Positions 1-64,000 of a stretch of DNA of 64,000 nucleotides are shown piece by piece. The stretch covers positions 129,006 through 193,005 of the forward strand of contig DAOORK010000001.1 in assembly GCA_035389185.1 (NCBI GenBank), in the 5' to 3' direction. The translations under genes were made by a program, and so were the position numbers. The notes under the pieces were generated by a model. The model was not told the DNA's origin. It worked only from the letters and a program-made list of their open reading frames with translations, and ran no database searches. The DNA is from Candidatus Woesebacteria bacterium (GTDB taxonomy: Bacteria > Patescibacteriota > Microgenomatia > UBA1400 > MFAQ01). Within the stretch, counting starts at the first letter, position 1, and every line of letters begins with the position of its first letter.

Positions 1-239
1 CGTATAAAACAAAACACTTGAACCACTGTTATTTGTTTATGACTGATGGAGAAAAGATGCTGAAAGACGTTTTATTTTCTCAGCCATATTCTTTAGTTTT
101 TGGAGGCGAAAGCTCGGGACTTTCGAAGGAGTATAGAAAATACGGGGAAACAGTAACGATTCCCCAGTCGAAATCTGTTGACTCATTGAACCTATCCATT
201 GCTGCAGGAATTGCGATGTACTCAGCCTCAGTTAGATAG
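1..239 (+). CDS. TrmH/SpoU-family RNA 2'-O-methyltransferase, C-terminal fragment (5' end outside window)
   Basis: ORF running in from window edge; C-terminal motifs VFGGESSGLS ... IPQ ... SLNLSIAAGIAMY match SpoU/TrmH motif 2-3 region. Confidence 0.5.
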   Translation, partial: YKTKHLNHCYLFMTDGEKMLKDVLFSQPYSLVFGGESSGLSKEYRKYGETVTIPQSKSVDSLNLSIAAGIAMYSASVR

Positions 240-264
240 GATTGTGCTAAAATATCTCCTATAC

Positions 265-338
265 GCGGGTGTCGTATACCGGTATTACCTCAGCTTTCCA
301 AGCTGATGAAAGGGGTCCGACTCCCCTCACCCGCTCCA
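265..338 (+). tRNA. tRNA-Gly (anticodon TCC), CCA encoded
   Basis: Hand fold: acceptor GCGGGTG/CACCCGC perfect 7 bp, anticodon stem TCAGC/GCTGA, loop TTTCCAA, T-arm AGGGG-TCCGACT-CCCCT, discriminator T then CCA. Confidence 0.7.
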
Positions 339-484
339 AGAAAAATCTCTCCCTTGTGGGGAGATTTTTTTGGACTGAAATAGGGATGTCGGACAAGCGG
401 AGCCAAGCTCGTGACGATCTTGGCGAGCCCGACTGAGAATTCATCAGCAGATGAATATCGAAGGACGACTCCCCTCACCCGCTC
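339..484 (+). repeat. tRNA-linked structured element (copy at tRNA-Gly) ending in a 19-nt duplicate of the tRNA-Gly 3' end
   Basis: 466-484 cgactcccctcacccgctc is identical to 318-336 of the tRNA; internal hairpins gccaag...cttggc and ttcatc-agca-gatgaa; homologous to the elements at 11134-11281 and 13710-13860. Confidence 0.6.
341..372 (+). terminator. rho-independent terminator-like hairpin downstream of tRNA-Gly
   Basis: A-run, stem atctctccc/ggggagat with loop ttgt, then T7 run. Confidence 0.55.
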
Positions 485-487
485 ACT

Positions 488-1558
488 TTAATACTCCTGT
501 TGTTTAAGTTGGTCTTTTGCTTTTTTGATGAATTTACCAAACTTTCTATCTTTTTCTCTTCTTTCTTGTTCGGTCATTTCATAAAATTCAGACTCCTTCT
601 TTAATTTCAGGAAATTTTTGTATTTATCTTTATCAATTACTCCTTCTTTTAGTGCTCCTAAAACTGCACAATTAGGTTCTTGTGTGTGAGAACAGTCTGA
701 ATATCTGCAACTATTTGCAAGAATGCTGATATCATCAAACACCTCTTTTAGGCCGATACTGGAATTGGAAATACCTACTTCTCTAGTGCCAGGGTTGTCG
801 ATTATGATTCCTCCATTTTTCATAAAGTACATTTCTCTTCCGGTAGTAGTGTGTTTGCCTTTATTTGTAATGCTAATGATTTCTCCAGTTTTAATAATGT
901 CTTTTCCCAACAGCCTATTTATTAACGATGATTTTCCAACACCAGATGAACCCAAGAAACAATATGTTTCGTTTTTCTTAATATATTCTTTCAGTTTGTC
1001 TAGACCATGATTTGTAATAACACTTGTGGTGATGACATCGGCGATTTTAAATCTTTTTTGAATATCGGAGATTATGGTTTTTAATTCTGCTTCCGATATT
1101 AAATCGGCTTTGTTTAAAACAATTACCGGGGTGATATTTCCTTCTCTTGCAAGAACAATAAATCTTTCAATCCTGTTAAGGTTGTAGTTCTTGCCCACGG
1201 CTTCAACGATAAAAGCAGTATCTATATTGGATGCAATTATTTGGATATCTTGTTTATTGCTATATTTCTTTTTAAGTACAGTTTTTCTGGGGAGGATTCC
1301 GCGAATAACAGCATTGCCGTTTTGAAGTTCTTCGATACTGACCCAGTCTCCTACTGCAGGAAAATCTTCTCTTTTTGTGGCTTCGAATATTTGCTTTCCT
1401 GTTATTCTTCCTAAATATTCTCCAGATTCATTTTTTACTTTATATGCTTCTTTATATTCTGCTATCACTCTAGCGACAGGAGTATCGGGAAACTTGGAGT
1501 TCATTCTCCCCAATTCAAAAAAATCAGTGTAGCCTAGTTCAATTAATTTATCGTTCAT
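488..1558 (-). CDS. rsgA: ribosome small subunit-dependent GTPase A (circularly permuted GTPase)
   Basis: Permuted G-motif order VLNKADL (G4) before GSSGVGKSSLIN (G1) and DNPG (G3); C-terminal Cys/His zinc cluster CRYSDCSHTQEPNC. Confidence 0.85.
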   Translation of the reverse strand: MNDKLIELGYTDFFELGRMNSKFPDTPVARVIAEYKEAYKVKNESGEYLGRITGKQIFEATKREDFPAVGDWVSIEELQNGNAVIRGILPRKTVLKKKYSNKQDIQIIASNIDTAFIVEAVGKNYNLNRIERFIVLAREGNITPVIVLNKADLISEAELKTIISDIQKRFKIADVITTSVITNHGLDKLKEYIKKNETYCFLGSSGVGKSSLINRLLGKDIIKTGEIISITNKGKHTTTGREMYFMKNGGIIIDNPGTREVGISNSSIGLKEVFDDISILANSCRYSDCSHTQEPNCAVLGALKEGVIDKDKYKNFLKLKKESEFYEMTEQERREKDRKFGKFIKKAKDQLKQQEY

Positions 1559-1675
1559 TAATCAAATTATGTCACACATAGAAATTACTAAGTCCAACCA
1601 AAAGACAGTTACTAGCTCCGATGATTTGATGTGGTATACTATGAGCCATCGTAACTTAACATTTAAGGAGGATCG

Positions 1676-2281
1676 ATGTCATATAAAAGTCCTGCTCCTA
1701 GGAGCAAAGCTGTTGCTGTTCGAACGGCCAGTATTGATAGATTCACAAAATATTTTTGTGAAGATCTTAACAAACTGATAAAGGCAAGGAGAATACGAGG
1801 CAAGTTTATCCCTGTACCGATAAACTATGGCTATGACTATTCCTTGATTTGGAATGATTACTTTTTTTGCAAACTTCATGGTATTTATGATGAAACGAAG
1901 ACGAGTTTGCATTTGACTCGTTTCCCTTATTCAAGATTGTTGAGTAAAGAAATAGTCATTGAAACGTTTAAGAACGTTAGCGATCGAAATGTAACTCTTC
2001 CCAAGGGATTGGTACTGCCAAAAATAGAGAAGATTAGTATCAAACCGGATAACAGTCCTGTTTATGGCGAAGGTTTTGAGTTGGTTGTATTGTTTGACGA
2101 TCTACATGTTCCTTCGTATGAAGTTAGTACAAACTACATTGCTATGGCCTTGAGCAGTATCGAAACGCGTGCTTGCTGTCATTTTTCTAATGGATCATTT
2201 GATGAAGTGTTCATCTTCTATCCTTTGGAAAGTTCCGCAATAAAGGCTGTTGAGCGCCTCAAGAAAATTTGTTTAAGTTGA
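1676..2281 (+). CDS. hypothetical protein
   Basis: 201-aa ORF with AAGGAGG Shine-Dalgarno 6 nt upstream of ATG and a terminator just downstream; no recognisable motifs. Confidence 0.5.
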   Translation: MSYKSPAPRSKAVAVRTASIDRFTKYFCEDLNKLIKARRIRGKFIPVPINYGYDYSLIWNDYFFCKLHGIYDETKTSLHLTRFPYSRLLSKEIVIETFKNVSDRNVTLPKGLVLPKIEKISIKPDNSPVYGEGFELVVLFDDLHVPSYEVSTNYIAMALSSIETRACCHFSNGSFDEVFIFYPLESSAIKAVERLKKICLS

Positions 2282-2288
2282 TCTATTG

Positions 2289-2310
2289 CCCGGCGAAAGC
2301 CGGGTTTTTT
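2289..2310 (+). terminator. rho-independent terminator
   Basis: cccggc-gaaa-gccggg hairpin followed by T6. Confidence 0.6.
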
Positions 2311-2418
2311 GTGATTTCGTAGTTGATATGATCGTCCGCTATTTTCCTATAATTATGATTTTTAGGTTATTTCTGATAAAATACGCACATCTGTACTTTG
2401 AAGTTCTGGAGGTTTTAA

Positions 2419-2907
2419 ATGCATACCAAGGCAATATATGTCCTGAAAAATGTAACGTTTATCTTTTTTGTATTATTTTGGTTAGTTGTTAGCCAGCAGT
2501 ATCTTGGTGAGTTGGTTGACGAGTACAACATTCCGGCTGGTCACTATCTGGCTGAGTCCGGTAATGATTATTACGTGTTTATTCAAGAATCACCAAAGAT
2601 CGTTAGCTTTGCTTCGTTAACGTATAGAGCCTTTATTGAAGAAATTATGTTTAGAGGCTTGCCTCTATTCCTGGTTTTACTTTTTGATAAGTCTAGGAAG
2701 TATTGGCCAATTGTAGCAGTCATATCCTCGATACTGTTTGGCCTTACCCATGGACAGATCGGAAACGTATTTATTCAGGGTGTAGGCGGTATGACTTTCT
2801 GTATTTTCTTTGTGGCCATGTGGAAAGTTAAGAAAAATAGTCTTTGGGCTCTGGTGGCTACCACCTTCACCCATGCGTGGTACAACGCCTTTTTGCTATT
2901 TACATAA
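2419..2907 (+). CDS. CPBP-family intramembrane metalloprotease (CAAX protease/Abi family)
   Basis: Hydrophobic multi-TM protein with the three CPBP motifs: EEIMFRG (motif 1, EExxxR), FGLTHG (motif 2, FxxxH), HAWYN (motif 3, HxxxN/D). Confidence 0.7.
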   Translation: MHTKAIYVLKNVTFIFFVLFWLVVSQQYLGELVDEYNIPAGHYLAESGNDYYVFIQESPKIVSFASLTYRAFIEEIMFRGLPLFLVLLFDKSRKYWPIVAVISSILFGLTHGQIGNVFIQGVGGMTFCIFFVAMWKVKKNSLWALVATTFTHAWYNAFLLFT

Positions 2908-2923
2908 TCTATTTCTTTTTAAA

Positions 2924-2946
2924 CCCGGTAATACCCGGGTTTTTTG
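2924..2946 (+). terminator. rho-independent terminator
   Basis: cccgg-taata-cccggg hairpin followed by T-run. Confidence 0.55.
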
Positions 2947-2983
2947 TGGCGCTAGGATCTTAAATATTGAGGTATATTAAGGA

Positions 2984-3952
2984 ATGACTGAACGTGGCGA
3001 AAAAGACGAAGTTAGATTGGACATTCGTGAAATGTCGGAGGAAATTCTTTCGAAAAGCCAGGATATTTTAAGCATCGAAAAGGATGATATCTCGACAGTA
3101 TTACTGCCCAAAATTGAGACATATTTATCCGAAAAAAAAGCCTCTAAATGGCTTCCCGAAGGAAACTTGCTTACTCTTGAACAGGAGTGTGGCATGAACT
3201 TGTTTTTGAACGTAATTAATTTTTGCTACAAAGATCCATCTTCCGGTCACGAATACGTTTATGTAACAGATGATGGAAAACTGATTAAAAGAGCAACTGG
3301 ATTGATCACAGCTTTATCTAGAAGCGGCATTGATTGGGATAATTTTGCGGAGGTTCAAAATCTGTCGCCTGAAAGATGGGAAGGTGTGACTCAGATATCT
3401 AGAGAGAACCCTATGTATCTTGGGGATGAGCGTTTGAAAAGGATTACTGAGTTCGCCAGCTACTTAGCTTCTTTGGGTTATGTCAATATGGATGACTTTT
3501 TGGGTGGTTGTGATTTTGATACGAAAAAAATGGTGAATATATTCGTCAACAGCCGTTATTTTAAGGATGATTTTCTTAAAAGAGCTCAGCTTGCTTGTAG
3601 AATGATAAACGATGTTTGGACGCGTCGGGGAGGGTTCCCTCTCAAAGATATTGAGACATTAACAGTGATGGCGGATTACCGCATTCCTCAAGTTTTTTAC
3701 AATCTAGGAGTGGTGACGATCAATGATTTTGAGTTGATGGATAAATTGATGACGGGGTCTCCTATCGACCCCAATAGCCGTGAAGAAAGAGCTTTACGGG
3801 CAACGGCGGTTGTTATTGGGAAGGAGGTGGCTGAGAAATTAGGAATAACTGAAGCTGATGTTGATGGTATTCTTTGGGGTCTATCTCAGGATATGGTGAG
3901 AAAGGGAGAAATGGAAATTCCACACATGATTGTGGCAACTGACGCATATTGA
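2984..3952 (+). CDS. queuosine salvage protein, QNG1/DUF2419 family (queuosine 5'-phosphate N-glycosylase/hydrolase-like)
   Basis: Recalled family blocks align: YVYVTDDGKLIKRATGLITAL, FLKRAQLACRMINDVW and especially LTVMADYRIPQVFYNLGVV (compare ITMFADYRLPQVLAHLGAL in human QNG1); length of about 320 aa fits. Confidence 0.65.
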   Translation: MTERGEKDEVRLDIREMSEEILSKSQDILSIEKDDISTVLLPKIETYLSEKKASKWLPEGNLLTLEQECGMNLFLNVINFCYKDPSSGHEYVYVTDDGKLIKRATGLITALSRSGIDWDNFAEVQNLSPERWEGVTQISRENPMYLGDERLKRITEFASYLASLGYVNMDDFLGGCDFDTKKMVNIFVNSRYFKDDFLKRAQLACRMINDVWTRRGGFPLKDIETLTVMADYRIPQVFYNLGVVTINDFELMDKLMTGSPIDPNSREERALRATAVVIGKEVAEKLGITEADVDGILWGLSQDMVRKGEMEIPHMIVATDAY

Positions 3953-3991
3953 TGGATGAACTGAGGTTTTTGAGATAAAATACGTAAGTAC

Positions 3992-4075
3992 GCCGGGGTG
4001 GTGAAATGGTAGCCACGCGGGACTTAAAATCCCGTTCCCTTTAAAGGAGTGCGGGTCCGATTCCCGCCCCCGGCA
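3992..4075 (+). tRNA. tRNA-Leu (anticodon TAA), class II with long variable arm
   Basis: Acceptor GCCGGGG/CCCCGGC, D-loop AAATGGTAG, anticodon stem CGGGA/TCCCG loop CTTAAAA, long variable arm, T-arm GCGGG-TCCGATT-CCCGC, discriminator A. Confidence 0.8.
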
Positions 4076-4080
4076 CTTTT

Positions 4081-4269
4081 GATCCGGTAGCTCAGCTGGA
4101 TAACAGCTTACTCGTTCTCCTATCAATAATAACTATTATTGATATGTCGGCCTGCGTTTCCTGTTATATCTGGCGCCGATAATTACTCTGTCATTATCGT
4201 CTGGATATAGCGCTCGCTCTATCTGTCTACCTGCTAAATGGTTAGTACTTAGGTTAAAATATAGATGTT
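4081..4269 (+). repeat. pseudo-tRNA-Arg unit 1: exact 22-nt copy of the tRNA-Arg 5' end, then an insert of about 105 nt and a non-tRNA tail
   Basis: 4081-4102 gatccggtagctcagctggata is identical to 4270-4291; the insert carries hairpins tcaataata-ac-tattattga and gataat-N9-attatc and is homologous to the inserts in units 2 and 3. Confidence 0.6.
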
Positions 4270-4343
4270 GATCCGGTAGCTCAGCTGGATAGAGCGACTG
4301 CCTTCTAAGCAGTAGGTCGACGGTCCGAGTCCGTCCCGGGTCA
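4270..4343 (+). tRNA. tRNA-Arg (anticodon TCT)
   Basis: Acceptor GATCCGG/CCGGGTC (one G-T pair), D-arm GCTC-AGCTGGATA-GAGC, anticodon stem ACTGC/GCAGT loop CTTCTAA, T-arm GACGG-TCCGAGT-CCGTC, discriminator A. Confidence 0.8.
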
Positions 4344-4532
4344 CAATAGTAATTGTTCTGCTTTGCAGAATCAGCTGGATAACAGCTTGCTCCCCTTCTC
4401 TTCAATAATATTATTATTGAAGTATCCAGGCTCCGCTTCCTGTTATTTCCGCTCATAACTTCGTTATGATGCTTGGAAATAGCGCGACTGCCTTCTAAGC
4501 AGTAGGTCGACTACGAGCCCTCCCGGGTCACA
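4344..4532 (+). repeat. pseudo-tRNA-Arg unit 2: degenerate 5' half, about 95-nt insert at the D-loop, then an intact anticodon arm, a degenerate T-arm and the acceptor 3' end
   Basis: 4481-4532 agcgcgactgccttctaagcagtaggtcgactacgagccctcccgggtcaca matches the tRNA-Arg 3' portion except in the T-arm; the insert starts ACAGCTTGCTCC and has hairpins ttcaataatattattattgaa and cataac-ttcg-ttatga. Confidence 0.6.
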
Positions 4533-4719
4533 AAACCAGAGATAATAAATATTTACATAATTGTCTTGCAGTAAGAGCTTGCTCCCTACGACGCACATAA
4601 CATGCGTTATGTTGCTGTCTTCAGTCCGCTTCCTCTTATATTCGCTCGTAGTTCACTCTCTTAGTTCGTTTAACTACGATGCTTGAATATAGGTCGACTA
4701 CGAGCCCTCCCGGGTCACA
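4533..4719 (+). repeat. pseudo-tRNA-Arg unit 3: related insert followed by the T-arm/acceptor 3' fragment only
   Basis: 4691-4719 aggtcgactacgagccctcccgggtcaca is identical to the end of unit 2; the insert shares AGCTTGCTCC, CGCTTCCT, GATGCTTGAATAT blocks and a cataac-atgc-gttatg hairpin (covaries with unit 2). Confidence 0.55.
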
Positions 4720-4720
4720 A

Positions 4721-4746
4721 AGAAAAACCCTCCTTGCGGAGGGTTT
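4721..4746. terminator. bidirectional terminator (A-run, ccctcc-ttgc-ggaggg, T-run)
   Basis: Hairpin flanked by A-run and T-run, between the tRNA array and the convergent nadE 3' end. Confidence 0.55.
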
Positions 4747-4750
4747 GTAT

Positions 4751-5704
4751 TTATTTAGGAAGTTTTTTGATGGCTTCCAGATATAGTTTGCCAAATTCAA
4801 TGGTGTCGATTTCCGGAAGTCCGAGACGTCTACGGCTATTCAAGACACTACAGACATTGTCACCGTAGCGCCTTTTGAAAGCAGTTTTGAGTGCCTGACG
4901 GAGAATTTTTTCAACTTTCTCTTCGGTCTCCCCGATTTCAGAGGCTACTATCTTGATTTGATATCGGTAAAGCTTGTTTTCCAGTTGGTTGAAGCCACCT
5001 TCGGTTTTGAATCCAAGTTGTTTAAGACGGCAAATAATGTAGTCACCCTTTAAGTACGGAAGACCGAGTTGGTCACTGGCTTTATTTGAGTCAGTAACTT
5101 TGAGACCGTCTCCAGGTATTGCATCAAGATTGATCTGGGGAAGTTTGTAAAACTCGCCCATGTCGTAAACCTCGTTTTTGGTAAATATCTGGATAATTTT
5201 GACATCACCTTCATCGCCATGTTTGGTGAAAAAACCCATGTATTTTTCGCTTAGGTCATCGGTGTCCAGATAAATACCACTTTCAAGTTGGGCATAATGC
5301 ATAAGACCCACCATGCGCAGGCGGCATTTGATATTGCCTTTGGCTACCCTTGCCCGCGGATGACCCTCTGGAATAGTCTCAAGAAGCGGACATGATTGGT
5401 ACCACGCAGTAAAGTCATGGTATTCCAGTTTGAGATCAAGCGCATTGCAAAGAGCTTTAGCCCTCTCGTAGTCTTCGGGGTGACTCTCGATGTCGATGAA
5501 ATAACAATGCAGATTTACAGAATATCCTTGTGAAGATAGCGTGTCTGCAGTGCGTTTGGCTATGGCGGCAACGACTGATGAGTCAATACCACCAGAAATC
5601 CCCATGACAATGTCATGGAGGCCATACAATTTTAGGTATCTTGTTAGGGCCTTTTGGGCTTTACAATCGATCTTTGTTGCTTGTTCTTGTGTGAGAATGA
5701 GCAT
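4751..5704 (-). CDS. nadE: NH3-dependent NAD+ synthetase
   Basis: PP-loop SGGIDSS near the N-terminus and the NadE-typical GNIKCRLRM motif. Confidence 0.8.
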   Translation of the reverse strand: MLILTQEQATKIDCKAQKALTRYLKLYGLHDIVMGISGGIDSSVVAAIAKRTADTLSSQGYSVNLHCYFIDIESHPEDYERAKALCNALDLKLEYHDFTAWYQSCPLLETIPEGHPRARVAKGNIKCRLRMVGLMHYAQLESGIYLDTDDLSEKYMGFFTKHGDEGDVKIIQIFTKNEVYDMGEFYKLPQINLDAIPGDGLKVTDSNKASDQLGLPYLKGDYIICRLKQLGFKTEGGFNQLENKLYRYQIKIVASEIGETEEKVEKILRQALKTAFKRRYGDNVCSVLNSRRRLGLPEIDTIEFGKLYLEAIKKLPK

Positions 5705-5824
5705 AGATATCTCCTTTTGATTTAAGGTACTGGGTATATTTTACCACTTAGGGTTGATTTTTTACAGTATATAGGGTAAAATAGCCAGTCTCAAATTACT
5801 CGTACGTTTATATAAGGAGGAACC

Positions 5825-6493
5825 GTGTCTGATATGTATGAACTGACAAAACGTGGTGTTGGAATTCGCGAGCTAGATGGTAATCCGGAAAAGGCAATTG
5901 TATATCTTGAAAGGGCCTACAAACTGTCGAGATATTCTCATGAGAGGGCTAGTATCCAGGGTGAGTTGGCTTTGTGCTATCACTTGATGGGTAACTATGC
6001 AAAAGCGGAAGATCTTTATGAAAGTGCTCTCGAAGATCTAGTGCTACACAGTGATGTCATTGGAGCGGCTCGGATTCGAAGACAGCTTTCGGCGTTAGTC
6101 CTGGAAGCCGGAGGAAGTATTGAAGATGCGCTGAGTTTGGCTTTGAGGGCTAGGAGCGCTGTTGTGAATAGCGGAATTCATTCTAACGATCTGTGTCACA
6201 TGACTCATGGTGTGATTAAAGTTTTTTTGAAAAAACGAAAGGTTGAAGGACTTCTTCATTGGTTTACCAACACAAAAACGATCCTTGAATTGACGAACAC
6301 CGAACGGAAAGAAATCAAGGAAATGGCTGAAAAAGAGAAGTCGATAAAAAAATACGTGTGGATTACGGGTTTTTGGGCCGATGTAGCTCGTGTTTTTCCC
6401 CCCTTCACCTACCCTGCGGCGCTCTTTGGGCTGTATGTGGCAAAAAGTAATGGTTTGGGAATGCGTCTTAGGCAGGCAAAATCTATCCTTTAA
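5825..6493 (+). CDS. hypothetical protein (TPR-like helical repeats)
   Basis: 222-aa ORF with GGAGG RBS; helical repeat character (AIVYLERAYKL..., YAKAEDLYESALE). Confidence 0.5.
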   Translation: MSDMYELTKRGVGIRELDGNPEKAIVYLERAYKLSRYSHERASIQGELALCYHLMGNYAKAEDLYESALEDLVLHSDVIGAARIRRQLSALVLEAGGSIEDALSLALRARSAVVNSGIHSNDLCHMTHGVIKVFLKKRKVEGLLHWFTNTKTILELTNTERKEIKEMAEKEKSIKKYVWITGFWADVARVFPPFTYPAALFGLYVAKSNGLGMRLRQAKSIL

Positions 6494-6495
6494 AC

Positions 6496-6523
6496 AAAAC
6501 CCTCTCTTTTGGAGAGGGTTTTT
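6496..6523. terminator. bidirectional terminator between convergent genes
   Basis: ccctctc-tttt-ggagaggg hairpin with flanking A and T runs. Confidence 0.55.
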
Positions 6524-6525
6524 CT

Positions 6526-8352
6526 TTAGTAGATATTTTTGAGCTCTTCGCGATGGCGACGACGTTCAATACTGGTGAGATATTTTTTTCTTAAACGTAG
6601 ACTTTTGGGAGTGATCTCCAGTAATTCATCGGATTCCAGGAAATCTAGGCATTGTTCGAGAGAATATTTGAGAGGAGGAACGAGTTGGATGACACCATCA
6701 CTAGACTGAGAACGCATGTTGGTTAGTTTCTTTCCTTTGGCCGCATTGATTTCAATATCTTCTTCTTTGGCGTTCATACCGATAATCTGACCTTCGTAGA
6801 TCATATCTCCGGCGTCGACAAAGGTAATTCCTCTCTCCTGAGCCGCCTGAAGGCCATAAGAAAGGGCTTCACCCGACTCTGAGGCAATTAGGGCGCCACG
6901 ACGCATTTTGGGGAGAGGAGAGCCGACTGGTTCAAAGTCCAAAAACTGTGAGTTGAAGATTACTGTACCCTTGGTGGCCGACATAAGGAGTGAACGAAGA
7001 CCCAAAATGGTACGGGTAGGCATTTTGTAGACAAACTCCATTTCCTGTTCATTGATAGGTTCCATATGAATTAGGTTGCCCAAGCGTTTGCCAATTTCTT
7101 GGGTAATGGTTCCGAGATAGTCTTGTGGGGCAATAATAGTTACTTCTTCGACAGGTTCGCATTTGTGTCCATCAATGGTCTTGTAAATAACCTCCGGTTT
7201 ACCGACTTCAACTTCATAACCTTCACGGCGAAGGGTTTCTAGAAGAACAGCCAAGTGAAGTTCTCCTCTACCGGAAACTTTGTATTTACCATTTTCCAGT
7301 TTTTCAAGTTTGAGAGAAAGATTGGTTTCTAGTTCACGAGCCAAACGAGCTTCGATTTGACGAGCGGTTGTGTATTCTCCTTCACGGCCACACAAAGGTG
7401 AAGTGTTCGGGCCAACAGTAACGTGAAGGGTAGGTTCGCTGATTTTGGCACTGGGTAGAGATTCTTCATCACCAAGCATGGAGATTGTTTGACCGATTTT
7501 GGCATCACTTAATCCCGTGAGAGCAACAATATCTCCGGCAAAAGCTTCGGGAACTTCAGTGCGTGTCATACCGCTGGAAATAAACACTTTTTCTATTTGT
7601 CCGGCTTTGATTGAGTCTCCCAGAAGCGTAATTTTCTGACCTGGCTTGACGGTACCACGGAAGACTTTGCCGATGATAATACGTCCAAGATGAGAGTTGT
7701 AATCCAGAGAGGATACCAACATCTTGAACTTGCCCTCTTCATCATTTTCGGGTGCTGGAATATAGGCAAGAATTTCGTCTAGCAATGGAATCACGTTTCC
7801 TGGCTGACTAAAGTCTTCGGGAGGAGAGGTAAAAACCTTGCCTGATTTTCCAACGGCATACAAGACAGGGTACTCAAGCTGATCGTCACGAGTAGCAAGT
7901 TCTAGGAATAGGTTGCCAATTTTGTGTTCGGCGGTTTGAATATTTGAGTTTTGTTTGTCGATTTTGTTAATGACGACAATGACTTTAAGATTGAGCTCAA
8001 AGGCTTTTTTGAGAACGAAACGAGTTTGGGGCATAGGACCTTCTTGAGCATCGACAATCAAGAGAGCTCCATCGGCCATACCTAAGGTACGTTCTACTTC
8101 ACCAGAGAAGTCTGCGTGGCCTGGAGTATCGATGATATTGATTTTGGTGCCTTTGTAACTAACAGAGATATTTTTAGCTAAGATAGTGATACCTCTTTCA
8201 CGTTCGAGTTCGTTGCTATCCAACAAACAGGTCTCAGACATTTCCTCTTCGTTATCACGGAAGATGTGAGACTGTTTGATAAAAGCATCAATTAGTGTTG
8301 TTTTGCCGTGGTCAACGTGCGCGATGACCGCGATATTTCTGATATTCTGCAT
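6526..8352 (-). CDS. typA: translational GTPase TypA/BipA
   Basis: N-terminus IRNIAVIAHVDHGKTTL, then DTPGHADF and NKIDK G-motifs; 608 aa with elongation-factor-like domains. Confidence 0.9.
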   Translation of the reverse strand: MQNIRNIAVIAHVDHGKTTLIDAFIKQSHIFRDNEEEMSETCLLDSNELERERGITILAKNISVSYKGTKINIIDTPGHADFSGEVERTLGMADGALLIVDAQEGPMPQTRFVLKKAFELNLKVIVVINKIDKQNSNIQTAEHKIGNLFLELATRDDQLEYPVLYAVGKSGKVFTSPPEDFSQPGNVIPLLDEILAYIPAPENDEEGKFKMLVSSLDYNSHLGRIIIGKVFRGTVKPGQKITLLGDSIKAGQIEKVFISSGMTRTEVPEAFAGDIVALTGLSDAKIGQTISMLGDEESLPSAKISEPTLHVTVGPNTSPLCGREGEYTTARQIEARLARELETNLSLKLEKLENGKYKVSGRGELHLAVLLETLRREGYEVEVGKPEVIYKTIDGHKCEPVEEVTIIAPQDYLGTITQEIGKRLGNLIHMEPINEQEMEFVYKMPTRTILGLRSLLMSATKGTVIFNSQFLDFEPVGSPLPKMRRGALIASESGEALSYGLQAAQERGITFVDAGDMIYEGQIIGMNAKEEDIEINAAKGKKLTNMRSQSSDGVIQLVPPLKYSLEQCLDFLESDELLEITPKSLRLRKKYLTSIERRRHREELKNIY

Positions 8353-8430
8353 AGTTGGATTGGGCGCCTTAGCGTCGGGCAGTTAGATAACTTGGATATT
8401 ATACACCAAATACACTATGGGGTAAAGTGT

Positions 8431-8877
8431 CTATTTATCTAGTTTCCCGGAGATTTTTACTAGGTGGGCCGAGTAGACAATTTGACGAACTTCACCATCT
8501 TCACTTTCAATCTGATCAGTGTCTGCCAGCTTTTGGTACTGCTGAAGATAGTTACTGAGAGCGACCTTGAGCTCTTTGAGTTCTTGGCGCATATCTTTAA
8601 TTTTTTGATTTAAAGAGGCATTGGATGGTGATTTGAGAATGTTTGATTTGGCTTCTGCTTTTTTCTTGTTGACCTCCTTACCTTGCTCCGTGGCCTCTTT
8701 GTAGGCGGAGTCGTTGGCAAGAATATCGTTCATCATCTCGGCTTGTTTGCCAAGCTCAACTTTTACTGTCTCAATGTGTGAGATGTGGGTTTTGATGAGA
8801 TTTTCAATGTTGAAGAGACTGGAAACTTCTTCATTGGTACCTGCTGGTAATGTGGTTTGGGTGTTTTGTTCGTCCAT
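8431..8877 (-). CDS. hypothetical coiled-coil protein
   Basis: 148-aa ORF rich in K/E heptad-like sequence. Confidence 0.45.
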   Translation of the reverse strand: MDEQNTQTTLPAGTNEEVSSLFNIENLIKTHISHIETVKVELGKQAEMMNDILANDSAYKEATEQGKEVNKKKAEAKSNILKSPSNASLNQKIKDMRQELKELKVALSNYLQQYQKLADTDQIESEDGEVRQIVYSAHLVKISGKLDK

Positions 8878-8936
8878 TTTTAAAATATTATTTGTTCAGG
8901 TTTTATTCTATATACAATACCACCCGAAACACAAGA

Positions 8937-9908
8937 TCATGTTGCTTCTTGTTCGGCCCAGAATTCTAGTTCTTCTAGTTGATTTTCTTCAATAATGTTA
9001 CTTTCGATTTTTTTTACCAATAGATTTAGTTCATCATGACTAAATGAAGATTTTCTAATTTTGATTTTTTCTTCTTTAAACATTTTTTCAAAATGCTCGA
9101 TCTCGTAATCGTTTAAAGCACCATCCCCTTGTGTTTTGAAGCAACCTCGAGGATTTTGCTGATCTATGTTCATGTTTTGGGTAACTATCAGATATTGGCC
9201 AAATTTTTCCGGAGTGTTTACTTCAATGGTCATTTTATCTTGGCCTCGGCCAAAGTGTTTGAGACCATGTTGATCACAGTCATCTTTCATGTTTATATAA
9301 TCGGCAAGTCGATTGATATTTTGGTGAAAATGGGAAAACTGAGAAAGACAACGTTTGTCTAATTGTTTGCTTGATTTGGCTTCACCTACGCCGACCACTC
9401 TAAGTATTTTGCCATCTTTGTCAGTCTCTACAAATGAAATATCTGGGTTTCTGAGATGAGAAACTTCGTGATAGTCGAATCTGTCTGGATTATGAAATAG
9501 GATGGTTAATTGTTCGTCAAGTTCGGCTTCAACTTTGCCGTTTTCAACATCAGTAAAACGCTGCAGATTGTGATTGGCTTCGGTGCCATTGGTCGCTAAA
9601 TTGTAAAGATTATTTTCGATTTTCACTAGTTCCTCAAACAATGTACCCTGAATCACGAATCGATCTTCTACTTGAGAGTCCGGATACTCGACTCTATTTG
9701 CCTTAAGTTCTGCTCTCAAGATACGCGACATTTTTTTGATGTCAGGCAACTCTTTAAATATATTTTCCTGTCTTTCTCTAACACGGGCGTCTATATTCCT
9801 TACTGGTTCAATGATATCCAGGTATTGTTTGGCTCGCTTATCTTTAGCCTTTTCAATTTTTTGTTGCTGTTCTTTTGACGGCGTTGGTTGATCTTGATGC
9901 TCTTCCAT
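8937..9908 (-). CDS. hypothetical protein
   Basis: 323-aa ORF, no recognisable motifs. Confidence 0.5.
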   Translation of the reverse strand: MEEHQDQPTPSKEQQQKIEKAKDKRAKQYLDIIEPVRNIDARVRERQENIFKELPDIKKMSRILRAELKANRVEYPDSQVEDRFVIQGTLFEELVKIENNLYNLATNGTEANHNLQRFTDVENGKVEAELDEQLTILFHNPDRFDYHEVSHLRNPDISFVETDKDGKILRVVGVGEAKSSKQLDKRCLSQFSHFHQNINRLADYINMKDDCDQHGLKHFGRGQDKMTIEVNTPEKFGQYLIVTQNMNIDQQNPRGCFKTQGDGALNDYEIEHFEKMFKEEKIKIRKSSFSHDELNLLVKKIESNIIEENQLEELEFWAEQEAT

Positions 9909-9987
9909 GAGTTCACTATACAGAGGTAAAAAATGAAGAGCAATAGTTTTATGCTAGAATCGCTCAACGCACTTTTAAAGGAGGAAT

Positions 9988-10392
9988 ATGCAGCCATATT
10001 ATCTAATCGGCGTGGTAGCGTTGGTAATAATCTTGATCGCGAAGATTATTGGAGATATGCAACTACGATGGTTTATCAACGAGCATTGGCCCAAATGGTT
10101 ATCAAAGAAGACCAAGATTGAACTTTGGGAGCTTTACAATAACGATGGTGATATTGAAAATTGTAGAGTTCGAAATAAAACGATGTATTTGATAGACTAT
10201 GGAGATTTTTTTCTTGAAGGTTATCGGATACCGAGGGATTGTGGAGTGAGTAACCCTGTTGTTATCGTTGACGATTTTGATTTGCCTTTTGGATCCGAAA
10301 AGGTTATGTCAAAGAATACATTTGAGCTTAGATACAAAGCTTACAAATCGTTTAATTCCTTACGCGAGTATATAAAATACGTACGTAGTTAA
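9988..10392 (+). CDS. hypothetical membrane-anchored protein
   Basis: N-terminal TM helix (YYLIGVVALVIILIAKII); followed by a terminator. Confidence 0.45.
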   Translation: MQPYYLIGVVALVIILIAKIIGDMQLRWFINEHWPKWLSKKTKIELWELYNNDGDIENCRVRNKTMYLIDYGDFFLEGYRIPRDCGVSNPVVIVDDFDLPFGSEKVMSKNTFELRYKAYKSFNSLREYIKYVRS

Positions 10393-10397
10393 AACAA

Positions 10398-10421
10398 ATC
10401 CCCTCATGAAGGGGATTTTTT
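10398..10421 (+). terminator. rho-independent terminator
   Basis: atcccctc-atga-aggggat hairpin then T6. Confidence 0.6.
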
Positions 10422-10500
10422 GTACTCGAGTCCAAGAATTATTGTGTACCTAGAAATAAAATAACCACCTTTTGAGAGGTGGTTATATGTTCTTAGTTCG

Positions 10501-11052
10501 TTACTCGATGCCGAACAATCTCTTCGTATTCTCGAACATTTCAATGTCCGTGAAGAAAAAGAAGCCGTTGTTCAGCTCCAACCAACCGACATTGTCTTGG
10601 TGATTTCTTCTTGGGTTACCTTCAGGATTCATGTGATCTTTAAGACCACAGTATGAGTTTAGGCGAAGGTTTTTTTCGTCTTCAAGCAGAGTATCGAGAA
10701 TGGCTTTTACGCCTTTTTCATAGCTCTTTGGGCAGATGTAGTACACACCGCGATGAATTCCTGAGATGACGAGAGGCAGCATGGACATGCGATTCAAGGC
10801 TTGGTCGTGTATGAAGTTCAATGCCGCGGGAACAGCACCAAATTCAAATTCAGCTGACCCCATGTAATCAAACGAGAAGATGTCTTTTAGAAGAGCCATT
10901 GTCTCATCGTTGAGACCGCCGTTTTTCAGACCACACCCGAAAGAGAATGGATTGTTACGTTCAACAGGCTTGCTGAGGCGCTGGATCAAATAGGTACGAA
11001 CCATTCTTTCTTTCAATTCGAGCTTATCACCAAACATGAGTTTATCCTCCAA
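10501..11052 (-). CDS. hypothetical protein
   Basis: 183-aa ORF, no recognisable motifs. Confidence 0.5.
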   Translation of the reverse strand: MEDKLMFGDKLELKERMVRTYLIQRLSKPVERNNPFSFGCGLKNGGLNDETMALLKDIFSFDYMGSAEFEFGAVPAALNFIHDQALNRMSMLPLVISGIHRGVYYICPKSYEKGVKAILDTLLEDEKNLRLNSYCGLKDHMNPEGNPRRNHQDNVGWLELNNGFFFFTDIEMFENTKRLFGIE

Positions 11053-11133
11053 AAAATGGATTGATTGAATAGGTCAAAGTACGTATATATATTACTACAA
11101 GATACCACTTTTGTCAAGTTATAGGGTATTTTG

Positions 11134-11281
11134 TTGCCGAGCTAGGACTCTGTCACCGGTTGTCGCCTAAGGCGACCCCGTCGACCCCGGCGTTTACCGC
11201 ACGTTACGTGCTGCATTCCGCCATTCTCGTCCTAGTATAGTATCAAAAAATATTCTCCCATAAAGGGAGAATATTGTTTTG
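11134..11281 (-). repeat. tRNA-linked structured element (copy at tRNA-Gln) ending in a 17-nt duplicate of the tRNA-Gln 3' end
   Basis: 11134-11150 ttgccgagctaggactc is identical to 11282-11298 (tRNA-Gln 3' end, minus strand); the GC-rich interior contains GCCGGGGTCGAC, the tcgcc-tta-ggcga hairpin and GGTGACA, homologous to the element at 13710-13860. Confidence 0.6.
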
Positions 11282-11353
11282 TTGCCGAGCTAGGACTCGA
11301 ACCTAGGATATCCTCCTCCAAAGGGAGGCGTCCTACCACTAGACGACTCGGCA
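11282..11353 (-). tRNA. tRNA-Gln (anticodon TTG)
   Basis: Read from the reverse complement: U1-A72 acceptor TGCCGAG/CTCGGCA, anticodon stem CCTCC/GGAGG loop CTTTGGA, T-arm CCTAG-GTTCGAGT-CCTAG, discriminator A. Confidence 0.75.
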
Positions 11354-11381
11354 ATGCAAGCTATATTTTACCACCTGGAGG

Positions 11382-12230
11382 TTATTTCATTCTTGCCTGA
11401 TCTCTGGCTAGAGCAAAAATCATGGTATTCAGGTCTGAGTTTATTGTAGGAATAACTTGATCTAGATAGCGATCTTTTTGGAGATAGATTTCGATAGCCT
11501 CTTTTATCCCTGGTCGAAATTTTTTAAAATCAAAATCGTTGATATTTGTGAGCTTGAGATTTTTTAGCTTGTAGCTTGAAAATTGAGGATATTTTTGAGG
11601 TAGTTCAAGATGATATACCGAAACCTTAATATCTGTGAGATTGATGTTTACGAAGGGAAGAATGTGTTCCGGAATGATGCCCCAGGGAAACTTTTGGGAA
11701 ACAATTGATTTTGAAAAAACCTCGCTTTGGAGAATTCGGGCAAGAGAGTCGCGAATTGGTTCACCCACCTTTGTGTGCCCCATGGGAAGAGTGAGGTCTC
11801 CCCTTTTCCCCATTATGGAGCTTGAACCTAGGCTTTGATCACTACCGACAAGTATTGATTGAGGATCGTTTGGGGGTGTAATGATAAGAATAGCTCCTTG
11901 ACGTCTGGTTAGTCCCAGGCGAGTGAAATGAAGAATTCGATGGAGTGTATTTGTAGATACTTGTAGAGAGTGCGGTGCGTGTTGATGATAAAGTTTCTCG
12001 AGGGGAATTTTGTAGTTGGCCAGAAGGCTTATGAGATAAAGAGACTCGGAAAATTTGGAGTTTGGCCCAGCCGATTTTATGACATGGTATTTATTTAATA
12101 GCCGATCAAATCCGGAAAGCGATATTGGAAGACAGTAATGATGTTTTTGAAAAACTTTGTTGATTGATCCGAAACGGAGATACTCTTTGATAAGAAATTT
12201 TTCAAATGTAGTTTCTTTTGAGGTTGCCAT
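11382..12230 (-). CDS. hypothetical protein with a degenerate Nudix-like box
   Basis: LPMGHTKVGEPIRDSLARILQSE resembles the Nudix box GX5EX7REUXEEXGU, but REU is replaced by RIL and EE by SE. Confidence 0.45.
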   Translation of the reverse strand: MATSKETTFEKFLIKEYLRFGSINKVFQKHHYCLPISLSGFDRLLNKYHVIKSAGPNSKFSESLYLISLLANYKIPLEKLYHQHAPHSLQVSTNTLHRILHFTRLGLTRRQGAILIITPPNDPQSILVGSDQSLGSSSIMGKRGDLTLPMGHTKVGEPIRDSLARILQSEVFSKSIVSQKFPWGIIPEHILPFVNINLTDIKVSVYHLELPQKYPQFSSYKLKNLKLTNINDFDFKKFRPGIKEAIEIYLQKDRYLDQVIPTINSDLNTMIFALARDQARMK

Positions 12231-12330
12231 AATTGCGTAGGTATATTATAGATGATGAGATTAAGAGCTAGCTCGTTATCTATACTTCTATTCAAAAAAA
12301 ATCACCGCAAGGGTGATTATTTTTGAAGTG

Positions 12331-12404
12331 AGCGGGAAACGAGACTCGAACTCGCGACCTTCTCCTTGGCAAGGAGACGCTCTAGCCAACTGAGCTATTC
12401 CCGC
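12331..12404 (-). tRNA. tRNA-Gly (anticodon GCC)
   Basis: Reverse-complement fold: acceptor GCGGGAA/TTCCCGC, D-arm GCTC-AGTTGGCTA-GAGC, anticodon loop TTGCCAA, T-arm GCGAG-TTCGAGT-CTCGT, discriminator T. Confidence 0.8.
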
Positions 12405-12438
12405 AATGTTTGTATTTTAGCTTTAAGACGATTATTTT

Positions 12439-12879
12439 TCAACCTATTGTCTTATGATTTCTATTGTATGTTCTAATTCGGTGACAGTTTGCACATACTA
12501 GATCACATTTTTGTATTTCCTTCAGCAGTTTATTTTTGGTGAAATATGCCTGACTAACTAATGATCCCACATTACCATATTTTTGACTTCCGTCACGATG
12601 ATCAAAATCCATTACACAAGGAGGAAAACTTTTGCCACAGTCTGCACATGGATGATTTTTTAGAGAGTTTACGTATTCTCTTTGATTCCTCCTTCGAATC
12701 CGATTTCTAGTTATTGATAACTGAAGTTGTCTGTCGTGATTTACCTGATAGTATGCTTTTCCCCTAGTTCTCATACAATCCTTACAGTGATTGTATTGTT
12801 CACCAGCTCTACTGCCTTTATGTCGAGTGTAAAATTCCGAATTACTCTTATCTTTGTGACATTTTGAGCACAATTTCAC
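12439..12879 (-). CDS. HNH endonuclease (stand-alone, homing-endonuclease-like)
   Basis: Cys-rich zinc-ribbon N-terminus and C-terminal HNH core DFDHRDG ... CANCHR. Confidence 0.7.
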   Translation of the reverse strand: MKLCSKCHKDKSNSEFYTRHKGSRAGEQYNHCKDCMRTRGKAYYQVNHDRQLQLSITRNRIRRRNQREYVNSLKNHPCADCGKSFPPCVMDFDHRDGSQKYGNVGSLVSQAYFTKNKLLKEIQKCDLVCANCHRIRTYNRNHKTIG

Positions 12880-12925
12880 TATTCATCTTACAATTTTGTC
12901 TGAAAAACATCAATATTGTTTTTGT

Positions 12926-12997
12926 GCCGAGGGTCAGAGTTGAACTGACATCTGAAGTTTTTCAGACTCCCGCCGTGACCACCTTGGCTACCTCGGC
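12926..12997 (-). tRNA. tRNA-Phe (anticodon GAA), tentative
   Basis: Reverse-complement fold: acceptor GCCGAGG/CCTCGGC, anticodon stem GGAGT/ACTTC (one G-T pair) loop CTGAAAA, T-arm GTCAG-TTCAACT-CTGAC; D-stem only 3 bp. Confidence 0.5.
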
Positions 12998-13027
12998 AAC
13001 AGCCTTGATTATATCAAAAAGCCACTC

Positions 13028-13270
13028 TTATGTGGAGTGGCTAATCCTTTTTTGACGTAGGTAGAGTCGAACTGTCATTTCGCACTGACGAATTCCCTGT
13101 TGTTTCTTTCTCATTTTCAGACATAGATATAGTAGGTATTTTTTGTCTTTGATTTCATCTAGCTCATGAACTATACGCAACCCGATAGATTCTTGTTCTT
13201 TTTTAAGAATATCTAACTGGCGACTAGCATTTTCGTACTCGATTTTTGAAATAAGGTGTTTTGTTACCAC
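13028..13270 (-). CDS. hypothetical small protein
   Basis: 80-aa ORF with GTG start preceded by a GGAGAGGAAAGG RBS. Confidence 0.35.
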   Translation of the reverse strand: MVTKHLISKIEYENASRQLDILKKEQESIGLRIVHELDEIKDKKYLLYLCLKMRKKQQGIRQCEMTVRLYLRQKRISHST

Positions 13271-13298
13271 GCTACACCTTTCCTCTCCTGTTTGGGAA

Positions 13299-13559
13299 TT
13301 AATGAAAGTGACCGAAGCGTTTGTAGTAGTTGATCATTTTGTTTAGTTCGCGAAGACCATGTGAACCTTTGCGATTGTGACTGATTTGTTTTTGAATTGA
13401 TCGCAAATGTCCGAGGTTTATTGCATTTTCGTCACTTGATAAGACGTGTTGTTTGCGCTCATTTATCAATATTGCAAATTGTAGTTTGAGGTTGTGTTGT
13501 TTGCGCTCAAGAATAAAGAGAGCATCACAGGTCTGAATATACGTTAAATCTAGTTTCAA
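13299..13559 (-). CDS. hypothetical small protein
   Basis: 86-aa ORF with TTG start 8 nt after an AAAGGAG RBS. Confidence 0.4.
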   Translation of the reverse strand: MKLDLTYIQTCDALFILERKQHNLKLQFAILINERKQHVLSSDENAINLGHLRSIQKQISHNRKGSHGLRELNKMINYYKRFGHFH

Positions 13560-13628
13560 AGTTCAACTCCTTTCTTGGGTTGCGAGTATTTTACCATCTA
13601 AGGTAGTTATATGAGAAAATATACCTGT

Positions 13629-13709
13629 TGGGCAGGTGGCGAAATGGTAGACGCGCAGCGTTCAGGACGCTGTGAGGCAACTCATGAGGGTTCGAGTCCC
13701 TCCCCGCCC
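13629..13709 (+). tRNA. tRNA-Leu (anticodon CAG), class II
   Basis: Acceptor GGGCAGG/CCCGCCC (one A-C mismatch), D-loop AAATGGTAGA, anticodon stem CAGCG/CGCTG loop TTCAGGA, long variable arm TGAG-GCAA-CTCA, T-arm GAGGG-TTCGAGT-CCCTC. Confidence 0.7.
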
Positions 13710-13860
13710 ACATAAAAACATCAATATGTACTCTTGCAGTAAATATTGTGTTTTTGATTTTGTGGAGGACTCGAATGGCGCAGGCATGACTGATGCCGAG
13801 CCGGGGTCGACAGAATCGCCAGCAGGCGAGAACTGGTGACCGAGTCCCTCCCCGCCCACA
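13710..13860 (+). repeat. tRNA-linked structured element (copy at tRNA-Leu-CAG) ending in a 20-nt duplicate of the tRNA-Leu 3' end
   Basis: 13841-13860 cgagtccctccccgcccaca is identical to 13692-13711; interior AGGACTCGAATGGCG, hairpin ggcat-gact-gatgcc, GCCGGGGTCGAC, hairpin tcgcc-agca-ggcga, CTGGTGAC. Confidence 0.6.
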
Positions 13861-13899
13861 CGTGATTCGTGCGGTATAATATAGTCTGTTCGTTAAATT

Positions 13900-13983
13900 G
13901 CCGAGATGGCGAAATGGTAGACGCACTACCTTGAGGTGGTAGCGCCCTTTAAAGGCATGGAGGTTCAAGTCCTCTTCTCGGCA
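13900..13983 (+). tRNA. tRNA-Leu (anticodon GAG), class II
   Basis: Acceptor GCCGAGA/TCTCGGC, D-loop AAATGGTAGA, anticodon stem CTACC/GGTAG loop TTGAGGT, long variable arm, T-arm GGAGG-TTCAAGT-CCTCT, discriminator A; TATAAT-like box about 20 nt upstream. Confidence 0.75.
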
Positions 13984-13996
13984 CAAAAAACTGAAT

Positions 13997-14016
13997 ACCG
14001 GTCGTACCGGTTTTTT
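13997..14016 (+). terminator. rho-independent terminator
   Basis: accggt-cgt-accggt hairpin followed by T6. Confidence 0.6.
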
Positions 14017-14038
14017 GTTATTTGAAAGTGGCCGCTGA

Positions 14039-14112
14039 GGGATTCGAACCCCCGACTTCCTCGATGTAAACGAGGCGCTCTAACCAACTGAGCTAAGCGG
14101 CCATGTTAGGTT
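14039..14112 (-). tRNA. tRNA-Val (anticodon TAC)
   Basis: Reverse-complement fold: acceptor GGCCGCT/AGCGGCC, D-arm GCTC-AGTTGGTTA-GAGC, anticodon stem CCTCG/CGAGG loop TTTACAT, T-arm CGGGG-GTTCGAAT-CCCTC. Confidence 0.8.
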
Positions 14113-14132
14113 ATGCTTGATATTTTACCAAA

Positions 14133-15461
14133 TTATCGACCAAGAGAATCAAGGTCAGATTGACTACGGCCAATATCCATAACGGTTGGGTAATACAAAA
14201 CAAGTGCAGGCAGTTCTTCAGAAAAGGTTTTTTGGAAATCAATGTAGATTCTTTTTCTTTCTTTGTTGTCAACAGTCGTTCTTCCATCTTCGAGGAGTTT
14301 ATCTATTTTTTCATCAGCACCTCGACCAATATTGGTGGCTTGGGTCGAGTGCCAATCTCGATACTGATCCGGGTCGGATGAGATGCTGTAGGTTGTCAGG
14401 AAGAGTTGGAACTGATCGGGAGTAGAGGTAACAACTTTGGTATTTATTTTTAGGATATCTGAATCCAGATCGGTCTTTATTTTCTCGGCAATTGGCAGTA
14501 GTTCCGGAGTAGTTGCAAGTTCGAGAGTAAGTGGAGAGGTAATGAGCTCTTTGGTCCTTTCGATATTGTAAGCATAGGTTTTGACAATCGGACTGTAGGC
14601 CCAAGAATTGGGATTAATGGTGGTTAGAGCTTCAGTATAGCCAAAGGAGTCATCTTTTAGAGCGTATGCAATCCCCTGTCGGACACTTTTTTCTTTTAGA
14701 TTTGGATCAGTTTGATTGAAAGTTAAAAGAACAACTCGATTGTTGTCGGTGTATTTTTTGGTTTTGGCGTATGAAGCTAGTTCGGTTTCATAATCAGAAG
14801 GAAGTTCTAGAACAGTGTCCAGTTGACCCAGTTTGAAGGCGGTGATGGCTTGTTTGGCTGTCGAGTAAACGTTAAAAATGATTTTTTTGGTTGAGGATTC
14901 TAGAATAATTTGGGTGATAAGGCCAGAACTTTTTTGTTTGAGTCTGATGTCGTAGTCTCCAACTATGTCTCCATTTTGGTTAAGTAGAGGAATATTTAAC
15001 AAAGAGAGAAAAGGAGCATATTTGGTTGGAATATGGAACTTAATGACATTTGGATCTTGTGTTTCGACGGTAATGTTGGGAATTGAGAAGCGAATATCGG
15101 AGGCTTTTACAGCAGACCCATCGGACCACTGGAGATTGGATTTGAGATAAAAAACGTAAGTGGTATTGTCATCGAGGATTTCCCATTTTTCTGCCAAGCC
15201 AGCTACCGGTTCTAGTTTGTCATTGATGGAAATTAAGCCTGAGTTAAGATAGTCTACTACTGAGGCAGGTAGTTGTCCGGAAGAGTACTGACCAACGATA
15301 CCAACTTTGATTTCTTTTTTGGAATGAGGAACTCGACTGGAAACAATATTGAGAAGAAGGGCAAGAATAATAGTCAGAGTGAGACTGGAGATGATTTGTT
15401 TGGAATATTTTTGAACAAATCCTTTTATAAACCAAATTCTTTCTCTTAGAGCTTTGATCAT
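14133..15461 (-). CDS. extracellular solute-binding protein (ABC transporter SBP family 5-like), membrane-anchored
   Basis: N-terminal TM anchor; overall similarity to peptide/nickel-type SBPs; no cognate permease genes adjacent. Confidence 0.45.
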   Translation of the reverse strand: MIKALRERIWFIKGFVQKYSKQIISSLTLTIILALLLNIVSSRVPHSKKEIKVGIVGQYSSGQLPASVVDYLNSGLISINDKLEPVAGLAEKWEILDDNTTYVFYLKSNLQWSDGSAVKASDIRFSIPNITVETQDPNVIKFHIPTKYAPFLSLLNIPLLNQNGDIVGDYDIRLKQKSSGLITQIILESSTKKIIFNVYSTAKQAITAFKLGQLDTVLELPSDYETELASYAKTKKYTDNNRVVLLTFNQTDPNLKEKSVRQGIAYALKDDSFGYTEALTTINPNSWAYSPIVKTYAYNIERTKELITSPLTLELATTPELLPIAEKIKTDLDSDILKINTKVVTSTPDQFQLFLTTYSISSDPDQYRDWHSTQATNIGRGADEKIDKLLEDGRTTVDNKERKRIYIDFQKTFSEELPALVLYYPTVMDIGRSQSDLDSLGR

Positions 15462-15679
15462 TTCCAGAAAGCAATATTTAGAAAGGAAAATAGGACAAAA
15501 ACGACAGCAACAACGATGGTTAAAATATAAATCATCTTTTCCGGACCTCGCTTTGTATGGATACCGCTCTTTGTCGCTGATGAGAAGCTGGACCCTAGAG
15601 AGGACTCATTTGATTGGAGAGCGACCAGAATTATCATGATAAGCGAAAGGATGATTTGAATAACGAGTGTAAGTTTCAT
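15458..15679 (-). CDS. secG: preprotein translocase subunit SecG
   Basis: 73-aa two-TM protein with the SecG pattern LVALQ...LGSSF...TKRGPEK...L..V.A.VF..FS. Confidence 0.55.
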   Translation of the reverse strand: MKLTLVIQIILSLIMIILVALQSNESSLGSSFSSATKSGIHTKRGPEKMIYILTIVVAVVFVLFSFLNIAFWK

Positions 15680-15704
15680 GTTATTGATTATAGCGCCAAG
15701 ATGG

Positions 15705-16118
15705 TTAATCGGAGTCTTTTTTTATCAGCCAGACGATACTGTTGTGGAAAATATTTAAAAGACTTGAGGTAACGACGTAAGACCAAAATAAAGAGAGATG
15801 GAACGATGGAATGGTAAACCCCTGATAACTAATTCCCGGGAACCAGTAAGGAGAGATAGTGATGCCGCTGACTAATACCGGTAGCAAAAATAAGGTGATT
15901 AAACTAACGGCCCAGGAAAATAAATTGAGGGTGATTAGATTAATCGGCAGTAAAAGCAGTTTAATTATCGGCTTGACTATTTTGTTGAGAATCATCCAGA
16001 TGATTGCTGCGGTGAGGAGAGTCTTTAGGTCGTGGTAAATAGAAAAACCTGAGTAACAAGCACTAACAACATAAAATACTAGAACATTAATGAGAGTGTT
16101 CCTAAGAAGCGTTTTCAC
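15705..16118 (-). CDS. hypothetical 4-TM membrane protein (YvlD/DUF360-like, phage holin-4 superfamily?)
   Basis: 137 aa, four predicted TM helices; family assignment is only a weak recollection. Confidence 0.3.
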   Translation of the reverse strand: MKTLLRNTLINVLVFYVVSACYSGFSIYHDLKTLLTAAIIWMILNKIVKPIIKLLLLPINLITLNLFSWAVSLITLFLLPVLVSGITISPYWFPGISYQGFTIPSFHLSLFWSYVVTSSLLNIFHNSIVWLIKKDSD

Positions 16119-16121
16119 AAT

Positions 16122-17477
16122 TTAAGTATACCTGTTTATAAAACTTTTTTCTCTTTGTTTTTGATGAAAAGTTGTGGCAAAACGATGGGCTTCGTCTCTA
16201 ATATTTCGGAATAAGTTTAAGACAGGATCTTCTAGGTTGAGACTAATAGAAGTGACGTGATTTTCTTGGTCGTAGAAGTAAATGGTTTCTCTTTTTTTGG
16301 CTAAGGTGATGACCGGTATATGATCGGGAATTACTGAAGAAACAATGGAAAGCTGGGGTATTCCCCCATCAAGAACGATCAGGTCCGGTGTGCCCCATTC
16401 GGGATGAGTGAACCTTCTGACGAGAATTTGCTTCATCGCATGGGGATCGGAACGATCTGTTTCTCCTCTGATGTTGAAATGTCGATATAAGGATGTCTCT
16501 GCTCGTCCATTGATAAATACAGCCATTGAACCAACATAATTATCGCCTTGGAGGTGGGCCAAATCGTAACACTCGATTCGATAAGGAGAACGAGTTAGTT
16601 TTGGATGATTGAGATTTTTTACTATTTGATATTGAAGTTCATCAGAAGCATCCGAGAGCTTTAATAAAAGACTTGAGTTTTGAGAAGTGAGAGCCTGCTG
16701 AAGACTTTCAATTTGTTTTTTATATATTTCTGCTTTTTCAAAATCTTGTATTTTTATAGCCCGATTAATTTTTTTATAAAGGGAACTGTTTAATTGATTA
16801 AAGTGGCCAGAAAGAAGTCTTTTTATTTGGCCTAAGTGTCTTTGATAGTTGCTATAAGAGATATTGGAGAGACAGGCTCCGGGACATTTGTCTAGGTGAT
16901 GGTTAAAACAAGCTCGATTTTGAGCGTTAAAGGGAGATAGGCAATAGCCAAAAATTCTTCTGGCTTGTTTAAGAATAGTTTCTGCTGCCGCTCCCGAAGT
17001 AAAAGGACCGAATACTTGTTTTTTGTAATCATCAAGATCTAGAGTTTGGATATCTGTGGCATGTATGATTTTAATTTTTGTATCCGGTGAGTTGGTAAAA
17101 ACGATATAGATATTTGATTTACCATCTTTGGTAATGGCATTGTATCGAGGTTTATATTGCTTGATGTAGTTAGCTTCAACGATAACTGCCTCTAAGTCGT
17201 TTCGGACAGTTCGGGTGTAGAGAAACCTGGTCTGGGGGATAAAGTTTGCGGCCTTGGTAGAGCCCTCTCTAAAGCCTTCGTAGTGTTGTTTTAATCGACT
17301 TTTGATATCGATGGATTTACCGATATAAAGAGGTTTTTTGTTTTCGTCTTCGAAGATGTATATTCCTGGCTGCGAGGGCAAATGTTCCCAAAATGATGCC
17401 AATTCCGGCAAAAATAGCTGCCTGTGGGATAGCAGGTTCAATGGAGATATCTTGTTCAAGTCTGAGGCCATTAACAT
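16122..17477 (-). CDS. uvrC: excinuclease ABC subunit C (short form, no C-terminal HhH domain)
   Basis: N-terminal GIY-YIG (PGIYIFED...LYIGKS), UvrB-interaction region, C-terminal RNase H-like endonuclease block (DLAHLQGDNYVGSMAVF ... YRHF); the annotated start overlaps the upstream gene by about 160 nt, so the true start is uncertain. Confidence 0.8.
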   Translation of the reverse strand: MLMASDLNKISPLNLLSHRQLFLPELASFWEHLPSQPGIYIFEDENKKPLYIGKSIDIKSRLKQHYEGFREGSTKAANFIPQTRFLYTRTVRNDLEAVIVEANYIKQYKPRYNAITKDGKSNIYIVFTNSPDTKIKIIHATDIQTLDLDDYKKQVFGPFTSGAAAETILKQARRIFGYCLSPFNAQNRACFNHHLDKCPGACLSNISYSNYQRHLGQIKRLLSGHFNQLNSSLYKKINRAIKIQDFEKAEIYKKQIESLQQALTSQNSSLLLKLSDASDELQYQIVKNLNHPKLTRSPYRIECYDLAHLQGDNYVGSMAVFINGRAETSLYRHFNIRGETDRSDPHAMKQILVRRFTHPEWGTPDLIVLDGGIPQLSIVSSVIPDHIPVITLAKKRETIYFYDQENHVTSISLNLEDPVLNLFRNIRDEAHRFATTFHQKQREKSFINRYT

Positions 17478-19125
17478 AGATTATAGCTTTTGACTTTATT
17501 TTTCCGAAAAATGGAGTTGATTTTAGCTTAATTTTGATGCTTTCCACTCCATATGGAAGAATAACTATTTCTTGCTCAGTTTCTAAAAGATAGTCTGTTT
17601 GGTCGGCAATTATTTTCCCAGTGTAAGAGACTCCCGAGTTGTTGATTATTTGCATGGTGACATATCCCCTATCTTGTTTTAACTGGCGAATTGAAAAAGT
17701 GGGATCAGGAAATTGAATCGGGTCAGACGAGACGATGTTGATGTCTTTTGAATTTTCCATTTTATCTTTATATCCTCCAGCCGGAATAGGATAGTTTGGG
17801 TCAGTCCCATGTATGACAAAGACAATATGATTGAAATCCAGTTTGTTGAAGTAGTCGATGCCTCTTGTAGTACTGGACCAGGTAGGATCAATTTGTATCC
17901 ATGTTTTTTTGTTGCCGTCGTAGTACTCAGGCCAAGAATGAAGAACATCTTGGGTTAATGACAAAGGCTTGAGATCGGGATTCTCGGAGATGGCGTAACC
18001 TTCAAGTTCTCTTGATGGGATACCGGATTTCCGAGCGATACTAACAAAGACATTCGAAAAGTCTGTGCAGATGGCGCTTTGACTATTGATAAGAGATTCT
18101 GCCGCTGGAGTTTTTTGTGATTTTTGACGATTAACTTTGCCGTAGTCGTATTTCATTTTATCTACAATGTAGTCGTAGATTGATTTTGCTGAGGTGAGAT
18201 TTTTTATTTCTGGTGTGGAAAATACACCGTTATCGTAGTTCCAAATTGAATTTGATAACAAGTATGTATCCAGTGGGGCGATGTTGGTTGGTTTTGGCTG
18301 GAAATCCAATTTTAGGTAGAGATTGACGGTGACATCGATCTTTGATTTTGGCGAAAGGTTGTATTTTGCCAATGTGTTTCCATCCTGATCGGTGTAAATC
18401 TGTGTTGGCTGGGGTGTGATTTTTTCGTAGTATACAGTTTGATAGGCTGTATCTGGAGGAATGGCGATGATGGCTTCTGTTTTGATATCCAGGTCGTTTA
18501 CAAGGTGATACTTGAGTTCTCCTTTGAAGTACTGGGTTTGGCCAAAAACGGCACTTACGGGCTTGTTTCCTAATGTATTTCCGCTAAAGTAATAAACATT
18601 ATTTTCTGCTTTGTCGGGTTTGGGATCAACATAGGCAGGTGCAGGAAAATTATCAGGTACTGACAAAATAACTGTTTGACTGGAGACATTTTCATCTACT
18701 TCGAGGCGAGGAATGTTGATTTGCCAGGTACTGCCATTTTTTGTAGCTACGTCGGCTGAATCATACTCAATAACAAAGTGGTGAGTTTTGTCTTTACCGA
18801 CAATTTTGTTGGCGAAGGAAAAGGAAATTGTTGTCTGATTGACTGTTTTAATTACATCGGGGATGACAATAACATTTTGATCAGTGACCTTGACGTTGCT
18901 AATTTTTGTCTGATTAACGTTAAGTCCAAAATCGGTGGCGTAAACGACAGAAAGGTTGTTTTTTTGGTTTATCACATACGAGACATGAGTATTTCCACTA
19001 GGTTCGACACGATAAAAGGTTTGATACTCCGTATTAAACTTGGCGATGGCGCTGACTGACTGGGGGCAAAAAAAGCCATAAAATAGAAGAGCGAAAACAA
19101 ATGCTGAGAGAAACTTCTTCATCAA
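17317..19125 (-). CDS. secreted, C-terminally membrane-anchored transglutaminase-like cysteine protease domain protein
   Basis: Signal peptide; transglutaminase core AICTDFSNVFVSIARKSGIPSRELEGYA with Cys, then HSWPEYY (His) and DPTW (Asp); C-terminal TM helix plus a basic tail. Confidence 0.7.
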   Translation of the reverse strand: MMKKFLSAFVFALLFYGFFCPQSVSAIAKFNTEYQTFYRVEPSGNTHVSYVINQKNNLSVVYATDFGLNVNQTKISNVKVTDQNVIVIPDVIKTVNQTTISFSFANKIVGKDKTHHFVIEYDSADVATKNGSTWQINIPRLEVDENVSSQTVILSVPDNFPAPAYVDPKPDKAENNVYYFSGNTLGNKPVSAVFGQTQYFKGELKYHLVNDLDIKTEAIIAIPPDTAYQTVYYEKITPQPTQIYTDQDGNTLAKYNLSPKSKIDVTVNLYLKLDFQPKPTNIAPLDTYLLSNSIWNYDNGVFSTPEIKNLTSAKSIYDYIVDKMKYDYGKVNRQKSQKTPAAESLINSQSAICTDFSNVFVSIARKSGIPSRELEGYAISENPDLKPLSLTQDVLHSWPEYYDGNKKTWIQIDPTWSSTTRGIDYFNKLDFNHIVFVIHGTDPNYPIPAGGYKDKMENSKDINIVSSDPIQFPDPTFSIRQLKQDRGYVTMQIINNSGVSYTGKIIADQTDYLLETEQEIVILPYGVESIKIKLKSTPFFGKIKSKAIIYVNGLRLEQDISIEPAIPQAAIFAGIGIILGTFALAARNIHLRRRKQKTSLYR

Positions 19126-19131
19126 TTGATA

Positions 19132-22053
19132 TTACAACAGTTTTTTTAGCTCCTCGGCTGTTGGGGTATCAAAGTTATCAGTAATTTTTTTTGGTGAGCC
19201 AGAGGCAATAATTTCTCCGCCCTTGTTGCCTCCTTCGGGACCCATGTCAATTACAAAATCGGCATTCTTAATAACATCCAGATTGTGTTCGATGACGATG
19301 ACAGTGTTGTTTTGGTTAACAAGATCAACCAACGTCTGCACTAGTTTGTTTAGATCATCGAAGTGAAGACCTGTGGTTGGTTCATCTAGAATATAAACAG
19401 TGTGTCCATTACCTGTTTTGCTAAGTTCGGTGGCCAGTTTGACTCTTTGGGCTTCTCCTCCGGAAAGTGTTGGTGCCGGCTGACCCATCTTGATATAGCC
19501 AAGACCAACTTTTCTGATGGTCTCTAATTTTTTGCTGATGGTTGGAATGTTGCGGAAAAAGATGGCCGCTTCATCCATGGTCATATTTAGTACATCGGCA
19601 ATATTTTTTCCTTTGTATTGAACTTCAAGAGTGGGTTCATTAAAGCGAGTTCCCTTGCAGGTCTCACAGGTAATATATATGTCACCCAAAAACTGCATTT
19701 CTATTTTGATAACACCATCTCCCTGACAGGTTTCACAGCGACCACCTTTGGTATTGAAGCTAAATCTGCCTGGTCCGTAGCCTCTGTAGTGAGCTTCTTG
19801 GGTATTGGCAAACAAGGCTCTGATGTGATCGAAAACTTTGGTGTAAGTGGCTGGATTACTGCGAGGAGTTTTTCCGATTGGACTTTGGTCAATTAAAGAA
19901 ACTCTTTTTACGGCATCGGGAATCATGATTGAACCAAAACTAATATCTTGCTTACGGTGCATTGAGTTTAATCTTTGGGAAAGAGCCTCGTAAAGTGTGT
20001 CCACAACCAGAGATGACTTACCAGATCCCGAGACGCCTGTAACAGCGATTAATCTGTTGAGCGGGAAATCGGCATCGATATTTTTTAGATTGTGGTGAGT
20101 ACAGCCCTCAAGTCTGATTTGACCGAGACTGTCGGCAGGATTTTTGGGTTTTTTGGCGACGATTTGTTTTTTGCCAGATAAGTATTGGCCGGTAATGCAG
20201 TCAGATTTTTTCATTTCGGCAACACTACCCTCAAAAGTAACCTTACCGCCGAATTCTCCAGCATGAGGCCCAAATTCGACCAGGTGTTCGGCGGACTCGA
20301 TTGTTTGCTGGTCGTGTTCTACGACAATAAGGGAGTTACCCAAACTAACAAGATCTTGCAGTGTTTTTATTAGCTTAGCGTTGTCTCTTTGGTGCAAGCC
20401 AATTGTGGGTTCATCAAGAACATAGAGAATACCGGTGAGGTGTGAGCCTATTTGACTCGCAAGACGAATGCGTTGTAGTTCTCCGCCAGATAATGTGCCT
20501 GATTCGCGACCAAGAGTAAGGTAGCTTAATCCAACCGAGGATAGGAAGTTTAGACGATCCTTGATTTCTTTGACGATTGGTTCACTGATTTGTTTTTCCA
20601 TTTCGGTTAATTTGGAGTTTAGGTCTTGGAAAAACTTAACGTTGTTTTCAATAGATGTTTTGGTTACTTCACTAATTGATTGGCCATCAACATGGATTGC
20701 CAAAACCTCGGGTTTTAGTCTGGTACCCAAACACACAGGACAAGTCTTTTTGATCATGTATCGTTCGATCTCATCTTTTAGCGCTTCAGATGATGTCTCG
20801 GCGTAGCGTCTTTCAAATTCCTTGGCTAAACCTTCATATTTACTTTTCCAAGAAACGATCTTCCCGTAGCGATTTGCACCTTTGACGGAGTAGATTTTGT
20901 CACCGGTACCTTCGAATAAGACCTTCTGTTGTTCGGGAGACATCTCTGAAAGAGGGGCATTGGCGGCAAAACCTACGGAGGCAAGAGCTTCAATAATAAG
21001 TTTGGCAAGCCATGAACGCATCTCGAATTGGGCGGCTAGAGGAATGATGCCTCCTTCAAGTAAGGTTAACGAGGGTGAAATAATACTTTCGGTGTCAAGA
21101 ATCATCTTGGTTCCCAGACCGGTACACTCAGGACAGGCGCCATCCGGGGCATTAAATGAAAAATAGCGTGGTTCTATTTCGGGTATAGAAATGTTGCATA
21201 CAGGACAGGCAAGTTTTTGCGAGAATAGATGATCTTCTGTTTGTTCGGGATTGTCCGGGAAGCTTAGCGATGGATCGCTAACGACAGAGACAACAACTTC
21301 ACCATCGGCAATCTTGAGTGATTGTTCCAAAGAGTCGATAAGACGCTGTTTTTCGTACTCAACTTGACCGCCGACTTGACCAATGACCAGTTTGTCGATG
21401 ACCGCGTCTATTTGGTGACGATTATTTTTGAATAAGGTTAAGGTGGACTGAGTAGAGAGTATTTTTCCATCGACACGTACTTGGGAAATTCCCTGTTTGA
21501 AAAGATTGGGAAAAAGGTCAGAAAACTCACCTTTTTGGTTTTTAACTATTGGGGCCAGAATTAGAATGCGAGTCCCCTTTTGTTTGCTGTATGAAGGATG
21601 AGTTTGAGCCATTTCTACAACAGCTTTGTAGATCTGATTGATGTCTTGGGGCGTGATTTCGCGACCGCATTTGGGACAGTGAGGATGACCGATACGGGCA
21701 AACAGGAGACGGAGATAATCGTAGATCTCGGTTACTGTACCGACGGTACTACGGGGATTGTGGCTCCCTTGTTTTTGATCGATCAGAATAGCTGGAGAAA
21801 GACCTTCAATCTGGTCAACGTCTGGTTTGTCCATGACACCCAAAAATTGACGGGCATAAGAGCTGAGTGACTCGACATAGCGACGCTGGCCTTCGGCATA
21901 AATTGTGTCGTGAGCCATACTAGACTTACCACTGCCTGAAACACCAGTGAAAACCACCAGTTTGTTCTTGGGAATAGTCAAGTCAACGTTTTTGAGGTTG
22001 TGTTGACGAGATCCTTTGATAATAAGATGAGTTGATGGTGAAATTTCCGGCAT
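19132..22053 (-). CDS. uvrA: excinuclease ABC subunit A
   Basis: 973 aa; two ABC ATPase modules (GVSGSGKSS twice, LSGGE signatures) and zinc-finger Cys clusters. Confidence 0.95.
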   Translation of the reverse strand: MPEISPSTHLIIKGSRQHNLKNVDLTIPKNKLVVFTGVSGSGKSSMAHDTIYAEGQRRYVESLSSYARQFLGVMDKPDVDQIEGLSPAILIDQKQGSHNPRSTVGTVTEIYDYLRLLFARIGHPHCPKCGREITPQDINQIYKAVVEMAQTHPSYSKQKGTRILILAPIVKNQKGEFSDLFPNLFKQGISQVRVDGKILSTQSTLTLFKNNRHQIDAVIDKLVIGQVGGQVEYEKQRLIDSLEQSLKIADGEVVVSVVSDPSLSFPDNPEQTEDHLFSQKLACPVCNISIPEIEPRYFSFNAPDGACPECTGLGTKMILDTESIISPSLTLLEGGIIPLAAQFEMRSWLAKLIIEALASVGFAANAPLSEMSPEQQKVLFEGTGDKIYSVKGANRYGKIVSWKSKYEGLAKEFERRYAETSSEALKDEIERYMIKKTCPVCLGTRLKPEVLAIHVDGQSISEVTKTSIENNVKFFQDLNSKLTEMEKQISEPIVKEIKDRLNFLSSVGLSYLTLGRESGTLSGGELQRIRLASQIGSHLTGILYVLDEPTIGLHQRDNAKLIKTLQDLVSLGNSLIVVEHDQQTIESAEHLVEFGPHAGEFGGKVTFEGSVAEMKKSDCITGQYLSGKKQIVAKKPKNPADSLGQIRLEGCTHHNLKNIDADFPLNRLIAVTGVSGSGKSSLVVDTLYEALSQRLNSMHRKQDISFGSIMIPDAVKRVSLIDQSPIGKTPRSNPATYTKVFDHIRALFANTQEAHYRGYGPGRFSFNTKGGRCETCQGDGVIKIEMQFLGDIYITCETCKGTRFNEPTLEVQYKGKNIADVLNMTMDEAAIFFRNIPTISKKLETIRKVGLGYIKMGQPAPTLSGGEAQRVKLATELSKTGNGHTVYILDEPTTGLHFDDLNKLVQTLVDLVNQNNTVIVIEHNLDVIKNADFVIDMGPEGGNKGGEIIASGSPKKITDNFDTPTAEELKKLL

Positions 22054-22100
22054 AACAGCCTATTCTAACATTTTTTACCTTAGATTACCCGAAGGATAAA

Positions 22101-22640
22101 TTATAGTGTTCTGGCCAAAGCATTGTAACGGTTTTCTTTTGCTAAGCCAAACGATTCAAGACCTTTTTTTATGGCCATAATTTGTACTAAACCAATACTT
22201 ATATCTCGAGCAATATTGAATTTCTTCATAATATAGTTTCTAGCTCTGTCATGATAAGAACCACGGAGTTGATCATATCCGATAGCGTCATACTGATCTT
22301 GATGAGTGACGTGATGTTTTAGCAAAGAAAAATATTCATCCAGAGGATTAATTTCGGATGAGTTTCCACTGTAAATATTTTTTTTATAGTCAAGCATAAC
22401 ATCCTCATCTTCGGCAAAATGAATCAGACAAAGGCGTGCTTTTTCGTCAGACTCAAACAAATCTCGCATTTCATAAGGGTAATCTTCGCTGTATGTTTTT
22501 CCACTCTTGAAGTTAGCGAACCCCTTTTTATATTGTTCACTTTGACGAAAGTTTTCTACATATTCGACGGGATCAATAAAAACTTTGTTGTTGTCGATTT
22601 CATTTTGTACGTTTTGTATTTCCGTTAGGGTATTATCCAT
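22101..22640 (-). CDS. hypothetical protein
   Basis: 179-aa ORF, no recognisable motifs. Confidence 0.5.
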   Translation of the reverse strand: MDNTLTEIQNVQNEIDNNKVFIDPVEYVENFRQSEQYKKGFANFKSGKTYSEDYPYEMRDLFESDEKARLCLIHFAEDEDVMLDYKKNIYSGNSSEINPLDEYFSLLKHHVTHQDQYDAIGYDQLRGSYHDRARNYIMKKFNIARDISIGLVQIMAIKKGLESFGLAKENRYNALARTL

Positions 22641-22648
22641 GGATAATA

Positions 22649-24697
22649 TTAACTTATTTTTTTAAGCGTGTCACGATATCGAGCGGCAAGCTCGAAGTTC
22701 CAGGAGTTGGCGGCGATGGTCATCATCTTTTTTAGCTTGATAGAGAGGGCCTTTTTCTTTTGAGGTGTCAGTGATTCGGGGTTGATATCATCTATTTCTG
22801 TCCAGCCAAACTCGGCCAGTTCTTTAATTCTGGGAGCCGGAGACGCGGAATCTCGATGCAAGAGGGCCTCTCGAATAGGTTTAACAATACCGATTGGAGT
22901 GATGTTGTGGTCCAGATTATATTGATATTGGACCTGACGACGTCTTTGGGTTTCTTCAATGGCTATCTTCATAGAGTTTGAAACTCTATTGGCGTAAAGA
23001 ATTACATGTCCGTTGACATGTCTGGCGGCTCTACCCATGGTTTGAATTAAAGCAGTCGGGGTACGTAAAAAGCCTTCTTTGTCGGCGTCAAGGATAGCCA
23101 CAAGGGATACTTCGGGAAGATCTAGGCCTTCGCGAAGGAGATTAATACCCACCAAACAGTCAAAGTTTCCCAGACGAAGATTTTCGAGGATGTCGGAGCG
23201 ATCTAGGGTTTTGATATCCGAGTGGAGATACTCTACTTTGAGTCCGTATTTGGTTTTGAGGTGTTCTGACAAATCTTCGGCCATTTTTTTGGTGAGAGTA
23301 AGAACAAGAGATCTCTCCCCCTTCTCCTTTCTCATTTTTAGTTCGTTTGAGAGGTCGTCTATCTGACCGGTAACCGGCCTGACTTCGACATCTGGATCGA
23401 GTAATCCGGTTGGTCTGATTAGCTGTTCGGCTATGGTAGGTATCTGACTGGCTTTGGATAGAGATAGCTCATACTCTGATGGAGTTGCAGAACAGTATAG
23501 AGTTTGCGGGGTACGAGATTGAAATTCGGTAAAGGTGAGAGGCCGATTGTCTTTGGCACTAGGAAGTCGGAAACCAAAATTGATGAGGTTCTCTTTTCGA
23601 GCTTGATCTCCGTTGTACATGCCTCTAATCTGAGGCAGACTAATATGCGATTCGTCGATGACGGTAAGGAAGTTTGGCAGATTGAACTTTTTGACGTTGT
23701 AGTGAAAATATTCTAAAAGAGAGTAAGGTGGGTCTCCTGGTTTACGGCCATCAAAATAACGGGAGTAGTTTTCGATACCGTTGACGTAACCGACTTCTTC
23801 TAGCATAGAGAGGTCGTAGTTAACTTTTTGTTCCAAGCGATAAGCTTCAATAGTTTTGCCAATACTTTTGAAGTAAGAGATTTGCTTATCCATGTCGGAG
23901 CGAATTAGCGCGACAGCATCAGTTTGGGTTTTGGGGTCGGTAAGGAACAGCTTGGCCGGATTGATAGTAATGAGGCCAGTTTTCTCAAGATCCGGGTCTT
24001 CAATTTTGGTAAAGTTGTAGGGTTCTAGAATGGTGATGTTTTCAAGAGTAGTTGGACTAAAAGTCATGGAAATGACGATGTCCTTGTAAGAGGGATAAAG
24101 CTGTATATTGGAACCGATAACTCTAAAAGTACCTCTTGTAAGCTCTGCGTTTGTTCTTTGGTACTGAAGATCGGCGAGGCGACGGATAACGGTTTCTCGA
24201 GAGATTACTTGACCTTTGGTTAGGGTGAGTATGTATTTTTCCTGATCTTCCGGTGAGCCGATGTTGTAAATACAGGAAACAGAAGCAATAACGATACTGT
24301 CTGGCCGTGAAAGAAGGTTGGCTGTGGTTGTTAGACGAAGTCTGTCGATCTCCGGATTGATATCTGCCTCCTTTTCGATATAGGTATCTGTTTGAGGAAT
24401 GTAGGCTTCCGGTTGGTAATAATCGTAGTAACTAACAAAATAAGAAACGGCATTGTCGGGGAAATAATCACGAAACTCCTGGTAGAGTTGACTGGCTAAA
24501 GTTTTGTTGTGACAGACAATGAGAGTGGGTAGCTGAACTTTCTCAATTACTTTGGCAACGGTGAATGTTTTCCCTGAGCCGGTGACTCCGAGCAGGGTTT
24601 GATGTGTATTTCCTGAGGAGATGGCCTGAGAAAGCTGCTCAATTGCTTGAGGTTGATCTCCTGTCGGCTGGTAGTCGGACTTTATTTTGAATTGCAC
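22649..24697 (-). CDS. uvrB: excinuclease ABC subunit B
   Basis: N-terminal helicase motif TGSGKTFT, UvrB interaction and beta-hairpin regions, C-terminal UVR domain; GTG start. Confidence 0.95.
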   Translation of the reverse strand: MQFKIKSDYQPTGDQPQAIEQLSQAISSGNTHQTLLGVTGSGKTFTVAKVIEKVQLPTLIVCHNKTLASQLYQEFRDYFPDNAVSYFVSYYDYYQPEAYIPQTDTYIEKEADINPEIDRLRLTTTANLLSRPDSIVIASVSCIYNIGSPEDQEKYILTLTKGQVISRETVIRRLADLQYQRTNAELTRGTFRVIGSNIQLYPSYKDIVISMTFSPTTLENITILEPYNFTKIEDPDLEKTGLITINPAKLFLTDPKTQTDAVALIRSDMDKQISYFKSIGKTIEAYRLEQKVNYDLSMLEEVGYVNGIENYSRYFDGRKPGDPPYSLLEYFHYNVKKFNLPNFLTVIDESHISLPQIRGMYNGDQARKENLINFGFRLPSAKDNRPLTFTEFQSRTPQTLYCSATPSEYELSLSKASQIPTIAEQLIRPTGLLDPDVEVRPVTGQIDDLSNELKMRKEKGERSLVLTLTKKMAEDLSEHLKTKYGLKVEYLHSDIKTLDRSDILENLRLGNFDCLVGINLLREGLDLPEVSLVAILDADKEGFLRTPTALIQTMGRAARHVNGHVILYANRVSNSMKIAIEETQRRRQVQYQYNLDHNITPIGIVKPIREALLHRDSASPAPRIKELAEFGWTEIDDINPESLTPQKKKALSIKLKKMMTIAANSWNFELAARYRDTLKKIS

Positions 24698-24760
24698 AAC
24701 TATATTTTACCCGAAAAAAGCCCCATTGACTTTTGGGTATTGTTTGGTAATAATGGATTC
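24698..24760. promoter_or_regulatory. divergent uvrB-lexA intergenic region carrying a candidate operator (TTCGGGTAAAATATAG in uvrB orientation)
   Basis: The same TTCGGGTAA core sits about 32 nt upstream of the uvrA start (22085-22093, minus orientation); a shared motif upstream of two SOS genes and beside lexA. Confidence 0.3.
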
Positions 24761-25381
24761 ATGACCGTAACACTTTATCGAAGACAGAGACAGATCGTGG
24801 AGTTTATTTCTCAGTTTATCCAAAAAAATGGTTACTCCCCTACTCTTTCTGAAATAGCTGTGGCAATAGGAGTATCTTCTTTGGCTACTGTTCACGAACA
24901 TCTCCAAGCACTTGAGAAAAAAGGAATCATCAAGAAATTTGATGGTGCTATCCGGGGTATCTCTTTGGTAGATACAAATGGAGCGGAAGCTAATTCGGTG
25001 GAGTTACCCATTTTGGGATTTATTGCCGCCGGAAGGCCGATTGAGCCTTTGACAGATCCAAATGCTTCAATGAAGGTAGCCTCGTCAATGATCTCCGGGA
25101 AAAAGAGAGCCTTTGTCCTGCAAGTTAAGGGCGACTCAATGATTGAAGAAGGCATTTTTGACCACGATTATGTGATTATTGAAGAGTGCGACATTTCTGG
25201 AGTCAAGGATGGCGATATTGTGGTGGCTTTATTGGAAAATGGTTTGGCTACCCTAAAAAGATTTTTTAAGGAAAGAACTCGAGTCCGTTTGGAACCTGCA
25301 AACTCGTCAATGTCCCCTATTTTTGCCATCAACGTAAAGGTTCAGGGAAAATGTGTTGGTGTTATCCGTAAGTTTAGCTAA
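24761..25381 (+). CDS. lexA: LexA repressor (S24 peptidase)
   Basis: N-terminal winged HTH, then the S24 catalytic region VKGDSM (Ser) with a downstream catalytic Lys (LKRF); start chosen at MTVTLY to avoid overlapping uvrB. Confidence 0.8.
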   Translation: MTVTLYRRQRQIVEFISQFIQKNGYSPTLSEIAVAIGVSSLATVHEHLQALEKKGIIKKFDGAIRGISLVDTNGAEANSVELPILGFIAAGRPIEPLTDPNASMKVASSMISGKKRAFVLQVKGDSMIEEGIFDHDYVIIEECDISGVKDGDIVVALLENGLATLKRFFKERTRVRLEPANSSMSPIFAINVKVQGKCVGVIRKFS

Positions 25382-26082
25382 TGAAATTATTTATTGTTGG
25401 GTTACCGATCGGAAACATTGAGGATATTTCTTTGCGTGCTCTAAGGGTATTGCAGGAGACAAAGTATTTGATCTGTGAAGATACAAGAATGTTTAACAAT
25501 TTATGGAGCAAATTGATGCAACTTGATTTGGCAAAAAAATTCGAAGGTAAGATTCACTTTATCAATGATTTTAATGAGTACAAGGAACTCCCCAGAGTTT
25601 TGGCAGAAGTTTGCTCGTTGGAGTCGGCAGTGCTAGTTTCGGACGCCGGAATGCCCCTTATTTCCGATCCTGGCTATAAATTGGTAAGACAGGCAATCGA
25701 CAATGGTTGGGAGATTGATGTGGTGCCTGGTCCGACGGCCGAAAGTGCGGCTTTGGCTGTCTCCGGATTACCTACTGATCGATACCTGTTTTTGGGATTT
25801 TTGAATAAGAAACCCGGTAAGCGATTGGACTCGCTGAAAGTGGTCAAGGAAATGGGAAAACTGTCAAAGCTGACGGCAGTTATCTATGAATCTCCGATGC
25901 GTATTCAAAAGATTATGCCTGATGTTATTTCTATTTTTGGTGAAGATGCACCTGCGTGTTTGGCAGTTGATCTGACTAAGGTCTCACAAAAGATATTAAG
26001 AGGCTCTTTGACCGAGTTAAGTGATATGGTGGCTACAAAGAAGATTAAGGGTGAGTTGGTTCTATTGATCTCGGTCGAATAA
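25381..26082 (+). CDS. rsmI: 16S rRNA (cytidine1402-2'-O)-methyltransferase RsmI (tetrapyrrole-methylase fold)
   Basis: N-terminus LFIVGLPIGNIEDISLRALRVL ... ICEDTR is typical of RsmI. Confidence 0.8.
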   Translation: MKLFIVGLPIGNIEDISLRALRVLQETKYLICEDTRMFNNLWSKLMQLDLAKKFEGKIHFINDFNEYKELPRVLAEVCSLESAVLVSDAGMPLISDPGYKLVRQAIDNGWEIDVVPGPTAESAALAVSGLPTDRYLFLGFLNKKPGKRLDSLKVVKEMGKLSKLTAVIYESPMRIQKIMPDVISIFGEDAPACLAVDLTKVSQKILRGSLTELSDMVATKKIKGELVLLISVE

Positions 26083-26086
26083 AAAA

Positions 26087-26110
26087 CCGTCTGCCTAAGG
26101 CAGACGGTTT
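26087..26110. terminator. bidirectional terminator
   Basis: ccgtctgcc-taa-ggcagacgg hairpin flanked by A6 and T-run. Confidence 0.55.
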
Positions 26111-26301
26111 AAGTCAGTTCCAAACTTGATCATGGCCGAGAAAAGGAAATTGTTCAAGGATGGATTATATGAAGGAGAGACGTAGACTACGTCTGTCTGA
26201 TTACCTTTTTCAATCAACTTTCTTAGTTCTGCATTCACACTTTTTGTTAATGTTTCTTGGCTTTCAGATGAAAGGATTATAACCAGCATTTTAGCCTCCA
26301 A
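26095..26301 (-). CDS. hypothetical small protein (doubtful)
   Basis: 68-aa ORF whose 3' end overlaps the terminator hairpin; it may be spurious. Confidence 0.2.
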   Translation of the reverse strand: MEAKMLVIILSSESQETLTKSVNAELRKLIEKGNQTDVVYVSPSYNPSLNNFLFSAMIKFGTDLNRLP

Positions 26302-26348
26302 TGGTAAGATATGACTGTATTATATAGGATAGTCCTCAAAAAGTCAAG

Positions 26349-27869
26349 CTATAGGGGTTTGTCTCGCACAATGAGATCTTTGCCGTTCATTTCCGATGGA
26401 AGCGGAATTTGAAGTAGATTGAGAATGGTTGGGGCAATGTCCCCTAGTTTGCCTGGCTGAAGCTGAAAATGGAAATCAGTTGGATGAAATACTATCAGAG
26501 GAACGGGTGAAGTTGAGTGTTGGGTGTTGACTCCGTTAGTGCGGCTAGAGATCAGTTCCTCGGCATTGCCGTGATCGGCAGTGACAAGAAGATAACTATT
26601 TGTTTCTTTGGACAGAGAAACCAGTTGAGCAAGGGCATCGTCTGAGGCTTTGATAGCTTCGATTGTCTTATCTATTTTACCAGTGTGAGCTACCATGTCA
26701 GGACAGGCAATATTGATTACCGATAAGTGATATTTTTCCCCTGTTACTTTTTGACAAAAATCGTTAATTAGTTTATCAGTGGACATTCTGGGCGAAAGGT
26801 CATAAGTGGAGACTTTGGGCGAGTCGACAAAAAGGTGTGATTCACCCGGAAATTCAATCTCATTTTGACCATTAAAATAATATGAAACCATGGCTATTTT
26901 TTCGGTTTCTGCGGCCCGAAGCTGATTGAAGTTGTTTTTGGAGATTACCTCTCCTAAAGTATTGTTTAGTTTGGTGGTAGTAAACATGACCGGATTTTGA
27001 AAGTCTTCGCGATATTTGGTCATAGTTACAAAGCGCAGGTTGGGAATTCCTGAGCCAAGAAACATCTGAGTTAACTGTCTGGGACGATCAGTACGGAAGT
27101 TAAAGAAAACAACGGCGTCTCCGGCTTTTATTCTGGTATTTGGTACATCATCCCCTATGGCAGTTGGTTCAACGAACTCATCAAAAACGTTATTACGATA
27201 ACAGTTCTCAAGATAATTATCTGCGGTGTTCTCGCTTTTGCCTGATTGACCAACTAGGACATCAAATGCTTTTTGGGTGCGATCTAAACGCTGGTCGCGA
27301 TCCATAGCATAGTATCGGCCAATGATAGAAGAGATTTTCCCGACGCCGATTTTATCTATCTGAGTTTGAACAAGTTTGATTTGTTCGGCACCATTTTGAG
27401 GAGGGCTGTCACGGCCATCGGTAATAAGATGCAAAAAAACGTTTTGAATGTTTTGTTTTTTGGCGAAAAGAAGCAGAGCGTAAAGATGTTCATTGTAGGC
27501 ATGAACACCTGAGTTTCCAATCATACCGATAAGATGGAGCCGTGACTGAAAAGTATTAAGGTGTTTTATGGTTTCTAATAGTGCTTTGTTGGTGAAAAAA
27601 CTGCCGTCTGCAATGGCCATGTTGATAAGAGACAGGTCTTGGAAAACTATTCGGCCGGCACCGATATTTAAGTGACCGGTTTCACTGTTGCCATCTTGTC
27701 CTTCTGGCAAGCCAACGGCCGCACCAGATGCTAGAAGCTCTGTGTGAGGATAGTTTTCTAATAGATAGTTAAAGGTTTGTGGATTTGCTTGAGAGATAGC
27801 GTTACCTGACCCGGGTGGAGCAACTCCCCAACCGTCCAGTATGCAAAGAATGACAGAGTGATTATCCAT
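26349..27869 (-). CDS. gpmI: 2,3-bisphosphoglycerate-independent phosphoglycerate mutase
   Basis: iPGM family motifs (ILDGWG near the N-terminus, metal-binding His/Asp blocks); start trimmed to MDNHS, giving an 8-nt overlap with eno. Confidence 0.85.
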   Translation of the reverse strand: MDNHSVILCILDGWGVAPPGSGNAISQANPQTFNYLLENYPHTELLASGAAVGLPEGQDGNSETGHLNIGAGRIVFQDLSLINMAIADGSFFTNKALLETIKHLNTFQSRLHLIGMIGNSGVHAYNEHLYALLLFAKKQNIQNVFLHLITDGRDSPPQNGAEQIKLVQTQIDKIGVGKISSIIGRYYAMDRDQRLDRTQKAFDVLVGQSGKSENTADNYLENCYRNNVFDEFVEPTAIGDDVPNTRIKAGDAVVFFNFRTDRPRQLTQMFLGSGIPNLRFVTMTKYREDFQNPVMFTTTKLNNTLGEVISKNNFNQLRAAETEKIAMVSYYFNGQNEIEFPGESHLFVDSPKVSTYDLSPRMSTDKLINDFCQKVTGEKYHLSVINIACPDMVAHTGKIDKTIEAIKASDDALAQLVSLSKETNSYLLVTADHGNAEELISSRTNGVNTQHSTSPVPLIVFHPTDFHFQLQPGKLGDIAPTILNLLQIPLPSEMNGKDLIVRDKPL

Positions 27870-29130
27870 TGAGACTGGTGAGGTATTCTTGAATGAATAG
27901 TAGTCGGTTATACTTGGCCACACGCTCGCCTCTTCCTGGAGCACCAAACTTGACAAAGTCTGCACCAATTCCTACAGCAAAATCGGCCAGAAAATCTTCA
28001 TCGGTGTCACCTGATCGATGAGAAACGACAATAGTGATGTTGTTCTTTTTGGCAAGTTTGACCACAGAGACTGTTTCGGAAATAGTACCAACCTGATTGG
28101 GTTTGATAATGATGGCATTACATGCATTTTTTTGGATGGATTCCTCGAGGCGTTTTTTGTTGGTAACCAAGAGATCATCACCAACAATCATCATTTGTTT
28201 TCCGATCTGGTTAGTGAGATCTGTCCAGTCTGACCATGAGTCCTGATCAAAAGGATCTTCAACCGAGAGAAGACCGTATTTCTTGTTGAGGTTGATAATA
28301 AAGTCTCGAAATTGCTGACCGGAAATATTGTCTTTAAGGTCGGAAATTTTGTATTTGCCGTTTTTGAATAGACTGGTTGCGGCAATGTCTAGACCAAGGT
28401 AGACGTCTTGATTGAGTTTGTATGGGCTAGCTTCAATTGTTTCGACTAATAACTCGATTGCATCGGTGTTGCTAAATAAGTTGGGAGCGAAACCGCCTTC
28501 ATCGCCAACTGAGTGAATACCTTTTTTCTCGATAAGAAGATTTTTAAGATTGTGATATAAGGTACCGCCAATTTCTAAAGCATCGGAGAATTTTTTTTGA
28601 CTACTGGGAATCACATGGAACTCTTGAAAATCAAGGTTTCCGGCTCCATGTTTTCCTCCGTTGATAAGATTAAAAATGGGTGTCGGCAAGTCGAGGGCGG
28701 TAGGCTTATTTAGACCGTATTTTTCGGCTGTGTATTGGAAAGTAGGCATTCCTGAGCAGGCCGCACCAAGTTCAAAACAAGCTTGAGAGACAGAAAGAAT
28801 GGCATTGGCTCCAAGACGGGATTTATTTTCTGTTCCATCTATGTTTAATAAAATCTGATCAATATTGTTTTGACGGGTTGGGTCTTGACCAATAAGATAT
28901 TTGGCAATTATTTGATTGACATTGGCAACAGCTTTTAGGACTCCTTTACCGTCAAATCGATCAGGATCACCATCTCTTAATTCAAAAGATTCAAGACGTC
29001 CGGTAGAAGCTCCACTGGGAATTGAGGCCACTGATCCGTGTTTGTCATCGGTCCAGATAGTGGTTTCGATGGTAGGATTTCCTCTTGAGTCGAGAATTTC
29101 TCTGGCGTAGACGGATTTAATTTTGGACAT
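27862..29130 (-). CDS. eno: enolase
   Basis: Full-length enolase: N-terminus SKIKSVYAREILDSRGNPT and a SHRSGETED-like block (SHRSGDTDED). Confidence 0.95.
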   Translation of the reverse strand: MSKIKSVYAREILDSRGNPTIETTIWTDDKHGSVASIPSGASTGRLESFELRDGDPDRFDGKGVLKAVANVNQIIAKYLIGQDPTRQNNIDQILLNIDGTENKSRLGANAILSVSQACFELGAACSGMPTFQYTAEKYGLNKPTALDLPTPIFNLINGGKHGAGNLDFQEFHVIPSSQKKFSDALEIGGTLYHNLKNLLIEKKGIHSVGDEGGFAPNLFSNTDAIELLVETIEASPYKLNQDVYLGLDIAATSLFKNGKYKISDLKDNISGQQFRDFIINLNKKYGLLSVEDPFDQDSWSDWTDLTNQIGKQMMIVGDDLLVTNKKRLEESIQKNACNAIIIKPNQVGTISETVSVVKLAKKNNITIVVSHRSGDTDEDFLADFAVGIGADFVKFGAPGRGERVAKYNRLLFIQEYLTSLNG

Positions 29131-29132
29131 TT

Positions 29133-31400
29133 TTATTTAAGTAAGCGTCTTTCAATTTCGGCAACTGTTCTTCGAGTATTATCAACGGCGTCCGGGCTAA
29201 CAGAAACTGAGGTAATTCCCCAGGAAACTAGTTTTTCAACTAGATCCGGATAGAGACTAGCTGCTTGCCCACAAAGTGAACAGGTGATGTGTTTTTTGAC
29301 TGCTGTCTTGACAACATGTTCTAGAGCCCAGAGTACGGCAGGATTTCTTTCATCAAACTCAACAGCCACTGATTCGTTATCCCGATCTGTACCAAGAATA
29401 AGCATGGTGAGATCGTTTGATCCAATAGACACACCGTCGATACCAACATTGATAAAGTCTTCTAGAAGAATCACATTTGAGGGTATCTCGACCATCATCC
29501 ATAGTTTGAAGCTATTGGAACGAGTTAAACCTGCTGCAGAAATAATTCTTTTAACCTTGATCAGTTCGTCAACAGTGCGAACAAAAGGAACCATAAGATG
29601 TAGATTTTTGTAGCCCATTTTGTTGCGGACCATTTTGATGGCTTCCAGTTCGAGATTAAAGACCGTTTCATCTGAGATGTAGCGATAGGCGCCTCTAAAA
29701 CCAAGCATAGGATTGGGTTCTGTGGGTTCGTAATTTTGGCCGCCTATTAGATTACGATACTCGTTTGTTTTGAAGTCGGTAGCTCGATAGATAACCGGTC
29801 TATCGCCAAAACTTTTGGTGAATCGAGCCATGTTTTCGGCCAGTTTTTCGACAAATAATTTGCTTTTGCCGTCGCGAATCATCTTTTTGGGATGAGTACC
29901 AATTTCGGCAATCATAAACTCAGCCCGAAGCAAACCGACACCATCTGAGTTTCCTTGAGCCACAATTGAAGCTAGTTCTGGCTCTCCCAGATTGACATAT
30001 ATTTTGGTGGCTGTTTTGGGAAACTCGAGTTCTTTGAAGTCTTTTACTTCAACTGTTTTACCTTTTTCCGGTACACCATTGTAAATAGCACCAGTAGAGC
30101 CATTGACGGTAACGATTTGATCCTCTTTGAGTATTTTGGAAGCATTTTTTGTACCAACAACTGCCGGAACACCCAACTCTCGGCTAACAATGGCGGCATG
30201 AGAGGTTTGCCCACCCTTGTCAGTGATAATGGCAGCCGCACGTTTCATGGCAGGGACAAAGTCGGGAGCGGTCATCTCGGTTACCAGCACATCTCCGACT
30301 TTTATTTTGTCGATTTCCTTGGCGGACTTAATCTTAACTACTTTTCCAAAGCCAATACCAAAAGAGGCGGGTTCTCCTTGAACGATTTGAGTAAGGTTTT
30401 TGAGCTGGGACTCGGAAATTACTCTCTTTCCTTTGGAAAGATCTAGAGTGGTAATGGGCCTGGTTTGAACCAAGTAGACTTTTCCGTTTTCGACAGCGAA
30501 TTCGGAGTCTTGGGGAAAGAAATAATGTTGATGCACTTTGATCGACAGCTGAGCAACCTCGATTATCTGTTCGTCGGTTAACTTAGGTAGATTAATTTTC
30601 TTTTCGGGAACTTTGACTTTTTTCACCCCGCTTGGATAATCGTAGACTTCCATAACGGTTTGGGGAACATTGTTTCGGGAGTGAATTCGAAGGGTATCTT
30701 TGTTGACGATATAGTGATCAGGATTTACGACTCCTTGAACCATGTAATCTCCCAGACCCCATACTGTTTCAACCACAACTTGGTTTTTGTTTTTACTTAC
30801 AGGGTTAACCGAAAAGGCAACTCCGGATACTTCGGACTGAACCATTAGCTGAACTGGAATGGCAAGGTAAACCTTAAAATGATCAAAGCCTTTGGTAACG
30901 CGATAAAAAATGGCTCTAGCTTCCCAAAGAGATGCCCAGGCACTACGAACAGCCTGAATAAGATTTGATTCCCCTTTGATGTTGAGGTATGACTCTTGCT
31001 GGCCGGCAAAAGATGCGTCAGGAAGGTCTTCGGCCGTAGCAGAGGAACGAACAGCTACAAGAGGATTCTTGTCTCCGGATTTGAGATTAGAGTAGTGATG
31101 GAATATTTCATTGACTAACTCTTGGGGAATATCGGCGGTATTGAGAAGACGCTGGATCTTTACGGAGGCTCTCTCAAGTTCTTTCTGATTGGTAACTTCA
31201 GTTTGACGGATTATTTCTCGGATAACAGGTTGAAGCGCGTTGTGATCAATGACTTTTCGGTAAGCGTCGGCAGTGACAACAAACCCATTTGGAACTGGCA
31301 AACCCATGTGATACATCTCTCCCAAGTTAGCTCCTTTGCCTCCTACAAGAGCAATATCTTCTTTTCTGATTTTGGAAAATGGTAATACCAGGGCAGGCAT
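29133..31400 (-). CDS. ppsA: phosphoenolpyruvate synthase (pyruvate, water dikinase)
   Basis: N-terminal ATP-grasp (GGKGANLGEM), central phospho-His domain (GGQTSHAAIVSRELGVPAVVG), C-terminal PEP-utilising TIM barrel; 755 aa fits PpsA rather than PPDK. Confidence 0.75.
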   Translation of the reverse strand: MPALVLPFSKIRKEDIALVGGKGANLGEMYHMGLPVPNGFVVTADAYRKVIDHNALQPVIREIIRQTEVTNQKELERASVKIQRLLNTADIPQELVNEIFHHYSNLKSGDKNPLVAVRSSATAEDLPDASFAGQQESYLNIKGESNLIQAVRSAWASLWEARAIFYRVTKGFDHFKVYLAIPVQLMVQSEVSGVAFSVNPVSKNKNQVVVETVWGLGDYMVQGVVNPDHYIVNKDTLRIHSRNNVPQTVMEVYDYPSGVKKVKVPEKKINLPKLTDEQIIEVAQLSIKVHQHYFFPQDSEFAVENGKVYLVQTRPITTLDLSKGKRVISESQLKNLTQIVQGEPASFGIGFGKVVKIKSAKEIDKIKVGDVLVTEMTAPDFVPAMKRAAAIITDKGGQTSHAAIVSRELGVPAVVGTKNASKILKEDQIVTVNGSTGAIYNGVPEKGKTVEVKDFKELEFPKTATKIYVNLGEPELASIVAQGNSDGVGLLRAEFMIAEIGTHPKKMIRDGKSKLFVEKLAENMARFTKSFGDRPVIYRATDFKTNEYRNLIGGQNYEPTEPNPMLGFRGAYRYISDETVFNLELEAIKMVRNKMGYKNLHLMVPFVRTVDELIKVKRIISAAGLTRSNSFKLWMMVEIPSNVILLEDFINVGIDGVSIGSNDLTMLILGTDRDNESVAVEFDERNPAVLWALEHVVKTAVKKHITCSLCGQAASLYPDLVEKLVSWGITSVSVSPDAVDNTRRTVAEIERRLLK

Positions 31401-31405
31401 TTTGA

Positions 31406-32497
31406 TTAAATTAATTGTTTTTTAAAAAGATCCACCCAAGGATTGGTTCCAGGATCTTGCTTATTGACGATACTTAAATAATAGCTAAACATAACCAAAA
31501 AGACCAGCGATTCAAATACTTGAGAAATAATATCGACGGACTCAGGCTTGATTACCGTAAGTTGGTATTTTTGTTTGAGAAGAATCTCTTTGGTTAATTT
31601 TAGTCTTTTTTGAATTATCTCGGGATAAAGAGAGGAATCTAGCAAAATAAAACGCGTGTTGTCTTTTAGAGATGTGGGAAAGGTAAAGCCTTCCATTAGG
31701 TGATGATTTAGGTCGGGAAGGGAAAACCAAGTGCTAAATGTTTTTGAGGTTTCATTAAGAAAGTTTGAGGCCGTTTTGGCGACGCCATTGAGATGATTAG
31801 CGGAAAAAATAATGACTGACTGACCTTTATTTTTTAGGGCCAGTGATTTTGCGGGATTAATGGTGCTGGCAATTTCCAGTTTTTGACTGTCCAGACATCT
31901 TTCGATTGTTCTTTCAATGTCTTTGGTATCGATGTGACGGAAAGATTCTGGATTAAGACGAACCAGTAATCCAAGAAGACCGCCAAGCATAAGACCTAGT
32001 CCGAATCTGGGGACACGTGAGTGATTTAGTTTTTCGTCGAGTAGAAGAAGTGGTAGATGTTCTTTGATGGCAAAGTCCTTGAGTTTTCCACCTGTGGTGA
32101 TAACCACTGCGGGAGACTGTCTTTGCTTGACATCTTGGGCACAGGATAGTGTTTCTTCGGTATTACCGGAGTAACTAACCAAAATAACAAGAGTTTTTTT
32201 GTTTACAAAGGACGGTAAGCGATAGTTTGCAATGATTTCAAATGGAATCTTAAGTAGGAATGGAGACAATGACTGGGCGATGTGGGCGGCAAGATTGGAG
32301 CCTCCCATACCGGCAACGACAATATTCTCGATCTTTTCCGGTCCAAAATTGAGATTAACAAACTGCGAGTCATGCCAGGCAGACTCGAATTGTTGGGCAA
32401 GATTCGACAATGACTTATTTACTCCCAAGGAGTCATACTGTGCGAAAGATTTCTGATTATCAAGTAGACTTTTCATGCGGATAGTTAAGTATAGCAA
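31406..32497 (-). CDS. SIS-domain sugar phosphate isomerase (bifunctional phosphoglucose/phosphomannose isomerase family?)
   Basis: SIS motif VVAGMGGSNLAAHIAQ and a second SIS-like half; true start may be MKSLL, 7 codons in. Confidence 0.5.
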   Translation of the reverse strand: MLYLTIRMKSLLDNQKSFAQYDSLGVNKSLSNLAQQFESAWHDSQFVNLNFGPEKIENIVVAGMGGSNLAAHIAQSLSPFLLKIPFEIIANYRLPSFVNKKTLVILVSYSGNTEETLSCAQDVKQRQSPAVVITTGGKLKDFAIKEHLPLLLLDEKLNHSRVPRFGLGLMLGGLLGLLVRLNPESFRHIDTKDIERTIERCLDSQKLEIASTINPAKSLALKNKGQSVIIFSANHLNGVAKTASNFLNETSKTFSTWFSLPDLNHHLMEGFTFPTSLKDNTRFILLDSSLYPEIIQKRLKLTKEILLKQKYQLTVIKPESVDIISQVFESLVFLVMFSYYLSIVNKQDPGTNPWVDLFKKQLI

Positions 32498-32500
32498 GAA

Positions 32501-33907
32501 TCAGGAAAGTGCCGATGTGTTTGAACCTGAGTCCATGTCGATTTCGGGAAACTTCTTAAACATGGAGGCAATCTCTTGTTTGAGTTTGTCATAACCTTCT
32601 TGTGTTTTACTCTCGAATTTGGTGGTCAGATATGGCCCGTTTTGTGAGGCGCGAACGACAACCATTGAGTCATCGGTGTCGATACGAACTCCATCAATTT
32701 CATCCACCTGTCCGTTGGGGACAATTTTTAGCAATTCATTTTTGATCGGCCCGGAGATGAATTGGAATTTGATATCGTCGGCTAGACCGAACTTAATTTC
32801 CGGACTGCTAATGTATTTGGGAAGCTTGTTGACAGCTTCATGAAGAGTAATACCGATTCTTTCCAGATAGCTCAAAAGGCGCATTGAAGCATAAGCGGCA
32901 TCATCGTGGCCATAAAAATTGTCCATAAAGAAAATGTGACCGGAGAGTTCTCCCCCAAAAGGTGAACGTGAGGCTTTGATTTTTTCTTTTACAAAAGAGT
33001 GACCGGTACGAGAGATTGTGGGTATACCTCCGTGAGAGGCAATCGTTTCGGAAACAACTTTGGAACAAAGATTGTTGTAAACAATTGGGGCACCGGGAAT
33101 AAAATCAAGAACATCCTGAGCAAAAAGAGCAACAATCGTATCCATCCATAGAACCTGTCCTTCGTCATCAACAACGGCGATACGATCACCGTCTGCATCG
33201 TAGGCAAAACCAATATCTGCTTTTTCTTTGAGGACTGTTTTAGCCAGCCTTTCCAGAACTTCCGACTCGGTTGGATCAGGGTTACCCAAAGGATAGTTTC
33301 CGTCCGGAGTACAGTTCTGTTCGATTACTTCACAACCTGCTTTTCTTAATATTTTGGGGTAAAAAATACCCGATCCGGTGTTACAACCTTCGATCACCAC
33401 TTTCCACTTTTTTTCCAAGTGAAAATATTTGGTAATTTCTTCAAGATAGGGTTCGAAAATATCCTTGGCAATGTTTTTTCCTTGACCTTCACTAAACTTA
33501 CCGGATTCGACAAGGCGACGAAGTTCTTGAATTTCTTCAGTAACCATAGTGTCGGAGTAACCGACTGAAAGTTTAAGACCGTTGTACTCTTTGGGGTTGT
33601 GAGAGGCGGTTATCATGGCCCCTCCTTTTGTAAGGAAGACATAGGAGCTGAAATAAACTATCTGACTCATGGTGAGACCAAGATCAATAGTGTCTATTCC
33701 ACCGTCGTTTAGACCTTTGATAAAGGAAGATTTGAATTCTTCACTGGTAAGACGGTTGTCACAACCTACTGGACAGAGTTTGATTCTTCTTTGGGCAAGG
33801 AAGGTGGCATATCCCCTACCCAACTGATAATAAACGTCGGATGAGAGATCGACTCCGGCAACTCCTCGTAAATCATAACCTCGGTAAATCACAGGGTTTA
33901 TTTGCAT
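32501..33907 (-). CDS. phosphoglucomutase/phosphomannomutase (alpha-D-phosphohexomutase)
   Basis: Active-site TASHNPKEYNG, Mg-binding YDADGDR, sugar-binding GGELSGH. Confidence 0.8.
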   Translation of the reverse strand: MQINPVIYRGYDLRGVAGVDLSSDVYYQLGRGYATFLAQRRIKLCPVGCDNRLTSEEFKSSFIKGLNDGGIDTIDLGLTMSQIVYFSSYVFLTKGGAMITASHNPKEYNGLKLSVGYSDTMVTEEIQELRRLVESGKFSEGQGKNIAKDIFEPYLEEITKYFHLEKKWKVVIEGCNTGSGIFYPKILRKAGCEVIEQNCTPDGNYPLGNPDPTESEVLERLAKTVLKEKADIGFAYDADGDRIAVVDDEGQVLWMDTIVALFAQDVLDFIPGAPIVYNNLCSKVVSETIASHGGIPTISRTGHSFVKEKIKASRSPFGGELSGHIFFMDNFYGHDDAAYASMRLLSYLERIGITLHEAVNKLPKYISSPEIKFGLADDIKFQFISGPIKNELLKIVPNGQVDEIDGVRIDTDDSMVVVRASQNGPYLTTKFESKTQEGYDKLKQEIASMFKKFPEIDMDSGSNTSALS

Positions 33908-33935
33908 ATATTGAGTATAACAATTTGGCAGATCG

Positions 33936-34184
33936 GTGAATTTGGTTTATGATTTTATGGATATGTCAAAACAAACAAGTCTAAAGATAATTGGTGGAAT
34001 ATCAATTATCGGAGTTCTTTTTTCCGGTTTTTTGTCCTATCGAGAGCTGTTTCTTGGTAGCTGCGACCTGAGTTTTGTTAGCTGCGGTGCAAGTGTAGCC
34101 GGACTCCCTGCATGTGTTTACGGGCTGGTGATGTACACGGGAGTGTTGATTGTCAGCCTAATTGGTTTGAAGGCGAAAAAATAG
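33936..34184 (+). CDS. hypothetical small membrane protein with a Cys cluster
   Basis: 82 aa, two TM helices, CDLSFVSCGASVAGLPAC. Confidence 0.4.
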   Translation: MNLVYDFMDMSKQTSLKIIGGISIIGVLFSGFLSYRELFLGSCDLSFVSCGASVAGLPACVYGLVMYTGVLIVSLIGLKAKK

Positions 34185-34187
34185 TGC

Positions 34188-34213
34188 AAAAAAACACCCT
34201 CTTACGAGGGTGT
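34188..34213 (-). terminator. rho-independent terminator for the minus-strand gene (also bidirectional)
   Basis: A7 run then caccctc-ttacg-agggtg hairpin. Confidence 0.55.
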
Positions 34214-34219
34214 GGTAAA

Positions 34220-35563
34220 TCATTTTTCTACCAAAGTCATCTTGTCGGCAATGTCAGCAATTCTCACACTATATTCCTGACCGTCGATTTTGATACCAAC
34301 CATGGCATCGGCGAACGCAGCCTTCATTCGATCAATCAATTCACTGGATTTAGTCTCAATGGTGTCAGCTAGACCAATTTCATATTTGGCATGGGCGAGA
34401 GCTGTTGGATCACCAGAAGCTTTAGCCGGATTATCTGAAATTTTGACAGTCCAGACACGACGTCCATCGGGAAGATATACAGCAATCTGCTTGATGACGA
34501 TTTGCAGAGGTTCAACTCCGACAATGTCATTACTCAGATTTGTACCGATACCAAAGGCACACTTGATTTTGCCTTTGCAGTAGGCGACGATTTCTTCAAC
34601 AAGGCTTACGTTAAGACTATCGGAGAAGAGAATTGTCTTGGAGAGTGGGTCGATAGCCAGAAACTTGTAATGAGCCACAATTTTGTCGGTGTACACCTTG
34701 TACTCTTCCGAGTCGTTGCGAACTCCGTCATAAAGCATGGCGGTATGACGATCAAAACACTTGAGAAAATCATTGGTGGTGAATGTGTCGGTTAAGGCAA
34801 TGCCCAGACGAGTATCAAAGACTTCTATCCAGGTTTCAAGAGCTTTCTTGTTTGCCATACGAATGCCGAGAAGACCCATCCATGTCTGGTACCACTTATG
34901 GGCATTAGTACCCATAGGATTGATATCAAAGTCCATACACAGCTGGACGTTGCTAGCACCATTGAGTACGCCACCTTCACTGGTAAGTCTTGCGGATTCA
35001 ATAAGGGCCCGGAGAACACACTTCTCCACTTCGTAAGAAAATCGTCTGCGAGCACCAAATTCGGAAAAGTAAGCACTAGCTTTTCTTAGACGGAGGCCTT
35101 TTTCCTTGGCTCGAAGAATGTAGTTGGGGTCTGGCTCTTGGCCCGTCATCTTGTAGTAGAGTTCCGAAATTAGTGCCATGATTGGAGTTTCCCAGTAGAC
35201 TGTACGACAGAATCGTCCTTTGATGCGAACCTCAAGACGTTTGTTGTGCTGGGTTACTTCAACTTCATGCGGATCAAACTGATACGTATGTAACCAGGCG
35301 ATGTATTCCTCAGTGAGATAGTGACCACATCTCCGTCTTAAAAATGCTGCTTGATCTTCCGACAAACTCAGATTGGCCATGAGGTTAATTTGAGCCCTGA
35401 GTTCTTCGGCAAATCCTTCAGGAAATGCGATATCTTTGCGGATTATCAGCTTGTCTTCGGTAATGACTTTGGGGATTTTAATGAGGGCGGCCATCCCCAT
35501 GGTAAAGCCATAGAGATCATTATCAAGTAGCGAGTTAATGATCTGGGGATATTTATTTCCCAT
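34220..35563 (-). CDS. nicotinate phosphoribosyltransferase family protein
   Basis: NAPRTase-like blocks EFGARRRFS (compare DFGTRRR) and AFGIGTNL; about 447 aa. Confidence 0.65.
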   Translation of the reverse strand: MGNKYPQIINSLLDNDLYGFTMGMAALIKIPKVITEDKLIIRKDIAFPEGFAEELRAQINLMANLSLSEDQAAFLRRRCGHYLTEEYIAWLHTYQFDPHEVEVTQHNKRLEVRIKGRFCRTVYWETPIMALISELYYKMTGQEPDPNYILRAKEKGLRLRKASAYFSEFGARRRFSYEVEKCVLRALIESARLTSEGGVLNGASNVQLCMDFDINPMGTNAHKWYQTWMGLLGIRMANKKALETWIEVFDTRLGIALTDTFTTNDFLKCFDRHTAMLYDGVRNDSEEYKVYTDKIVAHYKFLAIDPLSKTILFSDSLNVSLVEEIVAYCKGKIKCAFGIGTNLSNDIVGVEPLQIVIKQIAVYLPDGRRVWTVKISDNPAKASGDPTALAHAKYEIGLADTIETKSSELIDRMKAAFADAMVGIKIDGQEYSVRIADIADKMTLVEK

Positions 35564-35617
35564 ACTTCCTCCTTTTTAGAGTGCGAAAAGAATAGATTAC
35601 GGCCTATATTGTATCTC

Positions 35618-35646
35618 TTGATGATCTATTAATCAAGCGTTATAAT
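35618..35646 (+). promoter_or_regulatory. sigma70-like promoter (TTGATG, 17 bp spacer, TATAAT)
   Basis: Canonical spacing and -10 hexamer about 30 nt upstream of the small ORF at 35677. Confidence 0.4.
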
Positions 35647-35676
35647 CTGAAAGTACAATTTTTAAGGAGGTAGACA

Positions 35677-35856
35677 GTGAACGCAATTACGGACATTTAT
35701 AAATGGCAAAGAGGTTTCGTGTTCAAATCATTCCTAAAGGGAATGAGATCCAAGAAACTCGGTAGCCAACCTGCTCCTTGGATGATCAAGGGTCTTCAGG
35801 CAATTGAGTCCGGCAAGTTTTTGACCGTTGACATGATTAAACTGTATAACAGCTAA
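35677..35856 (+). CDS. hypothetical small protein (59 aa) not in the ORF track
   Basis: GTG start 7 nt after AAGGAGG; a terminator hairpin immediately downstream. Confidence 0.35.
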   Translation: MNAITDIYKWQRGFVFKSFLKGMRSKKLGSQPAPWMIKGLQAIESGKFLTVDMIKLYNS

Positions 35857-35863
35857 ACAAAAA

Positions 35864-35889
35864 CCCTCCATTTAGGAGGGTATTTTTTT
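35864..35889. terminator. bidirectional terminator
   Basis: ccctcc-attta-ggaggg hairpin then T8. Confidence 0.6.
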
Positions 35890-35891
35890 TA

Positions 35892-37028
35892 TTATTCGCA
35901 GGTATTCCCTGAAGGAATTAATGCTTGCGATTTCAAGAGTTGATACTGTTGTTCAAAAGCTAAGGCAAGAGATTTATCATAGATTATGAGGAGATTCTCA
36001 TCGTTACTTTCATCAGCGTTTTTTGAAAAGTTGAATGAGCCAAAGATGACAATCTCTCCATCAATAATGATTACTTTGTGATGGAAGGTGGAACTACTGT
36101 TACCATCAAGGCGGACATCAAAACCCCTATTAAGTAACATTCTGCATTCCGAGGCTTCTGTATTGGCACCCCTGGTTTCAAAGATACCTTCGACTGTAAT
36201 ACCCTTTTCTGCTTCAGAAATCAAAGCTTCACCAAGATCATCGCTAGTGAAACTAAAGATCATAAAATGAATCAAGGTGTCGGCTGTATTGACGACATTG
36301 ATTATTTTTTCTAAAACATGATCTTCGGAGCCAAAATAGTTCTCTATCCTTACTCCATCAACGATAAAAACAGGATAGGGTGTGTCTGATGGTGATGTTG
36401 GCCCAAATTCTCCATGGTACATCTCGTCAAACTCGGTTTCATAGTTGGTCGCAAGCTCTGGAACGCAAATGTATATAGCATTTTCGTTGTTTTTGGTGGA
36501 TGCATTTTCCGTGATATTGAAAGAACCAGTCCAGACACAAGCATTGTCGAAAATGAAAAATTTGTTATGCATCGAAGCACTTCGATTATCTGCTACTGTT
36601 GGAATGCCTACGGCTTGGACTTCACCAATTTGTGGGTCGGTATCTGAGTACTCGTTGTCGTAGACTATTCGAACCTCAACACCACGATTTTGGGCTCTTA
36701 TTAAGGCCTGAGCTACGGATTCTAAATCAAATTCGAATATGGCCAGGTGGATTGAGGTTTCGGCATCATCGATTTTTTGAACTAGCGCCTCTTCAACATT
36801 TCTATCTTGTGGATCGTTGGGGTTGGTGAAATAGACTTCGTATTCGAGGTTGCTGAATGCAGTTTGGGTATTTGTAGAAAGTCCTTGAACTGTTTTTACC
36901 GGTTCAGTCTCAGAGATTGGCAGAGATTCAGTGTCTGTATCGTCATAGATGAAAAGAACAAGAGCAAAAACAATAAGTAGTAAAGACCAGAGCCATTTAT
37001 TGTTTGATTTGGGATGATTCGCGGGCAT
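35892..37028 (-). CDS. phospholipase D family protein (two HKD motifs), membrane-anchored
   Basis: Two HxK(x4)D motifs: MHNKFFIFD...GSFN and FHHKVIIIDGEIVIFGSFN; N-terminal TM helix. Confidence 0.75.
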   Translation of the reverse strand: MPANHPKSNNKWLWSLLLIVFALVLFIYDDTDTESLPISETEPVKTVQGLSTNTQTAFSNLEYEVYFTNPNDPQDRNVEEALVQKIDDAETSIHLAIFEFDLESVAQALIRAQNRGVEVRIVYDNEYSDTDPQIGEVQAVGIPTVADNRSASMHNKFFIFDNACVWTGSFNITENASTKNNENAIYICVPELATNYETEFDEMYHGEFGPTSPSDTPYPVFIVDGVRIENYFGSEDHVLEKIINVVNTADTLIHFMIFSFTSDDLGEALISEAEKGITVEGIFETRGANTEASECRMLLNRGFDVRLDGNSSSTFHHKVIIIDGEIVIFGSFNFSKNADESNDENLLIIYDKSLALAFEQQYQLLKSQALIPSGNTCE

Positions 37029-37335
37029 ATTTCTCCTCTAATTTTGTCATGATTTTCTCGAATACATTCTCATCCGTGTCGCCAATTTCGAGAATTGATG
37101 CGTTGTCAGTGAGGCTTTTTATTGTTTGGAAATGAGCCTTCTTGTCAATCATTTTTAGCGGATTAAACATTTGGTTTATTTCTTTGGCTAGCTGTAGGGC
37201 CACGTTAATTTCTTGTGATTTCTTTTTGTAAACCTTTATCAGCCAATCGATAACTCGAACGGCTTGAGAGTCAGTCAGATTGTCTAGAAGCGCTTCGTTG
37301 TCTAAGAATGACGGTGCTTCGTTATCAGATTCCAT
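36997..37335 (-). CDS. hypothetical protein
   Basis: 112-aa ORF overlapping the PLD gene start by 32 nt. Confidence 0.4.
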   Translation of the reverse strand: MESDNEAPSFLDNEALLDNLTDSQAVRVIDWLIKVYKKKSQEINVALQLAKEINQMFNPLKMIDKKAHFQTIKSLTDNASILEIGDTDENVFEKIMTKLEEKYARESSQIKQ

Positions 37336-37405
37336 GAATTACCTCCTTGTTAAAGTACGGGGGTAATTATATCAATAGGTTTGATGGATAAAGAAAAATA
37401 GCTAC

Positions 37406-39256
37406 TTAACTCATTCCTCCCCCACCCCCGCCGCCTCCTCCCCCACCCCCGCCGCCTGAAAAACCTCCATGCGATCCGGATCCTGAGGCACCGTAACTAG
37501 AAAACGATCTGCTTACACTGCCCAACCCTTGTGAAATCCCTGAAAAATTGATCCCTGTACCTCCTGGGTTCATGGCGGCGAGATAGACAAATGATGATTT
37601 TGTTTCGTCACTAATTTTGAGAGGAAGCTCGGAAAGAGCTTTAAGTGAGACTCCCAATGCGGTTCCATAGACAATATATTTTTCCCAGATAATGACCGAT
37701 TCGAGCGGAGATCTTTTGGTTACTGCGTAGTCTTTGAGATACTTTTTGAATGCTAACCAAGATGATTTTTCGACGGCACCTTTTGGGGTCAACCGGTCCA
37801 TAAAGCGATACAGAATGGTTAAAGCAATAACATAGAGAACAGCCATAAAGACCGAAGCCACACTAACAATGACCGCGTTGTTACTATCGATGAAAATAAA
37901 GTTTGAAATAAAGCCAAAAATGACAAAGCCGATAATGATAAGAACGATCTCAATGGTTATGCGTTGCTTTTCCTTATCCGACTGTGTATCAAGAAGTCCT
38001 TGTTCGAGGAGAAGTTTGGGGAAGTTACTTTTCCATGCTTGAAAATGAATACTGGCCAAACTGTCTGATTGCAGTTTTTTGAGTATCTCGGACTTGGATC
38101 TTTTTTGGACATTGTTTAGATAGAGTAGATTGAGAATCTTTTCTTCGTTTTTGGATAAAACTATTTTGGAATTATTTTTGCCAACAACTTCAAACCAGAT
38201 CTCAGGATTTCTTTTAAATAGACCCATGAGAGGCTTCTTTTCTTCTTGAGTAATTTTGAGATATTTGCGCCGACAAAGTTCTAAAAGCGTGGCTGTTAGC
38301 GAGTTTTCCCCTGGAAGATAGTGAGGAGACAGAATGGCTTCAACTAGCGACGGTTCGAGGTCTGAGGGTGGCTCATGAAGACTGCCGGATAAATTAATGG
38401 CTGGTAAAGGCAGATCTTTACCCATTTTTTTCCACCTGAGAAGCCAGTAAATAAATCTCATCATAAATAGTAGTCCGATGATCGAAATACCGATAATGGC
38501 GGCAGTGTAATCTGTTTTTGCCGTGGAGTCAGAAGAGTCAAGACCATTAATAGTTTCGTTAATATAATCAGCCTCTTCTTGGACAATGCGATCAAAGGCG
38601 TTTTCATTTTCCGTTGCTACTTGAGGCAGTTTGGCAAACAAGACTCTTGATTCAACAAAAGTATCGGCCGGCACGTAGTCTAGCTGATAAACAATTGTTT
38701 GGTTGTCGACGATGGACACTTCGCCCGAAAGAGGTCCATGGCCCCAGGCTTTTAATCGATCATCGGCTGTAGGATTTGGAAGATGAATGGTGGCCGTGAG
38801 ATTGGCAGTTGGAACACCCCAGCCTGTTTGTATTAGCTGCCAGTATAGCTCAGCCGTGTCTTGATAATTATTTACGAAGTTTTCAACTCGATAAGAGACC
38901 GTAAAGTCTTTTGTTTCGTTGAGGGCAGAGTAGTGCCAAGTGACTGTTTTTTGGTTATCTTTATCCGAGACGGAGTGAGAAATTATTTGATTGGCTTCTC
39001 GAACGGTGATGTCTTTGATTATCAGAGAGTCGCACTTTGTGTTGGTACAGGCCTTTTTTAATCCTGTTATCCACCAACCGTTGGAATACTGACCGCTAAA
39101 AGTGTAAGTCCTTTTTTCGGAGATATCGGCAGAACCATTTGAATTAACTTGAATATCAATATCCGCTTTGTCGATGGTGTAGCTTTTGGCAAAACAGTTC
39201 TGAGGAAAGAGAAATACGCCAAAGAATACGATTAAGAAGAGGAGGATCTTTTTCAT
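37406..39256 (-). CDS. DUF2207-family membrane protein with a C-terminal poly-Gly tail
   Basis: Signal peptide, large extracellular domain, TM segments, tail SGGGGGGGGGGGGGGMS encoded by a tandem 19-nt C-rich repeat. Confidence 0.7.
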   Translation of the reverse strand: MKKILLFLIVFFGVFLFPQNCFAKSYTIDKADIDIQVNSNGSADISEKRTYTFSGQYSNGWWITGLKKACTNTKCDSLIIKDITVREANQIISHSVSDKDNQKTVTWHYSALNETKDFTVSYRVENFVNNYQDTAELYWQLIQTGWGVPTANLTATIHLPNPTADDRLKAWGHGPLSGEVSIVDNQTIVYQLDYVPADTFVESRVLFAKLPQVATENENAFDRIVQEEADYINETINGLDSSDSTAKTDYTAAIIGISIIGLLFMMRFIYWLLRWKKMGKDLPLPAINLSGSLHEPPSDLEPSLVEAILSPHYLPGENSLTATLLELCRRKYLKITQEEKKPLMGLFKRNPEIWFEVVGKNNSKIVLSKNEEKILNLLYLNNVQKRSKSEILKKLQSDSLASIHFQAWKSNFPKLLLEQGLLDTQSDKEKQRITIEIVLIIIGFVIFGFISNFIFIDSNNAVIVSVASVFMAVLYVIALTILYRFMDRLTPKGAVEKSSWLAFKKYLKDYAVTKRSPLESVIIWEKYIVYGTALGVSLKALSELPLKISDETKSSFVYLAAMNPGGTGINFSGISQGLGSVSRSFSSYGASGSGSHGGFSGGGGGGGGGGGGGGMS

Positions 39257-39259
39257 GAC

Positions 39260-39928
39260 TTATGGTGTCATGGTAATGCTCTCAATAATATTGCCAACTT
39301 CTTCCTTGAAACCAAGCTTACCGGGATCTTTGATGACTGAGGTAACCAACAAGAACTTTTCTGATGTCTGTGGAATATAGTAATAGGCAACTTCTCCAAA
39401 GGAGTCTTCTGAGAGATAATAAAAACCAGTACTCTTGTATGGAATCGGAGCCACAATAATCTTAAAGTCTGGAGATAGCTGTTCTTTCTTTTGCTCGATA
39501 TCAGCTTCAATCAGCGACTTTAAATCTTTGTTGGCACCAAGACTACCCTGGTCGATATTTACAGAATAACCATCAAATAACTCTGTTTGAGTTTTTTGGG
39601 TTGGGCCCCATTTTGGAAATGAGACAGTCCCGTCAAGATTTTCTTGAGCATCGACACTATTGGGGAGGCTGGCTGAGAAGGCCATTTGGGTATTGATGTA
39701 TTTTTTGGTTTTTGTTTCGCTGACTGATGGAGTTTGAGTAACATCTGTGGAATTACTCTGACTGGAAAGGAAACACTCGGTTGTAGGCATCGGAGTACTG
39801 GGCTGACCGTGTTTTTGCCATGAACCGTCAACACAGATCCAACTGTCTTCTGGCGACAGAAGACGCAGACCAAAAATAACAGCTATGGCGATTAGAGATA
39901 AAACCAGTATTATTTTTATTTTGCCCAT
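39260..39928 (-). CDS. hypothetical membrane-anchored protein
   Basis: N-terminal TM helix; 222 aa. Confidence 0.5.
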   Translation of the reverse strand: MGKIKIILVLSLIAIAVIFGLRLLSPEDSWICVDGSWQKHGQPSTPMPTTECFLSSQSNSTDVTQTPSVSETKTKKYINTQMAFSASLPNSVDAQENLDGTVSFPKWGPTQKTQTELFDGYSVNIDQGSLGANKDLKSLIEADIEQKKEQLSPDFKIIVAPIPYKSTGFYYLSEDSFGEVAYYYIPQTSEKFLLVTSVIKDPGKLGFKEEVGNIIESITMTP

Positions 39929-39955
39929 GTATTTTCAAATCCTAAATAATAATAT

Positions 39956-40168
39956 TTAGTTTAGTGTTGCGGACTCTGTTGCCAGGAAATCACCTGAATT
40001 TGTGGCTGTAGTGGGAGAGACGGAAATTGTAGGTGTAGAAATGGGAGTGGTGTTGGAAGTGGAAAAAGACGAGGGGTTTTTGGACATCCACAAGATTATG
40101 AGAACGATGATGGCAATGATAATAATGATCCACAAAACTGCTTGGCCTTTGAACGTTTTAGCAAACAT
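39956..40168 (-). CDS. hypothetical small membrane protein (Thr/Ser-rich tail)
   Basis: 70-aa ORF with one TM helix. Confidence 0.3.
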   Translation of the reverse strand: MFAKTFKGQAVLWIIIIIAIIVLIILWMSKNPSSFSTSNTTPISTPTISVSPTTATNSGDFLATESATLN

Positions 40169-40228
40169 TTGCTTTTTTATTGTTAACCCCTTGACCTATC
40201 TTAACACTTTGTAAGGAGTGGTTCTCGA

Positions 40229-40915
40229 TTAAATTTTTTGCAAAAAATGACCCAAAAGTTGTTCTGAATTTGCGGTGCTTGTACCGGTCTTTATTTTGAC
40301 GTCTATATCTGCCAGACGTTGATAGAGATCTAGAAGTTGATCAAGGGAAAAGTAAACTGACTGAGCTTGAATCAACCGAGCCGGATATGGAGCTAACTTT
40401 AGGTTTTTGGAGCCCGCTTTTGCTTGGATCAGTAATTTAATCTGTCTAACCATCATGGCGAAGACAAAATCTGGCTCTGTGCCCTCTTGAAGAATGTTTT
40501 TCCAGGATAGTAGTATGGTCTGAGTATTCCCGGGCTTAAGGGAGTCAAGAAATTTAAAGATTACCGGGCTGATGGGAAAGATCTCGGTTTTGGCTGAAGG
40601 GATTTGTTTGAGAGAAGAGGGAGTGAGAGTTTTGTCGTCCCAAAGAATGATTTCGCTGTCTTCGTTTTGATTGATTAACTCGATAATTTTGGCCTTATTT
40701 TTTGATTTTTGTCCGCTAATTAGATTTTTGATGACGAAGCACTTTGACGAACCGAATAACCCGTATGATCCAATTTCCTGTCTGAGACCGGTAATGTCTA
40801 TCTCTGAGGCTTCGTGTACAAGGATCTCAAAATCATGAAGTTTTAACTGGTCGGTGAGAGAAAACAATCTTTGATAGGATTTTTGAACATCTTCTCCATG
40901 CAAAATGGTGATCAT
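40229..40915 (-). CDS. possible DNA polymerase III delta subunit
   Basis: N-terminus MITILHGED resembles the HolA start (LYGEE); helical C-terminus; weak. Confidence 0.35.
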   Translation of the reverse strand: MITILHGEDVQKSYQRLFSLTDQLKLHDFEILVHEASEIDITGLRQEIGSYGLFGSSKCFVIKNLISGQKSKNKAKIIELINQNEDSEIILWDDKTLTPSSLKQIPSAKTEIFPISPVIFKFLDSLKPGNTQTILLSWKNILQEGTEPDFVFAMMVRQIKLLIQAKAGSKNLKLAPYPARLIQAQSVYFSLDQLLDLYQRLADIDVKIKTGTSTANSEQLLGHFLQKI

Positions 40916-42048
40916 ATATTTAACAGTTTAAGCAGTGACTGGAGACTATTGTAAAGCTTTTTGAGAATTGTTTGGCTATTGATTGTGTTAGTTGGTCTGA
41001 GGCTTGCCGATATGGTAACTATTGGCTGTGAGGGAGATATTTGCTTAATCTCGGCTATCTTAGGACTACCCTTGGTCGCAAAAGAACTAAGAACGGATGA
41101 GAATTCTTTGAGAGTGCCATCATTTTTGACAAAGCTAAAATCTACGAAGGAACCATCTTGAGCATTGAGTAAAAAGGGCGTAATAGTGACAATGTTTTCG
41201 TCTTTCCAGGAATGAGAAAGAGCATAAAGATAATAAAGAGCAATTTGATGTTCCGAAAGGTACTGACCCGACCAACCAGTCTCGGTAATAAAGACGGGCA
41301 ATTTTTTCTTGGTAAACAAACGAATAAACCTAAGGTCTGATCTAAAGGAGTCTATCTTGTTGGAACCTGATTTGTCGGGTCTGGCGGAAAAATCTGGATT
41401 TGGATAGGCATGCGATGTCCAGCCGTCTATTTTGTCAAAGATATCGGGGTTTCTAAGATACATACGCTCAAGATACAGTCTCCAGTTGAGTGAGTTTTTG
41501 GTGTTGCTGGCGGCATTATCGAGACCGGCAGGAAGAATAAAAAAGTCAGGTGAGACATTTTTGAAAATATCGCTTGCGTTTTTTAGGGTGTCGGAGTACA
41601 TTTCCGGAGAGACATAGCCTCCATACTCATCGGCTCGATTGACTTCATTAAAAATAATGACGTAGCGATTTTCAACCGGCCAGGAAAGATCACCTAGAAA
41701 ATTGGCAAAGTCGATGAGGTCGTAGTTGTTTGGCTCGGCCCAGTTTGATCCATCAGGAACTGTGGCTACTCTGATAAGAGGAATGACTCTATTTGCTTTG
41801 CAGTCATCTAAAAATTGCTGCCACTTTTTACGATCTCGGTCTGAGGCCTGGATAGGTATTGTGACATATCCCCACTCTCCTTGACCATCATTGTTGACGA
41901 TTTTGGCGGCTTGATTAATTTCGCTGGGAAAAAGAATGTGAATACCAATTTTATTGTTTGGGGAAGAAAGTGGGTCGGTGATCGCCAGTACAGGAGTAAC
42001 AAAATTTAGAAAGGCAAAAATAGAGATGGTGATGGCTAAAAATGACAC
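40912..42048 (-). CDS. secreted glycoside hydrolase-like protein (GH5-like TIM barrel)
   Basis: Signal peptide; IFNEVN (acid/base NEx motif) and FITETGW (nucleophile Glu motif). Confidence 0.5.
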   Translation of the reverse strand: MSFLAITISIFAFLNFVTPVLAITDPLSSPNNKIGIHILFPSEINQAAKIVNNDGQGEWGYVTIPIQASDRDRKKWQQFLDDCKANRVIPLIRVATVPDGSNWAEPNNYDLIDFANFLGDLSWPVENRYVIIFNEVNRADEYGGYVSPEMYSDTLKNASDIFKNVSPDFFILPAGLDNAASNTKNSLNWRLYLERMYLRNPDIFDKIDGWTSHAYPNPDFSARPDKSGSNKIDSFRSDLRFIRLFTKKKLPVFITETGWSGQYLSEHQIALYYLYALSHSWKDENIVTITPFLLNAQDGSFVDFSFVKNDGTLKEFSSVLSSFATKGSPKIAEIKQISPSQPIVTISASLRPTNTINSQTILKKLYNSLQSLLKLLNI

Positions 42049-42068
42049 ACTAATATTATAGAGGTTAT

Positions 42069-42093
42069 AAAAAAACCTCCCCTTGCGGGGAGG
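42069..42093 (-). terminator. terminator hairpin (A-run, cctcccc-ttgc-ggggagg)
   Basis: Nearly identical to the hairpin at 42681-42704. Confidence 0.5.
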
Positions 42094-42099
42094 AGAATA

Positions 42100-42639
42100 T
42101 CAATCTTTGTAATAAAGATAGAAACGATTGTCAAAATACTTGTCGTGGACAAGAATGTATCCTTTTGGATTTGAAAAAAAGCAATAACGTTTTTCCAGTT
42201 TATTTCCGTAAGAATCATCCTTTACGCAGTATTTGGTCGAAAAAATAATTGCCGGTTTTATGAAGTTTATGATCACATAATAGTATTTTTTTGAAGGCGT
42301 CGAATCTCCCACTCTTATAGTGTCGCTGATTTCAATATTTTTCCAGTGATTATTTTCGGCATAGACTTCAAGGTCTTTTTTACCAGTTTTTAATTTTTTG
42401 TAGGTAATTATCGGCCTAAGAATTTGGGCGATAACTAGCAAAACTGCCAGTGCATCTATCGCCAAAACAATTTTGCAATGTATGGGGTTTGGAAAAATGC
42501 TACAACCATTTGCAAACGATGTAATTGAGGCGATTCCTCCATCATGAACAATGAAAATCACGCTGAAAGAAAGTATTAGTACCCAAAAAATGCTATTAAG
42601 AATCTCACCAGCAAGCTGGTTTTTTTCGCTTTTGTCCAT
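42100..42639 (-). CDS. hypothetical membrane protein
   Basis: 179-aa ORF with TM helices, flanked by two near-identical terminator hairpins. Confidence 0.45.
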   Translation of the reverse strand: MDKSEKNQLAGEILNSIFWVLILSFSVIFIVHDGGIASITSFANGCSIFPNPIHCKIVLAIDALAVLLVIAQILRPIITYKKLKTGKKDLEVYAENNHWKNIEISDTIRVGDSTPSKKYYYVIINFIKPAIIFSTKYCVKDDSYGNKLEKRYCFFSNPKGYILVHDKYFDNRFYLYYKD

Positions 42640-42680
42640 TATTTTCTCCTTTAAAGTGCAAGATGCGGGTATTATAGCTC

Positions 42681-42704
42681 AAAAAACCTCCCCAATTGGG
42701 GAGG
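42681..42704 (-). terminator. terminator hairpin (A-run, cctcccc-aatt-ggggagg)
   Basis: Same stem as 42076-42093. Confidence 0.5.
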
Positions 42705-42709
42705 GTCTA

Positions 42710-43153
42710 TTATTTACGATACAGACGAAGTGGGGTTTGCCGATAAAGTAAGTCCTCTACTACACAGTATTGATTGTTGAAGTAGAGTACTTGTTTTTTA
42801 ATCTCAACAGAGTCCAGCTCCGACTTTCTTAGGGCAACAACTTGAAAATTGTCGACGCCGACAAAAAAATCGTCTTTTCCCCCATCTCCAGCCACAAAAT
42901 CGAGTTTTTGGATGGGAGATTGATTTAATTGCTGAGTAAAACCAAGTTTTTTTAGTTCTGCATTGAGGGCATCAATTTCTCGCTTTGATCTGCTTGGACC
43001 ACTAGGGTTAAGAAATATGAGAATGATCAAAAGCATTGAAAGTACTATCGTCACAAAAAATATACTTTTCATGGTTGGGTAGTTCAGAACTGATATTATG
43101 TTTGCGGACAGTAAGAGACATAAAGCAATACCATACATTTCGTTACGGGTCAT
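42710..43153 (-). CDS. hypothetical membrane protein
   Basis: 147-aa ORF with two N-terminal TM helices. Confidence 0.45.
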   Translation of the reverse strand: MTRNEMYGIALCLLLSANIISVLNYPTMKSIFFVTIVLSMLLIILIFLNPSGPSRSKREIDALNAELKKLGFTQQLNQSPIQKLDFVAGDGGKDDFFVGVDNFQVVALRKSELDSVEIKKQVLYFNNQYCVVEDLLYRQTPLRLYRK

Positions 43154-43219
43154 ACGACCTCCTTATGAATGAATGTGCAGTTTTATAGGATTATATCAAA
43201 GGAGTTTTTCAAAATCAAT

Positions 43220-44185
43220 TTAGCGTGGCAGAGTTCTACCTAGATGGATATATGCCTTGGGGGTGGCAATACGACCGCGATTGGTTTTGCCTAGAAAACC
43301 GGATTGAAGCAGATAGGGTTCATATAGGTCGGAGATAGTGTCGACAGACTCGGAGATAAGGGCGGCCAAGGTTTCGAGACCTACTGGACCGCCGGCATGT
43401 TGGTCGATGATAGCTTCCAGAAGTCGTCTGTCTGTGGCATCGAGACCTTCTTCATCTACTTCATAAAATTCAAGTGATTTTTTGGTATTTTCGTGATTGG
43501 ATTTTGATTGGTGTTCAACTAGATTGAAGTCACGAACTCTTCTTAGAAGCTTTAGGGCAATACGAGCGGTTCCTCGAGAACGCTTGGCAATCTCTAAGGC
43601 TGAGTCATCGTCCAGACTGAAATGGAGCTTGTCTGCGGCCTTGAGGATAATACCTTGAAGCTCTTTGGGTTCATAAAAACGCAGGCGATGAACAATACCA
43701 AAACGGTCTCTGAGAGGAGAGCTAATTCTGCCTGCTTGGGTTGTTGCGCCAATAAGAGTGAAAGGACTAAGGTCTAGGCGAAGATTCTTGGCCGCCGGGC
43801 CTTTGCCTAGGATAATATCGATGGCAAAGTCTTCCATGGCTGGATAAAGTGCTTCTTCTACCGGCTTGTTGAGGCGATGAATTTCGTCGATAAACATGAC
43901 ATCCCCAGGCTCAAGGGCGGTGAGGATAGAAGCTAGATCGCCAGCTCTTGTGAGTGCGGGTCCAGAGGTGACTTTGAGATTAACGCCCATCTCGTTGGCA
44001 ATGATGTGGGCAAGAGTTGTTTTCCCCAGACCCGGAGGACCATAGAGAAGAACGTGTTCCACGGGTTCTTTCCTGGATTTGGCGGCTTTGATAGCAATCT
44101 GCAGAGACTTAACGACCTGTGGCTGACCAGCAAAATCCGGCCAGTGTGTCGGACGAACAGTGATTGGTTCTGGTTGTTTGTTCAT
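43220..44185 (-). CDS. ruvB: Holliday junction branch migration ATPase RuvB
   Basis: AAA+ motifs [18 protein letters not shown], sensor arginine; 321 aa. Confidence 0.95.
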
Positions 44186-44739
44186 TTTTTCAAAAGCTTA
44201 AGAGCGGTCTTAACTTGTGTAGAAAGCGAAGAAGATGAGTCAATTTGGGAAAAGACACCGGTAATCTCGGATTTTTGGAAGCCGAGAGCCAGCAGTGAGT
44301 CTACCAGTTCGGAGTTGCCTTCAAGATTCCCAAGGTTGACGTCCCCTTTGCTAATCTTGGATTTGAGATCCAAAATTATTTTTTGGGCTGTTTTTTTGCC
44401 AACACCGGAGATTGAGGAAAAAAACTGAAGATTACTTTCGGAGATGGCTTTTTTGATGTTCTCCCCTGTCGATGAAGAAAGCATGGTTAAGGCAATTTTG
44501 GGACCAACTCCAGAGACGGTAATTAGAAGTTCGAAAAGATCTAGATCTTCAGGGGTTCCGAAGCCAAATAATGCCAGATTGTCCTCTCTGATATGAGTGT
44601 GGATAAAGAGCTTGGCGTTTTGATTTTCGAGAAAATTAAGATTGTGGGGAAGATTGACGGTGAAGCCAATACCGTTAGCAAAGAGAATGATTCTTCCCTG
44701 GGTTGCGTACTTTACCGTGCCTTCGAGATATCCGATCAT
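44182..44739 (-). CDS. ruvA: Holliday junction DNA helicase subunit RuvA
   Basis: OB-fold N-terminus MIGYLEGTV, HhH motifs [11 protein letters not shown] and [10 protein letters not shown]; 4-nt overlap with ruvB. Confidence 0.9.
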
Positions 44740-44845
44740 AAAGTCAGTATATCACCCTCGGTTTCGGTTTTTTAATGGGTATTGTTGACTTTATGGATAA
44801 ATTATATATAATATAGGGTATTGACCTTTTAAATTGGAGGAAGTA

Positions 44846-45223
44846 ATGGCTAAAAGAATTTTGATTGTGCACGCCGATCATACAATGCAATTTCATATGC
44901 AGGCATATGGAGAACGTTTGACCGATGATGGTTATTCTGTAGCAGAAATGCACTTCTTGACTGGAGAACCCATTAAAGACAGAGTCAAGATTCTTGCCGA
45001 CATTCTGGCTGGAAAACCACAAGATAACGTCAAGTATGATCTGGTGATCATTTTCGACAACTACGAAACCATTCTGAAGAAAATTAGAAATTTGAAACCA
45101 TTTGCGATTCCAGTCTTCTATGTAGACATCTTTCGAGAGGTTTCTCCGATTGAAGGATTTACCTGGTTTCAAGATCCAATGCCCTCAGAGCTTTCTGAAG
45201 AAGCTAAAAAAGTGTTGAGTTAA
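44846..45223 (+). CDS. hypothetical protein
   Basis: Start chosen at MAKRIL after a GGAGG RBS; followed by a bidirectional terminator. Confidence 0.5.
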   Translation: MAKRILIVHADHTMQFHMQAYGERLTDDGYSVAEMHFLTGEPIKDRVKILADILAGKPQDNVKYDLVIIFDNYETILKKIRNLKPFAIPVFYVDIFREVSPIEGFTWFQDPMPSELSEEAKKVLS

Positions 45224-45225
45224 AA

Positions 45226-45256
45226 AAATAATCCCGGGAAACCGGGACTTTTTTAT
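45226..45256. terminator. bidirectional terminator
   Basis: tcccggg-aaa-cccggga hairpin flanked by A7 and T6. Confidence 0.6.
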
Positions 45257-45726
45257 TTTGGATGATGAAAGGTATGGGTGAGAGCGATGGCCACAGCATC
45301 TGCGGCATCGTCGGGCTTGGGGATTTCTTTGAGATGCAGGATCTTGGTGACCATAAATTGAATCTGACTCTTTTCGGCTTTGCCATAGCCGGTAAGAGAT
45401 GACTTTACCTGCATTGGCGTGTACTGGAAAATAGGTAGGTGTGCTTGCTGACAGGCGAGGATAATCACTCCCCTAGCGGCACCGACGTCAAATGCGGTGG
45501 TAACGTTTTTGGCAAAGAAAAGAGATTCCATGGAAACAGTATCTATTTGATTGTGAGCAATTAGATCGGTAAAAAAATTGTATATTTTCTCCAGTCTGTC
45601 TGGTAGTTCGGATTTCACTTTTGTTTCAAAACAGCCATATTCGAGCAAGACATCTTGACTTCTTTGATGATCTAGGATGGCCCAACCTACTCTACCTGTA
45701 CCCGGATCTATTCCTAAGACTTTCAT
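45253..45726 (-). CDS. ruvC: crossover junction endodeoxyribonuclease RuvC
   Basis: MKVLGIDPGTGRVGWAIL N-terminus (catalytic Asp) and RNase H fold; start trimmed to MKVLG. Confidence 0.9.
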   Translation of the reverse strand: MKVLGIDPGTGRVGWAILDHQRSQDVLLEYGCFETKVKSELPDRLEKIYNFFTDLIAHNQIDTVSMESLFFAKNVTTAFDVGAARGVIILACQQAHLPIFQYTPMQVKSSLTGYGKAEKSQIQFMVTKILHLKEIPKPDDAADAVAIALTHTFHHPK

Positions 45727-45805
45727 ACTTTGATTGTATATTGAGGACAAAGATTTAGATATTTTATTTTCACCAGCTTCAATGGTAAAATATACTGCGT
45801 TGTAT

Positions 45806-45880
45806 GGGTCAGTAGCTCAGTCGGTTAGAGCACCTGCCTTTTAAGCAGGGTGTCGCGGGTTCGAGTCCCGCCTGACCCAC
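45806..45880 (+). tRNA. tRNA-Lys (anticodon TTT)
   Basis: Acceptor GGGTCAG/CTGACCC, D-arm GCTC-AGTCGGTTA-GAGC, anticodon stem CCTGC/GCAGG loop CTTTTAA, T-arm GCGGG-TTCGAGT-CCCGC. Confidence 0.85.
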
Positions 45881-45883
45881 TTT

Positions 45884-45957
45884 GGTCCCGTCGTCTAGCG
45901 GTCTAGGACGTCAGGTTTTCATCCTGAATATCGCGGGTTCGATTCCCGCCGGGATCA
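45884..45957 (+). tRNA. tRNA-Glu (anticodon TTC)
   Basis: Acceptor GGTCCCG/CGGGATC (one G-T pair), anticodon stem TCAGG/CCTGA loop TTTTCAT, T-arm GCGGG-TTCGATT-CCCGC. Confidence 0.85.
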
Positions 45958-46140
45958 CTAAGTTCAGTTTGTTCCGAGGCGATCCGCAAGGGTCGCTTCG
46001 TTGTATTGATGTATCCGACTAAAATTTTCCTAAATTGATTGAAAATCGCGTTCGAGTCCCGTAAGGGTTGTTATTGGATTGTGGATAATTCTTCAAAAAA
46101 CGTCTATAAATAATAGTAGAGAGCAATCTTTACTCAACAA

Positions 46141-46311
46141 CTATTTGTGTTTTGTTTTATCCACTAGCACAAATTGTTGCCTTTTACCCTGGTTGTTTGG
46201 CGGTGTTTTATCACCTCGACTGAGAGTGTACTCAGTCGTACCACCCGAAGGTCGGTACTGTCCAGAAACTGGAGCAAGTTTGCCTGTATAGGCAATTACT
46301 TTTTTCTGCAT
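46141..46311 (-). CDS. hypothetical small protein (56 aa)
   Basis: ATG preceded by an AGGAGG RBS, internal to the 81-aa track ORF; Gly/Thr-rich. Confidence 0.4.
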   Translation of the reverse strand: MQKKVIAYTGKLAPVSGQYRPSGGTTEYTLSRGDKTPPNNQGKRQQFVLVDKTKHK

Positions 46312-46454
46312 TTCCTTTTTCCTCCTTTCTCGCCGGGCTACGGCGTGCTGGTTGCACCGCTCCTTCGAGAAATTTAGCTGTACCAATAAAGACGCTCTCT
46401 ACTGCGAATAATCTATCACCAAAAATCTAACTTAGCAACTTTTTACTTAGAGTG

Positions 46455-47780
46455 CTAATTATTGATTAAAATATACCTGTTTTTGAGAACGAACCTTGTG
46501 TTAATAAGTGAGAGAATTTCCAATCTTTCTTCTGAAGTTCCTCCCCTGAGAATATGGATCAGGTAGTTCTTCGCCATTGCTTTGAATTCTAGTTTTCCCG
46601 GAATCATTCCATTTTCCCCATCGAACTTACCCAACATATATTCTTGGTGGAGTACATCGGTTTTTAACCTGTGATATCTTTCGATGTCCTCTTGGATTTT
46701 CCGAGAGATGCCAGCCTGATTGTAAGATATTTTGTCGATATGACCAATTATTTGTTTAACGAGATCATCTTCCTCAACATATGGTTCGTTACATTCGTAA
46801 TCTAAATATCTCCGACAGTGGTAGTAGATATGCTTTTTAAACCCTCCTCCCCTTAATTTTCTCAGTTTCTCTTCTGCGGTTACCGAACTTCCGCAAGATC
46901 CACACTTTATTAATGTTTTGAAAGCAAAGATATTTTTGTTCCATGTCTTTGGTACTGTTTCCAGTTGTTTTTGGACTTTCTCGAATAACTCTTTGGTAAT
47001 AAGTGGTTTGTGTTTGCCCTTGTACCAGATGCCACTTCCAGATGGAAATTCAAACTCACCATAATAGAATGGATTTTTGAGAATTGCGTGAACTTTACTC
47101 GTGGGACACAACACACCTTGTCTGGTTTCAAAACCAATTCTATCTAGCCATCTTTTTACCGACCTACCACTGTGACCTTGGACACCAACTCTTTCAAACA
47201 TTTGTTTTACAAATGGGGCCCTAATTGGATCGAGGATAACCAGCTCATCAGTACGGCCATCTCCCTTTTGGTTGAGATATCCCATCGGAGCCATACTTGG
47301 TTTCCAACCTAGACTACATTTGTTTCTTAATCCCCTTTCGACATTTACTCCCTTGTTATCGTTTTCCAATTTGGCTTGGGAGCAGAGGATCATCAGAAGA
47401 AATTTTTCGTTGGGACTATTGGTGAAGGATTGGCTGTAAGTTTGGATGCGGAGTAGTTTCTTCTGGTCCATGAGGTCCACAAGTGTTCCCAGATCACCCG
47501 CATTACGGCTTAGACGATCAGGTGCCCATGTGAGTATTCCGTTGAACTTTCCGGAGCGAATTCCTTTTATTAATTCCACAAATACAGGTCTTGCTCCAGA
47601 TTCTTTGGCTGAATGACTTTCTATTTTTATTTCTTTTACTTTTATGTTTTCTCTCTTAGCCAATACTTTCATTTCGTCAATTTGAGAATCAATGGACATA
47701 ATTTGTCTTTCGTCACTTTCAGAAGACTTGCGGGCGTAGAGACAGTAACTTATTTCCTGTGTTTTTGTGGATGTATCCAT
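46455..47780 (-). CDS. large serine recombinase (integrase)
   Basis: N-terminal resolvase catalytic domain (YARKSS, SIDSQ Ser), recombinase domain, Cys zinc ribbon (CGSCGS...C), coiled-coil C-terminus; 441 aa. Confidence 0.85.
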   Translation of the reverse strand: MDTSTKTQEISYCLYARKSSESDERQIMSIDSQIDEMKVLAKRENIKVKEIKIESHSAKESGARPVFVELIKGIRSGKFNGILTWAPDRLSRNAGDLGTLVDLMDQKKLLRIQTYSQSFTNSPNEKFLLMILCSQAKLENDNKGVNVERGLRNKCSLGWKPSMAPMGYLNQKGDGRTDELVILDPIRAPFVKQMFERVGVQGHSGRSVKRWLDRIGFETRQGVLCPTSKVHAILKNPFYYGEFEFPSGSGIWYKGKHKPLITKELFEKVQKQLETVPKTWNKNIFAFKTLIKCGSCGSSVTAEEKLRKLRGGGFKKHIYYHCRRYLDYECNEPYVEEDDLVKQIIGHIDKISYNQAGISRKIQEDIERYHRLKTDVLHQEYMLGKFDGENGMIPGKLEFKAMAKNYLIHILRGGTSEERLEILSLINTRFVLKNRYILINN

Positions 47781-47813
47781 TACTTATCAATGTACCGCAA
47801 GTTTTCTGTAAGT

Positions 47814-49244
47814 CTAGTCCAGGTATCTAACTCTTGGCTCTCCTTTGCTTGCCTCAGCTATGAAATAGTAAAAACCGAGAGTGAAAGCATCAACTAGATC
47901 ATCGTGTGGCTCTACCCCAAAATGAATAATCTGTCCGATTAGCTCATCGGCTCCATGGACTGGAAAAAGCACTTTACCGTTTTGAATCCAACTACTGGTA
48001 AGTGAGAGTCGACTTCTTTTGTCATTTCCACCGATTGTTATTCCTTTTACGTTTACGCTCTCGGTTTCCAACATTTGGATTAAACTTTTTTGATAAGCAA
48101 CATCTTCTACTAAAACTAAGGGTGAATATTGGAGAAGGGATTGTCGGAGATCATTAATTATTTTGATTGTTTCCGGCATTCCCATTCTTTTATTTACCAT
48201 TGTGGGCATTACCTTCACTTGGATATCTTTGTGGTAACCATACATCAGGAATATTACGATTGCGGTTTTGTCTGCCCTTTGGTTTTCGGAAATAGCAGGA
48301 TCGACAGATATGACGGCACACCTCAGATTTTTTGTATCGATTGGAAGTGTGGAGTCATATCGAGCAATCCACTCCGGTAAAACGACTTGATCACCATCGG
48401 GGATTATTTTAAGCATGAACTCCCGAAGAAAATCGGAATCACTGGCAGTTTTCTTTCTCAATCTTTCAATTGAACGTTTGTCCGTAAACTTCCCCGGCCA
48501 AAGGATTTTGCTTCCCCTCATCAAGGGATACTGTTTATAGATTCCGTCAATTCTTTTCTTGGATATGGCTTTCTTCATCCTCATCATTAGAGAGTCTTCG
48601 TGGACGAGATTACCGATGAAAACAATTTTAGTGTTTTGATCTCCTGAAGGAATAAGCTCCGAGTTTACAAATTGCCAAAGTTTATCTCTTCCTTCTTTCG
48701 TCTTAGCCGACTGCATATCCTCGATATCATCGCAGATGATGAGATCTGGACGGTATTGGCGATGGCGAATACCTCTCATACTTTGTGAAACGGAAACTAC
48801 GGTAATTCTGGCATTGTATCGATCCAAAACTAAACTCTCACTATTCCACTCTCCCTTTTTGGAAGCGAAACTTCCAAAGTCTGTATAAAGTAGTTTGTTT
48901 AACTCCAATTCCGCTTTTATATTTGATAAAGTTTGCTGAGCCTGTTGTTGGGTTTGGCAGACGATCAAAACATATTTCTTTTGTGGCGCACCTACGATTG
49001 ACCAGATCGGGTATGAGAGTGTCATTATGGTCGATTTGGCTGACCCACGGAAGGCAACAATAGCTAGTGTTTTAGTATCGACATTCTCCGTTAAACGAAA
49101 TATTTCCTGTTGGAACTGAGCGGTTTCGTATTTAACAAAAGAAGAGAAATATGTATGGAAAAACCAATAATGTGAACCAAAGGTTACTGATTGCCTTACC
49201 GCTGGATTACCGATGATATTTTCAAAAAGTTTCTGCTTTTCCAT
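47814..49244 (-). CDS. phage terminase large subunit
   Basis: ATPase Walker A-like AFRGSAKST, Walker B LIICDDIED, C-terminal RNase H-like nuclease Asp residues (VISVDPA, LVEDVAYQ, HDDLVDAF). Confidence 0.75.
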   Translation of the reverse strand: MEKQKLFENIIGNPAVRQSVTFGSHYWFFHTYFSSFVKYETAQFQQEIFRLTENVDTKTLAIVAFRGSAKSTIMTLSYPIWSIVGAPQKKYVLIVCQTQQQAQQTLSNIKAELELNKLLYTDFGSFASKKGEWNSESLVLDRYNARITVVSVSQSMRGIRHRQYRPDLIICDDIEDMQSAKTKEGRDKLWQFVNSELIPSGDQNTKIVFIGNLVHEDSLMMRMKKAISKKRIDGIYKQYPLMRGSKILWPGKFTDKRSIERLRKKTASDSDFLREFMLKIIPDGDQVVLPEWIARYDSTLPIDTKNLRCAVISVDPAISENQRADKTAIVIFLMYGYHKDIQVKVMPTMVNKRMGMPETIKIINDLRQSLLQYSPLVLVEDVAYQKSLIQMLETESVNVKGITIGGNDKRSRLSLTSSWIQNGKVLFPVHGADELIGQIIHFGVEPHDDLVDAFTLGFYYFIAEASKGEPRVRYLD

Positions 49245-49656
49245 TTTCTTTGATTGGTTTTTCTTTTATGACTCCTGAAAGCAGAAGTGCTTCTCTTACA
49301 ATTGCCTCTTCATCAGGTGTGAGATCATCACGCAGGTGATTCTGGTCGGAAGAGATTTCCAACTTGGGAATGTATGACTGGTGATGATTTTTGAGCCAGA
49401 AGATGATGGCAGTCATATTCTTGTCTCTTATCGATGAAAGCAACTGCGACTCGGCCATGTCATTAATCATCTCAATGCCTTCTTTGAGAGCTTTATCGCT
49501 TTCCTCTTTGAACTTTTTATCCTCCGACCGCCAACGATAGTAGGTGGCACGGCTAACCCCTGATTTTTCGCAAACGACTTGGACAATTGGTGTCTTTTGC
49601 AACAACTCGATGAGTTTGCTTTTATTTTCTTCTTGACGTTTTTCGATGGTGTTCAT
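49222..49656 (-). CDS. putative terminase small subunit / HTH DNA-binding protein
   Basis: HTH VSRATYYRWR; lies immediately upstream of and overlapping the terminase large subunit. Confidence 0.5.
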   Translation of the reverse strand: MNTIEKRQEENKSKLIELLQKTPIVQVVCEKSGVSRATYYRWRSEDKKFKEESDKALKEGIEMINDMAESQLLSSIRDKNMTAIIFWLKNHHQSYIPKLEISSDQNHLRDDLTPDEEAIVREALLLSGVIKEKPIKENGKAETF

Positions 49657-50978
49657 GTGATTTGTTTAGCTTTTAATCCAGTGAGTCTCTCCCATCTTTT
49701 TTTGATAACCTCAGCGTAGACTGGAGACTTCTCCATGAGATAGCAACGACGTTTCATTTTGGTAGCCGCAATCAAGGTTGACCCGCTGCCACCAAATGGT
49801 TCGACAATCAGGTTACCTCGCTTGGTAAGAACTTTGATGTATGGAATTAATATCTCGGTTGGTTTGGTGCCGAAGATCACACCTTGGCCGGAATGTTTTT
49901 CATCTGAGGCATTAAACTCAATGAAATCTGTTGGTTGTGTTTTCTTTCCTTTCTCATACCCTTCCCATTGAGGTTTGCCAGATATGGCGTAGAGTGCGGT
50001 TTCATATTCTTGCTGGAGTCCGTCTTGTTCTTCCTCGTTGTTGTACTGAATATCCACTTCTTTTGACGCTCCAACCATGGCAATGTCATGTTTGCTGAAG
50101 AACTTATATTTAGCAGAGAAACCTTGATGTCGATTGGGTAAATGCCAAATTATCATATTTTTTACTTTCCAATGTTTTTCCATTTCCCCCCAAATGGTTC
50201 GTAGGTTCTTCCAGTTTTCGTAAACAATGATGGAGAAATGTTCCTTTTGAATATTGGCGATGCTGTTCATCCATTTTTCAGTAAAGTCTAACGGAAGACT
50301 TTCGGTTTCCAAATATCTTCGATCTCTTTTAGCTCCGAATCCTGTTACCGCTTTTCCGTGGCGTTTAGCTTTTAGATAGTCGAGAATGTATGGAGGATCG
50401 GTAAAACACATATCTGCTTTCTCCCCAGCCATCAACTTGAGCCATTCTTCATCGTTGGTGGAATCTCCACACATCAATCTGCTTCCGTCGAGGTCATAAA
50501 TATCACCTTTCTTTATATTTATTTTGGTGATATCCATCTTCAATAGTTCCTTCTGGAGATCAAACTGTTCCGGTGTGTCTTCAATCTCAAAGATTTGATC
50601 TAACTCTTCACTGGAGAAACCAACACTATCCAAAAAAGCAGAATCAAAATCGGCTAACAAACCCCAATCCCATTCACCTGTGTTTTTGTTTAGTCTGAGA
50701 TTTAACTCTTTTTCTTTCTCGATGTCGGGAATATTTACATAGACCACAGGAATTGTTTCGAAGCCCATTTCTTTGGCGACTTCTAACCTGAAATGACCAC
50801 CGATGACAATGTTCTTCCTTTCTGGAGCTTCGTTGACGATGATTGGATCGACCAATCCAAATTTGGTAATACTTTCTTTCAACTGGTCAGCTGATTGTTT
50901 ATCGTGCTTCCTGGGGTTGTATGCCGCAGGATTAAGTTCCTTTATGAAAACTTGGGTTATTTGTATTTGTTTACTCAT
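49653..50978 (-). CDS. ParB-like nuclease domain fused to a DNA methyltransferase (beta-class N4/N6)
   Basis: N-terminal ParB/Srx block (GGHFRLEVAKEMG), motif IV DPPY placed before motif I FGGSGST, so beta-class permutation. Confidence 0.85.
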   Translation of the reverse strand: MSKQIQITQVFIKELNPAAYNPRKHDKQSADQLKESITKFGLVDPIIVNEAPERKNIVIGGHFRLEVAKEMGFETIPVVYVNIPDIEKEKELNLRLNKNTGEWDWGLLADFDSAFLDSVGFSSEELDQIFEIEDTPEQFDLQKELLKMDITKINIKKGDIYDLDGSRLMCGDSTNDEEWLKLMAGEKADMCFTDPPYILDYLKAKRHGKAVTGFGAKRDRRYLETESLPLDFTEKWMNSIANIQKEHFSIIVYENWKNLRTIWGEMEKHWKVKNMIIWHLPNRHQGFSAKYKFFSKHDIAMVGASKEVDIQYNNEEEQDGLQQEYETALYAISGKPQWEGYEKGKKTQPTDFIEFNASDEKHSGQGVIFGTKPTEILIPYIKVLTKRGNLIVEPFGGSGSTLIAATKMKRRCYLMEKSPVYAEVIKKRWERLTGLKAKQIT

Positions 50979-51000
50979 GTTTTTTGAGTAATTGATAATA

Positions 51001-51062
51001 AAAAATGCCTACCTCACAAAAACCTGCTTCAACGCGAAGCGATAAGTTTCTGTGAGGTAGGC
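51001..51062 (-). terminator. large-loop hairpin, probable terminator of the minus-strand operon
   Basis: Perfect 12-bp inverted repeat gcctacctcaca / tgtgaggtaggc around a 32-nt loop, with an A5 run (T-run on the minus strand). Confidence 0.4.
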
Positions 51063-51150
51063 ACGACCGAGGCGAGGCCTCTTCGATAGCTTTGGAGCCA
51101 TCTCCTATCAGGTATTCCTGAAATGAGTGATTCCTACACCACTAATTTAA

Positions 51151-51486
51151 TTATACTGATTTTTTCTGTATTTTTTTCAGGCGCTCTTTTACGTCTTCTC
51201 CAAGAAGAAAGGGTATGCCATTTGGCATAATTATCCGGATGGTCATTCCTTGCTTATTGGCTTTTTCTATTGCTTGAGTAATTTCTGGACCAAAAGGAAT
51301 TGTGAACGTCATTTTCCCTGTCGATTCATCGAGCTTAACATTATCTCTAGTCATAAATGCACGTCCCTGTTGTCCAGTAGATATGGATTTGGAGATAGCT
51401 CTGCCAAATGAAACAGGTTTCCTTACCTCTTGGGTGTGTAGAGAAATATCGGTAAATTGGATATCAAAATATTTTTCATCGGTCAT
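51151..51486 (-). CDS. hypothetical protein
   Basis: 111-aa ORF, last gene of the nuclease-receiver operon. Confidence 0.45.
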   Translation of the reverse strand: MTDEKYFDIQFTDISLHTQEVRKPVSFGRAISKSISTGQQGRAFMTRDNVKLDESTGKMTFTIPFGPEITQAIEKANKQGMTIRIIMPNGIPFLLGEDVKERLKKIQKKSV

Positions 51487-51498
51487 AACTTAATTATA

Positions 51499-51876
51499 TT
51501 AATTTTGACCGTACTTTTTCCCGATTTGGTCTTTGAGTTCTGCCGCGAACTTTTCCAAATCTTGATACTCCTTGTTTATCACAACTTTTACGCCTATTTT
51601 TAGAAGTTCCTCGTTGTATGGTGGGACAGAAGAAATTCCAATTATTTTATCTACTCCAAATTTTTCAAAATCTAATGCATGGAAAGATCCGCCCATGGCA
51701 CAATCACGGTCAAGAAGAATTATGTCGAATTTTAGTTCACTAGGGTTAAGTATCTTTTCGACTTGCTCATAAGTGGAAAAAACTACTGGAGCAAAATCTA
51801 TCTTTGTTTCGAATAATACTCTAAAAATTATCGAGAGCGTCTCCAAATCATCTTCGAGGATAAGCATTGACTTCAT
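51499..51876 (-). CDS. response-regulator receiver-like (CheY-like) domain protein, stand-alone
   Basis: MLILEDD ... ILLDRD pattern (phospho-acceptor Asp position) with alternating beta/alpha periodicity; 125 aa. Confidence 0.4.
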   Translation of the reverse strand: MKSMLILEDDLETLSIIFRVLFETKIDFAPVVFSTYEQVEKILNPSELKFDIILLDRDCAMGGSFHALDFEKFGVDKIIGISSVPPYNEELLKIGVKVVINKEYQDLEKFAAELKDQIGKKYGQN

Positions 51877-53369
51877 TGTCCTTGTTTATCTAAATAGTCT
51901 TTGATAACCATGGTAGCTACACAGTCGTCTTCGTTATACAGAAGAATTCTGTCCATATCGGCCTTGTCTTTGGTTTCAAGATAGTGGTTAAACCATTCAA
52001 TAGACATGGCGCCGGAGGGTGTCTTGTCTCGCCAGCTAAAGCCTAGATACTGAGCAATTTCTTTTAGAGAGTAGCTCATCAAGGGCCAATCGGTATGTTT
52101 GGAAACTACAGAATATAGATCTATTGCTTTTTCTTCACTAAAGAACCAAGCAAGTTCTTCCTCAGTAACCACATCCGGATACTTTTCTCTCATGCGGCGA
52201 TAGGTTGTCTTCTCGTGGTGGGAATAATAGTAAGTAGTAAAGTCGTCTTTGGGTAGTGATCGAATATATTGCCAAAAATTACTCCAGGCTTCTCTTTCTG
52301 ATTCGTCGGTTTTGTCTAATGCAGTAAAGTCTATAAACCTCTCCCCTTTTGGAGAGCGCTCGTATACACCATGAAGATAGACAAAGGCTTGGGTGGGATC
52401 GTCTTCAATATCAAAATATAATTCGTAGCTTGTTTTGGGAAAGTTCATTTTTTCGTAAATGACGGGACTTTTTGTAACTTCCATGATTTTTGATCTTTGA
52501 ACAAACTTTGTGAGTTTTGCCTCTCCCAAACCAAATAAATACTTTTTGTCTTTTTTCTTTTTGGCCAATAGTGTGTCGATGTCCAGGTCAATCAAATCTA
52601 TGTAGCTTTCAATGTCCAAATCTCTTTCTAGGATATCTCTGTTGGCCCTACCGAGACAGAAGATCATACTTGGGTCATGACTCTCTTTTATCCATTTTTT
52701 GCAGCTTGCGTACCATGGGCAAAGTTTGCATTTGCCGGAATATGCTGGTTTGTTTTTTATTTCGTTATTTAAGAGCTTCCCTGCCATTACTTTTGTTTCT
52801 TGGTAAAAGTCCCAGTAAGTTTGAGGTGTTTTTGTGCCAATAGGTTTATCCAAGTCGTATGTAGTTCTCTCGGAGTTAATATCGATAATGGCACCAGAAT
52901 GTTTTTTAGCAAAACCGAGATTGATAAGCACTTCGCAGTAGAGAGCGAGTTGAACCGCATAATGTATTTTGTATTTTCCCTCATTATCATTTTCCTCATC
53001 TACTCCCTCAACTCCCATACCGCTTTTGATGTCGACTGGTAGGTAGGTACCGTCTGGCTGTATTTCTAAGAGGTCCGGAATGCCAAAGAGCTCGCTGTGG
53101 CGAATAGCTCCTTGGTAAATGAGTGGCATTCCTGCATTCATGGCTTCTAGAGTGGCTTTTTCTCTTTCTTTCTCCCCTACTTCTTTGAGATCCAGAATCT
53201 TTCCCAGCTTGCCCACTATATTTTCTTCGTGACTGACTCCTTTTTCCCAAAGCATTTCTACAAAGGGATTTGTATCTGGATTCTTTTCGGCCTTTGGGCC
53301 ATACACATCACGCCAAATACGATGTTCGCACTGGAGGTAGTTATATAGTTTAGATGGTGTGATTTTCAT
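51873..53369 (-). CDS. RecB-family nuclease, TM0106-like (Cas4-like PD-(D/E)xK with Fe-S cysteines, plus a C-terminal RNase H-like domain)
   Basis: N-terminal Cys (YLQCEH), IPDLLEI...VDIK, QLALYCEV (QxxxY), CKLCPWYASC; C-terminal FDIEDD ... YYSHHEKT ... YNEDDC; ATGA overlap with the receiver gene. Confidence 0.55.
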   Translation of the reverse strand: MKITPSKLYNYLQCEHRIWRDVYGPKAEKNPDTNPFVEMLWEKGVSHEENIVGKLGKILDLKEVGEKEREKATLEAMNAGMPLIYQGAIRHSELFGIPDLLEIQPDGTYLPVDIKSGMGVEGVDEENDNEGKYKIHYAVQLALYCEVLINLGFAKKHSGAIIDINSERTTYDLDKPIGTKTPQTYWDFYQETKVMAGKLLNNEIKNKPAYSGKCKLCPWYASCKKWIKESHDPSMIFCLGRANRDILERDLDIESYIDLIDLDIDTLLAKKKKDKKYLFGLGEAKLTKFVQRSKIMEVTKSPVIYEKMNFPKTSYELYFDIEDDPTQAFVYLHGVYERSPKGERFIDFTALDKTDESEREAWSNFWQYIRSLPKDDFTTYYYSHHEKTTYRRMREKYPDVVTEEELAWFFSEEKAIDLYSVVSKHTDWPLMSYSLKEIAQYLGFSWRDKTPSGAMSIEWFNHYLETKDKADMDRILLYNEDDCVATMVIKDYLDKQGQ

Positions 53370-53462
53370 TTAGACAAGGCGACTCCTGTGTTTTATATGC
53401 ACTCTTCGGGTGGTGGCTAAATTATATGCCAGTTATTCATCAATAGAGTTACAATAGAAACT

Positions 53463-56400
53463 ATGACTTTCAATAAAATATTGGATCGTTTTAGGTCTGA
53501 ATCATTTTCTGAGCGAGATAAGGGATTTAAGTTTGAAAGGCTTATTCAAGCATATTTATACACTGACCCAAAATATACCCACCTACAAAAGATATGGCTT
53601 TGGGGTGAATTTCCCTTTCGCTCCTCATTTGGAGGCCAAGATGTAGGAATTGATTTGGTTGCTAAAACATTTGAAGGTGAATATTGGGCAATACAATGCA
53701 AATGTTATCAAGAAGATAATCGCATTAATAAAGAGGAGGTCGATACTTTCTTAGCCACATCGAGTCGCAGTTTTAAGGATGAACAATTAGCAGAGATCAA
53801 ATTTAGTCACTGTCTTTGGGTTTCTACAACAAATAATTGGTCCTCAAATGCGAACGAATCGTTGCAAAATCAAAATCCTCCGGTAACCAGAATAAATCTA
53901 TCTGACTTACAGGAAGCATCTGTTGACTGGTCTAAAATAAGTGAAGGAATGTATGGTGAGAAAGCACGAACTCCTAAGAAGCAACTTAAATATCACCAAA
54001 AAGAGGCCCTTGATAAAGCCATAAACTATTTTAAGAATGACAACCGTGGAAAATTAATCATGGCTTGCGGCACAGGCAAGACTTTTACCAGTCTAAAGAT
54101 TGCAGAGGAACTGACAAATCACACTGGTACTATTTTGTTCTTAGTCCCCTCGATCGCCTTACTCGGACAATCTCTTCGAGAGTGGACAAGTGACGCCGCA
54201 GAAGAAATAAATCCTATTGCAATCTGTTCTGATTCGGAAATTACAAAAGACAAAAAAAAGAATGAAGACACCGACACCTACAGTGTAGTTGACTTAGCTA
54301 TCCCCGCCTCTACAAACATGAGAGACATTCTCAAACAATTTGAGTATTTTGAAATGGCAAAAAAGAAAGGCCTGACCGTTGTCTTCTCCACATATCAGTC
54401 AATTGATGTAATTTCCCAGACCCAGAAGAGACTTGAAAGTATCGGGAGTAAGTACCAAAAGTTTGATCTTATTGTATGCGATGAAGCACACCGTACTACT
54501 GGAGTAACGATTTCCGGAGAGGATGAATCATCATTTGTCAAAGTACACGACAATGCTTTCATTAATGCAGATAAGCGTATATACATGACTGCCACACCTA
54601 GACTATATGGTGAAGAGTCAAAGAGAAAAGCTGAAGAAACATCTGCTGTGTTGTGCTCAATGGATGATGAGGCACTTTATGGTAAAGAAATATATCGCAT
54701 TGGCTTTGGTGAGGCAGTTGAACGAGATTTACTGTCGGACTACAAGGTCTTAATCCTTACTCTTTCCGAAAATGATGTAACTCCAGAGGTCCAAAAAATA
54801 CTCCAGAATCCTGAACACGAAATCGGTGTTGATGATGCTTCAAAGTTGATTGGATGTATAAATGCAATGTCAAAACAAATTATTAGTGATAAGGGCACTG
54901 TGAACACAAATGACCCTGATCCTATGCGACGTGCCGTGGCATTTACTTCGAGCATAAAGATTTCCAAAAAAATTACTGATTCGTTTAATGAAATTGGTGA
55001 AACTTACGCAAAATCAGTTCCGGAACTAAAACAACAAACACTAGTAAACCTTAACTCAAAACACATAGATGGATCTATGTCTGCGACTGACCGCAATGAG
55101 CTTATGTCTTGGCTAAAGGCAGAGCCTAACGACTCCCAAGAGGCTCGGGTTCTCACAAATGTTAGATGTTTAAGTGAAGGTGTTGATGTACCAACTCTCG
55201 ATGCTGTTATGTTCCTTTCGGCAAAGAACTCCCAAATTGATGTAGTTCAATCAGTGGGTCGAGTAATGCGAAAAAGTCCAGGTAAACAATATGGTTATAT
55301 TATTATTCCTATTGTTATCCCAACAGATGTTAAACCTGAAGATGCTCTGAAAGATAATGATAGATATAAGGTTGTCTGGACAGTATTAAACGCACTACGT
55401 GCACATGATGACCGATTTAACGCGATTGTAAATAAGATCGATCTAAACAAAAATCGTCCAGTACAAATTATTATCGGAAGGCCAGATCCAGATGGTGATG
55501 GAGATCCTTTTAATGATTCTGACGAATCAAAAAAGGCACTCAAGGGTTCTCAGCTAGCATTACAATTTGATCAACTCCAAAATGCTATTTATGCGAAAAT
55601 GGTGCAAAAAGTTGGTGATCGTCAATATTGGGAAAACTGGGCAAAAAGTGTTGCAGACATAGCTGAAAGGCAGATTGTAAGAATCACGAAGATAGTTGAC
55701 GAAGATGACTCTGCGCACATGGGCTTCCGTGAATTTGTTCGAGGTCTACGAAAAAATATAAATCCATCGATAACTGAACAGCAGGCTATTGAAATGTTGT
55801 CGCAACACATAATCACAAAACCAGTTTTTGAGGCATTGTTTGAAGGGTATTCTTTTGTTTCAAACAATGCAGTGTCCATATCTATGCAAAAAGCACTTGA
55901 TGCTATAGAAACAAAGGCTATCGAAGATGTTGATGCAGAGCTTCTTCAGGGGTTTTATAAATCAGTTCGAAAACGAGCAGAGGGAATTGATAATTCAGAA
56001 GGAAAACAAAGAATAATAGTTGAGCTTTACGACAAATTTTTTAAGACTGCATTTCCAAAACTGGTAGAGCAGTTGGGCATAGTATATACACCTGTGGAGG
56101 TGGTTGATTTCATAATCCACTCCATAAATGATGTGTTACAAAATGAATTTGGTCGTAGCTTGAGTGATGAGAATGTAAATATTCTCGACCCATTCACTGG
56201 GACAGGAACATTTATTACTCGCTTATTACAGACTGGTGTAATAAAGCATCAAGATCTTGAAAGAAAATACAAGGGAGAAATTTTTGCTAATGAAATAGTA
56301 CTACTTGCCTACTACATAGCAGCAGTAAATATTGAAAATGCATATCATGATCTGCTTAAAAAAGATGTCTATGAGAGTTTTGAAGGTATTGTTCTTACTG

Positions 56401-58325
56401 ACACCTTCCAGCTGAGTGAAGATGGCGACAATGAAAAATTATTTTGTGATGCGTTAGCAGAAAACTCAGAGAGACTTGAACGTCAGAAAAATACACCTCT
56501 TAAAGTGATCATGGGAAACCCACCATATTCGGTTGGCCAAACTTCAGCAAATGACGCGTCACAAAATCAAAGCTATCCAAAACTAGAAAACCGAATCGGA
56601 CAGACATATGTATCTCAAATCACCGATAACACCCTCAAGCAATCACTATATGATGCATATATTAAGGCGTTCCGCTGGGCCACTGATCGCCTTGATAAAG
56701 ATGGTGGAATTATCTGTTTTGTTTCTAATGGAGCCTGGCTTGACGGAAAAGCTACCTCTGGATTTAGAAAAACAATTGAAAATGAGTTTACTAGTGTTTA
56801 TGTCTTTAATCTTCGAGGTAACCAACGAACAAATGGAGAAGAATCTCGTCGCGAGGGGGGGAAAATATTCGGAAGTGGCTCTCGTACACCGATTTCTATC
56901 ACACTACTAGTCAAAAATCCAAACAAACATAACGATAAAGCTGAGATTTTGTATCACGACATTGGAGACTATCTAAGTCGGGAAGAAAAACTGAAAATTA
57001 TATCTGATTTTAAGACAGTATCAAATCAAAAATTAGTCTGGAAAACGCTTAATCCAAACAATGAGGGAGATTGGATAAACAAACGTCATAGCATTTTTGA
57101 TACTTATGTAGAGCTTGGTTCAAAAGCTAAAAATAAGAACTCGTGCTTTGATCTGTATTCTGCTGGAGTTATTACGCATCGCGATGCATGGGTTTACGAC
57201 TTCAGCGAAATTAAGCTGGAAGATAAACTAACCAGAATGATTTCCTTTTATAACAGTGAGGCAAAAAAGCTGCAAGTGATGAGGCAAAAAAATCATAGAG
57301 TATCTGTCGAGAAAAGTGTTAATAAAGATTCTAAACTTATCAAATGGGATCGTAGGCTGTATGAACATGCTGATAAATCTGTAGTTCACACCTTTAATAG
57401 TGCTGATATTTATACAACGCTATATCGCCCATTCTCGAAACAACATTATTATTTCAATAAAAATTTAAGCTGGAGCAGATACTTACAACCGAAGCTATTT
57501 CCCTACCCCACGAGCAGTAATCTTGTGATCTGCACCACAGGACCAGGAGCAAACAAGGATTTTTCTGCATTAATGAGCAATGTTGTCACTGACTTCCATA
57601 CGTTAATGAATAATCAATCTTTTCCGCTATATTACTATGAAAAGAATGAACAAAATATTCCTTCTCTTTTCGATTTAGAAAAGAATAACGAATATAACAA
57701 GAGAGATAGTATAAGTGATTACGTTTTGCGTAAAGCACAAACACAATATTCTGATAATGAAATCAGCAAAGAAGATATCTTTTATTACATATATGGACTG
57801 CTTCATAGCATGGACTATCGAATTGAGTTTGCAAATGATTTAAAAAAAATGTCACCTAAAATTCCCCTTGTTGAAACAATAAGTGATTTCAAGAAATTTA
57901 GTAAAGCAGGTAGAAAATTGGGAGAACTACATGTAAACTACGAAAAAGTTCCCCCATATGAAGGTGTTAGGGTGAGCGGGACACAGCACAATAACTATCT
58001 TGTTGAGAAACTCAAATTCATTAAGAAGGGACAACGTGACACAATAATATTTAACAATCAAATAAAGATTGAGAATATCCCCGAAATTGCTTATAAGTAT
58101 GTTGTAAATGGGAAGAGTGCAATTGAATGGATTGTCGAGAAATATCAGATTAAAACGGATAAGGAAAGCGGAATAGTTAATGATCCAAATGATTGGGCGA
58201 AGGAAGTTGGAAATCCCAGATATATTCTTGATTTGCTTCTGAGTGTAATTAATTTAAGTGTTCAAACAGTGGACATTGTAAATAGCTTACCCAAGCTAAG
58301 TTTTGACACTGGGACAAAAGAATAA
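53463..58325 (+). CDS. Type ISP-like single-polypeptide restriction-modification enzyme (Mrr nuclease, SF2 helicase-like ATPase, gamma-class N6-adenine methyltransferase, target-recognition domain)
   Basis: N-terminus GQDVGIDLVA...IQCKCY (Mrr PD-QxK); LIMACGTGKTFT (motif I), VCDEAHRTTG (DEAH), QSVGRVMR (motif VI); DPFTGTGTF (methyltransferase motif I) then NPPY; 1620 aa. Confidence 0.7.
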   Translation: MTFNKILDRFRSESFSERDKGFKFERLIQAYLYTDPKYTHLQKIWLWGEFPFRSSFGGQDVGIDLVAKTFEGEYWAIQCKCYQEDNRINKEEVDTFLATSSRSFKDEQLAEIKFSHCLWVSTTNNWSSNANESLQNQNPPVTRINLSDLQEASVDWSKISEGMYGEKARTPKKQLKYHQKEALDKAINYFKNDNRGKLIMACGTGKTFTSLKIAEELTNHTGTILFLVPSIALLGQSLREWTSDAAEEINPIAICSDSEITKDKKKNEDTDTYSVVDLAIPASTNMRDILKQFEYFEMAKKKGLTVVFSTYQSIDVISQTQKRLESIGSKYQKFDLIVCDEAHRTTGVTISGEDESSFVKVHDNAFINADKRIYMTATPRLYGEESKRKAEETSAVLCSMDDEALYGKEIYRIGFGEAVERDLLSDYKVLILTLSENDVTPEVQKILQNPEHEIGVDDASKLIGCINAMSKQIISDKGTVNTNDPDPMRRAVAFTSSIKISKKITDSFNEIGETYAKSVPELKQQTLVNLNSKHIDGSMSATDRNELMSWLKAEPNDSQEARVLTNVRCLSEGVDVPTLDAVMFLSAKNSQIDVVQSVGRVMRKSPGKQYGYIIIPIVIPTDVKPEDALKDNDRYKVVWTVLNALRAHDDRFNAIVNKIDLNKNRPVQIIIGRPDPDGDGDPFNDSDESKKALKGSQLALQFDQLQNAIYAKMVQKVGDRQYWENWAKSVADIAERQIVRITKIVDEDDSAHMGFREFVRGLRKNINPSITEQQAIEMLSQHIITKPVFEALFEGYSFVSNNAVSISMQKALDAIETKAIEDVDAELLQGFYKSVRKRAEGIDNSEGKQRIIVELYDKFFKTAFPKLVEQLGIVYTPVEVVDFIIHSINDVLQNEFGRSLSDENVNILDPFTGTGTFITRLLQTGVIKHQDLERKYKGEIFANEIVLLAYYIAAVNIENAYHDLLKKDVYESFEGIVLTDTFQLSEDGDNEKLFCDALAENSERLERQKNTPLKVIMGNPPYSVGQTSANDASQNQSYPKLENRIGQTYVSQITDNTLKQSLYDAYIKAFRWATDRLDKDGGIICFVSNGAWLDGKATSGFRKTIENEFTSVYVFNLRGNQRTNGEESRREGGKIFGSGSRTPISITLLVKNPNKHNDKAEILYHDIGDYLSREEKLKIISDFKTVSNQKLVWKTLNPNNEGDWINKRHSIFDTYVELGSKAKNKNSCFDLYSAGVITHRDAWVYDFSEIKLEDKLTRMISFYNSEAKKLQVMRQKNHRVSVEKSVNKDSKLIKWDRRLYEHADKSVVHTFNSADIYTTLYRPFSKQHYYFNKNLSWSRYLQPKLFPYPTSSNLVICTTGPGANKDFSALMSNVVTDFHTLMNNQSFPLYYYEKNEQNIPSLFDLEKNNEYNKRDSISDYVLRKAQTQYSDNEISKEDIFYYIYGLLHSMDYRIEFANDLKKMSPKIPLVETISDFKKFSKAGRKLGELHVNYEKVPPYEGVRVSGTQHNNYLVEKLKFIKKGQRDTIIFNNQIKIENIPEIAYKYVVNGKSAIEWIVEKYQIKTDKESGIVNDPNDWAKEVGNPRYILDLLLSVINLSVQTVDIVNSLPKLSFDTGTKE

Positions 58326-58326
58326 T

Positions 58327-59757
58327 ATGGAATGGCTAGTCCTCATGGGAGGAGTTCTATTAGTCGGATATTTTCTCGGTAAATCAGATAAGTCTGGTAG
58401 AGAGGTTAGCACTCCTGATCCAGTCAAATCTGTACAATCAGGTCAATTTCCTAAGAAACTAAATGTTAAGCATGAGGAAATTGACAGCATTAATCTTAGT
58501 GATGAGCAATCTGAAATATTTAACTTACTAGAAACGACAAATAATGCTTATTATGTAACTGGAAAAGCAGGCACTGGTAAATCCATACTATTAAAATATT
58601 TTGTTACCCATACTGGAAAAAGAGTTGTTGTAGTTGCTCCTACAGGAGTGGCTGCTCTAAATATTGGTGGCCAGACAATACATTCACTTTTTAAGATGCC
58701 ATTTGATATCGATTTTAATGATATCAAGGTTGATTACAGAACCAGAGAGCTATTGAGAAATATCGATACGGTAGTTATTGATGAAGTATCAATGGTTCGT
58801 GCTGATTTGATGGAGGCAATGAATATTAAACTGCAAATATCCAGAGGAAATACTCTGCCGTTTGGTGATGTCCAAATGATAATGTTTGGTGATTTGTATC
58901 AATTACCTCCAGTCGTAAGTGATGGCGAATTACAAAGATACTTAAATCATAAGTTTGGTGGACACTATTTCTTTAACGCACCGTCAATAAACAAAGCTAA
59001 TCTGCAAACCTATGAACTTAAAAAAGTATTTCGGCAGAAAGATGCTGAATTTATAAGAATATTGGATGCCGTAAGGAGAGGTGTAATTAAAGAAATTGAC
59101 TTAGAGGCACTTAACGAACGTTCTCGTGCCGATAAACCTACTGATGGATATGTAACTCTGGCAGGAACAAATGAAACTGTGTCGTATATCAACCATAAAA
59201 ACTTAGATAAACTCCCTGGAGAAGAAAAGGTATATGAGGCTGAAATATGGGGAGATATCACAGAGAATTCGTTTCCAACTGAAAAGAAGTTGAGACTTAA
59301 AATTGGTGCTCAAATTATGATGCTAAAAAATGACACTGAGAAACCGAGGCGATGGGTAAATGGAACACTTGGCGTAATTACAAAATTAAGTCAAGACGTG
59401 GTTCGCGTAAACATTGATGGAGTTGAGCACACCATCACACCCGCAAACTGGGACAAAATTCAATACGAATACGACCCAGATAATCGAGAGCTAAACAAAA
59501 AAGTTGTAAGTTCTTTTAAGCAATTACCATTACGATTGGCTTGGGCTATAACAATCCATAAATCACAAGGGCAAACATATAAAACAATTGCAATTGATTT
59601 AACAGGTGGTGCGTTTGCTCACGGACAGACATATGTTGCACTCAGTAGATGTGTCTCGCTAGAAGGAATATATCTTAATGCTCCAATCAAGAAGGAGGAC
59701 ATCATTGTTGACCCTGACATTATTGAATTTATGAGCAAGGCGGTGGTACTTAATTAA
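58327..59757 (+). CDS. PIF1/RecD-like SF1B helicase
   Basis: VTGKAGTGKS Walker A, VVIDEVSM Walker B, C-terminal LAWAITIHKSQGQTY...VALSRC (PIF1 motifs V and VI); ATG 1 nt after the upstream stop. Confidence 0.7.
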   Translation: MEWLVLMGGVLLVGYFLGKSDKSGREVSTPDPVKSVQSGQFPKKLNVKHEEIDSINLSDEQSEIFNLLETTNNAYYVTGKAGTGKSILLKYFVTHTGKRVVVVAPTGVAALNIGGQTIHSLFKMPFDIDFNDIKVDYRTRELLRNIDTVVIDEVSMVRADLMEAMNIKLQISRGNTLPFGDVQMIMFGDLYQLPPVVSDGELQRYLNHKFGGHYFFNAPSINKANLQTYELKKVFRQKDAEFIRILDAVRRGVIKEIDLEALNERSRADKPTDGYVTLAGTNETVSYINHKNLDKLPGEEKVYEAEIWGDITENSFPTEKKLRLKIGAQIMMLKNDTEKPRRWVNGTLGVITKLSQDVVRVNIDGVEHTITPANWDKIQYEYDPDNRELNKKVVSSFKQLPLRLAWAITIHKSQGQTYKTIAIDLTGGAFAHGQTYVALSRCVSLEGIYLNAPIKKEDIIVDPDIIEFMSKAVVLN

Positions 59758-59795
59758 TAATAATTGGAATTGTTAAGACATTGGCGGTGCCGATG

Positions 59796-61313
59796 TTATT
59801 TCTTTACTTCAGGGTTAAGGAAGAATTCTGGACCTTGGGAATCGTAAAGGCTTTTGAGTTCCAGAATATATGACTTGTTAAGTAGGTAGGTACTGCCGTC
59901 TTTGACAGTTTCCCAAGTTCCCTCGTAGGTTTTTCGTATCTGTTCGCCATTGACCCACTCTGCCATGCCAAACATGACATAAACTAGATTTGGTTTGATT
60001 TCCTCAACACGGAACACCTCAACACTTATGACATTTGGGAAGCGAGCTGTCCACTCTGCATAGGTTGATTTGGTTTTGTAGGATGGACTCAAAAGATCGT
60101 AGCAACCCTGAGTGTCTCTGGCTTTTAGAAGATAGTAGTAGGCATAAACTGATGCCTTTGGTGATGCACCTGGCTCTAGCTTTATTTTTTTGGGTTCCTC
60201 TTTGGTAGCTAACTTTGCGGTATCTAAAGTGTCTCCACTAATAATTAGTGAAGTACCCGAAGTTGTCATTGTATTTATGCCGACAAAGTCACCACACTTG
60301 TCAAATACTGGTCCACCACTCATTCCTGATACTAGAGCTGAAGAGAATTGATAATATTCCGCCTTATCTTGTGGCATGACACGAACATCTACGTATCGAA
60401 TAGGGAGAACTGTTGGTGATCCCTTAATATCTGAACCCAATGGATAGCCAAATGATAGGAACTCTTCACCAGAAACCATTTTTGCCTTATTTCCATTAAC
60501 AACATACCCTGGCTCGTTTATATTTATTGTAATGATGGCAATATCGTAGTCTTTGGACATTTCTACCTTTGTAGGAGTAATGAACTCTCCTGTTGGAAGA
60601 ACTATTTTTGGAAAATCTTCACCTTCTACTACATGTCTATTGGTAATAACTGTAGTTTGGTCTATGAAGAAACCTGAACCCTCTGAATACGAGCCGATAA
60701 TCCTGACTACTTTTGGTGAAATCTTTGTCTTTGTGTCTTGGTATGAACAGAAAAATTTATCATATCCATTTAATTGAGAATACAGGCGGTATTCAAGAGT
60801 AGAGATGTAAAGAAGCGAAACCAAAAGAACAAACGAGAACATAAAGTACTGTGGTTTTTTGAAGATGAGCTTGAAGTAGGCTGGAATTGACAAGGCTATT
60901 ACAAATATACTCGCGAGTCCGATTGGAAGTGCAAGACTGAAGAAGTAACGATAATGATCCGCTGCTAACACAGAGGCATTTACGTCTGGAGAGGTGTAGA
61001 TGAAGGCTATAGGAATGGATATCAGCCCTACAATACCCAACGGGACTGAGAAAAAACGAGAAATTTTTCTGAGTAATTTGAAGGATATGATAAATAAGGC
61101 TATTGGGAGATAGAAATAGGCAAGAATTTCAAAAAAGTTATTTGACTCTTCGAAGTTGAAATTAGTTTTTGAACAGTACCACCAGAATATTAAATATACC
61201 CAGATGTAGAGCTTCCAATTAAACAGTATCCCAAAAAATCTACTGAGCTTGGGTCTAACTCCAAATTGAACCCGTAAAGATGTCCCTACTTTTCTTAATA
61301 TTCGTGATGTCAC
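59796..61313 (-). CDS. membrane-anchored trypsin-like serine protease (S1 family)
   Basis: Multi-TM N-terminus; catalytic triad context TNRHVV (His), DYDIAII (Asp), GMSGGPVF (Ser); extra C-terminal domain. Confidence 0.6.
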   Translation of the reverse strand: MTSRILRKVGTSLRVQFGVRPKLSRFFGILFNWKLYIWVYLIFWWYCSKTNFNFEESNNFFEILAYFYLPIALFIISFKLLRKISRFFSVPLGIVGLISIPIAFIYTSPDVNASVLAADHYRYFFSLALPIGLASIFVIALSIPAYFKLIFKKPQYFMFSFVLLVSLLYISTLEYRLYSQLNGYDKFFCSYQDTKTKISPKVVRIIGSYSEGSGFFIDQTTVITNRHVVEGEDFPKIVLPTGEFITPTKVEMSKDYDIAIITININEPGYVVNGNKAKMVSGEEFLSFGYPLGSDIKGSPTVLPIRYVDVRVMPQDKAEYYQFSSALVSGMSGGPVFDKCGDFVGINTMTTSGTSLIISGDTLDTAKLATKEEPKKIKLEPGASPKASVYAYYYLLKARDTQGCYDLLSPSYKTKSTYAEWTARFPNVISVEVFRVEEIKPNLVYVMFGMAEWVNGEQIRKTYEGTWETVKDGSTYLLNKSYILELKSLYDSQGPEFFLNPEVKK

Positions 61314-61379
61314 TGTAATGGTATTGTGTATCTTTCTGTATAAAATTACTAGAGGTTTGTTGTGCTTGAAGTGTAAGAT

Positions 61380-62465
61380 ATGGATATGTCCAAATACATC
61401 CTAACTAGTGATGGAAAGATTCATGTAAGAACTGATAACGTGAGCTTGCTTGATGTTGATGAGAAATTTGAAGAAGCTGCGAGATTGATAATATTGGAAG
61501 GAAGAGGTTCGGCGTCGATATTACAGAGAAGATTAGAGGTCGGGTATGCAAGAGCCGCGAGAATATTGGATCAACTTGAACAAGCAGGAATTCTAGGACG
61601 ATCCGAGGGGAATAAACCTAGAGAAGTGATTATTAGCTCTTTTGATGAATTTATAAAAAGTGATGGAAAAGAGGTTGGACCAGAAGAAGTATTTCCAGAG
61701 GATATTAAGAAGGAGTGGGCACCAAAAGAGATTGCAGATGCAGTTATGTCAAATCTACAGAAAGAAGCCTTATATGTGGAGGGAATAATGATTCCGGTGG
61801 GAATGGAGAAAAAGAGAATGATTTCTGCTTCACTGGACAATCTTGGTCATATCTATATTTTTAATAGCCCAATGTGTAACTCGATTGGACTACTTAAATC
61901 GCAACTGGAATTTCTAACTAATACATATAGCCCAGATGCACTTAAGCTGATTGTGAGTGATGATACTAGATTGTTTTCGAACTCTACAATTGCTGACTCA
62001 CCTCACATGCTGACTCCGGTAATTTATGACCAGAGCAAAGTCCAAAACGCACTTGGTTGGGTGAGTGCTGAGATTGAAAGAAGATTCCGAATTCTTCAAG
62101 AGACAGGTGTGAGTAGTTTTGACGCTTATGGAAAAACAGGGAATCCCCCACTGCCTAGAATTATTTGTGTTGTTAGTAGTACTTCTAGCAGACTGGCATA
62201 TAACGAAGATTGTCATTATGGTATTGAAAACATACTAAATTCTGGTCATTTGGTTGGTGTGCATTTGATTGTTGCATCGCCACTAATTGAGAGGAAGTTC
62301 TCTAAACTGATGACTTCGTTCCCCACAAAGATTATCTTTAAAACATTCTCTGCTTCACAAGCAGACTTGCTAGGAACTGATGATGCATTCGATCTGACCA
62401 GTGGTGATGAGTTTGTATTTGTACCGGCATATGGTGAGATACAAAAATTGAAAGTGAATGGATAA
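61380..62465 (+). CDS. FtsK/SpoIIIE-like protein with an N-terminal gamma domain and a degenerate (Walker A-less) motor domain
   Basis: EAARLIILEGRGSASILQRRLEVGYARAARILDQLEQAGILG matches the FtsK gamma winged helix; HLVGVHLIVASP...KIIFKTFSASQADLLG matches the FtsK motor C-terminus, but GxxGxGKS is absent and the Walker B region reads VVSSTSS. Confidence 0.55.
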   Translation: MDMSKYILTSDGKIHVRTDNVSLLDVDEKFEEAARLIILEGRGSASILQRRLEVGYARAARILDQLEQAGILGRSEGNKPREVIISSFDEFIKSDGKEVGPEEVFPEDIKKEWAPKEIADAVMSNLQKEALYVEGIMIPVGMEKKRMISASLDNLGHIYIFNSPMCNSIGLLKSQLEFLTNTYSPDALKLIVSDDTRLFSNSTIADSPHMLTPVIYDQSKVQNALGWVSAEIERRFRILQETGVSSFDAYGKTGNPPLPRIICVVSSTSSRLAYNEDCHYGIENILNSGHLVGVHLIVASPLIERKFSKLMTSFPTKIIFKTFSASQADLLGTDDAFDLTSGDEFVFVPAYGEIQKLKVNG

Positions 62466-63126
62466 AGGGATGTGGGACAAGTTGATGAATACAAATTGGT
62501 GGGAGAAATTTGTAAAGTTTGTATTTGAAGGATTGAGAAAATTATTAGTCTTGGTTGGCAATTTAATTGTTAAGATTCAAGCATTTGTTCATAGCGGTGA
62601 GTGGACGAAGAAACATTTGTCTTTTGTTAAGGAGGGAAATAAGTTCAAGTTTGTTGTAAAAAGTCATGACGATTTAGTTGATGAGGTGGAAATAGAGATA
62701 GCTAAGTACAAAGGAAAGAGATGGGGCAAGAAGTTCATTAAGTTTGTTTTAGAACAGGCATTGTCGGGGTGTAACTTTGTAGTAATTGAGAGCGACAATG
62801 TGTTTGTACAGTTTTGGACTGGGAAAGGCAGACTGGAGATGGATATACCTTTAGTAAAGGGAAATGGCTTGAGGAAGTACTACTACACCGTGATTGGATT
62901 ACTCACCGACATGAATTACTTTAAGTATCCATTTACTAGAACAGGTATTCCTACGATCCTCAAAGTGCCGGAACATTTTACTTTTCGAGTAGATGAGGAA
63001 GAAGGTTTTACTAAGGTAATTGGATATTTTGATAAGAGGACTGATCAGGCGGTTGAATTTGTGGATAGGTTGTTTAGGGAAGTTTATGAGGTGAAGAATA
63101 AGGTGCTGGAGATTAAGGTTGGGTAA
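62458..63126 (+). CDS. hypothetical protein
   Basis: 222-aa ORF overlapping the FtsK-like gene by 8 nt (co-operonic). Confidence 0.45.
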   Translation: MDKGMWDKLMNTNWWEKFVKFVFEGLRKLLVLVGNLIVKIQAFVHSGEWTKKHLSFVKEGNKFKFVVKSHDDLVDEVEIEIAKYKGKRWGKKFIKFVLEQALSGCNFVVIESDNVFVQFWTGKGRLEMDIPLVKGNGLRKYYYTVIGLLTDMNYFKYPFTRTGIPTILKVPEHFTFRVDEEEGFTKVIGYFDKRTDQAVEFVDRLFREVYEVKNKVLEIKVG

Positions 63127-63181
63127 CTTTGGTTGCTGGAATATACATCAAGTGGTTTTTTCAAATTTATATTTACTAAAA

Positions 63182-64000
63182 CTATCTACTAAAGGCATCT
63201 CTAAATAGTTTCCAGCACGCGTAACTTGTAAAATTATAAATTGCCCCTTTCAGTACTAGTAGACTAATGTTGCTTTCAACTTTGTGCATATCGCCAAAAT
63301 ATATTGAACTAAAATCATTATGAAAATCGCTGTATTTAACTGCCAATTCACCTTTATCTAATCCAGAATTGCTTGTTATACCCTCGATAAATTTAAGTAG
63401 TCCAGGTTTTTTCTCCTTTTTAACGATAGGAATAGCCATTGGAAGAAGTTTTTTGCCAATTTCTATTACATCAGCGCTTTTTCCAGATCCATCTCTTTGA
63501 CTAAGTGCTTCGACTACATGGAGACACCCTGATTCATAAAGTTCCTTAATTGTTTTTCTCCCCTTTATTTTTTCAGCTATTTCCTTTAGTCGGCTTTCGT
63601 TTGATATAAGTTCATCTTGTAAATCCTTAGCGTAGACCTGTTCTCTTGAAATAAAAATTGCTCTCACACACCGAGTGAATATTTTTCTGGCGAAGCTAAT
63701 ATGATTTAAATGTTCATCAGTTGAATTCCTACCTCTGTATAGAGTGTTAGGTTCCTCCTTTCCATGGACAATTTTTGAACGTTGTTCGTAAAAGTTTTTC
63801 ACCCAATGATTCATTTCTGGTGTTTCCCCCAACAATGCCATTATGTTTGATGACAATGTAGCCTGAATCGCTTCAGACGGTGAATTGAATAGTGCTTCAA
63901 AGGCAACTGCTAAACTAGTAAATCTTTCCAGATCATCGACCTCTGGATCAACCTTGAAAGATCGGTTAAACCAGTCAAACGCCCTAAGATACCGAGCAAT
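63182..64000 (-). CDS. hypothetical protein (N-terminus outside window)
   Basis: The reading frame stays open from 63856 to the window edge; the track start is an internal TTG. Confidence 0.45.
   Translation of the reverse strand: MARYLRAFDWFNRSFKVDPEVDDLERFTSLAVAFEALFNSPSEAIQATLSSNIMALLGETPEMNHWVKNFYEQRSKIVHGKEEPNTLYRGRNSTDEHLNHISFARKIFTRCVRAIFISREQVYAKDLQDELISNESRLKEIAEKIKGRKTIKELYESGCLHVVEALSQRDGSGKSADVIEIGKKLLPMAIPIVKKEKKPGLLKFIEGITSNSGLDKGELAVKYSDFHNDFSSIYFGDMHKVESNISLLVLKGAIYNFTSYACWKLFRDAFSR

What the first reader, a model, noticed from the sequence alone, without database searches (positions are those of the whole stretch)
13629..13860. Family of ~130-150 bp structured elements inserted 3' of tRNA genes, each ending in a duplicate of the tRNA T-loop-to-3'-end (exemplar at tRNA-Leu-CAG)
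Directly after tRNA-Leu(CAG) lies a 151-bp block whose last 20 nt (13841-13860) are an exact copy of the tRNA's T-loop 3' half, T-stem and acceptor 3' strand (13692-13711). Blocks of the same architecture sit after tRNA-Gly(TCC) at 339-484 (19-nt copy) and after tRNA-Gln at 11134-11281 on the minus strand (17-nt copy). All three share the order AGGACnnGAATGGCG, hairpin, GCCGGGGTCGAC (CGAC in the Gly copy), second hairpin, (C/T)GGTGAC, then the tRNA 3' copy. The hairpin stems covary while staying paired: TCGCC-AGCA-GGCGA (Leu), TCGCC-TTA-GGCGA (Gln), TTCATC-AGCA-GATGAA (Gly). That pattern argues for selection on secondary structure, RNA or ssDNA, rather than a decaying scar. The 5' ends of the elements are also complementary to the copied T-arm strand, so each element is closed by terminal inverted repeats. 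The interiors are GC-rich in an AT-rich genome. Possible explanations are miniature non-autonomous elements that target tRNA T-loops, conserved attR-arm remnants of a related set of tRNA-targeting integrative elements, or an undescribed tRNA-trailing small RNA with a tRNA-like 3' minihelix.
Basis: seen in the sequence. Interest (0 to 1): 0.8.

Follow-up and report, generated by a model that had tools for sequence, protein, structure and literature searches.

The report
Miniature structured inserts in tRNA T-loops
Three tRNA genes in this candidate-phyla-radiation (CPR) bacterial genome are followed by a ~148-bp gene-less insert from a previously undescribed, CPR-wide family that rebuilds the tRNA's 3' end, adds a terminator, and carries a conserved three-way-junction fold whose closing stem is tailored to each tRNA's T arm, most likely a tiny non-autonomous mobile element.

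Summary
tRNA-Leu(CAG), tRNA-Gln(TTG) and tRNA-Gly(TCC) are each followed by a block ending in an exact 19-22-nt copy of the tRNA from C56 of the T loop to its 3' end. The two repeat copies are 148 nt apart in all three. A covariance model scores the blocks at 95, 70 and 18 bits, so the Gly copy is decayed.

The family is large. I found 67 copies in 54 sequences, all in CPR/Patescibacteria chromosomes, behind about 20 tRNA species. None turned up in viral, phage or plasmid collections, or in Rfam.

Each unit has four parts:
- a replacement tRNA 3' end;
- a spacer hairpin, often a terminator;
- a segment complementary to T-loop/T-stem positions 54-63;
- a three-way junction (P1/P2/P3), followed by the displaced tRNA fragment.

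Covariation is strong: 95.8% of cells pair, and 19 of 22 pairs show double changes. Stems are almost pure Watson-Crick, which leans towards DNA rather than RNA.

Tandem arrays, swapped order with a second family, module shuffling and an empty site all point to mobility. No enzyme gene is linked to the units.

My best reading is a miniature non-autonomous integrative element that targets the tRNA T loop. The mechanism is inferred, not shown. A tRNA-linked small RNA is not excluded.

The parts
13630..13711 (+). tRNA-Leu(CAG), the target gene. By the integration model its last 20 nt (13693-13712) are the proximal repeat copy, supplied by the insert.
13712..13763 (+). Spacer of the Leu unit: an imperfect A/T-rich hairpin (AAAAACATCAATAT...ATATTGTGTTTTT) followed by a T-rich tail.
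   Evidence: (hairpin seen in the alignment)
13764..13775 (+). P1 left strand, GGAGGACTCGAA. It is the reverse complement of T-loop/T-stem positions 54-64 of tRNA-Leu(CAG).
13777..13802 (+). P2 hairpin: base GGC/GCC, inner stem GGCAT/ATGCC.
13805..13841 (+). P3 hairpin: GGTC..GACC and CAG..CTG, inner stem TCGCC-AGCA-GGCGA. Its last base pair uses C56 of the distal repeat.
13841..13860 (+). Distal repeat, the displaced tRNA-Leu fragment from C56 to the 3' end. Its first 10-11 nt form the P1 right strand.
11281..11353 (-). tRNA-Gln(TTG). The proximal repeat copy is 11277-11298.
11249..11275 (-). Spacer hairpin of the Gln unit, an intrinsic-terminator-like hairpin followed by a T run.
11140..11237 (-). 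Three-way-junction core of the Gln unit (P1 left strand CTAGGAC, long P2 with a UAA loop, P3 GTCGCC-TTA-GGCGAC).
   Evidence: (69.7 bits)
11129..11150 (-). Distal repeat of the Gln unit (22 nt).
265..338 (+). tRNA-Gly(TCC). The proximal repeat copy is 318-336.
342..371 (+). Spacer hairpin of the Gly unit (AAAAATCTCTCC-CTTGT-GGGGAGATTTTT), terminator-like.
   Evidence: family D1
382..484 (+). Decayed core of the Gly unit plus its distal repeat. The P1 left strand is AGGGATGTCGGA (382-393), GCCGGGGTCGAC is reduced to GCCCGAC, and the distal repeat is 466-484.
   Evidence: (18.1 bits, E 0.0026)

Best explanation
These blocks are copies of a family of miniature (~125-130 bp plus a ~20-nt repeat), gene-less, site-specific insertion elements of CPR/Patescibacteria. 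They integrate into the T loop of tRNA genes, with the sequence identity starting at C56.

The inserted segment brings:
- a replacement copy of the tRNA from C56 to its 3' end, so the tRNA stays intact;
- a hairpin that in many copies is an intrinsic terminator;
- a segment complementary to T-loop/T-stem positions 54-63;
- a conserved core.

The original tRNA 3' fragment is pushed downstream. There it pairs with the complementary segment as helix P1, which closes a three-way junction with two further hairpins (P2 and P3).

Shown:
- the anatomy;
- the family and its restriction to CPR;
- the match of P1 to each tRNA;
- covariation of all three helices;
- signs of turnover.

Inferred:
- The element moves through a small circular intermediate by site-specific recombination between the tRNA T loop and the core/repeat junction.
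- The enzyme is supplied in trans. No candidate is linked to the copies.
- The three-way junction is the recognition module, and it acts as folded single-stranded nucleic acid. DNA is more likely than RNA, because the stems are almost purely Watson-Crick.
- Folded in this way, P1 would present a duplex copy of the target's right half-site. This resembles what integron attC sites and the CTX phage attP(+) do for their recombinases.
For: Anatomy typical of integration into a tRNA gene:
- There is a regenerated tRNA plus a displaced fragment as direct repeats, starting inside the T loop at C56 in nearly every copy. The modal repeat is 21 nt, reaching the CCA end.
- The unit is always on the tRNA strand. 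The distance from the tRNA end to the core is 24-70 nt.

Size and range of the family:
- 67 model hits in 54 sequences.
- Copies lie behind Ser (4 anticodons), Arg (4), Leu (4), Lys (2), Asp, His, Tyr, Gln and Gly, and one carries a Glu-type repeat.
- Real copies occur only in WWE3, Saccharibacteria and other Patescibacteria.

Structure:
- 95.8% of cells are paired, against 80.3% in shuffles and 25-40% when the partner is slid.
- 19 of 22 pairs have changes on both sides, in 169 cells against 38 expected. None of 500 shuffles reached the observed values.
- Even the 'invariant' helix bases covary in divergent copies: GGC/GCC becomes AGC/GCT, GAC/GTC, GCC/GGC and GTC/GAC.
- P1 follows its own tRNA, including positions 54-55 in the odd TCCGAC loop of tRNA-Gly.

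Mobility and turnover:
- Tandem arrays occur in L152, L164/L141/L154 and L047.
- The order of this element and an unrelated 'family C' element at tRNA-Ser(TGA) is swapped between L051 and L071, while the two copies of this element, spacer included, are identical over the 103 nt compared.
- The same tRNA carries different core variants in related genomes: L128 versus L155, and L047 versus L163. P2 and P3 modules recombine between copies.
- Empty versus filled site: tRNA-Lys and tRNA-Glu are 3 nt apart in the window, but have a unit between them in L104.
- tRNA-Leu(TAA) is empty in L082 and filled in L164.

Selection on the core rather than on the relic:
- The distal part of the repeat decays to 8-15 nt in L104, L047, L138, L135, L148 and L137, while P1, P2 and P3 stay intact.
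- In the window versus L165 (same tRNA-Leu pair), the spacer is unalignable. Yet 48 nt of core are identical apart from a 1-nt indel in the P2 loop, and P3 shows compensated changes.

DNA rather than RNA:
- The stems hold 483 Watson-Crick pairs, 6 G-T and 3 A-C.
- A terminator precedes the core.
- There is no Rfam match.
Against: - No recombinase or transposase gene is consistently near the copies. Clustering of ORFs across 55 stretches of sequence (53 fetched loci plus two parts of the window) found only the antisense pseudo-ORF of the core itself and syntenic housekeeping genes.
- No free, circular or plasmid/phage-borne copy was found.
- A 148-bp double-stranded circle would be very strained.
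- Retargeting to a new tRNA requires changing both the carried tRNA end and the complementary segment. I cannot explain how that happens.
- The right end of the repeat varies (0, +5, +8 and +27 nt past the tRNA end), so the cut geometry is undefined.
- Many copies sit at the same tRNA across distant genomes. That would also fit a vertically inherited functional element.
- The tRNA-sense strand folds 5.6 kcal/mol better than its complement in 48 of 50 copies, and P3 keeps a conserved G-T/G-U. This is equally compatible with an RNA.
Confidence: 0.5

Rival explanations
1. This is a functional, host-retained structured small RNA, or a cis-acting RNA in the tRNA trailer. The three-way junction would be an RNA whose 3' end is an authentic tRNA T-arm/acceptor strand. 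Its 5' strand can pair either with that tail or with the T arm of the neighbouring tRNA. The insertion-like anatomy would only record how the gene arose.
For: - Strong covariation.
- The tRNA-sense strand folds better in 48 of 50 copies, and P3 has a conserved G-U.
- The core stays intact where the distal repeat has decayed.
- 48 nt of core are identical apart from a 1-nt indel between distant genomes whose spacers are unalignable.
- The repeat stays identical to the local tRNA although the tRNAs differ between genomes.
- Sequences resembling a -10 element, some with an extended TG, lie just upstream of P1 in many copies.
- The complementary segment matches positions 54-55, which only the intact tRNA has.
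Against: - A terminator hairpin separates the tRNA from the core.
- The -10-like boxes lie so close to P1 that a transcript would start inside or after the left strand of P1.
- Most copies have no terminator after the unit.
- Wobble pairs make up only about 1% of stem pairs, which is unusual for a selected RNA.
- Several copies are plainly decaying: the window Gly copy, L124 and L135.
- Copy number, tandem arrays and variant turnover look like selfish DNA.
- Only a subset of tRNAs carries a unit, and the subset differs between genomes.
Confidence: 0.22
2. These are inert scars: the attR-proximal arms left after internal deletion of larger integrative elements (tyrosine- or serine-recombinase islands) that target tRNA genes. 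They would have no activity of their own.
For: - The geometry is that of a genomic island in a tRNA gene.
- Serine-recombinase islands do sit at tRNA genes in these genomes: the window at 46455-47780, L104, L004, L206 and L211.
- L121 and L207 show the core inside accretions of integrated elements at tRNA-Ser.
- Some copies decay.
Against: - More than 50 copies have nearly the same unit length (mode 148-151 nt). They lie at about 20 tRNAs and never contain gene remnants.
- Intact Rep-recombinase modules lack the core. The Rep gene next to the core in L121 is truncated, at 274 aa against ~309 aa.
- Compensatory covariation, and a conserved core next to a decayed repeat, show selection that a scar would not have.
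- No viral, phage or plasmid sequence carries the core.
Confidence: 0.12
3. This is a single-strand replication origin, or a Rep (HUH nuclease) recognition hairpin, of rolling-circle elements, left behind at tRNA integration sites.
For: - In L121 the core lies 25 nt after a Rep gene (PF23343).
- The structure appears to be conserved in single-stranded DNA, with very few wobble pairs.
- A TTGATA-like motif recurs in some spacers.
Against: - The Rep adjacency is unique to L121. That Rep is truncated, and its close homologues in L206, L211 and L212 have no core.
- In L207 the core lies about 2.6 kb from the Rep gene, with other genes in between.
- The TTGATA-like motif is not significant in an A/T-rich tail.
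Confidence: 0.05

Closest known systems
Genomic islands and integrative elements in tRNA genes with T-loop sublocation (Islander-type islands, PMC4383910; tycheposon arrays, bioRxiv 10.1101/2020.12.28.424599)
   Same: - The target tRNA is split and regenerated by sequence carried on the insert.
- The displaced 3' fragment marks the far end.
- Identity runs from inside the T loop to the 3' end, or slightly beyond.
- Successive integrations stack up, separated by partial tRNAs.
   Different: - The unit is about 130 bp instead of kilobases, with no integrase and no cargo.
- It has a conserved three-way-junction fold.
- It has an inverted copy of the target's T loop/stem.
- There is no T-stem-like core site directly 5' of the displaced fragment.
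CIMEs (cis-mobilizable elements), which are att-flanked elements without recombination genes (from my own knowledge, not read here; IMEs are reviewed in PMC5704250)
   Same: Non-autonomous, bounded by att-type direct repeats, and presumed to be mobilised in trans.
   Different: - CIMEs derive from a known cognate ICE or IME and are kb-sized.
- Here no cognate autonomous element is known, and the unit is essentially only an att-like module.
Folded single-stranded recombination sites: integron attC and CTX phage attP(+) (from my own knowledge)
   Same: - Structure is conserved while stem sequence varies.
- A hairpin stem reconstitutes a duplex that resembles the target site.
- There are mismatches next to the presumed crossover.
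- The result is small DNA units inserted at one specific site in arrays.
   Different: - There is no GTTRRRY/R-L box consensus.
- No integron integrase or dif-like site is present.
- The fold is a three-way junction rather than a simple bulged hairpin.
- The target is a tRNA T loop.
- Single-strandedness has not been shown.
Bacterial MITEs and REP-like elements (for example Correia and RUP; review PMC3184786)
   Same: Small, non-coding, multi-copy, with inverted termini and able to fold.
   Different: - The inverted termini differ from copy to copy and match the local target.
- The flanking repeat is long (about 21 nt) and of variable length.
- Target specificity is absolute (T loop of tRNA genes, one orientation).
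- No parent IS is known.

Membership tests
tRNA-gene integrative elements (site-specific recombinase islands) | Regenerated tRNA plus a displaced tRNA fragment as direct repeats bounding the insert | tested here: met
   repeats of 19-22 nt in the window and a mode of 21 nt in the family, always starting at C56.
tRNA-gene integrative elements (site-specific recombinase islands) | An integrase gene inside the element | tested here: not met
   The units are 122-158 nt with no ORF. ORF clustering across 55 stretches of sequence found no recurrent recombinase. Serine recombinases occur in 5 of those stretches but are not linked to the units.
tRNA-gene integrative elements (site-specific recombinase islands) | Presence/absence polymorphism, and excision to a circular attP form | tested here: inconclusive
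   Empty versus filled sites were seen only between distant genomes. An order swap occurs between L051 and L071. No circular form could be sought with these tools.
MITE | Terminal inverted repeats conserved among copies and shared with a parent IS | tested here: not met
   The closing inverted repeat varies with the target tRNA. No parent element was found.
MITE | Target-site duplication of fixed length | tested here: not met
   The right boundary of the repeat varies: 0, +5, +8 and +27 nt past the tRNA end.
Integron attC / CTX-type folded single-stranded att site | Structure conserved with variable stem sequence, and a stem that mimics the duplex recombination site | tested here: met
Integron attC / CTX-type folded single-stranded att site | Conserved R/L core boxes (GTTRRRY) or a dif-like Xer site, with a cognate tyrosine recombinase | tested here: not met
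   No such consensus is visible in the aligned copies. No integrase lies nearby. The presence of Xer elsewhere in these genomes was not tested.
Integron attC / CTX-type folded single-stranded att site | Recombination of the single-stranded form | not testable with these tools
   Needs biochemistry or genetics.
Any described RNA family (Rfam 15) | A covariance-model match at or near the gathering score | tested here: not met
   one search found only tRNAs. one search found only noise at E >= 0.4.
Rep(PF23343)/large-serine-recombinase integrative module | The core is part of that module | tested here: not met
   L206, L211 and L212 carry the module without the core. The Rep gene in L121 is truncated.

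The most novel reading that the evidence does not exclude
A self-contained ~150-nt mobile unit in which the nucleic acid itself provides target recognition. Its folded single strand (DNA, or an RNA copy) builds a duplex or guide from a segment complementary to the T loop plus a copy of the tRNA 3' end. This allows a host-encoded or otherwise unlinked recombinase to insert it into whichever tRNA it matches. The target would then be programmable by base pairing, as it is for integron attC and CTX sites or for bridge-RNA-guided IS110 recombination, but at tRNA T loops and without any gene of its own.
Probability: 0.22. Interest if true: 0.85.

Novelty: new variant of a known kind. Interest (0 to 1): 0.68.

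Why it matters
If these are active elements, they would be among the smallest site-specific integrative units known: essentially an attachment site that has lost everything else, yet still spreads across a whole bacterial superphylum with tiny genomes.

The tailored closing stem suggests that target choice is encoded in the nucleic acid. That would be useful to understand, and perhaps to reprogram.

They also matter in practice:
- They place terminators and new 3' ends on tRNA genes.
- They can force neighbouring tRNAs to acquire new promoters, as seems to have happened in L104.
- They drive deletions between adjacent tRNAs, as in L122.
- They create a recurrent false 'protein family' on the antisense strand in CPR annotations.

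If they instead turn out to be an RNA, this would be a new CPR-wide structured RNA class physically coupled to tRNAs.

Tried and rejected
- Known RNA family: Rfam at gathering and at E <= 10 gave nothing.
- Phage or plasmid origin: there were two pattern scans of IMG/VR. The stricter three-motif scan found nothing. The 40 loci matched by the looser scan were searched with the covariance model and gave no credible match, only two marginal hits (18.7 and 19.3 bits, E 0.006-0.009) in GC-rich sequence. blastn against PLSDB and INPHARED found nothing. The flanking 7 kb matches phages only through tRNAs.
- Link to the rolling-circle Rep next to the core in L121: Rep homologues were fetched and their contigs read.
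  - The conserved module is regulator / 61-aa gene / Rep / serine recombinase, integrated at tRNA-Ser, without the core.
  - The L121 Rep is truncated.
  - A viral scan for Rep relatives found nothing.
  - Rejected as accretion.
- Link to large serine recombinases: they occur near tRNAs in 5 loci, but not at unit borders.
  - A '2-nt stagger' between top- and bottom-strand identity, which would fit a serine-recombinase cut, failed. Family C has a 5-nt offset with the same anti-T-loop segment.
- A recurrent neighbouring protein: the top 'protein cluster' (13 loci) turned out to be the antisense translation of the core and of tRNAs.
- 'Exactly 148 nt' as a length rule: it is only the family mode.
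- L004 as a 'large' version with cargo: it is a unit next to a degenerate tRNA remnant with its promoter still present.
- Strand assignment from wobble counts:
  - The model-fitted alignment gave 23 G-T against 13 A-C.
  - An unbiased hairpin count gave 6 against 3 among 492 pairs. This is too few to call a strand, although the scarcity itself is informative.
- Literature: five full-text searches and two papers read found no description of this element.
  - The Patescibacteria tRNA-intron paper (PMC13011429) concerns group I introns in anticodon loops, not this element.
- Family B motif search in all fetched loci: no match.
Full report
**What is in the window**

ARAGORN finds 11 tRNA genes. 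Three of them are followed on the same strand by a block that ends in an exact copy of the tRNA's own 3' part:

| tRNA | Gene | Repeat copies | Repeat length |
|---|---|---|---|
| Leu(CAG) | 13630-13711 (+) | 13693-13712 / 13841-13860 | 20 nt |
| Gly(TCC) | 265-338 (+) | 318-336 / 466-484 | 19 nt |
| Gln(TTG) | 11281-11353 (-) | 11277-11298 / 11129-11150 | 22 nt |

The two repeat copies are exactly 148 nt apart in all three.

The window is an ordinary small-genome bacterial chromosome of ~40% GC. It carries RsgA, BipA, NadE, UvrABC, LexA, glycolysis genes and RuvABC. From 46 kb onward there is a low-GC island that begins with a large serine recombinase.

**Are the three blocks related, and is there a family?**

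A plain three-way alignment is only 66% identical, and the Gly block looks aberrant. I therefore looked outside the window.

- A genome-collection scan for GAATGGCG-N(10-40)-GCCGGGGTCGAC gave mostly chance hits in GC-rich genomes.
- Every hit in AT-rich DNA had the same anatomy as in the window.
- All of those came from candidate-phyla-radiation bacteria: the complete WWE3 genome CP006914 (twice), another WWE3 genome, several Saccharibacteria, and 'Patescibacteria group' MAGs. Two 39-41% GC contigs were binned as Pseudomonadales.
- A stricter three-motif scan of metagenomes gave 46 loci, about 42 of them real.
- A covariance model built from 34 non-identical copies finds the Leu copy at 95.2 bits, the Gln copy at 69.7 bits and the Gly copy at 18.1 bits (E 0.0026). 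Nothing else in the 64 kb falls below E = 1.
- Over 54 sources the model finds 67 copies, including divergent ones that the text pattern missed.

The Gly block is therefore a true but decayed member. Its P2 hairpin is of the L127/L128 subtype, and GCCGGGGTCGAC is shortened to GCCCGAC.

Nothing similar exists in Rfam, in IMG/VR, or in the plasmid and phage collections.

**Anatomy of a unit**

Reading along the tRNA strand, each unit has:

1. The tRNA.
2. A spacer. The core motif GAATGGCG begins 24-70 nt after the tRNA end, mostly 53-66 nt. The spacer always contains a hairpin, and in many copies this is a clear intrinsic terminator. The Gln unit is an example; others are listed.
3. About 10 nt that are the reverse complement of tRNA positions 54 to ~63, covering the T loop and part of the 3' strand of the T stem.
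4. A conserved core: TGGCG, hairpin P2, GCCGGGGTCGACGG, hairpin P3, AACCGGTGAC.
5. The repeat, which starts at C56 in nearly every copy. Its modal length is 21 nt, reaching the CCA end.

The fold:

- Segments 3 and 5 pair as helix P1.
- P3's last base pair uses C56.
- P1, P2 and P3 therefore form a three-way junction that straddles the insertion junction.
- The segment preceding the core is the complement of the 3' half of the T arm, not a copy of its 5' half. Asymmetric T loops show this: TTCGAGT gives ACTCGAA, and TTCGATT gives AATCGAA.
- The complement extends to positions 54-55, which the repeat lacks. In tRNA-Gly, whose loop is TCCGACT, the segment reads GTCGGA.

**Statistics**

On 50 distinct sequences:

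| Measure | Observed | Control |
|---|---|---|
| Pair cells that are standard pairs | 95.8% | 80.3% in column shuffles; 25-40% with the partner slid |
| Pairs with changes on both sides | 19 of 22 | 11.0 in shuffles |
| Cells with changes on both sides | 169 | 38 expected |
| Shuffles reaching the observed value | 0 of 500 | |

Three motifs are invariant only because I searched with them. In the divergent copies their helix positions covary too:

- The P2 base GGC/GCC becomes AGC/GCT, GAC/GTC, GCC/GGC and GTC/GAC.
- The P3 base GGTC..GACC becomes GCCT..AGGC.

P1 follows its own tRNA: 5.2 of 7 variable positions are complementary, against 3.7 of 7 for mismatched pairs, and none of 5000 permutations reached this.

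**RNA or DNA?**

Points that fit either a top-strand RNA or top-strand single-stranded DNA:

- The tRNA-sense strand folds on average 5.6 kcal/mol better than its complement, in 48 of 50 copies.
- P3 keeps a conserved G-T/G-U.

Points that lean towards DNA:

- The variable stems are almost purely Watson-Crick: 483 Watson-Crick pairs, 6 G-T and 3 A-C in an unbiased hairpin count.
- Changes are overwhelmingly double, not single-sided. Selected RNAs usually tolerate many G-U pairs.
- The core lies behind a terminator.
- The -10-like boxes after the T run sit too close to P1 to include its left strand in a transcript.
- Most units have no terminator after them.
- In L104 the unit lies between tRNA-Lys and tRNA-Glu, which are 3 nt apart in the window. 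There, the distal part of the displaced fragment has been replaced by an A/T-rich, promoter-like stretch just before tRNA-Glu. This looks as if the spacer terminator really cuts the operon.

I read this as favouring a DNA-level, single-strand-folded role over an RNA at roughly 60:40. It is not decisive.

**Signs of mobility and of selection**

- Copies lie behind about 20 tRNA species.
- Tandem arrays exist. L152 has two copies with the same score. L164, L141 and L154 have a third, divergent unit, each unit with its own terminator. L047 has a truncated second copy.
- At tRNA-Ser(TGA) an unrelated ~180-bp element ('family C') has the same architecture: a hairpin, an anti-T-loop segment, a structured core and a displaced tRNA fragment. 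In L051/L131 it sits before this element, and in L071 after it. The copies of this element are identical over the 103 nt compared.
- The same tRNA carries different core variants in related genomes. P2 and P3 modules occur in different combinations.
- L122 carries a hybrid core that deleted the tRNA lying between two units.
- Some copies decay: the window Gly copy, L124 and L135.
- In several copies the distal repeat has shrunk to 8-15 nt while P1-P3 remain intact.
- Between the window and L165 (same tRNA-Leu(CAG)/tRNA-Leu(GAG) pair) the spacer is unalignable. Yet 48 nt of core are identical apart from a 1-nt indel in the P2 loop, P3 shows compensated changes, and each repeat matches its own diverged tRNA.

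There are two possible explanations for that last point. Either the units cycle in and out, so that both repeat copies take turns as the working tRNA end, or the tail is functionally constrained.

**What mobilises them?**

Nothing I could find.

- ORF clustering over 55 stretches of sequence (53 fetched loci plus two parts of the window) gives no recurrent enzyme. The top cluster is the antisense reading of the core itself.
- In L121 a rolling-circle Rep gene (PF23343) lies directly next to the core. It proved to be C-terminally truncated, at 274 aa against ~309 aa.
- Its relatives form a four-gene Rep/serine-recombinase module integrated at tRNA-Ser genes, without the core.
- L207 shows both the module and the core within a pile-up of displaced tRNA-Ser fragments.
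- Serine-recombinase islands abut tRNAs in the window, L104 and L004, but not at unit borders.

**Interpretation**

The geometry is that of site-specific integration into a tRNA gene at the T-loop sublocation, as described for genomic islands (PMC4383910) and for stacked tycheposons (bioRxiv 10.1101/2020.12.28.424599). Here, however, it is reduced to ~130 bp with no gene.

The most economical model is a non-autonomous mini-element that excises and integrates as a small circle. Its three-way junction would be the recognition module. P1 would reconstitute a duplex copy of the target's right half. This is the logic of integron attC sites and the CTX attP(+) hairpin (comparison from my own knowledge).

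- Shown: anatomy, family, covariation, target matching and turnover.
- Inferred: the circle, the single-stranded form, the enzyme, and how new tRNAs are captured.

Rival readings are a tRNA-linked structured RNA (0.22), inert scars of larger islands (0.12) and a rolling-circle origin relic (0.05).

**Verdict**

- The family appears to be undescribed, judging by its absence from Rfam 15, from three mobile-element collections, and from five literature searches.
- I class it as a new variant of a known kind (tRNA-targeting integrative elements), with a real chance (~0.2) that nucleic-acid-encoded targeting makes it something new.

Noticed in passing
window 4077-4725: A second, unrelated family of small structured elements ('family B'). 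Three tandem ~187-189-bp units surround tRNA-Arg(TCT) 4270-4344. There is a 22-nt copy of the tRNA 5' end/D arm at 4081-4102 and a partial tRNA-Arg pseudogene (a 97% copy of the anticodon arm at 4479-4511, with an aberrant T arm). A 32-nt exact repeat lies at 4503-4534 / 4690-4721. The motif is absent from all 205 fetched loci.
   Followed up: partly
window 45959-64000: A low-GC island next to tRNA-Lys(TTT)/tRNA-Glu(TTC). It holds a large serine recombinase (46455-47780, -), an HTH transposase-like protein, a ParB-methylase, a PD-(D/E)XK/RNase H-like protein, a 1620-aa Type ISP restriction enzyme and a PIF1 helicase. A partial copy of the tRNA-Lys T arm lies at 46046-46062. No copy of the tRNA-Glu 3' end marks its far border inside the window.
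   Followed up: partly
L051 5253-5440 (also L131; start of it in L071): 'Family C': a ~180-bp element between tRNA-Ser(TGA) and the element studied here. It has its own terminator hairpin, an anti-T-loop segment, three hairpins and a displaced tRNA fragment starting at A59. It folds with z = -3.8 as DNA. Its order relative to the studied element is reversed in L071.
   Followed up: partly
L121 (minus strand) 270-392; L207 4995-5093: The displaced tRNA-Ser fragment after the core is itself interrupted by a 47-57-nt insert between the T stem and the acceptor strand (..GCGAAGC / GCCGAAGGC hairpin .. CTTAC). The insert is related in the two loci.
   Followed up: no
L206 6840-10479; L211 450-4161; L207 264-3636; L212: A compact four-gene module (regulator-like ~300-350 aa, 61-63 aa, Rep PF23343 ~309 aa, large serine recombinase ~510-525 aa). 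It is integrated at tRNA-Ser genes, with the recombinase 3' end overlapping the tRNA on the opposite strand. It is probably a small integrative rolling-circle plasmid of CPR bacteria.
   Followed up: partly
L122 36-103 (also L095, L156): A hybrid core. Its left part (spacer end and P1 left strand) is that of the tRNA-Arg(TCT) unit, and its right part (P3 and repeat) is that of the tRNA-Leu(TAA) unit. This implies a deletion by recombination between two neighbouring cores that removed the tRNA between them.
   Followed up: no
window 13591-13986 (-), 13662-13859 (-); many loci: The antisense strand of the core is open. It yields a recurrent pseudo-protein (..GHRF..VDPGSAPS.LRHS..) that clusters across 13 loci like a real family. 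Gene callers are likely to annotate it as a hypothetical protein.
   Followed up: yes
L004 6560-6700: A tRNA-type promoter (GGTAAAATAT) is followed by only an 18-nt hairpin remnant (GTCCCACAAGGGACCCCA) where a tRNA-Lys should be. The spacer, core and a full 21-nt tRNA-Lys 3' copy come next. The tRNA gene appears to have been lost while its trailing unit survived.
   Followed up: partly
window 265-338: tRNA-Gly(TCC) has an unusual T loop, TCCGACT (C at position 55, where the near-universal residue is U/pseudouridine).
   Followed up: no

What the first reader, a model, noticed from the sequence alone, without database searches (positions are those of the whole stretch)
45806..64000. Integrated phage-like, satellite-like or defence island beside tRNA-Lys/tRNA-Glu with packaging genes but no visible structural genes
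From about 46.1 kb to the window end the gene content switches from housekeeping to the island genes listed in the summary, starting with a large serine recombinase. The run of terminase small subunit, terminase large subunit and a ParB-methyltransferase fusion, with no capsid or tail genes in the following 14 kb, looks more like a satellite or PICI-like element or a degraded prophage carrying defence cargo than an intact phage.
Basis: partly seen in the sequence, partly recalled or inferred. Interest (0 to 1): 0.6.

Follow-up and report, generated by a model that had tools for sequence, protein, structure and literature searches.

The report
Terminase-carrying mobile defence island in CPR bacteria
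This is a 19-kb mobile island, inserted by a serine recombinase at the end of a tRNA-Glu gene of a Candidate Phyla Radiation bacterium, that carries anti-phage defence genes and a complete phage DNA-packaging enzyme but no virus-particle genes, and it belongs to a large family that I could not find described.

Summary
From tRNA-Glu rightwards the genes are a large serine recombinase (LSR), TerL, TerS, a ParB-methyltransferase, then a Type ISP restriction enzyme, helicase, protease and HEPN protein. There are no capsid, portal or tail genes.

Extending the contig shows host genes resuming about 4.7 kb past the window end. A relative (RuvC 82% identical) has the empty site. The inserted DNA is 22.7 kb. 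It consists of a complete element A (45959 to about 65370), a 1.9-kb remnant B with the same kind of ends, and a short region C.

A core 88% identical in nucleotides, with different restriction cargo, sits at another chromosomal site in a bacterium whose RuvC is only 68% identical. So the element moves between lineages.

The module is not a decaying prophage. In 104 related loci, mostly long CPR contigs, methyltransferase-TerS-TerL recurs. An LSR was present in 52 of 65 testable loci, and a portal or capsid gene in none. These TerLs form one exclusive clade with invariant ATPase and nuclease motifs. Relatives at 30-40% identity are real phages with portal and capsid genes.

Best reading: a satellite-like element that brings its own terminase and borrows capsids from a helper phage. 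That last step is inferred, not shown.

The parts
45806..45880 (+). tRNA-Lys(UUU), a host gene next to the insertion site
   Evidence: ARAGORN. Also present in the empty-site relative L256.
45884..45958 (+). tRNA-Glu(UUC), a host gene. Its 3' end (…CCGCCGGGA|TCAC) is the left recombination junction (the attB half).
   Evidence: ARAGORN. Nucleotide homology to the same element at another site (L175) starts at 45955. The empty site in L256 reads …GGGATCAC|AGGTAAGACGCAAATT.
45955..46077 (.). Left-end sequence of element A (P' arm, about 125 nt). It includes a terminator-like hairpin at 45975-46000 and a T-arm-like motif at 46046-46068.
   Evidence: 88% identical to the L175 element end. It repeats at 76% identity at extended coordinates 65368-65492. 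Hairpin.
46141..46311 (-). Conserved 56-aa ORF between the recombinase and the element end; function unknown
   Evidence: Called as a gene in all assemblies and conserved in L175. No family match.
46455..47780 (-). Large serine recombinase (441 aa): the integrase/excisionase of the element
   Evidence: Pfam Resolvase 1.2e-18, Recombinase 7e-16, Zn_ribbon_recom 8.5e-9. phrog_95 integrase 2.4e-59. N-terminal YARKSS…Q motif. Orthologues at 43-51% identity accompany TerL in related loci.
47814..49244 (-). Terminase large subunit (476 aa), ATPase plus RNase H-like nuclease
   Evidence: phrog_38 3.5e-74. Walker A 'RGSAKST', Walker B 'DLIICDD' and nuclease Asp residues are invariant in 23 homologues. 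AF2 pLDDT 86, with top PDB matches PhiV-1, T4 gp17, D6E, T7, HK97 and Sf6 terminases.
49222..49656 (-). Terminase small subunit-like HTH protein (144 aa). It overlaps TerL by 23 nt.
   Evidence: Nine PHROGs matched, six of them terS (1e-8 to 2.5e-5). Present immediately upstream of TerL in 77 of 84 loci.
49653..50978 (-). ParB-N domain fused to an N6/N4 DNA methyltransferase (441 aa). It overlaps TerS by 4 nt.
   Evidence: Pfam N6_N4_Mtase 5.7e-21 and ParB_N 5.3e-11. phrog_498 6.8e-81. An MTase cluster is upstream of TerS in 78 of 84 loci. The same gene order occurs in the related phage L201.
51151..51486 (-). Conserved 111-aa protein of unknown function; part of the core shared with L175 and L177
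   Evidence: Homologues occupy the same position in 8 loci. No family match.
51499..51876 (-). 125-aa protein of unknown function; core gene shared with L175
   Evidence: No family match.
51873..53369 (-). PD-(D/E)XK plus RNase_H_2 nuclease (498 aa). It is the last gene of the block shared with L175.
   Evidence: Pfam RNase_H_2 5.6e-28 and PDDEXK_1 6e-7. Weak Cas4/DruK PADLOC matches. Nucleotide homology to L175 ends at 53360.
53463..58325 (+). Type ISP restriction-modification enzyme (1620 aa): exchangeable defence cargo
   Evidence: Pfam Type_ISP_C 3.9e-104, ISP_coupler 1e-46, Mrr_cat_2 8e-45, ResIII and Helicase_C. PADLOC full-length match of 2257 bits. L175 carries Mod/Res-like genes in its place.
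58303..59757 (+). Pif1/Dda-like SF1 helicase: cargo
   Evidence: Pfam PIF1 1.7e-32. phrog_325 7.7e-90. Walker A at residue 87.
59796..61313 (-). Trypsin-like protease (505 aa) with a hydrophobic N-terminal region (judged from the sequence by eye): cargo
   Evidence: Pfam Trypsin_2 1.9e-19. PADLOC protease-domain matches. Sequence.
61380..62465 (+). FtsK-gamma domain protein with a degenerate FtsK-like domain (no Walker A): cargo
   Evidence: Pfam FtsK_gamma 1.5e-24 and FtsK_SpoIIIE 6e-8. No G/AxxxxGK[ST] motif.
62458..63126 (+). 222-aa protein of unknown function: cargo
   Evidence: No family match.
63182..64000 (-). 3' part of a 462-aa HEPN-domain protein. The gene runs to 64570, beyond the window.
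   Evidence: The identical protein P0241 is named 'HEPN domain-containing protein [Candidatus Woesebacteria bacterium]' by NCBI. An RSKIVH (Rx4H) motif is present in the sequence.

Best explanation
Element A (window 45959 to about 65370, 19.4 kb) is an integrative mobile element of a CPR (Woesebacteria-like) bacterium.

Shown:
- It is an insertion at the 3' end of tRNA-Glu(UUC).
- It carries a large serine recombinase at the tRNA-proximal edge, convergent with the tRNA.
- It has moved between different hosts and chromosomal sites.
- It exchanges its defence cargo.
- It sits in a tandem array with a decayed relative (remnant B).
- Its core, ParB-methyltransferase -> TerS -> TerL (overlapping reading frames) plus the recombinase, is shared by a large clade of CPR elements that never carry portal, capsid or tail genes.

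Inferred mechanism:
- The recombinase excises and integrates the element by cutting within or next to the 'TCAC' at the end of the tRNA acceptor stem.
- TerS recognises a packaging site on the element, possibly one whose cleavage depends on the linked methyltransferase.
- TerL cuts the element DNA and pumps it into procapsids made by a helper phage. That helper would belong to the related lineage that has the same MTase-TerS-TerL module followed by portal and capsid genes.
- The element would therefore spread as a phage satellite that supplies the whole terminase rather than only TerS.
- The cargo (Type ISP restriction enzyme, HEPN protein, nucleases, helicase, protease) pays for its keep by protecting the host.

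Confidence is about 0.9 for the 'shown' part (a serine-recombinase-borne mobile defence island of a recurrent family) and about 0.45 for the helper-dependent packaging step. The overall figure of 0.5 is for the whole statement.
For: Insertion and ends:
- The empty site is in L256, whose RuvC is 82% identical.
- u97 is the host gene that follows tRNA-Glu there.
- The homology breakpoint with L175 falls at 45955.
- Right-end sequence is shared with L177, and a second copy of the left end lies at 65368-65492.

Mobility and cargo exchange:
- L175 has the same core at 88% nucleotide identity (TerL 96%) at a site with no tRNA. Its cargo is Mod/Res-like genes plus a 1510-aa helicase instead of Type ISP.
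- That host's RuvC is only 68% identical.

Family:
- TerL has 2253 homologues at E<=1e-10. The best 120 are 46-96% identical, and several sit on contigs of 0.1-1.2 Mb.
- MTase was found in 78 of 84 loci, TerS in 77 of 84, and every other gene cluster in 11 loci or fewer.
- Of 65 loci with at least 3 kb downstream, 0 have a portal or MCP and 52 have an LSR.
- The 104 such TerLs form one exclusive clade in a neighbour-joining tree.

Functional enzyme:
- The catalytic motifs are invariant.
- The model has the terminase fold.

Phage origin and candidate helpers:
- IMG/VR phages with TerL 34-39% identical carry portal, Mu-F-like, protease and MCP genes. One of them (L201) also shows ParBMT-TerS-TerL just upstream.

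Cargo:
- The 76 ORFs lying between TerL and LSR in 33 loci are dominated by Type I, IIG and III restriction-modification genes, reverse transcriptases, ThsB-TIR and Ltp.

Site preference:
- 11 of 42 LSRs have a tRNA within 1.2 kb of their 3' end, against about 1.5 expected.
- The nearest tRNA is convergent with the LSR in 20 of 20 cases.
Against: - There is no direct evidence of packaging. I found no circular or attP-junction contig and had no virion-fraction data.
- No helper phage has been identified, and the hosts of the candidate phages are unknown.
- No replication initiator, repressor or excisionase is recognisable in this copy, although relatives L091 and L094 have HTH_17 genes.
- Known satellites that lack capsid genes carry only TerS (PMC10085698, PMC9618062), so a TerL with no cognate portal is unusual and may point to another function.
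- The portal HMM I built was insensitive: it missed the portals that presumably follow TerL (~525-aa ORFs, not annotated) in the Mu-like prophages. Absence of virion genes across the clade therefore rests mainly on the gene-cluster analysis and on Pfam annotations of seven loci.
- The tree is neighbour-joining without bootstrap support.
Confidence: 0.5

Rival explanations
1. Packaging-interference device. The MTase-TerS-TerL module is kept mainly as an anti-phage weapon: it competes for, or mis-cuts and mis-loads, the procapsids and concatemers of invading related phages. Element transfer would be a by-product or would happen by other routes.
For: The module always travels with defence cargo. 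Known satellites protect their hosts by sabotaging helper packaging (PMC11417361, PMC10085698). A prophage system that targets terminase exists (bioRxiv 10.1101/2025.02.27.640495).
Against: Interference alone does not need an intact nuclease and ATPase or a tightly coupled TerS, and both are strictly conserved. The idea is not exclusive with the satellite model and no data separate the two.
Confidence: 0.2
2. Exapted non-packaging function. The methyltransferase, the HTH protein and the terminase-fold ATPase-nuclease act together as a restriction-like or replication/segregation system of the element.
For: A methyltransferase is strictly linked to an ATPase-nuclease (78 of 84 loci). No portal is available for TerL in cis.
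Against: The same three-gene order precedes portal and capsid genes in a related true phage (L201). The trio is therefore an inherited packaging module, not a new combination. The small protein's best matches are terS families.
Confidence: 0.1
3. Degraded prophage. The packaging genes are leftovers of a phage that lost its structural genes, and defence genes accumulated around them.
For: The TerL lineage descends from phage terminases. Remnant B shows that such elements do decay at this site.
Against: All core ORFs are intact with invariant catalytic residues. The same structure-less architecture occurs in 104 loci forming one clade. A near-identical copy lies at a different site in a different host. 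Independent decay would not keep producing the same four genes.
Confidence: 0.08
4. GTA-like arrangement. The terminase loads particles whose structural genes lie elsewhere in the host chromosome.
For: Nothing direct. Only about 73 kb of the 538-kb contig could be read, so distant structural genes are not excluded.
Against: The module is on a horizontally mobile element found in hosts from different CPR classes. That fits poorly with dependence on a fixed chromosomal gene set.
Confidence: 0.05
5. Ordinary intact prophage whose structural genes lie just beyond the window.
For: TerS and TerL are present.
Against: The extension reaches host genes (u97, ADK-like, MacB operon) with no virion gene in between. 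The empty-site relative fixes the right boundary at about 68,685.
Confidence: 0.01

Closest known systems
PICIs (phage-inducible chromosomal islands, e.g. SaPIs)
   Same: Integrated island next to a conserved gene. It carries a terminase small subunit, accessory and defence cargo, and no tail or lysis genes. Size is in the 8-20 kb range across the family (L177 about 8 kb, this copy 19.4 kb).
   Different: The integrase is a serine, not a tyrosine, recombinase. It has no AlpA/Stl-type regulator, no primase-replicase and no capsid-morphogenesis gene. It additionally carries TerL and a linked ParB-methyltransferase. Core definition taken from PMC10085698.
cfPICIs (capsid-forming PICIs)
   Same: These are the known satellites that encode TerL together with TerS.
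   Different: cfPICIs also encode capsid, portal, protease and head-tail adaptor/connector genes (PMC10085698). None of these is present here or in the clade.
PLE of Vibrio cholerae
   Same: A phage satellite that uses a large serine recombinase, protects its host and depends on helper virion proteins.
   Different: PLE relies on the helper's packaging motor (PMC11417361) and has its own replication initiator. This element brings its own TerL, has no recognisable replication gene, and the host phylum is unrelated.
SCC elements of staphylococci (SCCmec and relatives)
   Same: From general knowledge: islands mobilised by large serine recombinases, inserted at the 3' end of a conserved gene, accreting in tandem arrays with repeated end sequences, carrying exchangeable cargo and lacking transfer genes.
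   Different: SCC elements have no terminase genes. Their target is rlmH, not a tRNA, and Ccr recombinases were not compared here.
Tycheposons and marine VEIMEs
   Same: Integrative elements next to tRNAs in streamlined genomes, some with serine recombinases, some PICI-like with TerS, forming tandem arrays and carrying defence or adaptive cargo (bioRxiv 10.1101/2020.12.28.424599; PMC9618062).
   Different: Those carry TerS or a capsid gene, usually tyrosine recombinases and replication modules. No TerL-plus-methyltransferase core is reported in them.
Mu-like (transposable) phage terminases
   Same: These are the closest GenBank phage TerLs, from Mannheimia, Bacillus BalMu-1, Helicobacter, Ralstonia and Pseudomonas phages, belonging to the phrog_38 / Terminase_6C type.
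   Different: Identity is only 22-28%. In the Mu-like prophages sampled from IMG/VR (TerL ~27% identical), TerL is followed by the ~525-aa and ~430-aa ORFs expected for portal and head genes, though these were not annotated here.

Membership tests
Intact tailed prophage (Caudoviricetes) | Portal protein gene | tested here: not met
   No PHROGs or Pfam portal match in any ORF from 45.9 to 68.7 kb. The same library detects portals at 1e-77 to 1e-118 in related phages.
Intact tailed prophage (Caudoviricetes) | HK97-fold major capsid protein, tail and lysis genes | tested here: not met
   No matches. The only ORF of suitable size (462 aa) is a HEPN-domain protein. Remote folds were not examined for the small unknown ORFs.
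Intact tailed prophage (Caudoviricetes) | Terminase large and small subunits | tested here: met
PICI | Site-specific integrase at one end | tested here: met
   A recombinase sits at the tRNA-proximal end, but it is of the large serine type rather than the usual tyrosine type.
PICI | Regulation module (AlpA, MerR or Stl) | tested here: not met
   No HTH regulator found in this copy. HTH_17/MerR-like genes exist in relatives L091 and L094.
PICI | Primase-replicase module | tested here: not met
   No primase or Rep family matched. Only a Pif1/Dda-like helicase is present, and it lies in the cargo.
PICI | Small terminase subunit | tested here: met
   Several terS PHROGs matched at 1e-8 to 1e-5.
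PICI | Induction by, and packaging in capsids of, a helper phage | not testable with these tools
   Needs experiments or virion-fraction sequencing.
cfPICI | TerL plus TerS | tested here: met
cfPICI | Own capsid, portal, protease and head-tail adaptor/connector genes | tested here: not met
PLE | Large serine recombinase integrase | tested here: met
   Relatedness to the PLE integrase was not examined.
PLE | RepA-type replication initiator and ICP1-specific hijacking genes | tested here: not met
   No replication initiator was detected. The host and phage systems are unrelated.
Large-serine-recombinase integrative element | Resolvase catalytic domain, recombinase domain and zinc ribbon | tested here: met
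   Pfam, all three domains above threshold. Ser-containing N-terminal motif present.
Large-serine-recombinase integrative element | Insertion with sharp junctions and no long direct repeat of target DNA, plus an empty-site allele | tested here: met
   Empty site in L256. Junction at 45955-45958. No direct repeat of 11 nt or longer between the outer junctions.
Large-serine-recombinase integrative element | attP x attB recombination catalysed by this enzyme | not testable with these tools
   Needs an in vivo or in vitro recombination assay. No circular form was found among the fetched contigs.
Defence island | Clustering of several known or candidate defence genes | tested here: met
   The Type ISP enzyme gives a full-length PADLOC match. 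A HEPN protein, a Cas4/DruK-like nuclease and a protease are present. Family-wide cargo is rich in restriction-modification, RT and TIR genes.
Type ISP restriction-modification enzyme | Single polypeptide with Mrr-like nuclease, SF2 helicase-like ATPase, coupler, methyltransferase and C-terminal specificity domain | tested here: met
   Pfam Mrr_cat_2, ResIII/Helicase_C, ISP_coupler and Type_ISP_C. End-to-end PADLOC match over residues 1-1616. The methyltransferase domain was not listed separately by Pfam.

The most novel reading that the evidence does not exclude
CPR/Patescibacteria harbour a phylum-wide family of 'terminase-only' phage satellites. These are serine-recombinase elements that carry the complete packaging enzyme (TerS, TerL and a linked ParB-methyltransferase) but no virion genes. 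They would hijack the procapsids of related phages with their own motor and serve as a major vehicle for spreading restriction and other anti-phage systems between CPR lineages. That would be a hijacking strategy distinct from the TerS-only and capsid-forming satellites known so far.
Probability: 0.35. Interest if true: 0.8.

Novelty: new variant of a known kind. Interest (0 to 1): 0.66.

Why it matters
CPR bacteria make up a large share of bacterial diversity and have tiny genomes. Very few of their phages, mobile elements or defence systems have been described; PMC12366544 notes that only one Patescibacteria phage and few defence systems were known.

A recurrent, horizontally moving element that packages restriction and other defence genes with a full terminase would explain how these genomes acquire and swap immunity.

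It would also add a new kind of phage parasite, one that brings the whole packaging motor and borrows only the shell. It points to a specific phage lineage (IMG/VR contigs with the same MTase-TerS-TerL module plus portal and capsid) as testable helpers.

The recombinases are a ready set of natural integrases, a quarter of them found next to tRNA genes. For this copy the junctions are defined and a natural C-terminal domain swap is documented in a close relative (L177).

Tried and rejected
- Direct or inverted repeats between the outer junctions: none of 11 nt or longer. This fits a serine recombinase. The informative repeat was internal.
- Exact-protein look-ups of RuvC returned only island-bearing contigs. 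The empty site needed an 82%-identical homologue.
- The genome-contig scan with RuvC gave relatives at 74% identity or less. L011 has a different LSR island in the same slot, and L013 has no synteny.
- A search for circular contigs with terminal repeats among all fetched loci found none.
- A search of IMG/VR for the conserved end sequence found none.
- My own portal and MCP HMMs detected 9 of 19 loci in the 30-42% TerL identity group but none of the Mu-like prophages. I therefore treat them as weak support only.
- PADLOC, Pfam (E up to 1) and a PDB sequence search on the unknown ORFs gave nothing. My by-eye impression that the 125-aa protein is a receiver domain is not supported by Pfam and is dropped.
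- Six literature searches for a described CPR terminase/serine-recombinase island found none. The library is incomplete, so this is not proof of novelty.
- 'Intact prophage continuing to the right' is rejected by the contig extension.

Full report
**Observation.**
- tRNA-Lys (45806-45880) and tRNA-Glu (45884-45958) lie at the end of a housekeeping stretch that closes with RuvB, RuvA and RuvC.
- On the minus strand follow a large serine recombinase (LSR; 46455-47780), TerL (47814-49244), a TerS-like HTH protein (49222-49656) and a ParB-N/N6-N4 methyltransferase fusion (49653-50978).
- These last three reading frames overlap by 23 and 4 nt.
- TerL is weak in Pfam but matches phrog_38 at 3.5e-74 along its whole length.
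- An AlphaFold model built on 23 homologues (pLDDT 86) finds only phage large terminases as top PDB matches.
- To the right lie two small unknown genes, a PD-(D/E)XK plus RNase_H_2 nuclease, a 1620-aa Type ISP restriction-modification enzyme, a Pif1/Dda-like helicase, a trypsin-like protease with a hydrophobic N-terminus, an FtsK-gamma protein without a Walker A motif, an unknown gene, and a gene running off the window.
- No ORF matches any virion family in Pfam, PHROGs or PADLOC.

**Extension and boundaries.** The window is identical to JGI contig Ga0116242_10000013 over the 11.5 kb of overlap, and that contig adds 9.1 kb.
- The cut gene is a 462-aa protein. NCBI names an identical sequence 'HEPN domain-containing protein [Candidatus Woesebacteria bacterium]', and it carries an Rx4H motif.
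- After it come a 214-aa gene, two DUF5677-like genes, a 209-aa gene and an SNase-like gene.
- Then come a 97-aa gene (u97), a 202-aa gene (r202), an adenylate-kinase-like gene (ADK-like) and a MacB/ABC/YknX transporter operon. No virion gene is among them.
- A relative whose RuvC is 82% identical (L256) has the empty arrangement: transporter operon, 148-aa gene, u97 homologue, tRNA-Glu, tRNA-Lys, RuvC.
- Its tRNA-Glu is followed directly by …GGGATCAC|AGGTAAGACGCAAATTAAAAAGGAGG and the u97 start codon. In the window genome, homology to that flank resumes at extended coordinate about 68,685.
- Everything from 45,959 to about 68,685 (22.7 kb) is therefore inserted DNA.
- GC is 41.3% in the 46 kb to the left (sd 1.1% for 5-kb windows), 38.2% in element A, 33.9% in the remnants and 42.9% in the right flank.

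**Anatomy of the insertion.** Comparison with L175, which carries a TerL 96% identical, gives 88% nucleotide identity from 53,360 down to 45,955. That endpoint is the last bases of the tRNA acceptor stem (…CCGCCGGGA|TCACTAAGTTCAG).
- The terminal 125 nt of the element contain a terminator-like hairpin and a T-arm-like motif.
- These 125 nt recur at 76% identity at extended 65,368-65,492.
- The roughly 130 nt to the left of that copy are a conserved right-end sequence. It is shared with the far end of an 8-kb relative (L177, TerL 90%) and with a third, degenerate copy at 67,057-67,200.
- I read this as a complete element A (45,959 to about 65,370; 19.4 kb), a decayed relative B (about 65,368-67,250; two DUF5677-like genes, no recombinase), and a region C (209-aa and SNase-like genes) without recognisable ends.
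- The internal junction has the form right-end(A)-TCAC-left-end(B).
- How a serine recombinase builds such tandem arrays is unresolved. Arrays of SCC elements in staphylococci are the obvious analogy, from general knowledge.

**Mobility.**
- In L175 the same core (nuclease through recombinase and the 56-aa ORF) lies at a site with no tRNA and no RuvC. Its cargo is a 697-aa Mod-like methyltransferase, a 942-aa Res-like helicase and a 1510-aa helicase, in place of the Type ISP enzyme.
- The RuvC of that host is only 68% identical to the window's. It lies on a contig of the same length as L175's and in a different neighbourhood. The element is thus far more similar than its hosts.
- In L177 nucleotide homology stops inside the recombinase gene, at window coordinate 47,278. 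The DNA-binding half of the recombinase has been exchanged there.
- In L011 (RuvC 74%) a different, 27%-identical LSR with small cargo occupies the same tRNA-Glu slot.

**The family.** TerL has 2253 homologues at E<=1e-10. The best 120 are 46-96% identical. The few with source names are Parcubacteria, Moranbacteria, Pacebacteria or 'Patescibacteria group', and several lie on contigs of 0.1-1.2 Mb.
- Precomputed Pfam annotation of L091, L092 and L094, and family scans of the ORFs of L090, show the same core surrounded by defence-type genes and no virion gene: Type I and MmeI-type restriction systems, SNF2/PLD, DruA, NurA+DUF87, SduA_C, HATPase_c_3 and Dcm.
- In 84 loci (80 from metagenomes, three context loci, and the window), an MTase cluster is present in 78 and TerS in 77, always just upstream on the same strand. 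The LSR is present in 45. Every other gene cluster occurs in 11 loci or fewer.
- After adding IMG/VR loci, 104 loci have TerL at 42% identity or more. Of the 65 with at least 3 kb downstream, none has a portal or MCP and 52 have the LSR.
- These 104 TerLs form an exclusive clade in a neighbour-joining tree, and all portal-linked TerLs fall outside it.
- Walker A (RGSAKST), Walker B (DLIICDD) and the nuclease aspartates are invariant in 23 diverse members.
- TerLs at 34-39% identity belong to real phages. TerL is followed by portal (1e-77 to 1e-118), a Mu-F-like head protein, protease and major head protein (2e-72). L201 also has ParBMT-TerS-TerL just upstream.
- This is both a positive control for the negative result in the island and the likely ancestral, and possibly helper, lineage.
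- The closest GenBank phages are Mu-like, at only 22-28% identity.

**Cargo and target sites.**
- The 76 ORFs lying between TerL and the LSR in 33 loci are certainly internal to their elements. They are dominated by Type I, IIG and III restriction-modification genes, BglII, four reverse transcriptases, a ThsB TIR protein, an Ltp lipoprotein and an S24 peptidase.
- Of 42 LSRs with enough flank, 11 have a tRNA gene within 1.2 kb of their 3' end. About 1.5 would be expected from the tRNA density of the loci. The nearest tRNA is convergent with the LSR in 20 of 20 cases.

**Mechanism.** The following is shown: an insertion at the tRNA-Glu 3' end, sharp junctions, an empty allele, inter-host transfer, cargo exchange, tandem decay products, and a conserved, apparently functional terminase module without virion genes. 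The following is inferred:
- The LSR recombines at or next to TCAC.
- TerS and TerL package the element into capsids of a helper phage of the related lineage. The linked methyltransferase may condition pac cleavage, as Dam methylation does for phage P1 (general knowledge).
- Because the nearest characterised TerLs are Mu-like, packaging directly from the integrated state is conceivable, but nothing here tests it.
- The main rival is that the module acts chiefly to sabotage packaging of invading phages. That is compatible with a satellite lifestyle.
- An exapted restriction-like role is made less likely by the identical gene order in the true phage L201.
- Random prophage decay is made unlikely by the recurrence of the architecture, its monophyly and its conservation.

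**Comparison and novelty.**
- By the published core definitions (PMC10085698), this is not a PICI. It has no regulator, primase-replicase or capsid-remodelling gene, and it uses a serine recombinase.
- It is not a cfPICI either, because it has no capsid, portal or adaptor genes.
- PLE shares the serine recombinase but uses the helper's motor (PMC11417361).
- Tycheposons and marine VEIMEs carry TerS or a capsid gene, not TerL (bioRxiv 10.1101/2020.12.28.424599; PMC9618062).
- Six full-text searches found no description of a CPR element with this core. Papers on CPR phages describe ordinary prophages (PMC6509639, PMC13059738).
- I therefore rate it a new variant of a known kind: a satellite- or hitcher-type defence island.
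- Two caveats apply. The literature library is incomplete, and packaging is unproven.

Noticed in passing
window 265-14102: Nine further tRNA genes (Gly, Leu, Arg, Gln, Gly, Phe, Leu, Leu, Val) are clustered in the first 14 kb, on both strands. They are unrelated to the island.
   Followed up: no
window 46046-46068; extended 65459-65481; L175 about 13185-13210: A T-arm-like motif (TCGCGTTCGAGTCCCGTAAGGGT) sits about 90 nt inside the element's left end and is conserved in all three copies. It may be a relic of a captured tRNA end or part of the recombinase site.
   Followed up: partly
L011 7662-9200 and L175 18995-20602: A second, unrelated family of large serine recombinases has its 3' end overlapping the 3' half of tRNA-Glu. 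The two proteins are 25% identical overall but 87% identical over the last 15 residues, which are encoded on the complement of the tRNA.
   Followed up: partly
window 47278 (inside the recombinase gene) versus L177: Nucleotide homology to an element whose TerL is 90% identical stops in the middle of the recombinase gene. The C-terminal DNA-binding half, and presumably the target specificity, has been swapped.
   Followed up: partly
extended coordinates 69083-70373 (L004 16626-17916): The 202-aa gene (r202) and the adenylate-kinase-like gene lie between u97 and the MacB operon but are absent from the empty-site relative L256. This is a separate two-gene indel next to the island. An ADK-like gene also flanks the different island in L011.
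   Followed up: partly
window 61380-62465: The FtsK-like protein has its gamma (DNA-reading) domain at the N-terminus instead of the C-terminus. Its ATPase-like region lacks a Walker A motif.
   Followed up: partly
L092 1-4400: Another member of the family abuts the homologous YknX/ABC/MacB/150-aa operon in a distantly related host (MacB 48% identical). The same chromosomal neighbourhood has therefore been colonised repeatedly.
   Followed up: partly
window about 45833-45851 (tRNA-Lys): The Logan assembly of SRR4244858 breaks inside tRNA-Lys, splitting the island contig from the RuvC contig. The cause is probably the repeated tRNA sequence and not evidence of excision.
   Followed up: no
L090 6816-7268: In an IMG/VR relative the recombinase is followed by Type I HsdS/HsdM genes, a divergent RuvC-like gene and a Ser/Thr kinase. 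Whether that RuvC is host or cargo is unclear.
   Followed up: no

What the first reader, a model, noticed from the sequence alone, without database searches (positions are those of the whole stretch)
51151..53369. Operon of a Cas4/RecB-like TM0106 nuclease, a stand-alone receiver domain and a small protein, divergent from the Type ISP gene
A 498-aa protein combines an Fe-S-cysteine PD-(D/E)xK nuclease (QLALY, CKLCPWYASC) with a C-terminal RNase H-like domain. It overlaps by ATGA a 125-aa CheY-like receiver domain that has no output domain. A 111-aa protein follows, and the operon ends in a hairpin with a 12-bp stem and 32-nt loop. A phospho-receiver coupled to a DNA-end nuclease suggests a signal-gated nuclease module. 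The shared 93-bp divergent promoter region with the R-M gene suggests co-regulation.
Basis: partly seen in the sequence, partly recalled or inferred. Interest (0 to 1): 0.6.

Follow-up and report, generated by a model that had tools for sequence, protein, structure and literature searches.

The report
Mosaic gene string, not nuclease–receiver module
The three genes are real, but they are a defence-island nuclease, a resident receiver-like gene and the first gene of an integrated mobile element that ended up side by side at an insertion hotspot, so they are not a signal-gated nuclease system; the receiver-like gene does belong to an undescribed family that pairs with FtsK-gamma DNA-binding domains.

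Summary
The three ORFs, the ATGA overlap, the TM0106 nuclease identity and a terminator hairpin are all present. AlphaFold and Foldseek support a receiver (REC) fold for the 125-aa protein, and its acidic pocket, Asp56, Ser82 and Lys102 are invariant. Pfam's Response_reg model does not detect it.

The interpretation does not hold. A syntenic relative without the insertions (L170) carries protease–REC125–tRNA-Glu–tRNA-Lys–ruvC. This shows that REC125 is a resident chromosomal gene. SM111 is the first gene of a 5.5-kb serine-recombinase/terminase/ParB-methylase element inserted at the 3' end of REC125. That element also occurs elsewhere without REC125. The nuclease, the Type ISP enzyme and Pif1 are island cargo inserted upstream of REC125.

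None of 79 more distant REC125 loci has the nuclease. None of 80 nuclease loci has REC125. Even REC125 copies at least 80% identical are preceded by Pif1, a PvuII-like restriction–modification system or a 79-aa ORF instead. The Type ISP neighbour is not conserved.

By-products:
- REC125 defines a small, unannotated Patescibacteria family whose only recurrent fusion or adjacent partner is the FtsK-gamma winged helix.
- TM0106 nucleases habitually follow restriction–modification or helicase defence genes.
- The SM111–ParB intergenic region is a highly conserved structured element.

The parts
51873..53369 (-). NUC498: a TM0106/COG2251-family nuclease. It combines a Cas4-like [4Fe-4S] PD-(D/E)xK domain with a PolB-exonuclease-like RNase H-fold domain. 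It is island cargo, not part of a conserved pair with REC125.
   Evidence: TIGR03491 232 bits; PDDEXK_1 and RNase_H_2. Catalytic and Cys residues invariant. Homology with relatives breaks at its start codon and, in L170/L174, at its stop codon. In 80 other loci it follows variable RM or helicase genes.
51499..51876 (-). REC125: a divergent stand-alone receiver-fold protein. It is a resident chromosomal gene flanked by two insertion hotspots.
   Evidence: AF2 pLDDT 93.3. Top 50 Foldseek PDB hits are all REC domains. E8, D9, D56, S82 and K102 are invariant and D10 is nearly invariant. No Pfam Response_reg hit. Synteny with protease, tRNA-Glu/Lys and ruvC in L170 and with ruvCAB in the P0024 contig.
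51151..51486 (-). SM111: a lineage-restricted small protein and the first gene of the integrated element. Function unknown.
   Evidence: Only 18 homologues, 57-92% identical. Found with ParB-MTase, TerS, TerL and SerRec but without REC125 or the nuclease in L167, L168 and L164-166. Absent from L001, which keeps the nuclease and REC125.
50979..51150 (-). Structured intergenic element that ends in a long hairpin (51007-51062) followed by a T-run (about 51000-51005). It is probably an intrinsic terminator plus a leader of the ParB-MTase/terminase operon.
   Evidence: RNA fold z = -7.06. 98% identical in L081, L167 and L168, and 90% in L164, where SM111 is only 57% identical. 58 predicted pairs, 4 with compensatory changes. 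No Rfam match.
45959..51520 (-). Integrated mobile element of about 5.5 kb: o81 (46141-46386), large serine recombinase (46455-47780), TerL (47814-49244), TerS-like HTH (49222-49656), ParB_N-N6/N4 methyltransferase (49653-50978), structured IG and SM111. It supplies the last few codons of REC125.
   Evidence: Pfam, NCBIfam and PHROG assignments. Homology boundaries at 45955-45958 and 51505-51533. The element sits in different left-hand contexts in L164-168. L170 lacks it.
53463..59757 (+). Variable defence cargo: Type ISP restriction-modification enzyme (53463-58325) and Pif1-like helicase (58303-59757). Together with NUC498 it is inserted between REC125 and the protease gene.
   Evidence: Type_ISP_C, ISP_coupler, Mrr_cat_2 and PADLOC REase_MTase_IIG. 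PIF1. Not shared with L001 or L081-083. Absent from L170.
59796..62465 (.). Conserved chromosomal flank: trypsin-like protease (59796-61313, -) and a protein with an N-terminal FtsK-gamma domain plus an FtsK/SpoIIIE ATPase domain (61380-62465, +). These are the usual neighbours of REC125 homologues elsewhere.
   Evidence: Trypsin_2; FtsK_gamma plus FtsK_SpoIIIE. Protease homologues occur near REC125 in 9 of 80 loci and FtsK-gamma in 12 of 80. L170 protease is adjacent to REC125.
45253..45958 (.). Conserved chromosomal flank on the other side: ruvC (45253-45750, -), tRNA-Lys (45806-45880, +) and tRNA-Glu (45884-45958, +). The element abuts the 3' end of tRNA-Glu.
   Evidence: ARAGORN and Rfam. 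Same order in L170 and L172.

Best explanation
The 'operon' is a mosaic made by two insertions on either side of a resident gene in a Candidatus Woesebacteria (Patescibacteria) chromosome.

Shown: The ancestral arrangement, still seen in relative L170, is trypsin-like protease - small ORF - REC125 - about 400 bp - tRNA-Glu - tRNA-Lys - ruvC - ruvA. In the window, a mobile element of about 5.5 kb (SM111, structured leader/terminator, ParB-methyltransferase, TerS, TerL, large serine recombinase) sits between the 3' end of REC125 and tRNA-Glu. It replaces the last few codons of REC125. A defence island (TM0106 nuclease, Type ISP R-M enzyme, Pif1 helicase) sits between REC125 and the protease gene, with one edge exactly at the REC125 start codon. 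That edge is what produces the ATGA overlap.

Inferred: NUC498 is a two-headed DNA-end nuclease, with a Cas4-like 5'-end/endonuclease domain and a DEDD-type 3'-5' exonuclease domain. It travels with restriction enzymes and defence helicases and most likely degrades DNA that they cut or unwind. REC125 is an atypical but probably Mg2+-binding and possibly phosphorylatable receiver. Its family-wide partner is the FtsK-gamma winged-helix DNA-binding domain, fused or encoded next door, so it most likely acts as a switch on a DNA-binding or DNA-translocating protein rather than on this nuclease. SM111 belongs to the mobile element and has an unknown role there. The three genes may be co-transcribed in this strain, but they are not a conserved functional module.
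For: Empty-site synteny:
- L170 (REC125 80% identical) has protease, a 79-aa ORF, REC125, tRNA-Glu, tRNA-Lys, ruvC and ruvA in the same order and orientation as the window.
- Homology to the window covers REC125 from its start codon to 51514-51527 and resumes at 45958-45982.
- The P0024 contig also has REC125 about 5 kb from ruvCAB.

Element mobility:
- SM111-ParBMT-TerS-TerL-SerRec occurs without REC125 or the nuclease in L167, L168 and L164-166, behind unrelated genes. Homology ends at 51505-51521.

Variable upstream slot of near-identical REC125 genes:
- Nuclease directly upstream in the window, L001 and L081-083.
- Nuclease plus an 81-aa ORF in L172.
- Pif1 helicase in two contigs, and a PvuII-like R-M system in L174.
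- A 79-aa ORF in L170.

No wider co-occurrence:
- Only 1 of 80 genome loci with REC125 homologues has the nuclease, and that locus (L001) is the same element.
- 0 of 80 metagenome loci with nuclease homologues (53-73% identical) have a REC125-family ORF at HMM E<=0.01.

Nuclease context:
- It is usually the last gene after PDC-S37/Mokosh-like SF1 helicases, Type IIG or Type III R-M enzymes, or SNF2 helicases.
- COG2251 fusions to tandem AAA domains are reported in PMC3985635.

REC125 family:
- AF2 and Foldseek assign a REC fold.
- The family has only 148 clusters at 50% identity among 1.84 billion representatives.
- 7 of 10 long members are REC125 plus FtsK_gamma fusions.
- An FtsK-gamma ORF is adjacent or fused in 9 of 80 loci.
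Against: - The nuclease and REC125 are kept together, with a 4-nt overlap, in five contigs of this lineage while the DNA upstream of the nuclease turns over. This could reflect selection rather than mere adjacency.
- Cas4-like PD-(D/E)xK nucleases of other families lie within a few genes of REC125 homologues in about 13 of 80 loci. One of them is fused to FtsK-gamma. A looser receiver-nuclease link through FtsK-gamma is therefore not excluded.
- L081 and L001 lack the tRNA flank, so the history of the right-hand junction is not uniform.
- About 400 bp of L170 between REC125 and tRNA-Glu has no counterpart in the window, so the event was a replacement rather than a clean insertion.
- All functional statements are inferred from sequence and context. 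Nothing was tested biochemically.
Confidence: 0.78

Rival explanations
1. First reader's model. The nuclease, the receiver and the small protein form a dedicated three-gene defence module. Phosphorylation of the stand-alone receiver gates the DNA-end nuclease, and the module is co-regulated with the Type ISP gene through the shared 93-bp region.
For: The three genes are tightly packed, lie on one strand and end in a terminator. The nuclease and receiver overlap by ATGA. The receiver keeps a complete phospho-acceptor pocket. The region is a defence island. The trio is intact in L081-083.
Against: - All intact trios are DNA-level homologues of one lineage, 79-90% nucleotide identity.
- SM111 occurs without the other two genes, and the other two occur without SM111 in L001.
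- REC125 copies 87% identical are preceded by Pif1 or a PvuII-like R-M system.
- 0 of 79 and 0 of 80 distant loci show the pair.
- L170 shows separate origins for the three genes.
- The Type ISP gene is not a conserved neighbour.
- No PADLOC model matches REC125 or SM111.
- A crude motif scan found no histidine-kinase motifs in the window or in 962 neighbouring ORFs.
Confidence: 0.06
2. Lineage-specific co-option. The trio is not ancestral, but in this Woesebacteria lineage the nuclease has become translationally and functionally coupled to the resident receiver. NUC498-REC125 would then work as a new two-gene unit, for example with the receiver tuning nuclease activity or recruiting it to DNA bound by an FtsK-gamma protein.
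For: The pair persists in at least five contigs while the upstream cargo changes: Type ISP, Type III plus helicase, or SF1 helicase. The pair overlaps by ATGA. Other Cas4-like nucleases recur near REC125 homologues, and one is fused to FtsK-gamma.
Against: In L172 an unrelated 81-aa ORF separates the two genes. The pair is absent from equally close relatives. Persistence is also expected if the active insertion hotspot simply lies upstream of the nuclease. There is no evidence of interaction.
Confidence: 0.12
3. REC125 is not resident. It is the terminal cargo gene of the serine-recombinase element, which would explain why the family is so often near serine recombinases, Xre repressors and terminase genes.
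For: A serine recombinase lies within 7 kb in 17 of 80 REC125 loci. Xre HTH and TerS genes recur nearby. L171 has another serine-recombinase element downstream of REC125.
Against: L170 keeps REC125 between the protease and tRNA-Glu with no recombinase element. The element exists without REC125 in L164-168. No REC125 relatives were found in 2.9 million IMG/VR contigs or in INPHARED phages. Synteny with the protease, FtsK-gamma and ruvCAB recurs across lineages.
Confidence: 0.04

Closest known systems
TM0106 family RecB-like putative nuclease (NCBIfam TIGR03491; COG2251; RNase H-like family F.13 of Majorek et al. 2014, PMC3985635)
   Same: Full-length match at 232 bits. Same architecture: a Cas4/DUF83-like PD-(D/E)xK domain with four Cys, followed by a PF13482 RNase H-fold predicted 3'-5' exonuclease. 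No CRISPR association. The frequent link to SF1 (AAA_11/AAA_12) helicases seen here matches the AAA fusions noted in the literature.
   Different: Nothing about the protein itself; it is an ordinary member. New here is the documentation that, in Patescibacteria, the family sits as the last gene behind many different R-M and defence helicase genes. The family has no solved structure by sequence search and no tested function.
Single-domain response regulators (CheY, Spo0F, DivK; Pfam PF00072 Response_reg)
   Same: Predicted (beta-alpha)5 fold whose best structural matches are all receiver domains. It has an acidic pair after beta1, an Asp at the end of beta3 that aligns with the phospho-acceptor of ComE, PhoB-family proteins and Spo0F, a Ser after beta4 and a Lys after beta5. 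It is stand-alone, about 125 aa.
   Different: - Not detected by the Pfam or NCBIfam receiver models.
- A sharply separate family of 148 clusters at 50% identity.
- An invariant family-specific D-R-D-C-x3-G-S-F-H loop after the acceptor Asp.
- No kinase found nearby.
- Its recurrent partner is the FtsK-gamma winged helix, an output not found in a literature search of the held library.
Detocs (DtcA kinase, DtcB stand-alone receiver 'buffer', DtcC receiver-effector), the known defence system that uses a lone receiver
   Same: A stand-alone receiver domain encoded in a defence island.
   Different: There is no sensor kinase and no receiver-effector gene. No PADLOC match for REC125. REC125 is a resident gene, not island cargo.
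Integrative elements and satellites that carry defence cargo (PICI and P4-like satellites, minimalist PICMI-type islands, serine-integrase prophage remnants)
   Same: A small (about 5.5 kb) element with an integrase at one end next to a tRNA gene. It has terminase small and large subunits and a ParB-methyltransferase but no capsid genes. Relatives carry variable defence cargo: Shedu SduA_C inside L082/083, with Abi_alpha and R-M genes beside it.
   Different: It uses a large serine recombinase and lives in Patescibacteria. No helper phage, replication module or excision has been shown. Assignment to any named satellite family was not tested.

Membership tests
TM0106 / TIGR03491 RecB-like nuclease | Full-length match to the family model above its curated cutoff | tested here: met
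   232.1 bits against a cutoff of 97.45, covering residues 4-493 and model positions 2-462
TM0106 / TIGR03491 RecB-like nuclease | Cas4-like PD-(D/E)xK core (D...D/ExK, QxxxY) with a C...CxxCx5C cysteine set | tested here: met
   PDDEXK_1 E=6e-7 and Cas4 models. D99, K115, Q140, Y144, C14, C214, C217 and C223 invariant in 27 homologues
TM0106 / TIGR03491 RecB-like nuclease | C-terminal RNase H-fold (PF13482) exonuclease domain with acidic catalytic residues | tested here: met
   RNase_H_2 E=5.6e-28, residues 317-493. D320, E322, D324, D417 and D481/D482 invariant. Classified as a predicted 3'-5' exonuclease in PMC3985635
Receiver (REC) domain, PF00072 | Significant match to the Pfam Response_reg profile | tested here: not met
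   No hit even at E<=10. A family profile against PDB gives only E=0.26-1, although all six hits are REC domains. One distant family member, P0369, reaches E=0.0088, below the gathering score
Receiver (REC) domain, PF00072 | (beta-alpha)5 CheY-like fold | tested here: met
   AF2 with a 45-sequence alignment gives pLDDT 93.3 and pTM 0.88. The top 50 Foldseek PDB matches are all receiver domains, with E=1e-5 to 5e-4 and TM up to 0.81
Receiver (REC) domain, PF00072 | Catalytic quintet: acidic pair after beta1, acceptor Asp after beta3, Thr/Ser after beta4, Lys after beta5 | tested here: met
   E8, D9, D56, S82 and K102 are invariant and D10 is nearly invariant in 45 sequences. D56 aligns with the acceptor Asp of ComE, a PhoB-family regulator and Spo0F. 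The positions match the predicted strands. Side-chain geometry was not inspected
Receiver (REC) domain, PF00072 | Phosphorylation on the conserved Asp by a cognate kinase or a small-molecule donor | not testable with these tools
   A crude motif scan found no histidine-kinase H-box or G-box in the window or in 962 ORFs around homologues. This is weak negative evidence only
Conserved multi-gene defence system (nuclease + receiver + small protein) | The gene set recurs together across diverse genomes | tested here: not met
   The trio occurs only in L081-083, which are the same lineage. 0 of 79 other REC125 loci have the nuclease, and 0 of 80 nuclease loci have REC125. SM111 is separable from both. 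Close relatives have other upstream genes
Detocs and other catalogued defence systems | Match of the receiver or the small protein to a PADLOC model | tested here: not met
   No PADLOC hits for REC125 or SM111. The nuclease gives only weak Cas4 and DruK hits
Integrative mobile element | Recombinase gene at one end, sharp homology boundaries, occurrence in different contexts, and an empty site in a relative | tested here: met
   Large serine recombinase (Resolvase, Recombinase and Zn_ribbon_recom). Boundaries at 45955-45958 and 51505-51533. Different flanks in L164-168. L170 lacks the element. Excision itself was not tested
Intrinsic terminator | G+C-rich hairpin followed directly by a U-run at the end of the gene string | tested here: met
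   Long hairpin at 51007-51062 followed by TTTTTT. Its apical stem was picked up by the scan. The structure is conserved in relatives

The most novel reading that the evidence does not exclude
REC125 may represent a previously undescribed class of receiver protein restricted to Patescibacteria. Its output would be the FtsK-gamma winged helix, either fused to it or encoded next to it. Such a switch would act on DNA-binding or DNA-translocating proteins near ruvCAB, and its gene marks a two-sided hotspot for defence islands and serine-recombinase elements. In this lineage the translational coupling to a COG2251 nuclease could have placed that nuclease under the same switch.
Probability: 0.3. Interest if true: 0.55.

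Novelty: new variant of a known kind. Interest (0 to 1): 0.3.

Why it matters
The proposed signal-gated nuclease would have been a new defence logic, but the evidence says the gene string is an accident of two insertions. What remains useful is more modest.

1. This is a clean worked example of tight packing and even ATGA overlap arising at an insertion junction. It is a caution against reading operons in defence islands as systems.
2. REC125 defines an unannotated receiver-like family whose only recurrent partner is FtsK-gamma. That would add an output type to two-component-like signalling in the poorly understood Patescibacteria (candidate phyla radiation) bacteria.
3. The uncharacterised TM0106/COG2251 nucleases ride behind many different restriction and helicase defence genes. 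This gives a testable role as an accessory DNA-degrading enzyme.
4. A small terminase-bearing serine-recombinase element with defence cargo and a highly conserved structured leader was found in Patescibacteria.

Tried and rejected
- **Toprim reading of REC125.** The invariant E8 and D56-x-D58 suggested Toprim. This was rejected because all top 50 Foldseek matches are receiver domains.
- **Single-sequence AF2 of REC125.** It gave a poor model (pLDDT 55), so it was redone with the alignment.
- **hhalign of the family against single CheY and Spo0F sequences typed from memory.** Probability was very low. The comparison was useful only for the register of the beta1 and beta3 motifs.
- **SM111.** No Pfam, NCBIfam, PHROG, PADLOC or PDB relatives. 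No distant relatives among 1,900 ORFs of the fetched loci. An AbrB-like impression from the sequence could not be supported.
- **Phage origin.** No match of the nuclease or REC125 in 50,697 phage records. No REC125 relatives and a single nuclease relative (L169) in IMG/VR.
- **Rfam search of the island.** Only the two tRNAs were found.
- **Literature.** 'TM0106' and 'TIGR03491' return nothing relevant. No listed paper holds 'FtsK gamma' together with receiver terms.
- **Histidine-kinase motif scans.** Negative, but crude.
- **Promoter scan of the 93-bp divergent region.** It found only a weak plus-strand site, and the counts were no better than in shuffles.
Full report
**Observation**

The minus strand carries three tightly packed ORFs:
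- 51873-53369, 498 aa (NUC498)
- 51499-51876, 125 aa (REC125)
- 51151-51486, 111 aa (SM111)

NUC498 and REC125 share the four bases ATGA. A long hairpin and a T-run lie downstream (51007-51062, then TTTTTT). The 1620-aa Type ISP gene lies upstream and divergent, 93 bp away. The window comes from a Candidatus Woesebacteria (Patescibacteria) genome. REC125 is 100% identical to an NCBI protein from such a MAG, on contigs of about 905 kb.

**The nuclease**

NUC498 is a full-length member of the TM0106 family:
- TIGR03491 scores 232 bits against a cutoff of 97.
- Pfam finds PDDEXK_1 and RNase_H_2 domains.
- In 27 homologues the Cas4-type cysteines (C14, C214, C217, C223), the PD-(D/E)xK residues (D99, K115, Q140, Y144) and the acidic residues of the RNase H-fold domain (D320, E322, D324, D417, D481/482) are invariant.
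- The literature classifies this architecture (COG2251, PF13482 family F.13) as a predicted 3'-5' exonuclease related to the PolB exonuclease domain, joined to a DUF83 nuclease and often fused to tandem AAA domains (PMC3985635).
- No structure has been solved for a sequence relative.

**The receiver-like protein**

- Pfam, NCBIfam, PHROGs and PADLOC give no assignment for REC125, even at E<=10 for Pfam.
- It belongs to a family of more than 300 proteins, almost all from Patescibacteria.
- An alignment of 45 members shows invariant E8, D9, D56, R57, D58, C59, G63, S64, F65, H66, S82 and K102, and nearly invariant D10.
- A profile of this alignment hits only receiver domains in the PDB, but weakly (E=0.26-1). 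D56 aligns with the phospho-acceptor Asp.
- AlphaFold2 with the alignment gives a confident model (pLDDT 93.3). The single-sequence run was poor.
- The 50 best Foldseek matches in the PDB are all receiver domains (E=1e-5 to 5e-4, TM up to 0.81). This also disposes of a Toprim reading that I considered because of the E...DxD pattern.

In a search of 1.84 billion representatives the family is small and sharply bounded, with 148 clusters at 50% identity.

**Does the trio recur?**

*From the REC125 side.* Of 80 genome loci with a homologue, only L001 has the nuclease next to it. L001 is a close relative (88-91% identical) and itself lacks SM111. None of the 80 has an SM111 homologue.

*From the nuclease side.* Of 80 metagenome loci with homologues 53-73% identical, none has a REC125-family ORF at HMM E<=0.01.

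*From the SM111 side.*
- The family has only 18 members.
- The trio is intact in L081, L082 and L083. These are DNA-level homologues of the window, 79-90% identical.
- L167 and L168 carry SM111-ParBMT-TerS-TerL-SerRec with unrelated genes in place of REC125 and the nuclease. In L164-166 SM111 follows yet another gene.

*Among very close REC125 copies (80-89% identical)*, the gene directly upstream varies:
- the nuclease, in the window, L001 and L081-083
- the nuclease plus an unrelated 81-aa ORF, in L172
- a Pif1 helicase, in two contigs
- a PvuII-like R-M system, in L174
- a 79-aa ORF, in L170

**The decisive comparison**

L170 is a syntenic relative without the insertions. It carries trypsin-like protease, a 79-aa ORF, REC125, about 400 bp, tRNA-Glu, tRNA-Lys, ruvC, a 129-aa gene and ruvA. 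The order and orientation match window genes 59796-61313 ... 51499-51876 ... 45884-45958, 45806-45880, 45253-45750 and 44182-44739.

Homology covers REC125 from its start codon down to 51514-51527 and resumes at 45958-45982. A second relative has REC125 about 5 kb from ruvCAB. Three conclusions follow.

1. **REC125 is a resident chromosomal gene.**
2. **The stretch from 45959 to about 51520 is an integrated element.** It runs from o81 and the large serine recombinase through TerL, TerS-like and ParB-methyltransferase to the structured intergenic region and SM111.
   - Its ends are defined independently by the breakpoints with L001 and L081 (45955), with L164, L167 and L168 (51505-51521) and with L170 and L172 (51514-51533).
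   - The element's terminus supplies the last few codons of REC125.
   - The motif GGTCAAAATTAATATAATTAAG upstream of the SM111 start is also present where no REC125 exists.
3. **The stretch 51877-59795 (nuclease, Type ISP, Pif1) is inserted between REC125 and the protease gene.**
   - One edge lies exactly at the REC125 start codon, which creates the ATGA overlap.
   - Homology with L001 and L081-083 ends exactly at the nuclease start codon (53369-53371). In those relatives the nuclease is preceded by co-directional genes: an SF1 helicase, or helicase plus methylase plus ResIII.
   - The shared divergent promoter with the Type ISP gene is therefore not a conserved feature.

**What the parts most likely do (inference)**

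*The nuclease.*
- In the 80 nuclease loci the gene is typically the last in a co-directional string behind large and very variable genes.
- PADLOC identifies these as PDC-S37/Mokosh-like SF1 helicases, Type IIG enzymes, a Type III restriction subunit and BrxH/DrmD-like SNF2 helicases.
- Two loci have Type ISP-like enzymes directly upstream. Serine recombinases occur in 9 loci. In L099 the order nuclease-X-ParBMT-TerS-TerL-SerRec recurs with a different X.
- The most economical reading is an accessory DNA-end-degrading enzyme that travels with restriction and helicase defence genes. This has not been tested.

*REC125.* The only recurrent specific partner is the FtsK-gamma winged helix.
- It is fused in L065 and in 7 of the 10 longest family representatives.
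- It is encoded immediately next to REC125 in 8 further loci and is present in 12 of 80 loci.
- The window's own FtsK-gamma/FtsK-ATPase gene (61380-62465) and the protease are the usual neighbours elsewhere.
- This suggests a receiver-type switch acting on a DNA-binding or DNA-translocating partner.
- Serine recombinases lie within 7 kb in 17 of 80 loci, and R-M genes, Xre repressors and TerS genes are common. This fits a resident gene whose flanks are insertion hotspots.
- REC125 relatives are absent from IMG/VR and from sequenced phages.

**A caveat that keeps a minority hypothesis alive**

- Cas4-like PD-(D/E)xK nucleases of other families lie within a few genes of REC125 in about 13 of 80 loci. 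These are a 250-aa PDDEXK_1 protein (once fused to FtsK-gamma), DUF83+DUF2779 and a 300-400-aa PDDEXK_1 protein.
- The nuclease-REC125 pair persists in five contigs while the DNA upstream changes.
- I rate lineage-specific functional coupling at about 0.12 and the original three-gene module at about 0.06.

**The hairpin**

- The 12-bp stem with a 32-nt 'loop' is part of a longer hairpin of about 26 bp, followed by a U-run.
- The whole 171-177-nt SM111-ParBMT spacer is strongly structured (z = -7.06).
- The spacer is better conserved than the genes around it. It is 98% identical in L081, L167 and L168, and 90% in L164, where SM111 is only 57% identical.
- Four predicted pairs show compensatory changes. 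There is no Rfam match.
- It belongs to the mobile element, not to a nuclease operon.

**Verdict**

The proposed system is not real as a unit. The finding is a mosaic at an integration hotspot, made of a known but uncharacterised nuclease family, a new variant of the receiver fold and a gene from a mobile element. Interest is modest. It rests mainly on the REC125/FtsK-gamma family and on the defence-island habit of TM0106 nucleases.

Noticed in passing
window 50979-51155 (-); L081:8332-8509, L082:8333-8510, L164:426-601, L167:10332-10508, L168:10332-10508: The intergenic region between SM111 and the ParB-methyltransferase gene is more conserved than the flanking genes (98% and 90% identity against 82-88% DNA and 57% protein). 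It folds into four small hairpins plus a long terminator-like hairpin (z = -7.06), with four compensatory pairs. It has no Rfam family. It could be a leader, an sRNA, or a pac or ori site of the element.
   Followed up: partly
L065:6980-7594; proteins P0263, P0266, P0269, P0275, P0282, P0292, P0332; loci L003, L013, L018, L021, L024, L026, L029, L036: REC125-family domains are fused to one or two FtsK_gamma winged-helix domains, or are encoded directly beside small FtsK_gamma proteins, some of which are membrane-anchored with two gamma domains. I could not find this receiver-output combination in the searchable literature.
   Followed up: partly
L084-L163 (for example L146:1393-5991, L107:650-5311, L120:1337-5950, L095:48-2888, L094:3302-5992, L144:2287-5997, L085:2774-5992): TM0106 nuclease homologues (53-73% identical) are usually the last gene behind very different large defence genes. 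These include PDC-S37/Mokosh-like SF1 helicases of about 1530 aa, Type IIG and Type III R-M enzymes and SNF2 helicases. XseA/XseB lie downstream in several loci.
   Followed up: partly
L082:11667-13835 and L083:11666-13836: In these relatives a cassette of an HTH protein, a tRNA_anti-like OB-fold protein and a Shedu-type SduA_C nuclease sits between TerL and the serine recombinase. This is a second cargo slot inside the element.
   Followed up: no
window 61380-62465 (+) and 62458-63126 (+): The FtsK-like protein has an unusual domain order, with FtsK_gamma at the N-terminus and a short FtsK/SpoIIIE ATPase part after it. It overlaps a 222-aa ORF with no family match. Homologues of that ORF sit directly upstream of TM0106 nucleases in L148 and L154, and one is also present in L085.
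   Followed up: partly
window 44834-45223 (+), between ruvA and ruvC on the opposite strand: A 129-aa ORF with no Pfam match. A gene of the same size is called at the same position in L170, and it overlaps a 142-aa ORF on the other strand. By eye its sequence (RILIVHAD...YDLVIIFDN...IPVFYVD) has an alternating strand/helix pattern like a flavodoxin-like or pseudo-receiver fold. Not tested.
   Followed up: no
window 46040-46075 (+): Just inside the element, about 90 bp from tRNA-Glu, the stretch ATCGCGTTCGAGTCCCGTAAGGGTT resembles a tRNA T-arm and 3' end. It may be a relic of an attachment site.
   Followed up: no
L172:9355-10570: In this close relative the element begins with an ImmA/IrrE-type peptidase (Peptidase_M78), an Xre HTH and a 103-aa protein instead of SM111. 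The head of the element is therefore itself modular.
   Followed up: no
L169 (IMGVR_UViG_3300035698_025530), 8001-9467: This is the only predicted viral contig in IMG/VR that encodes a TM0106 nuclease relative (46% identical). Its context was not examined.
   Followed up: no
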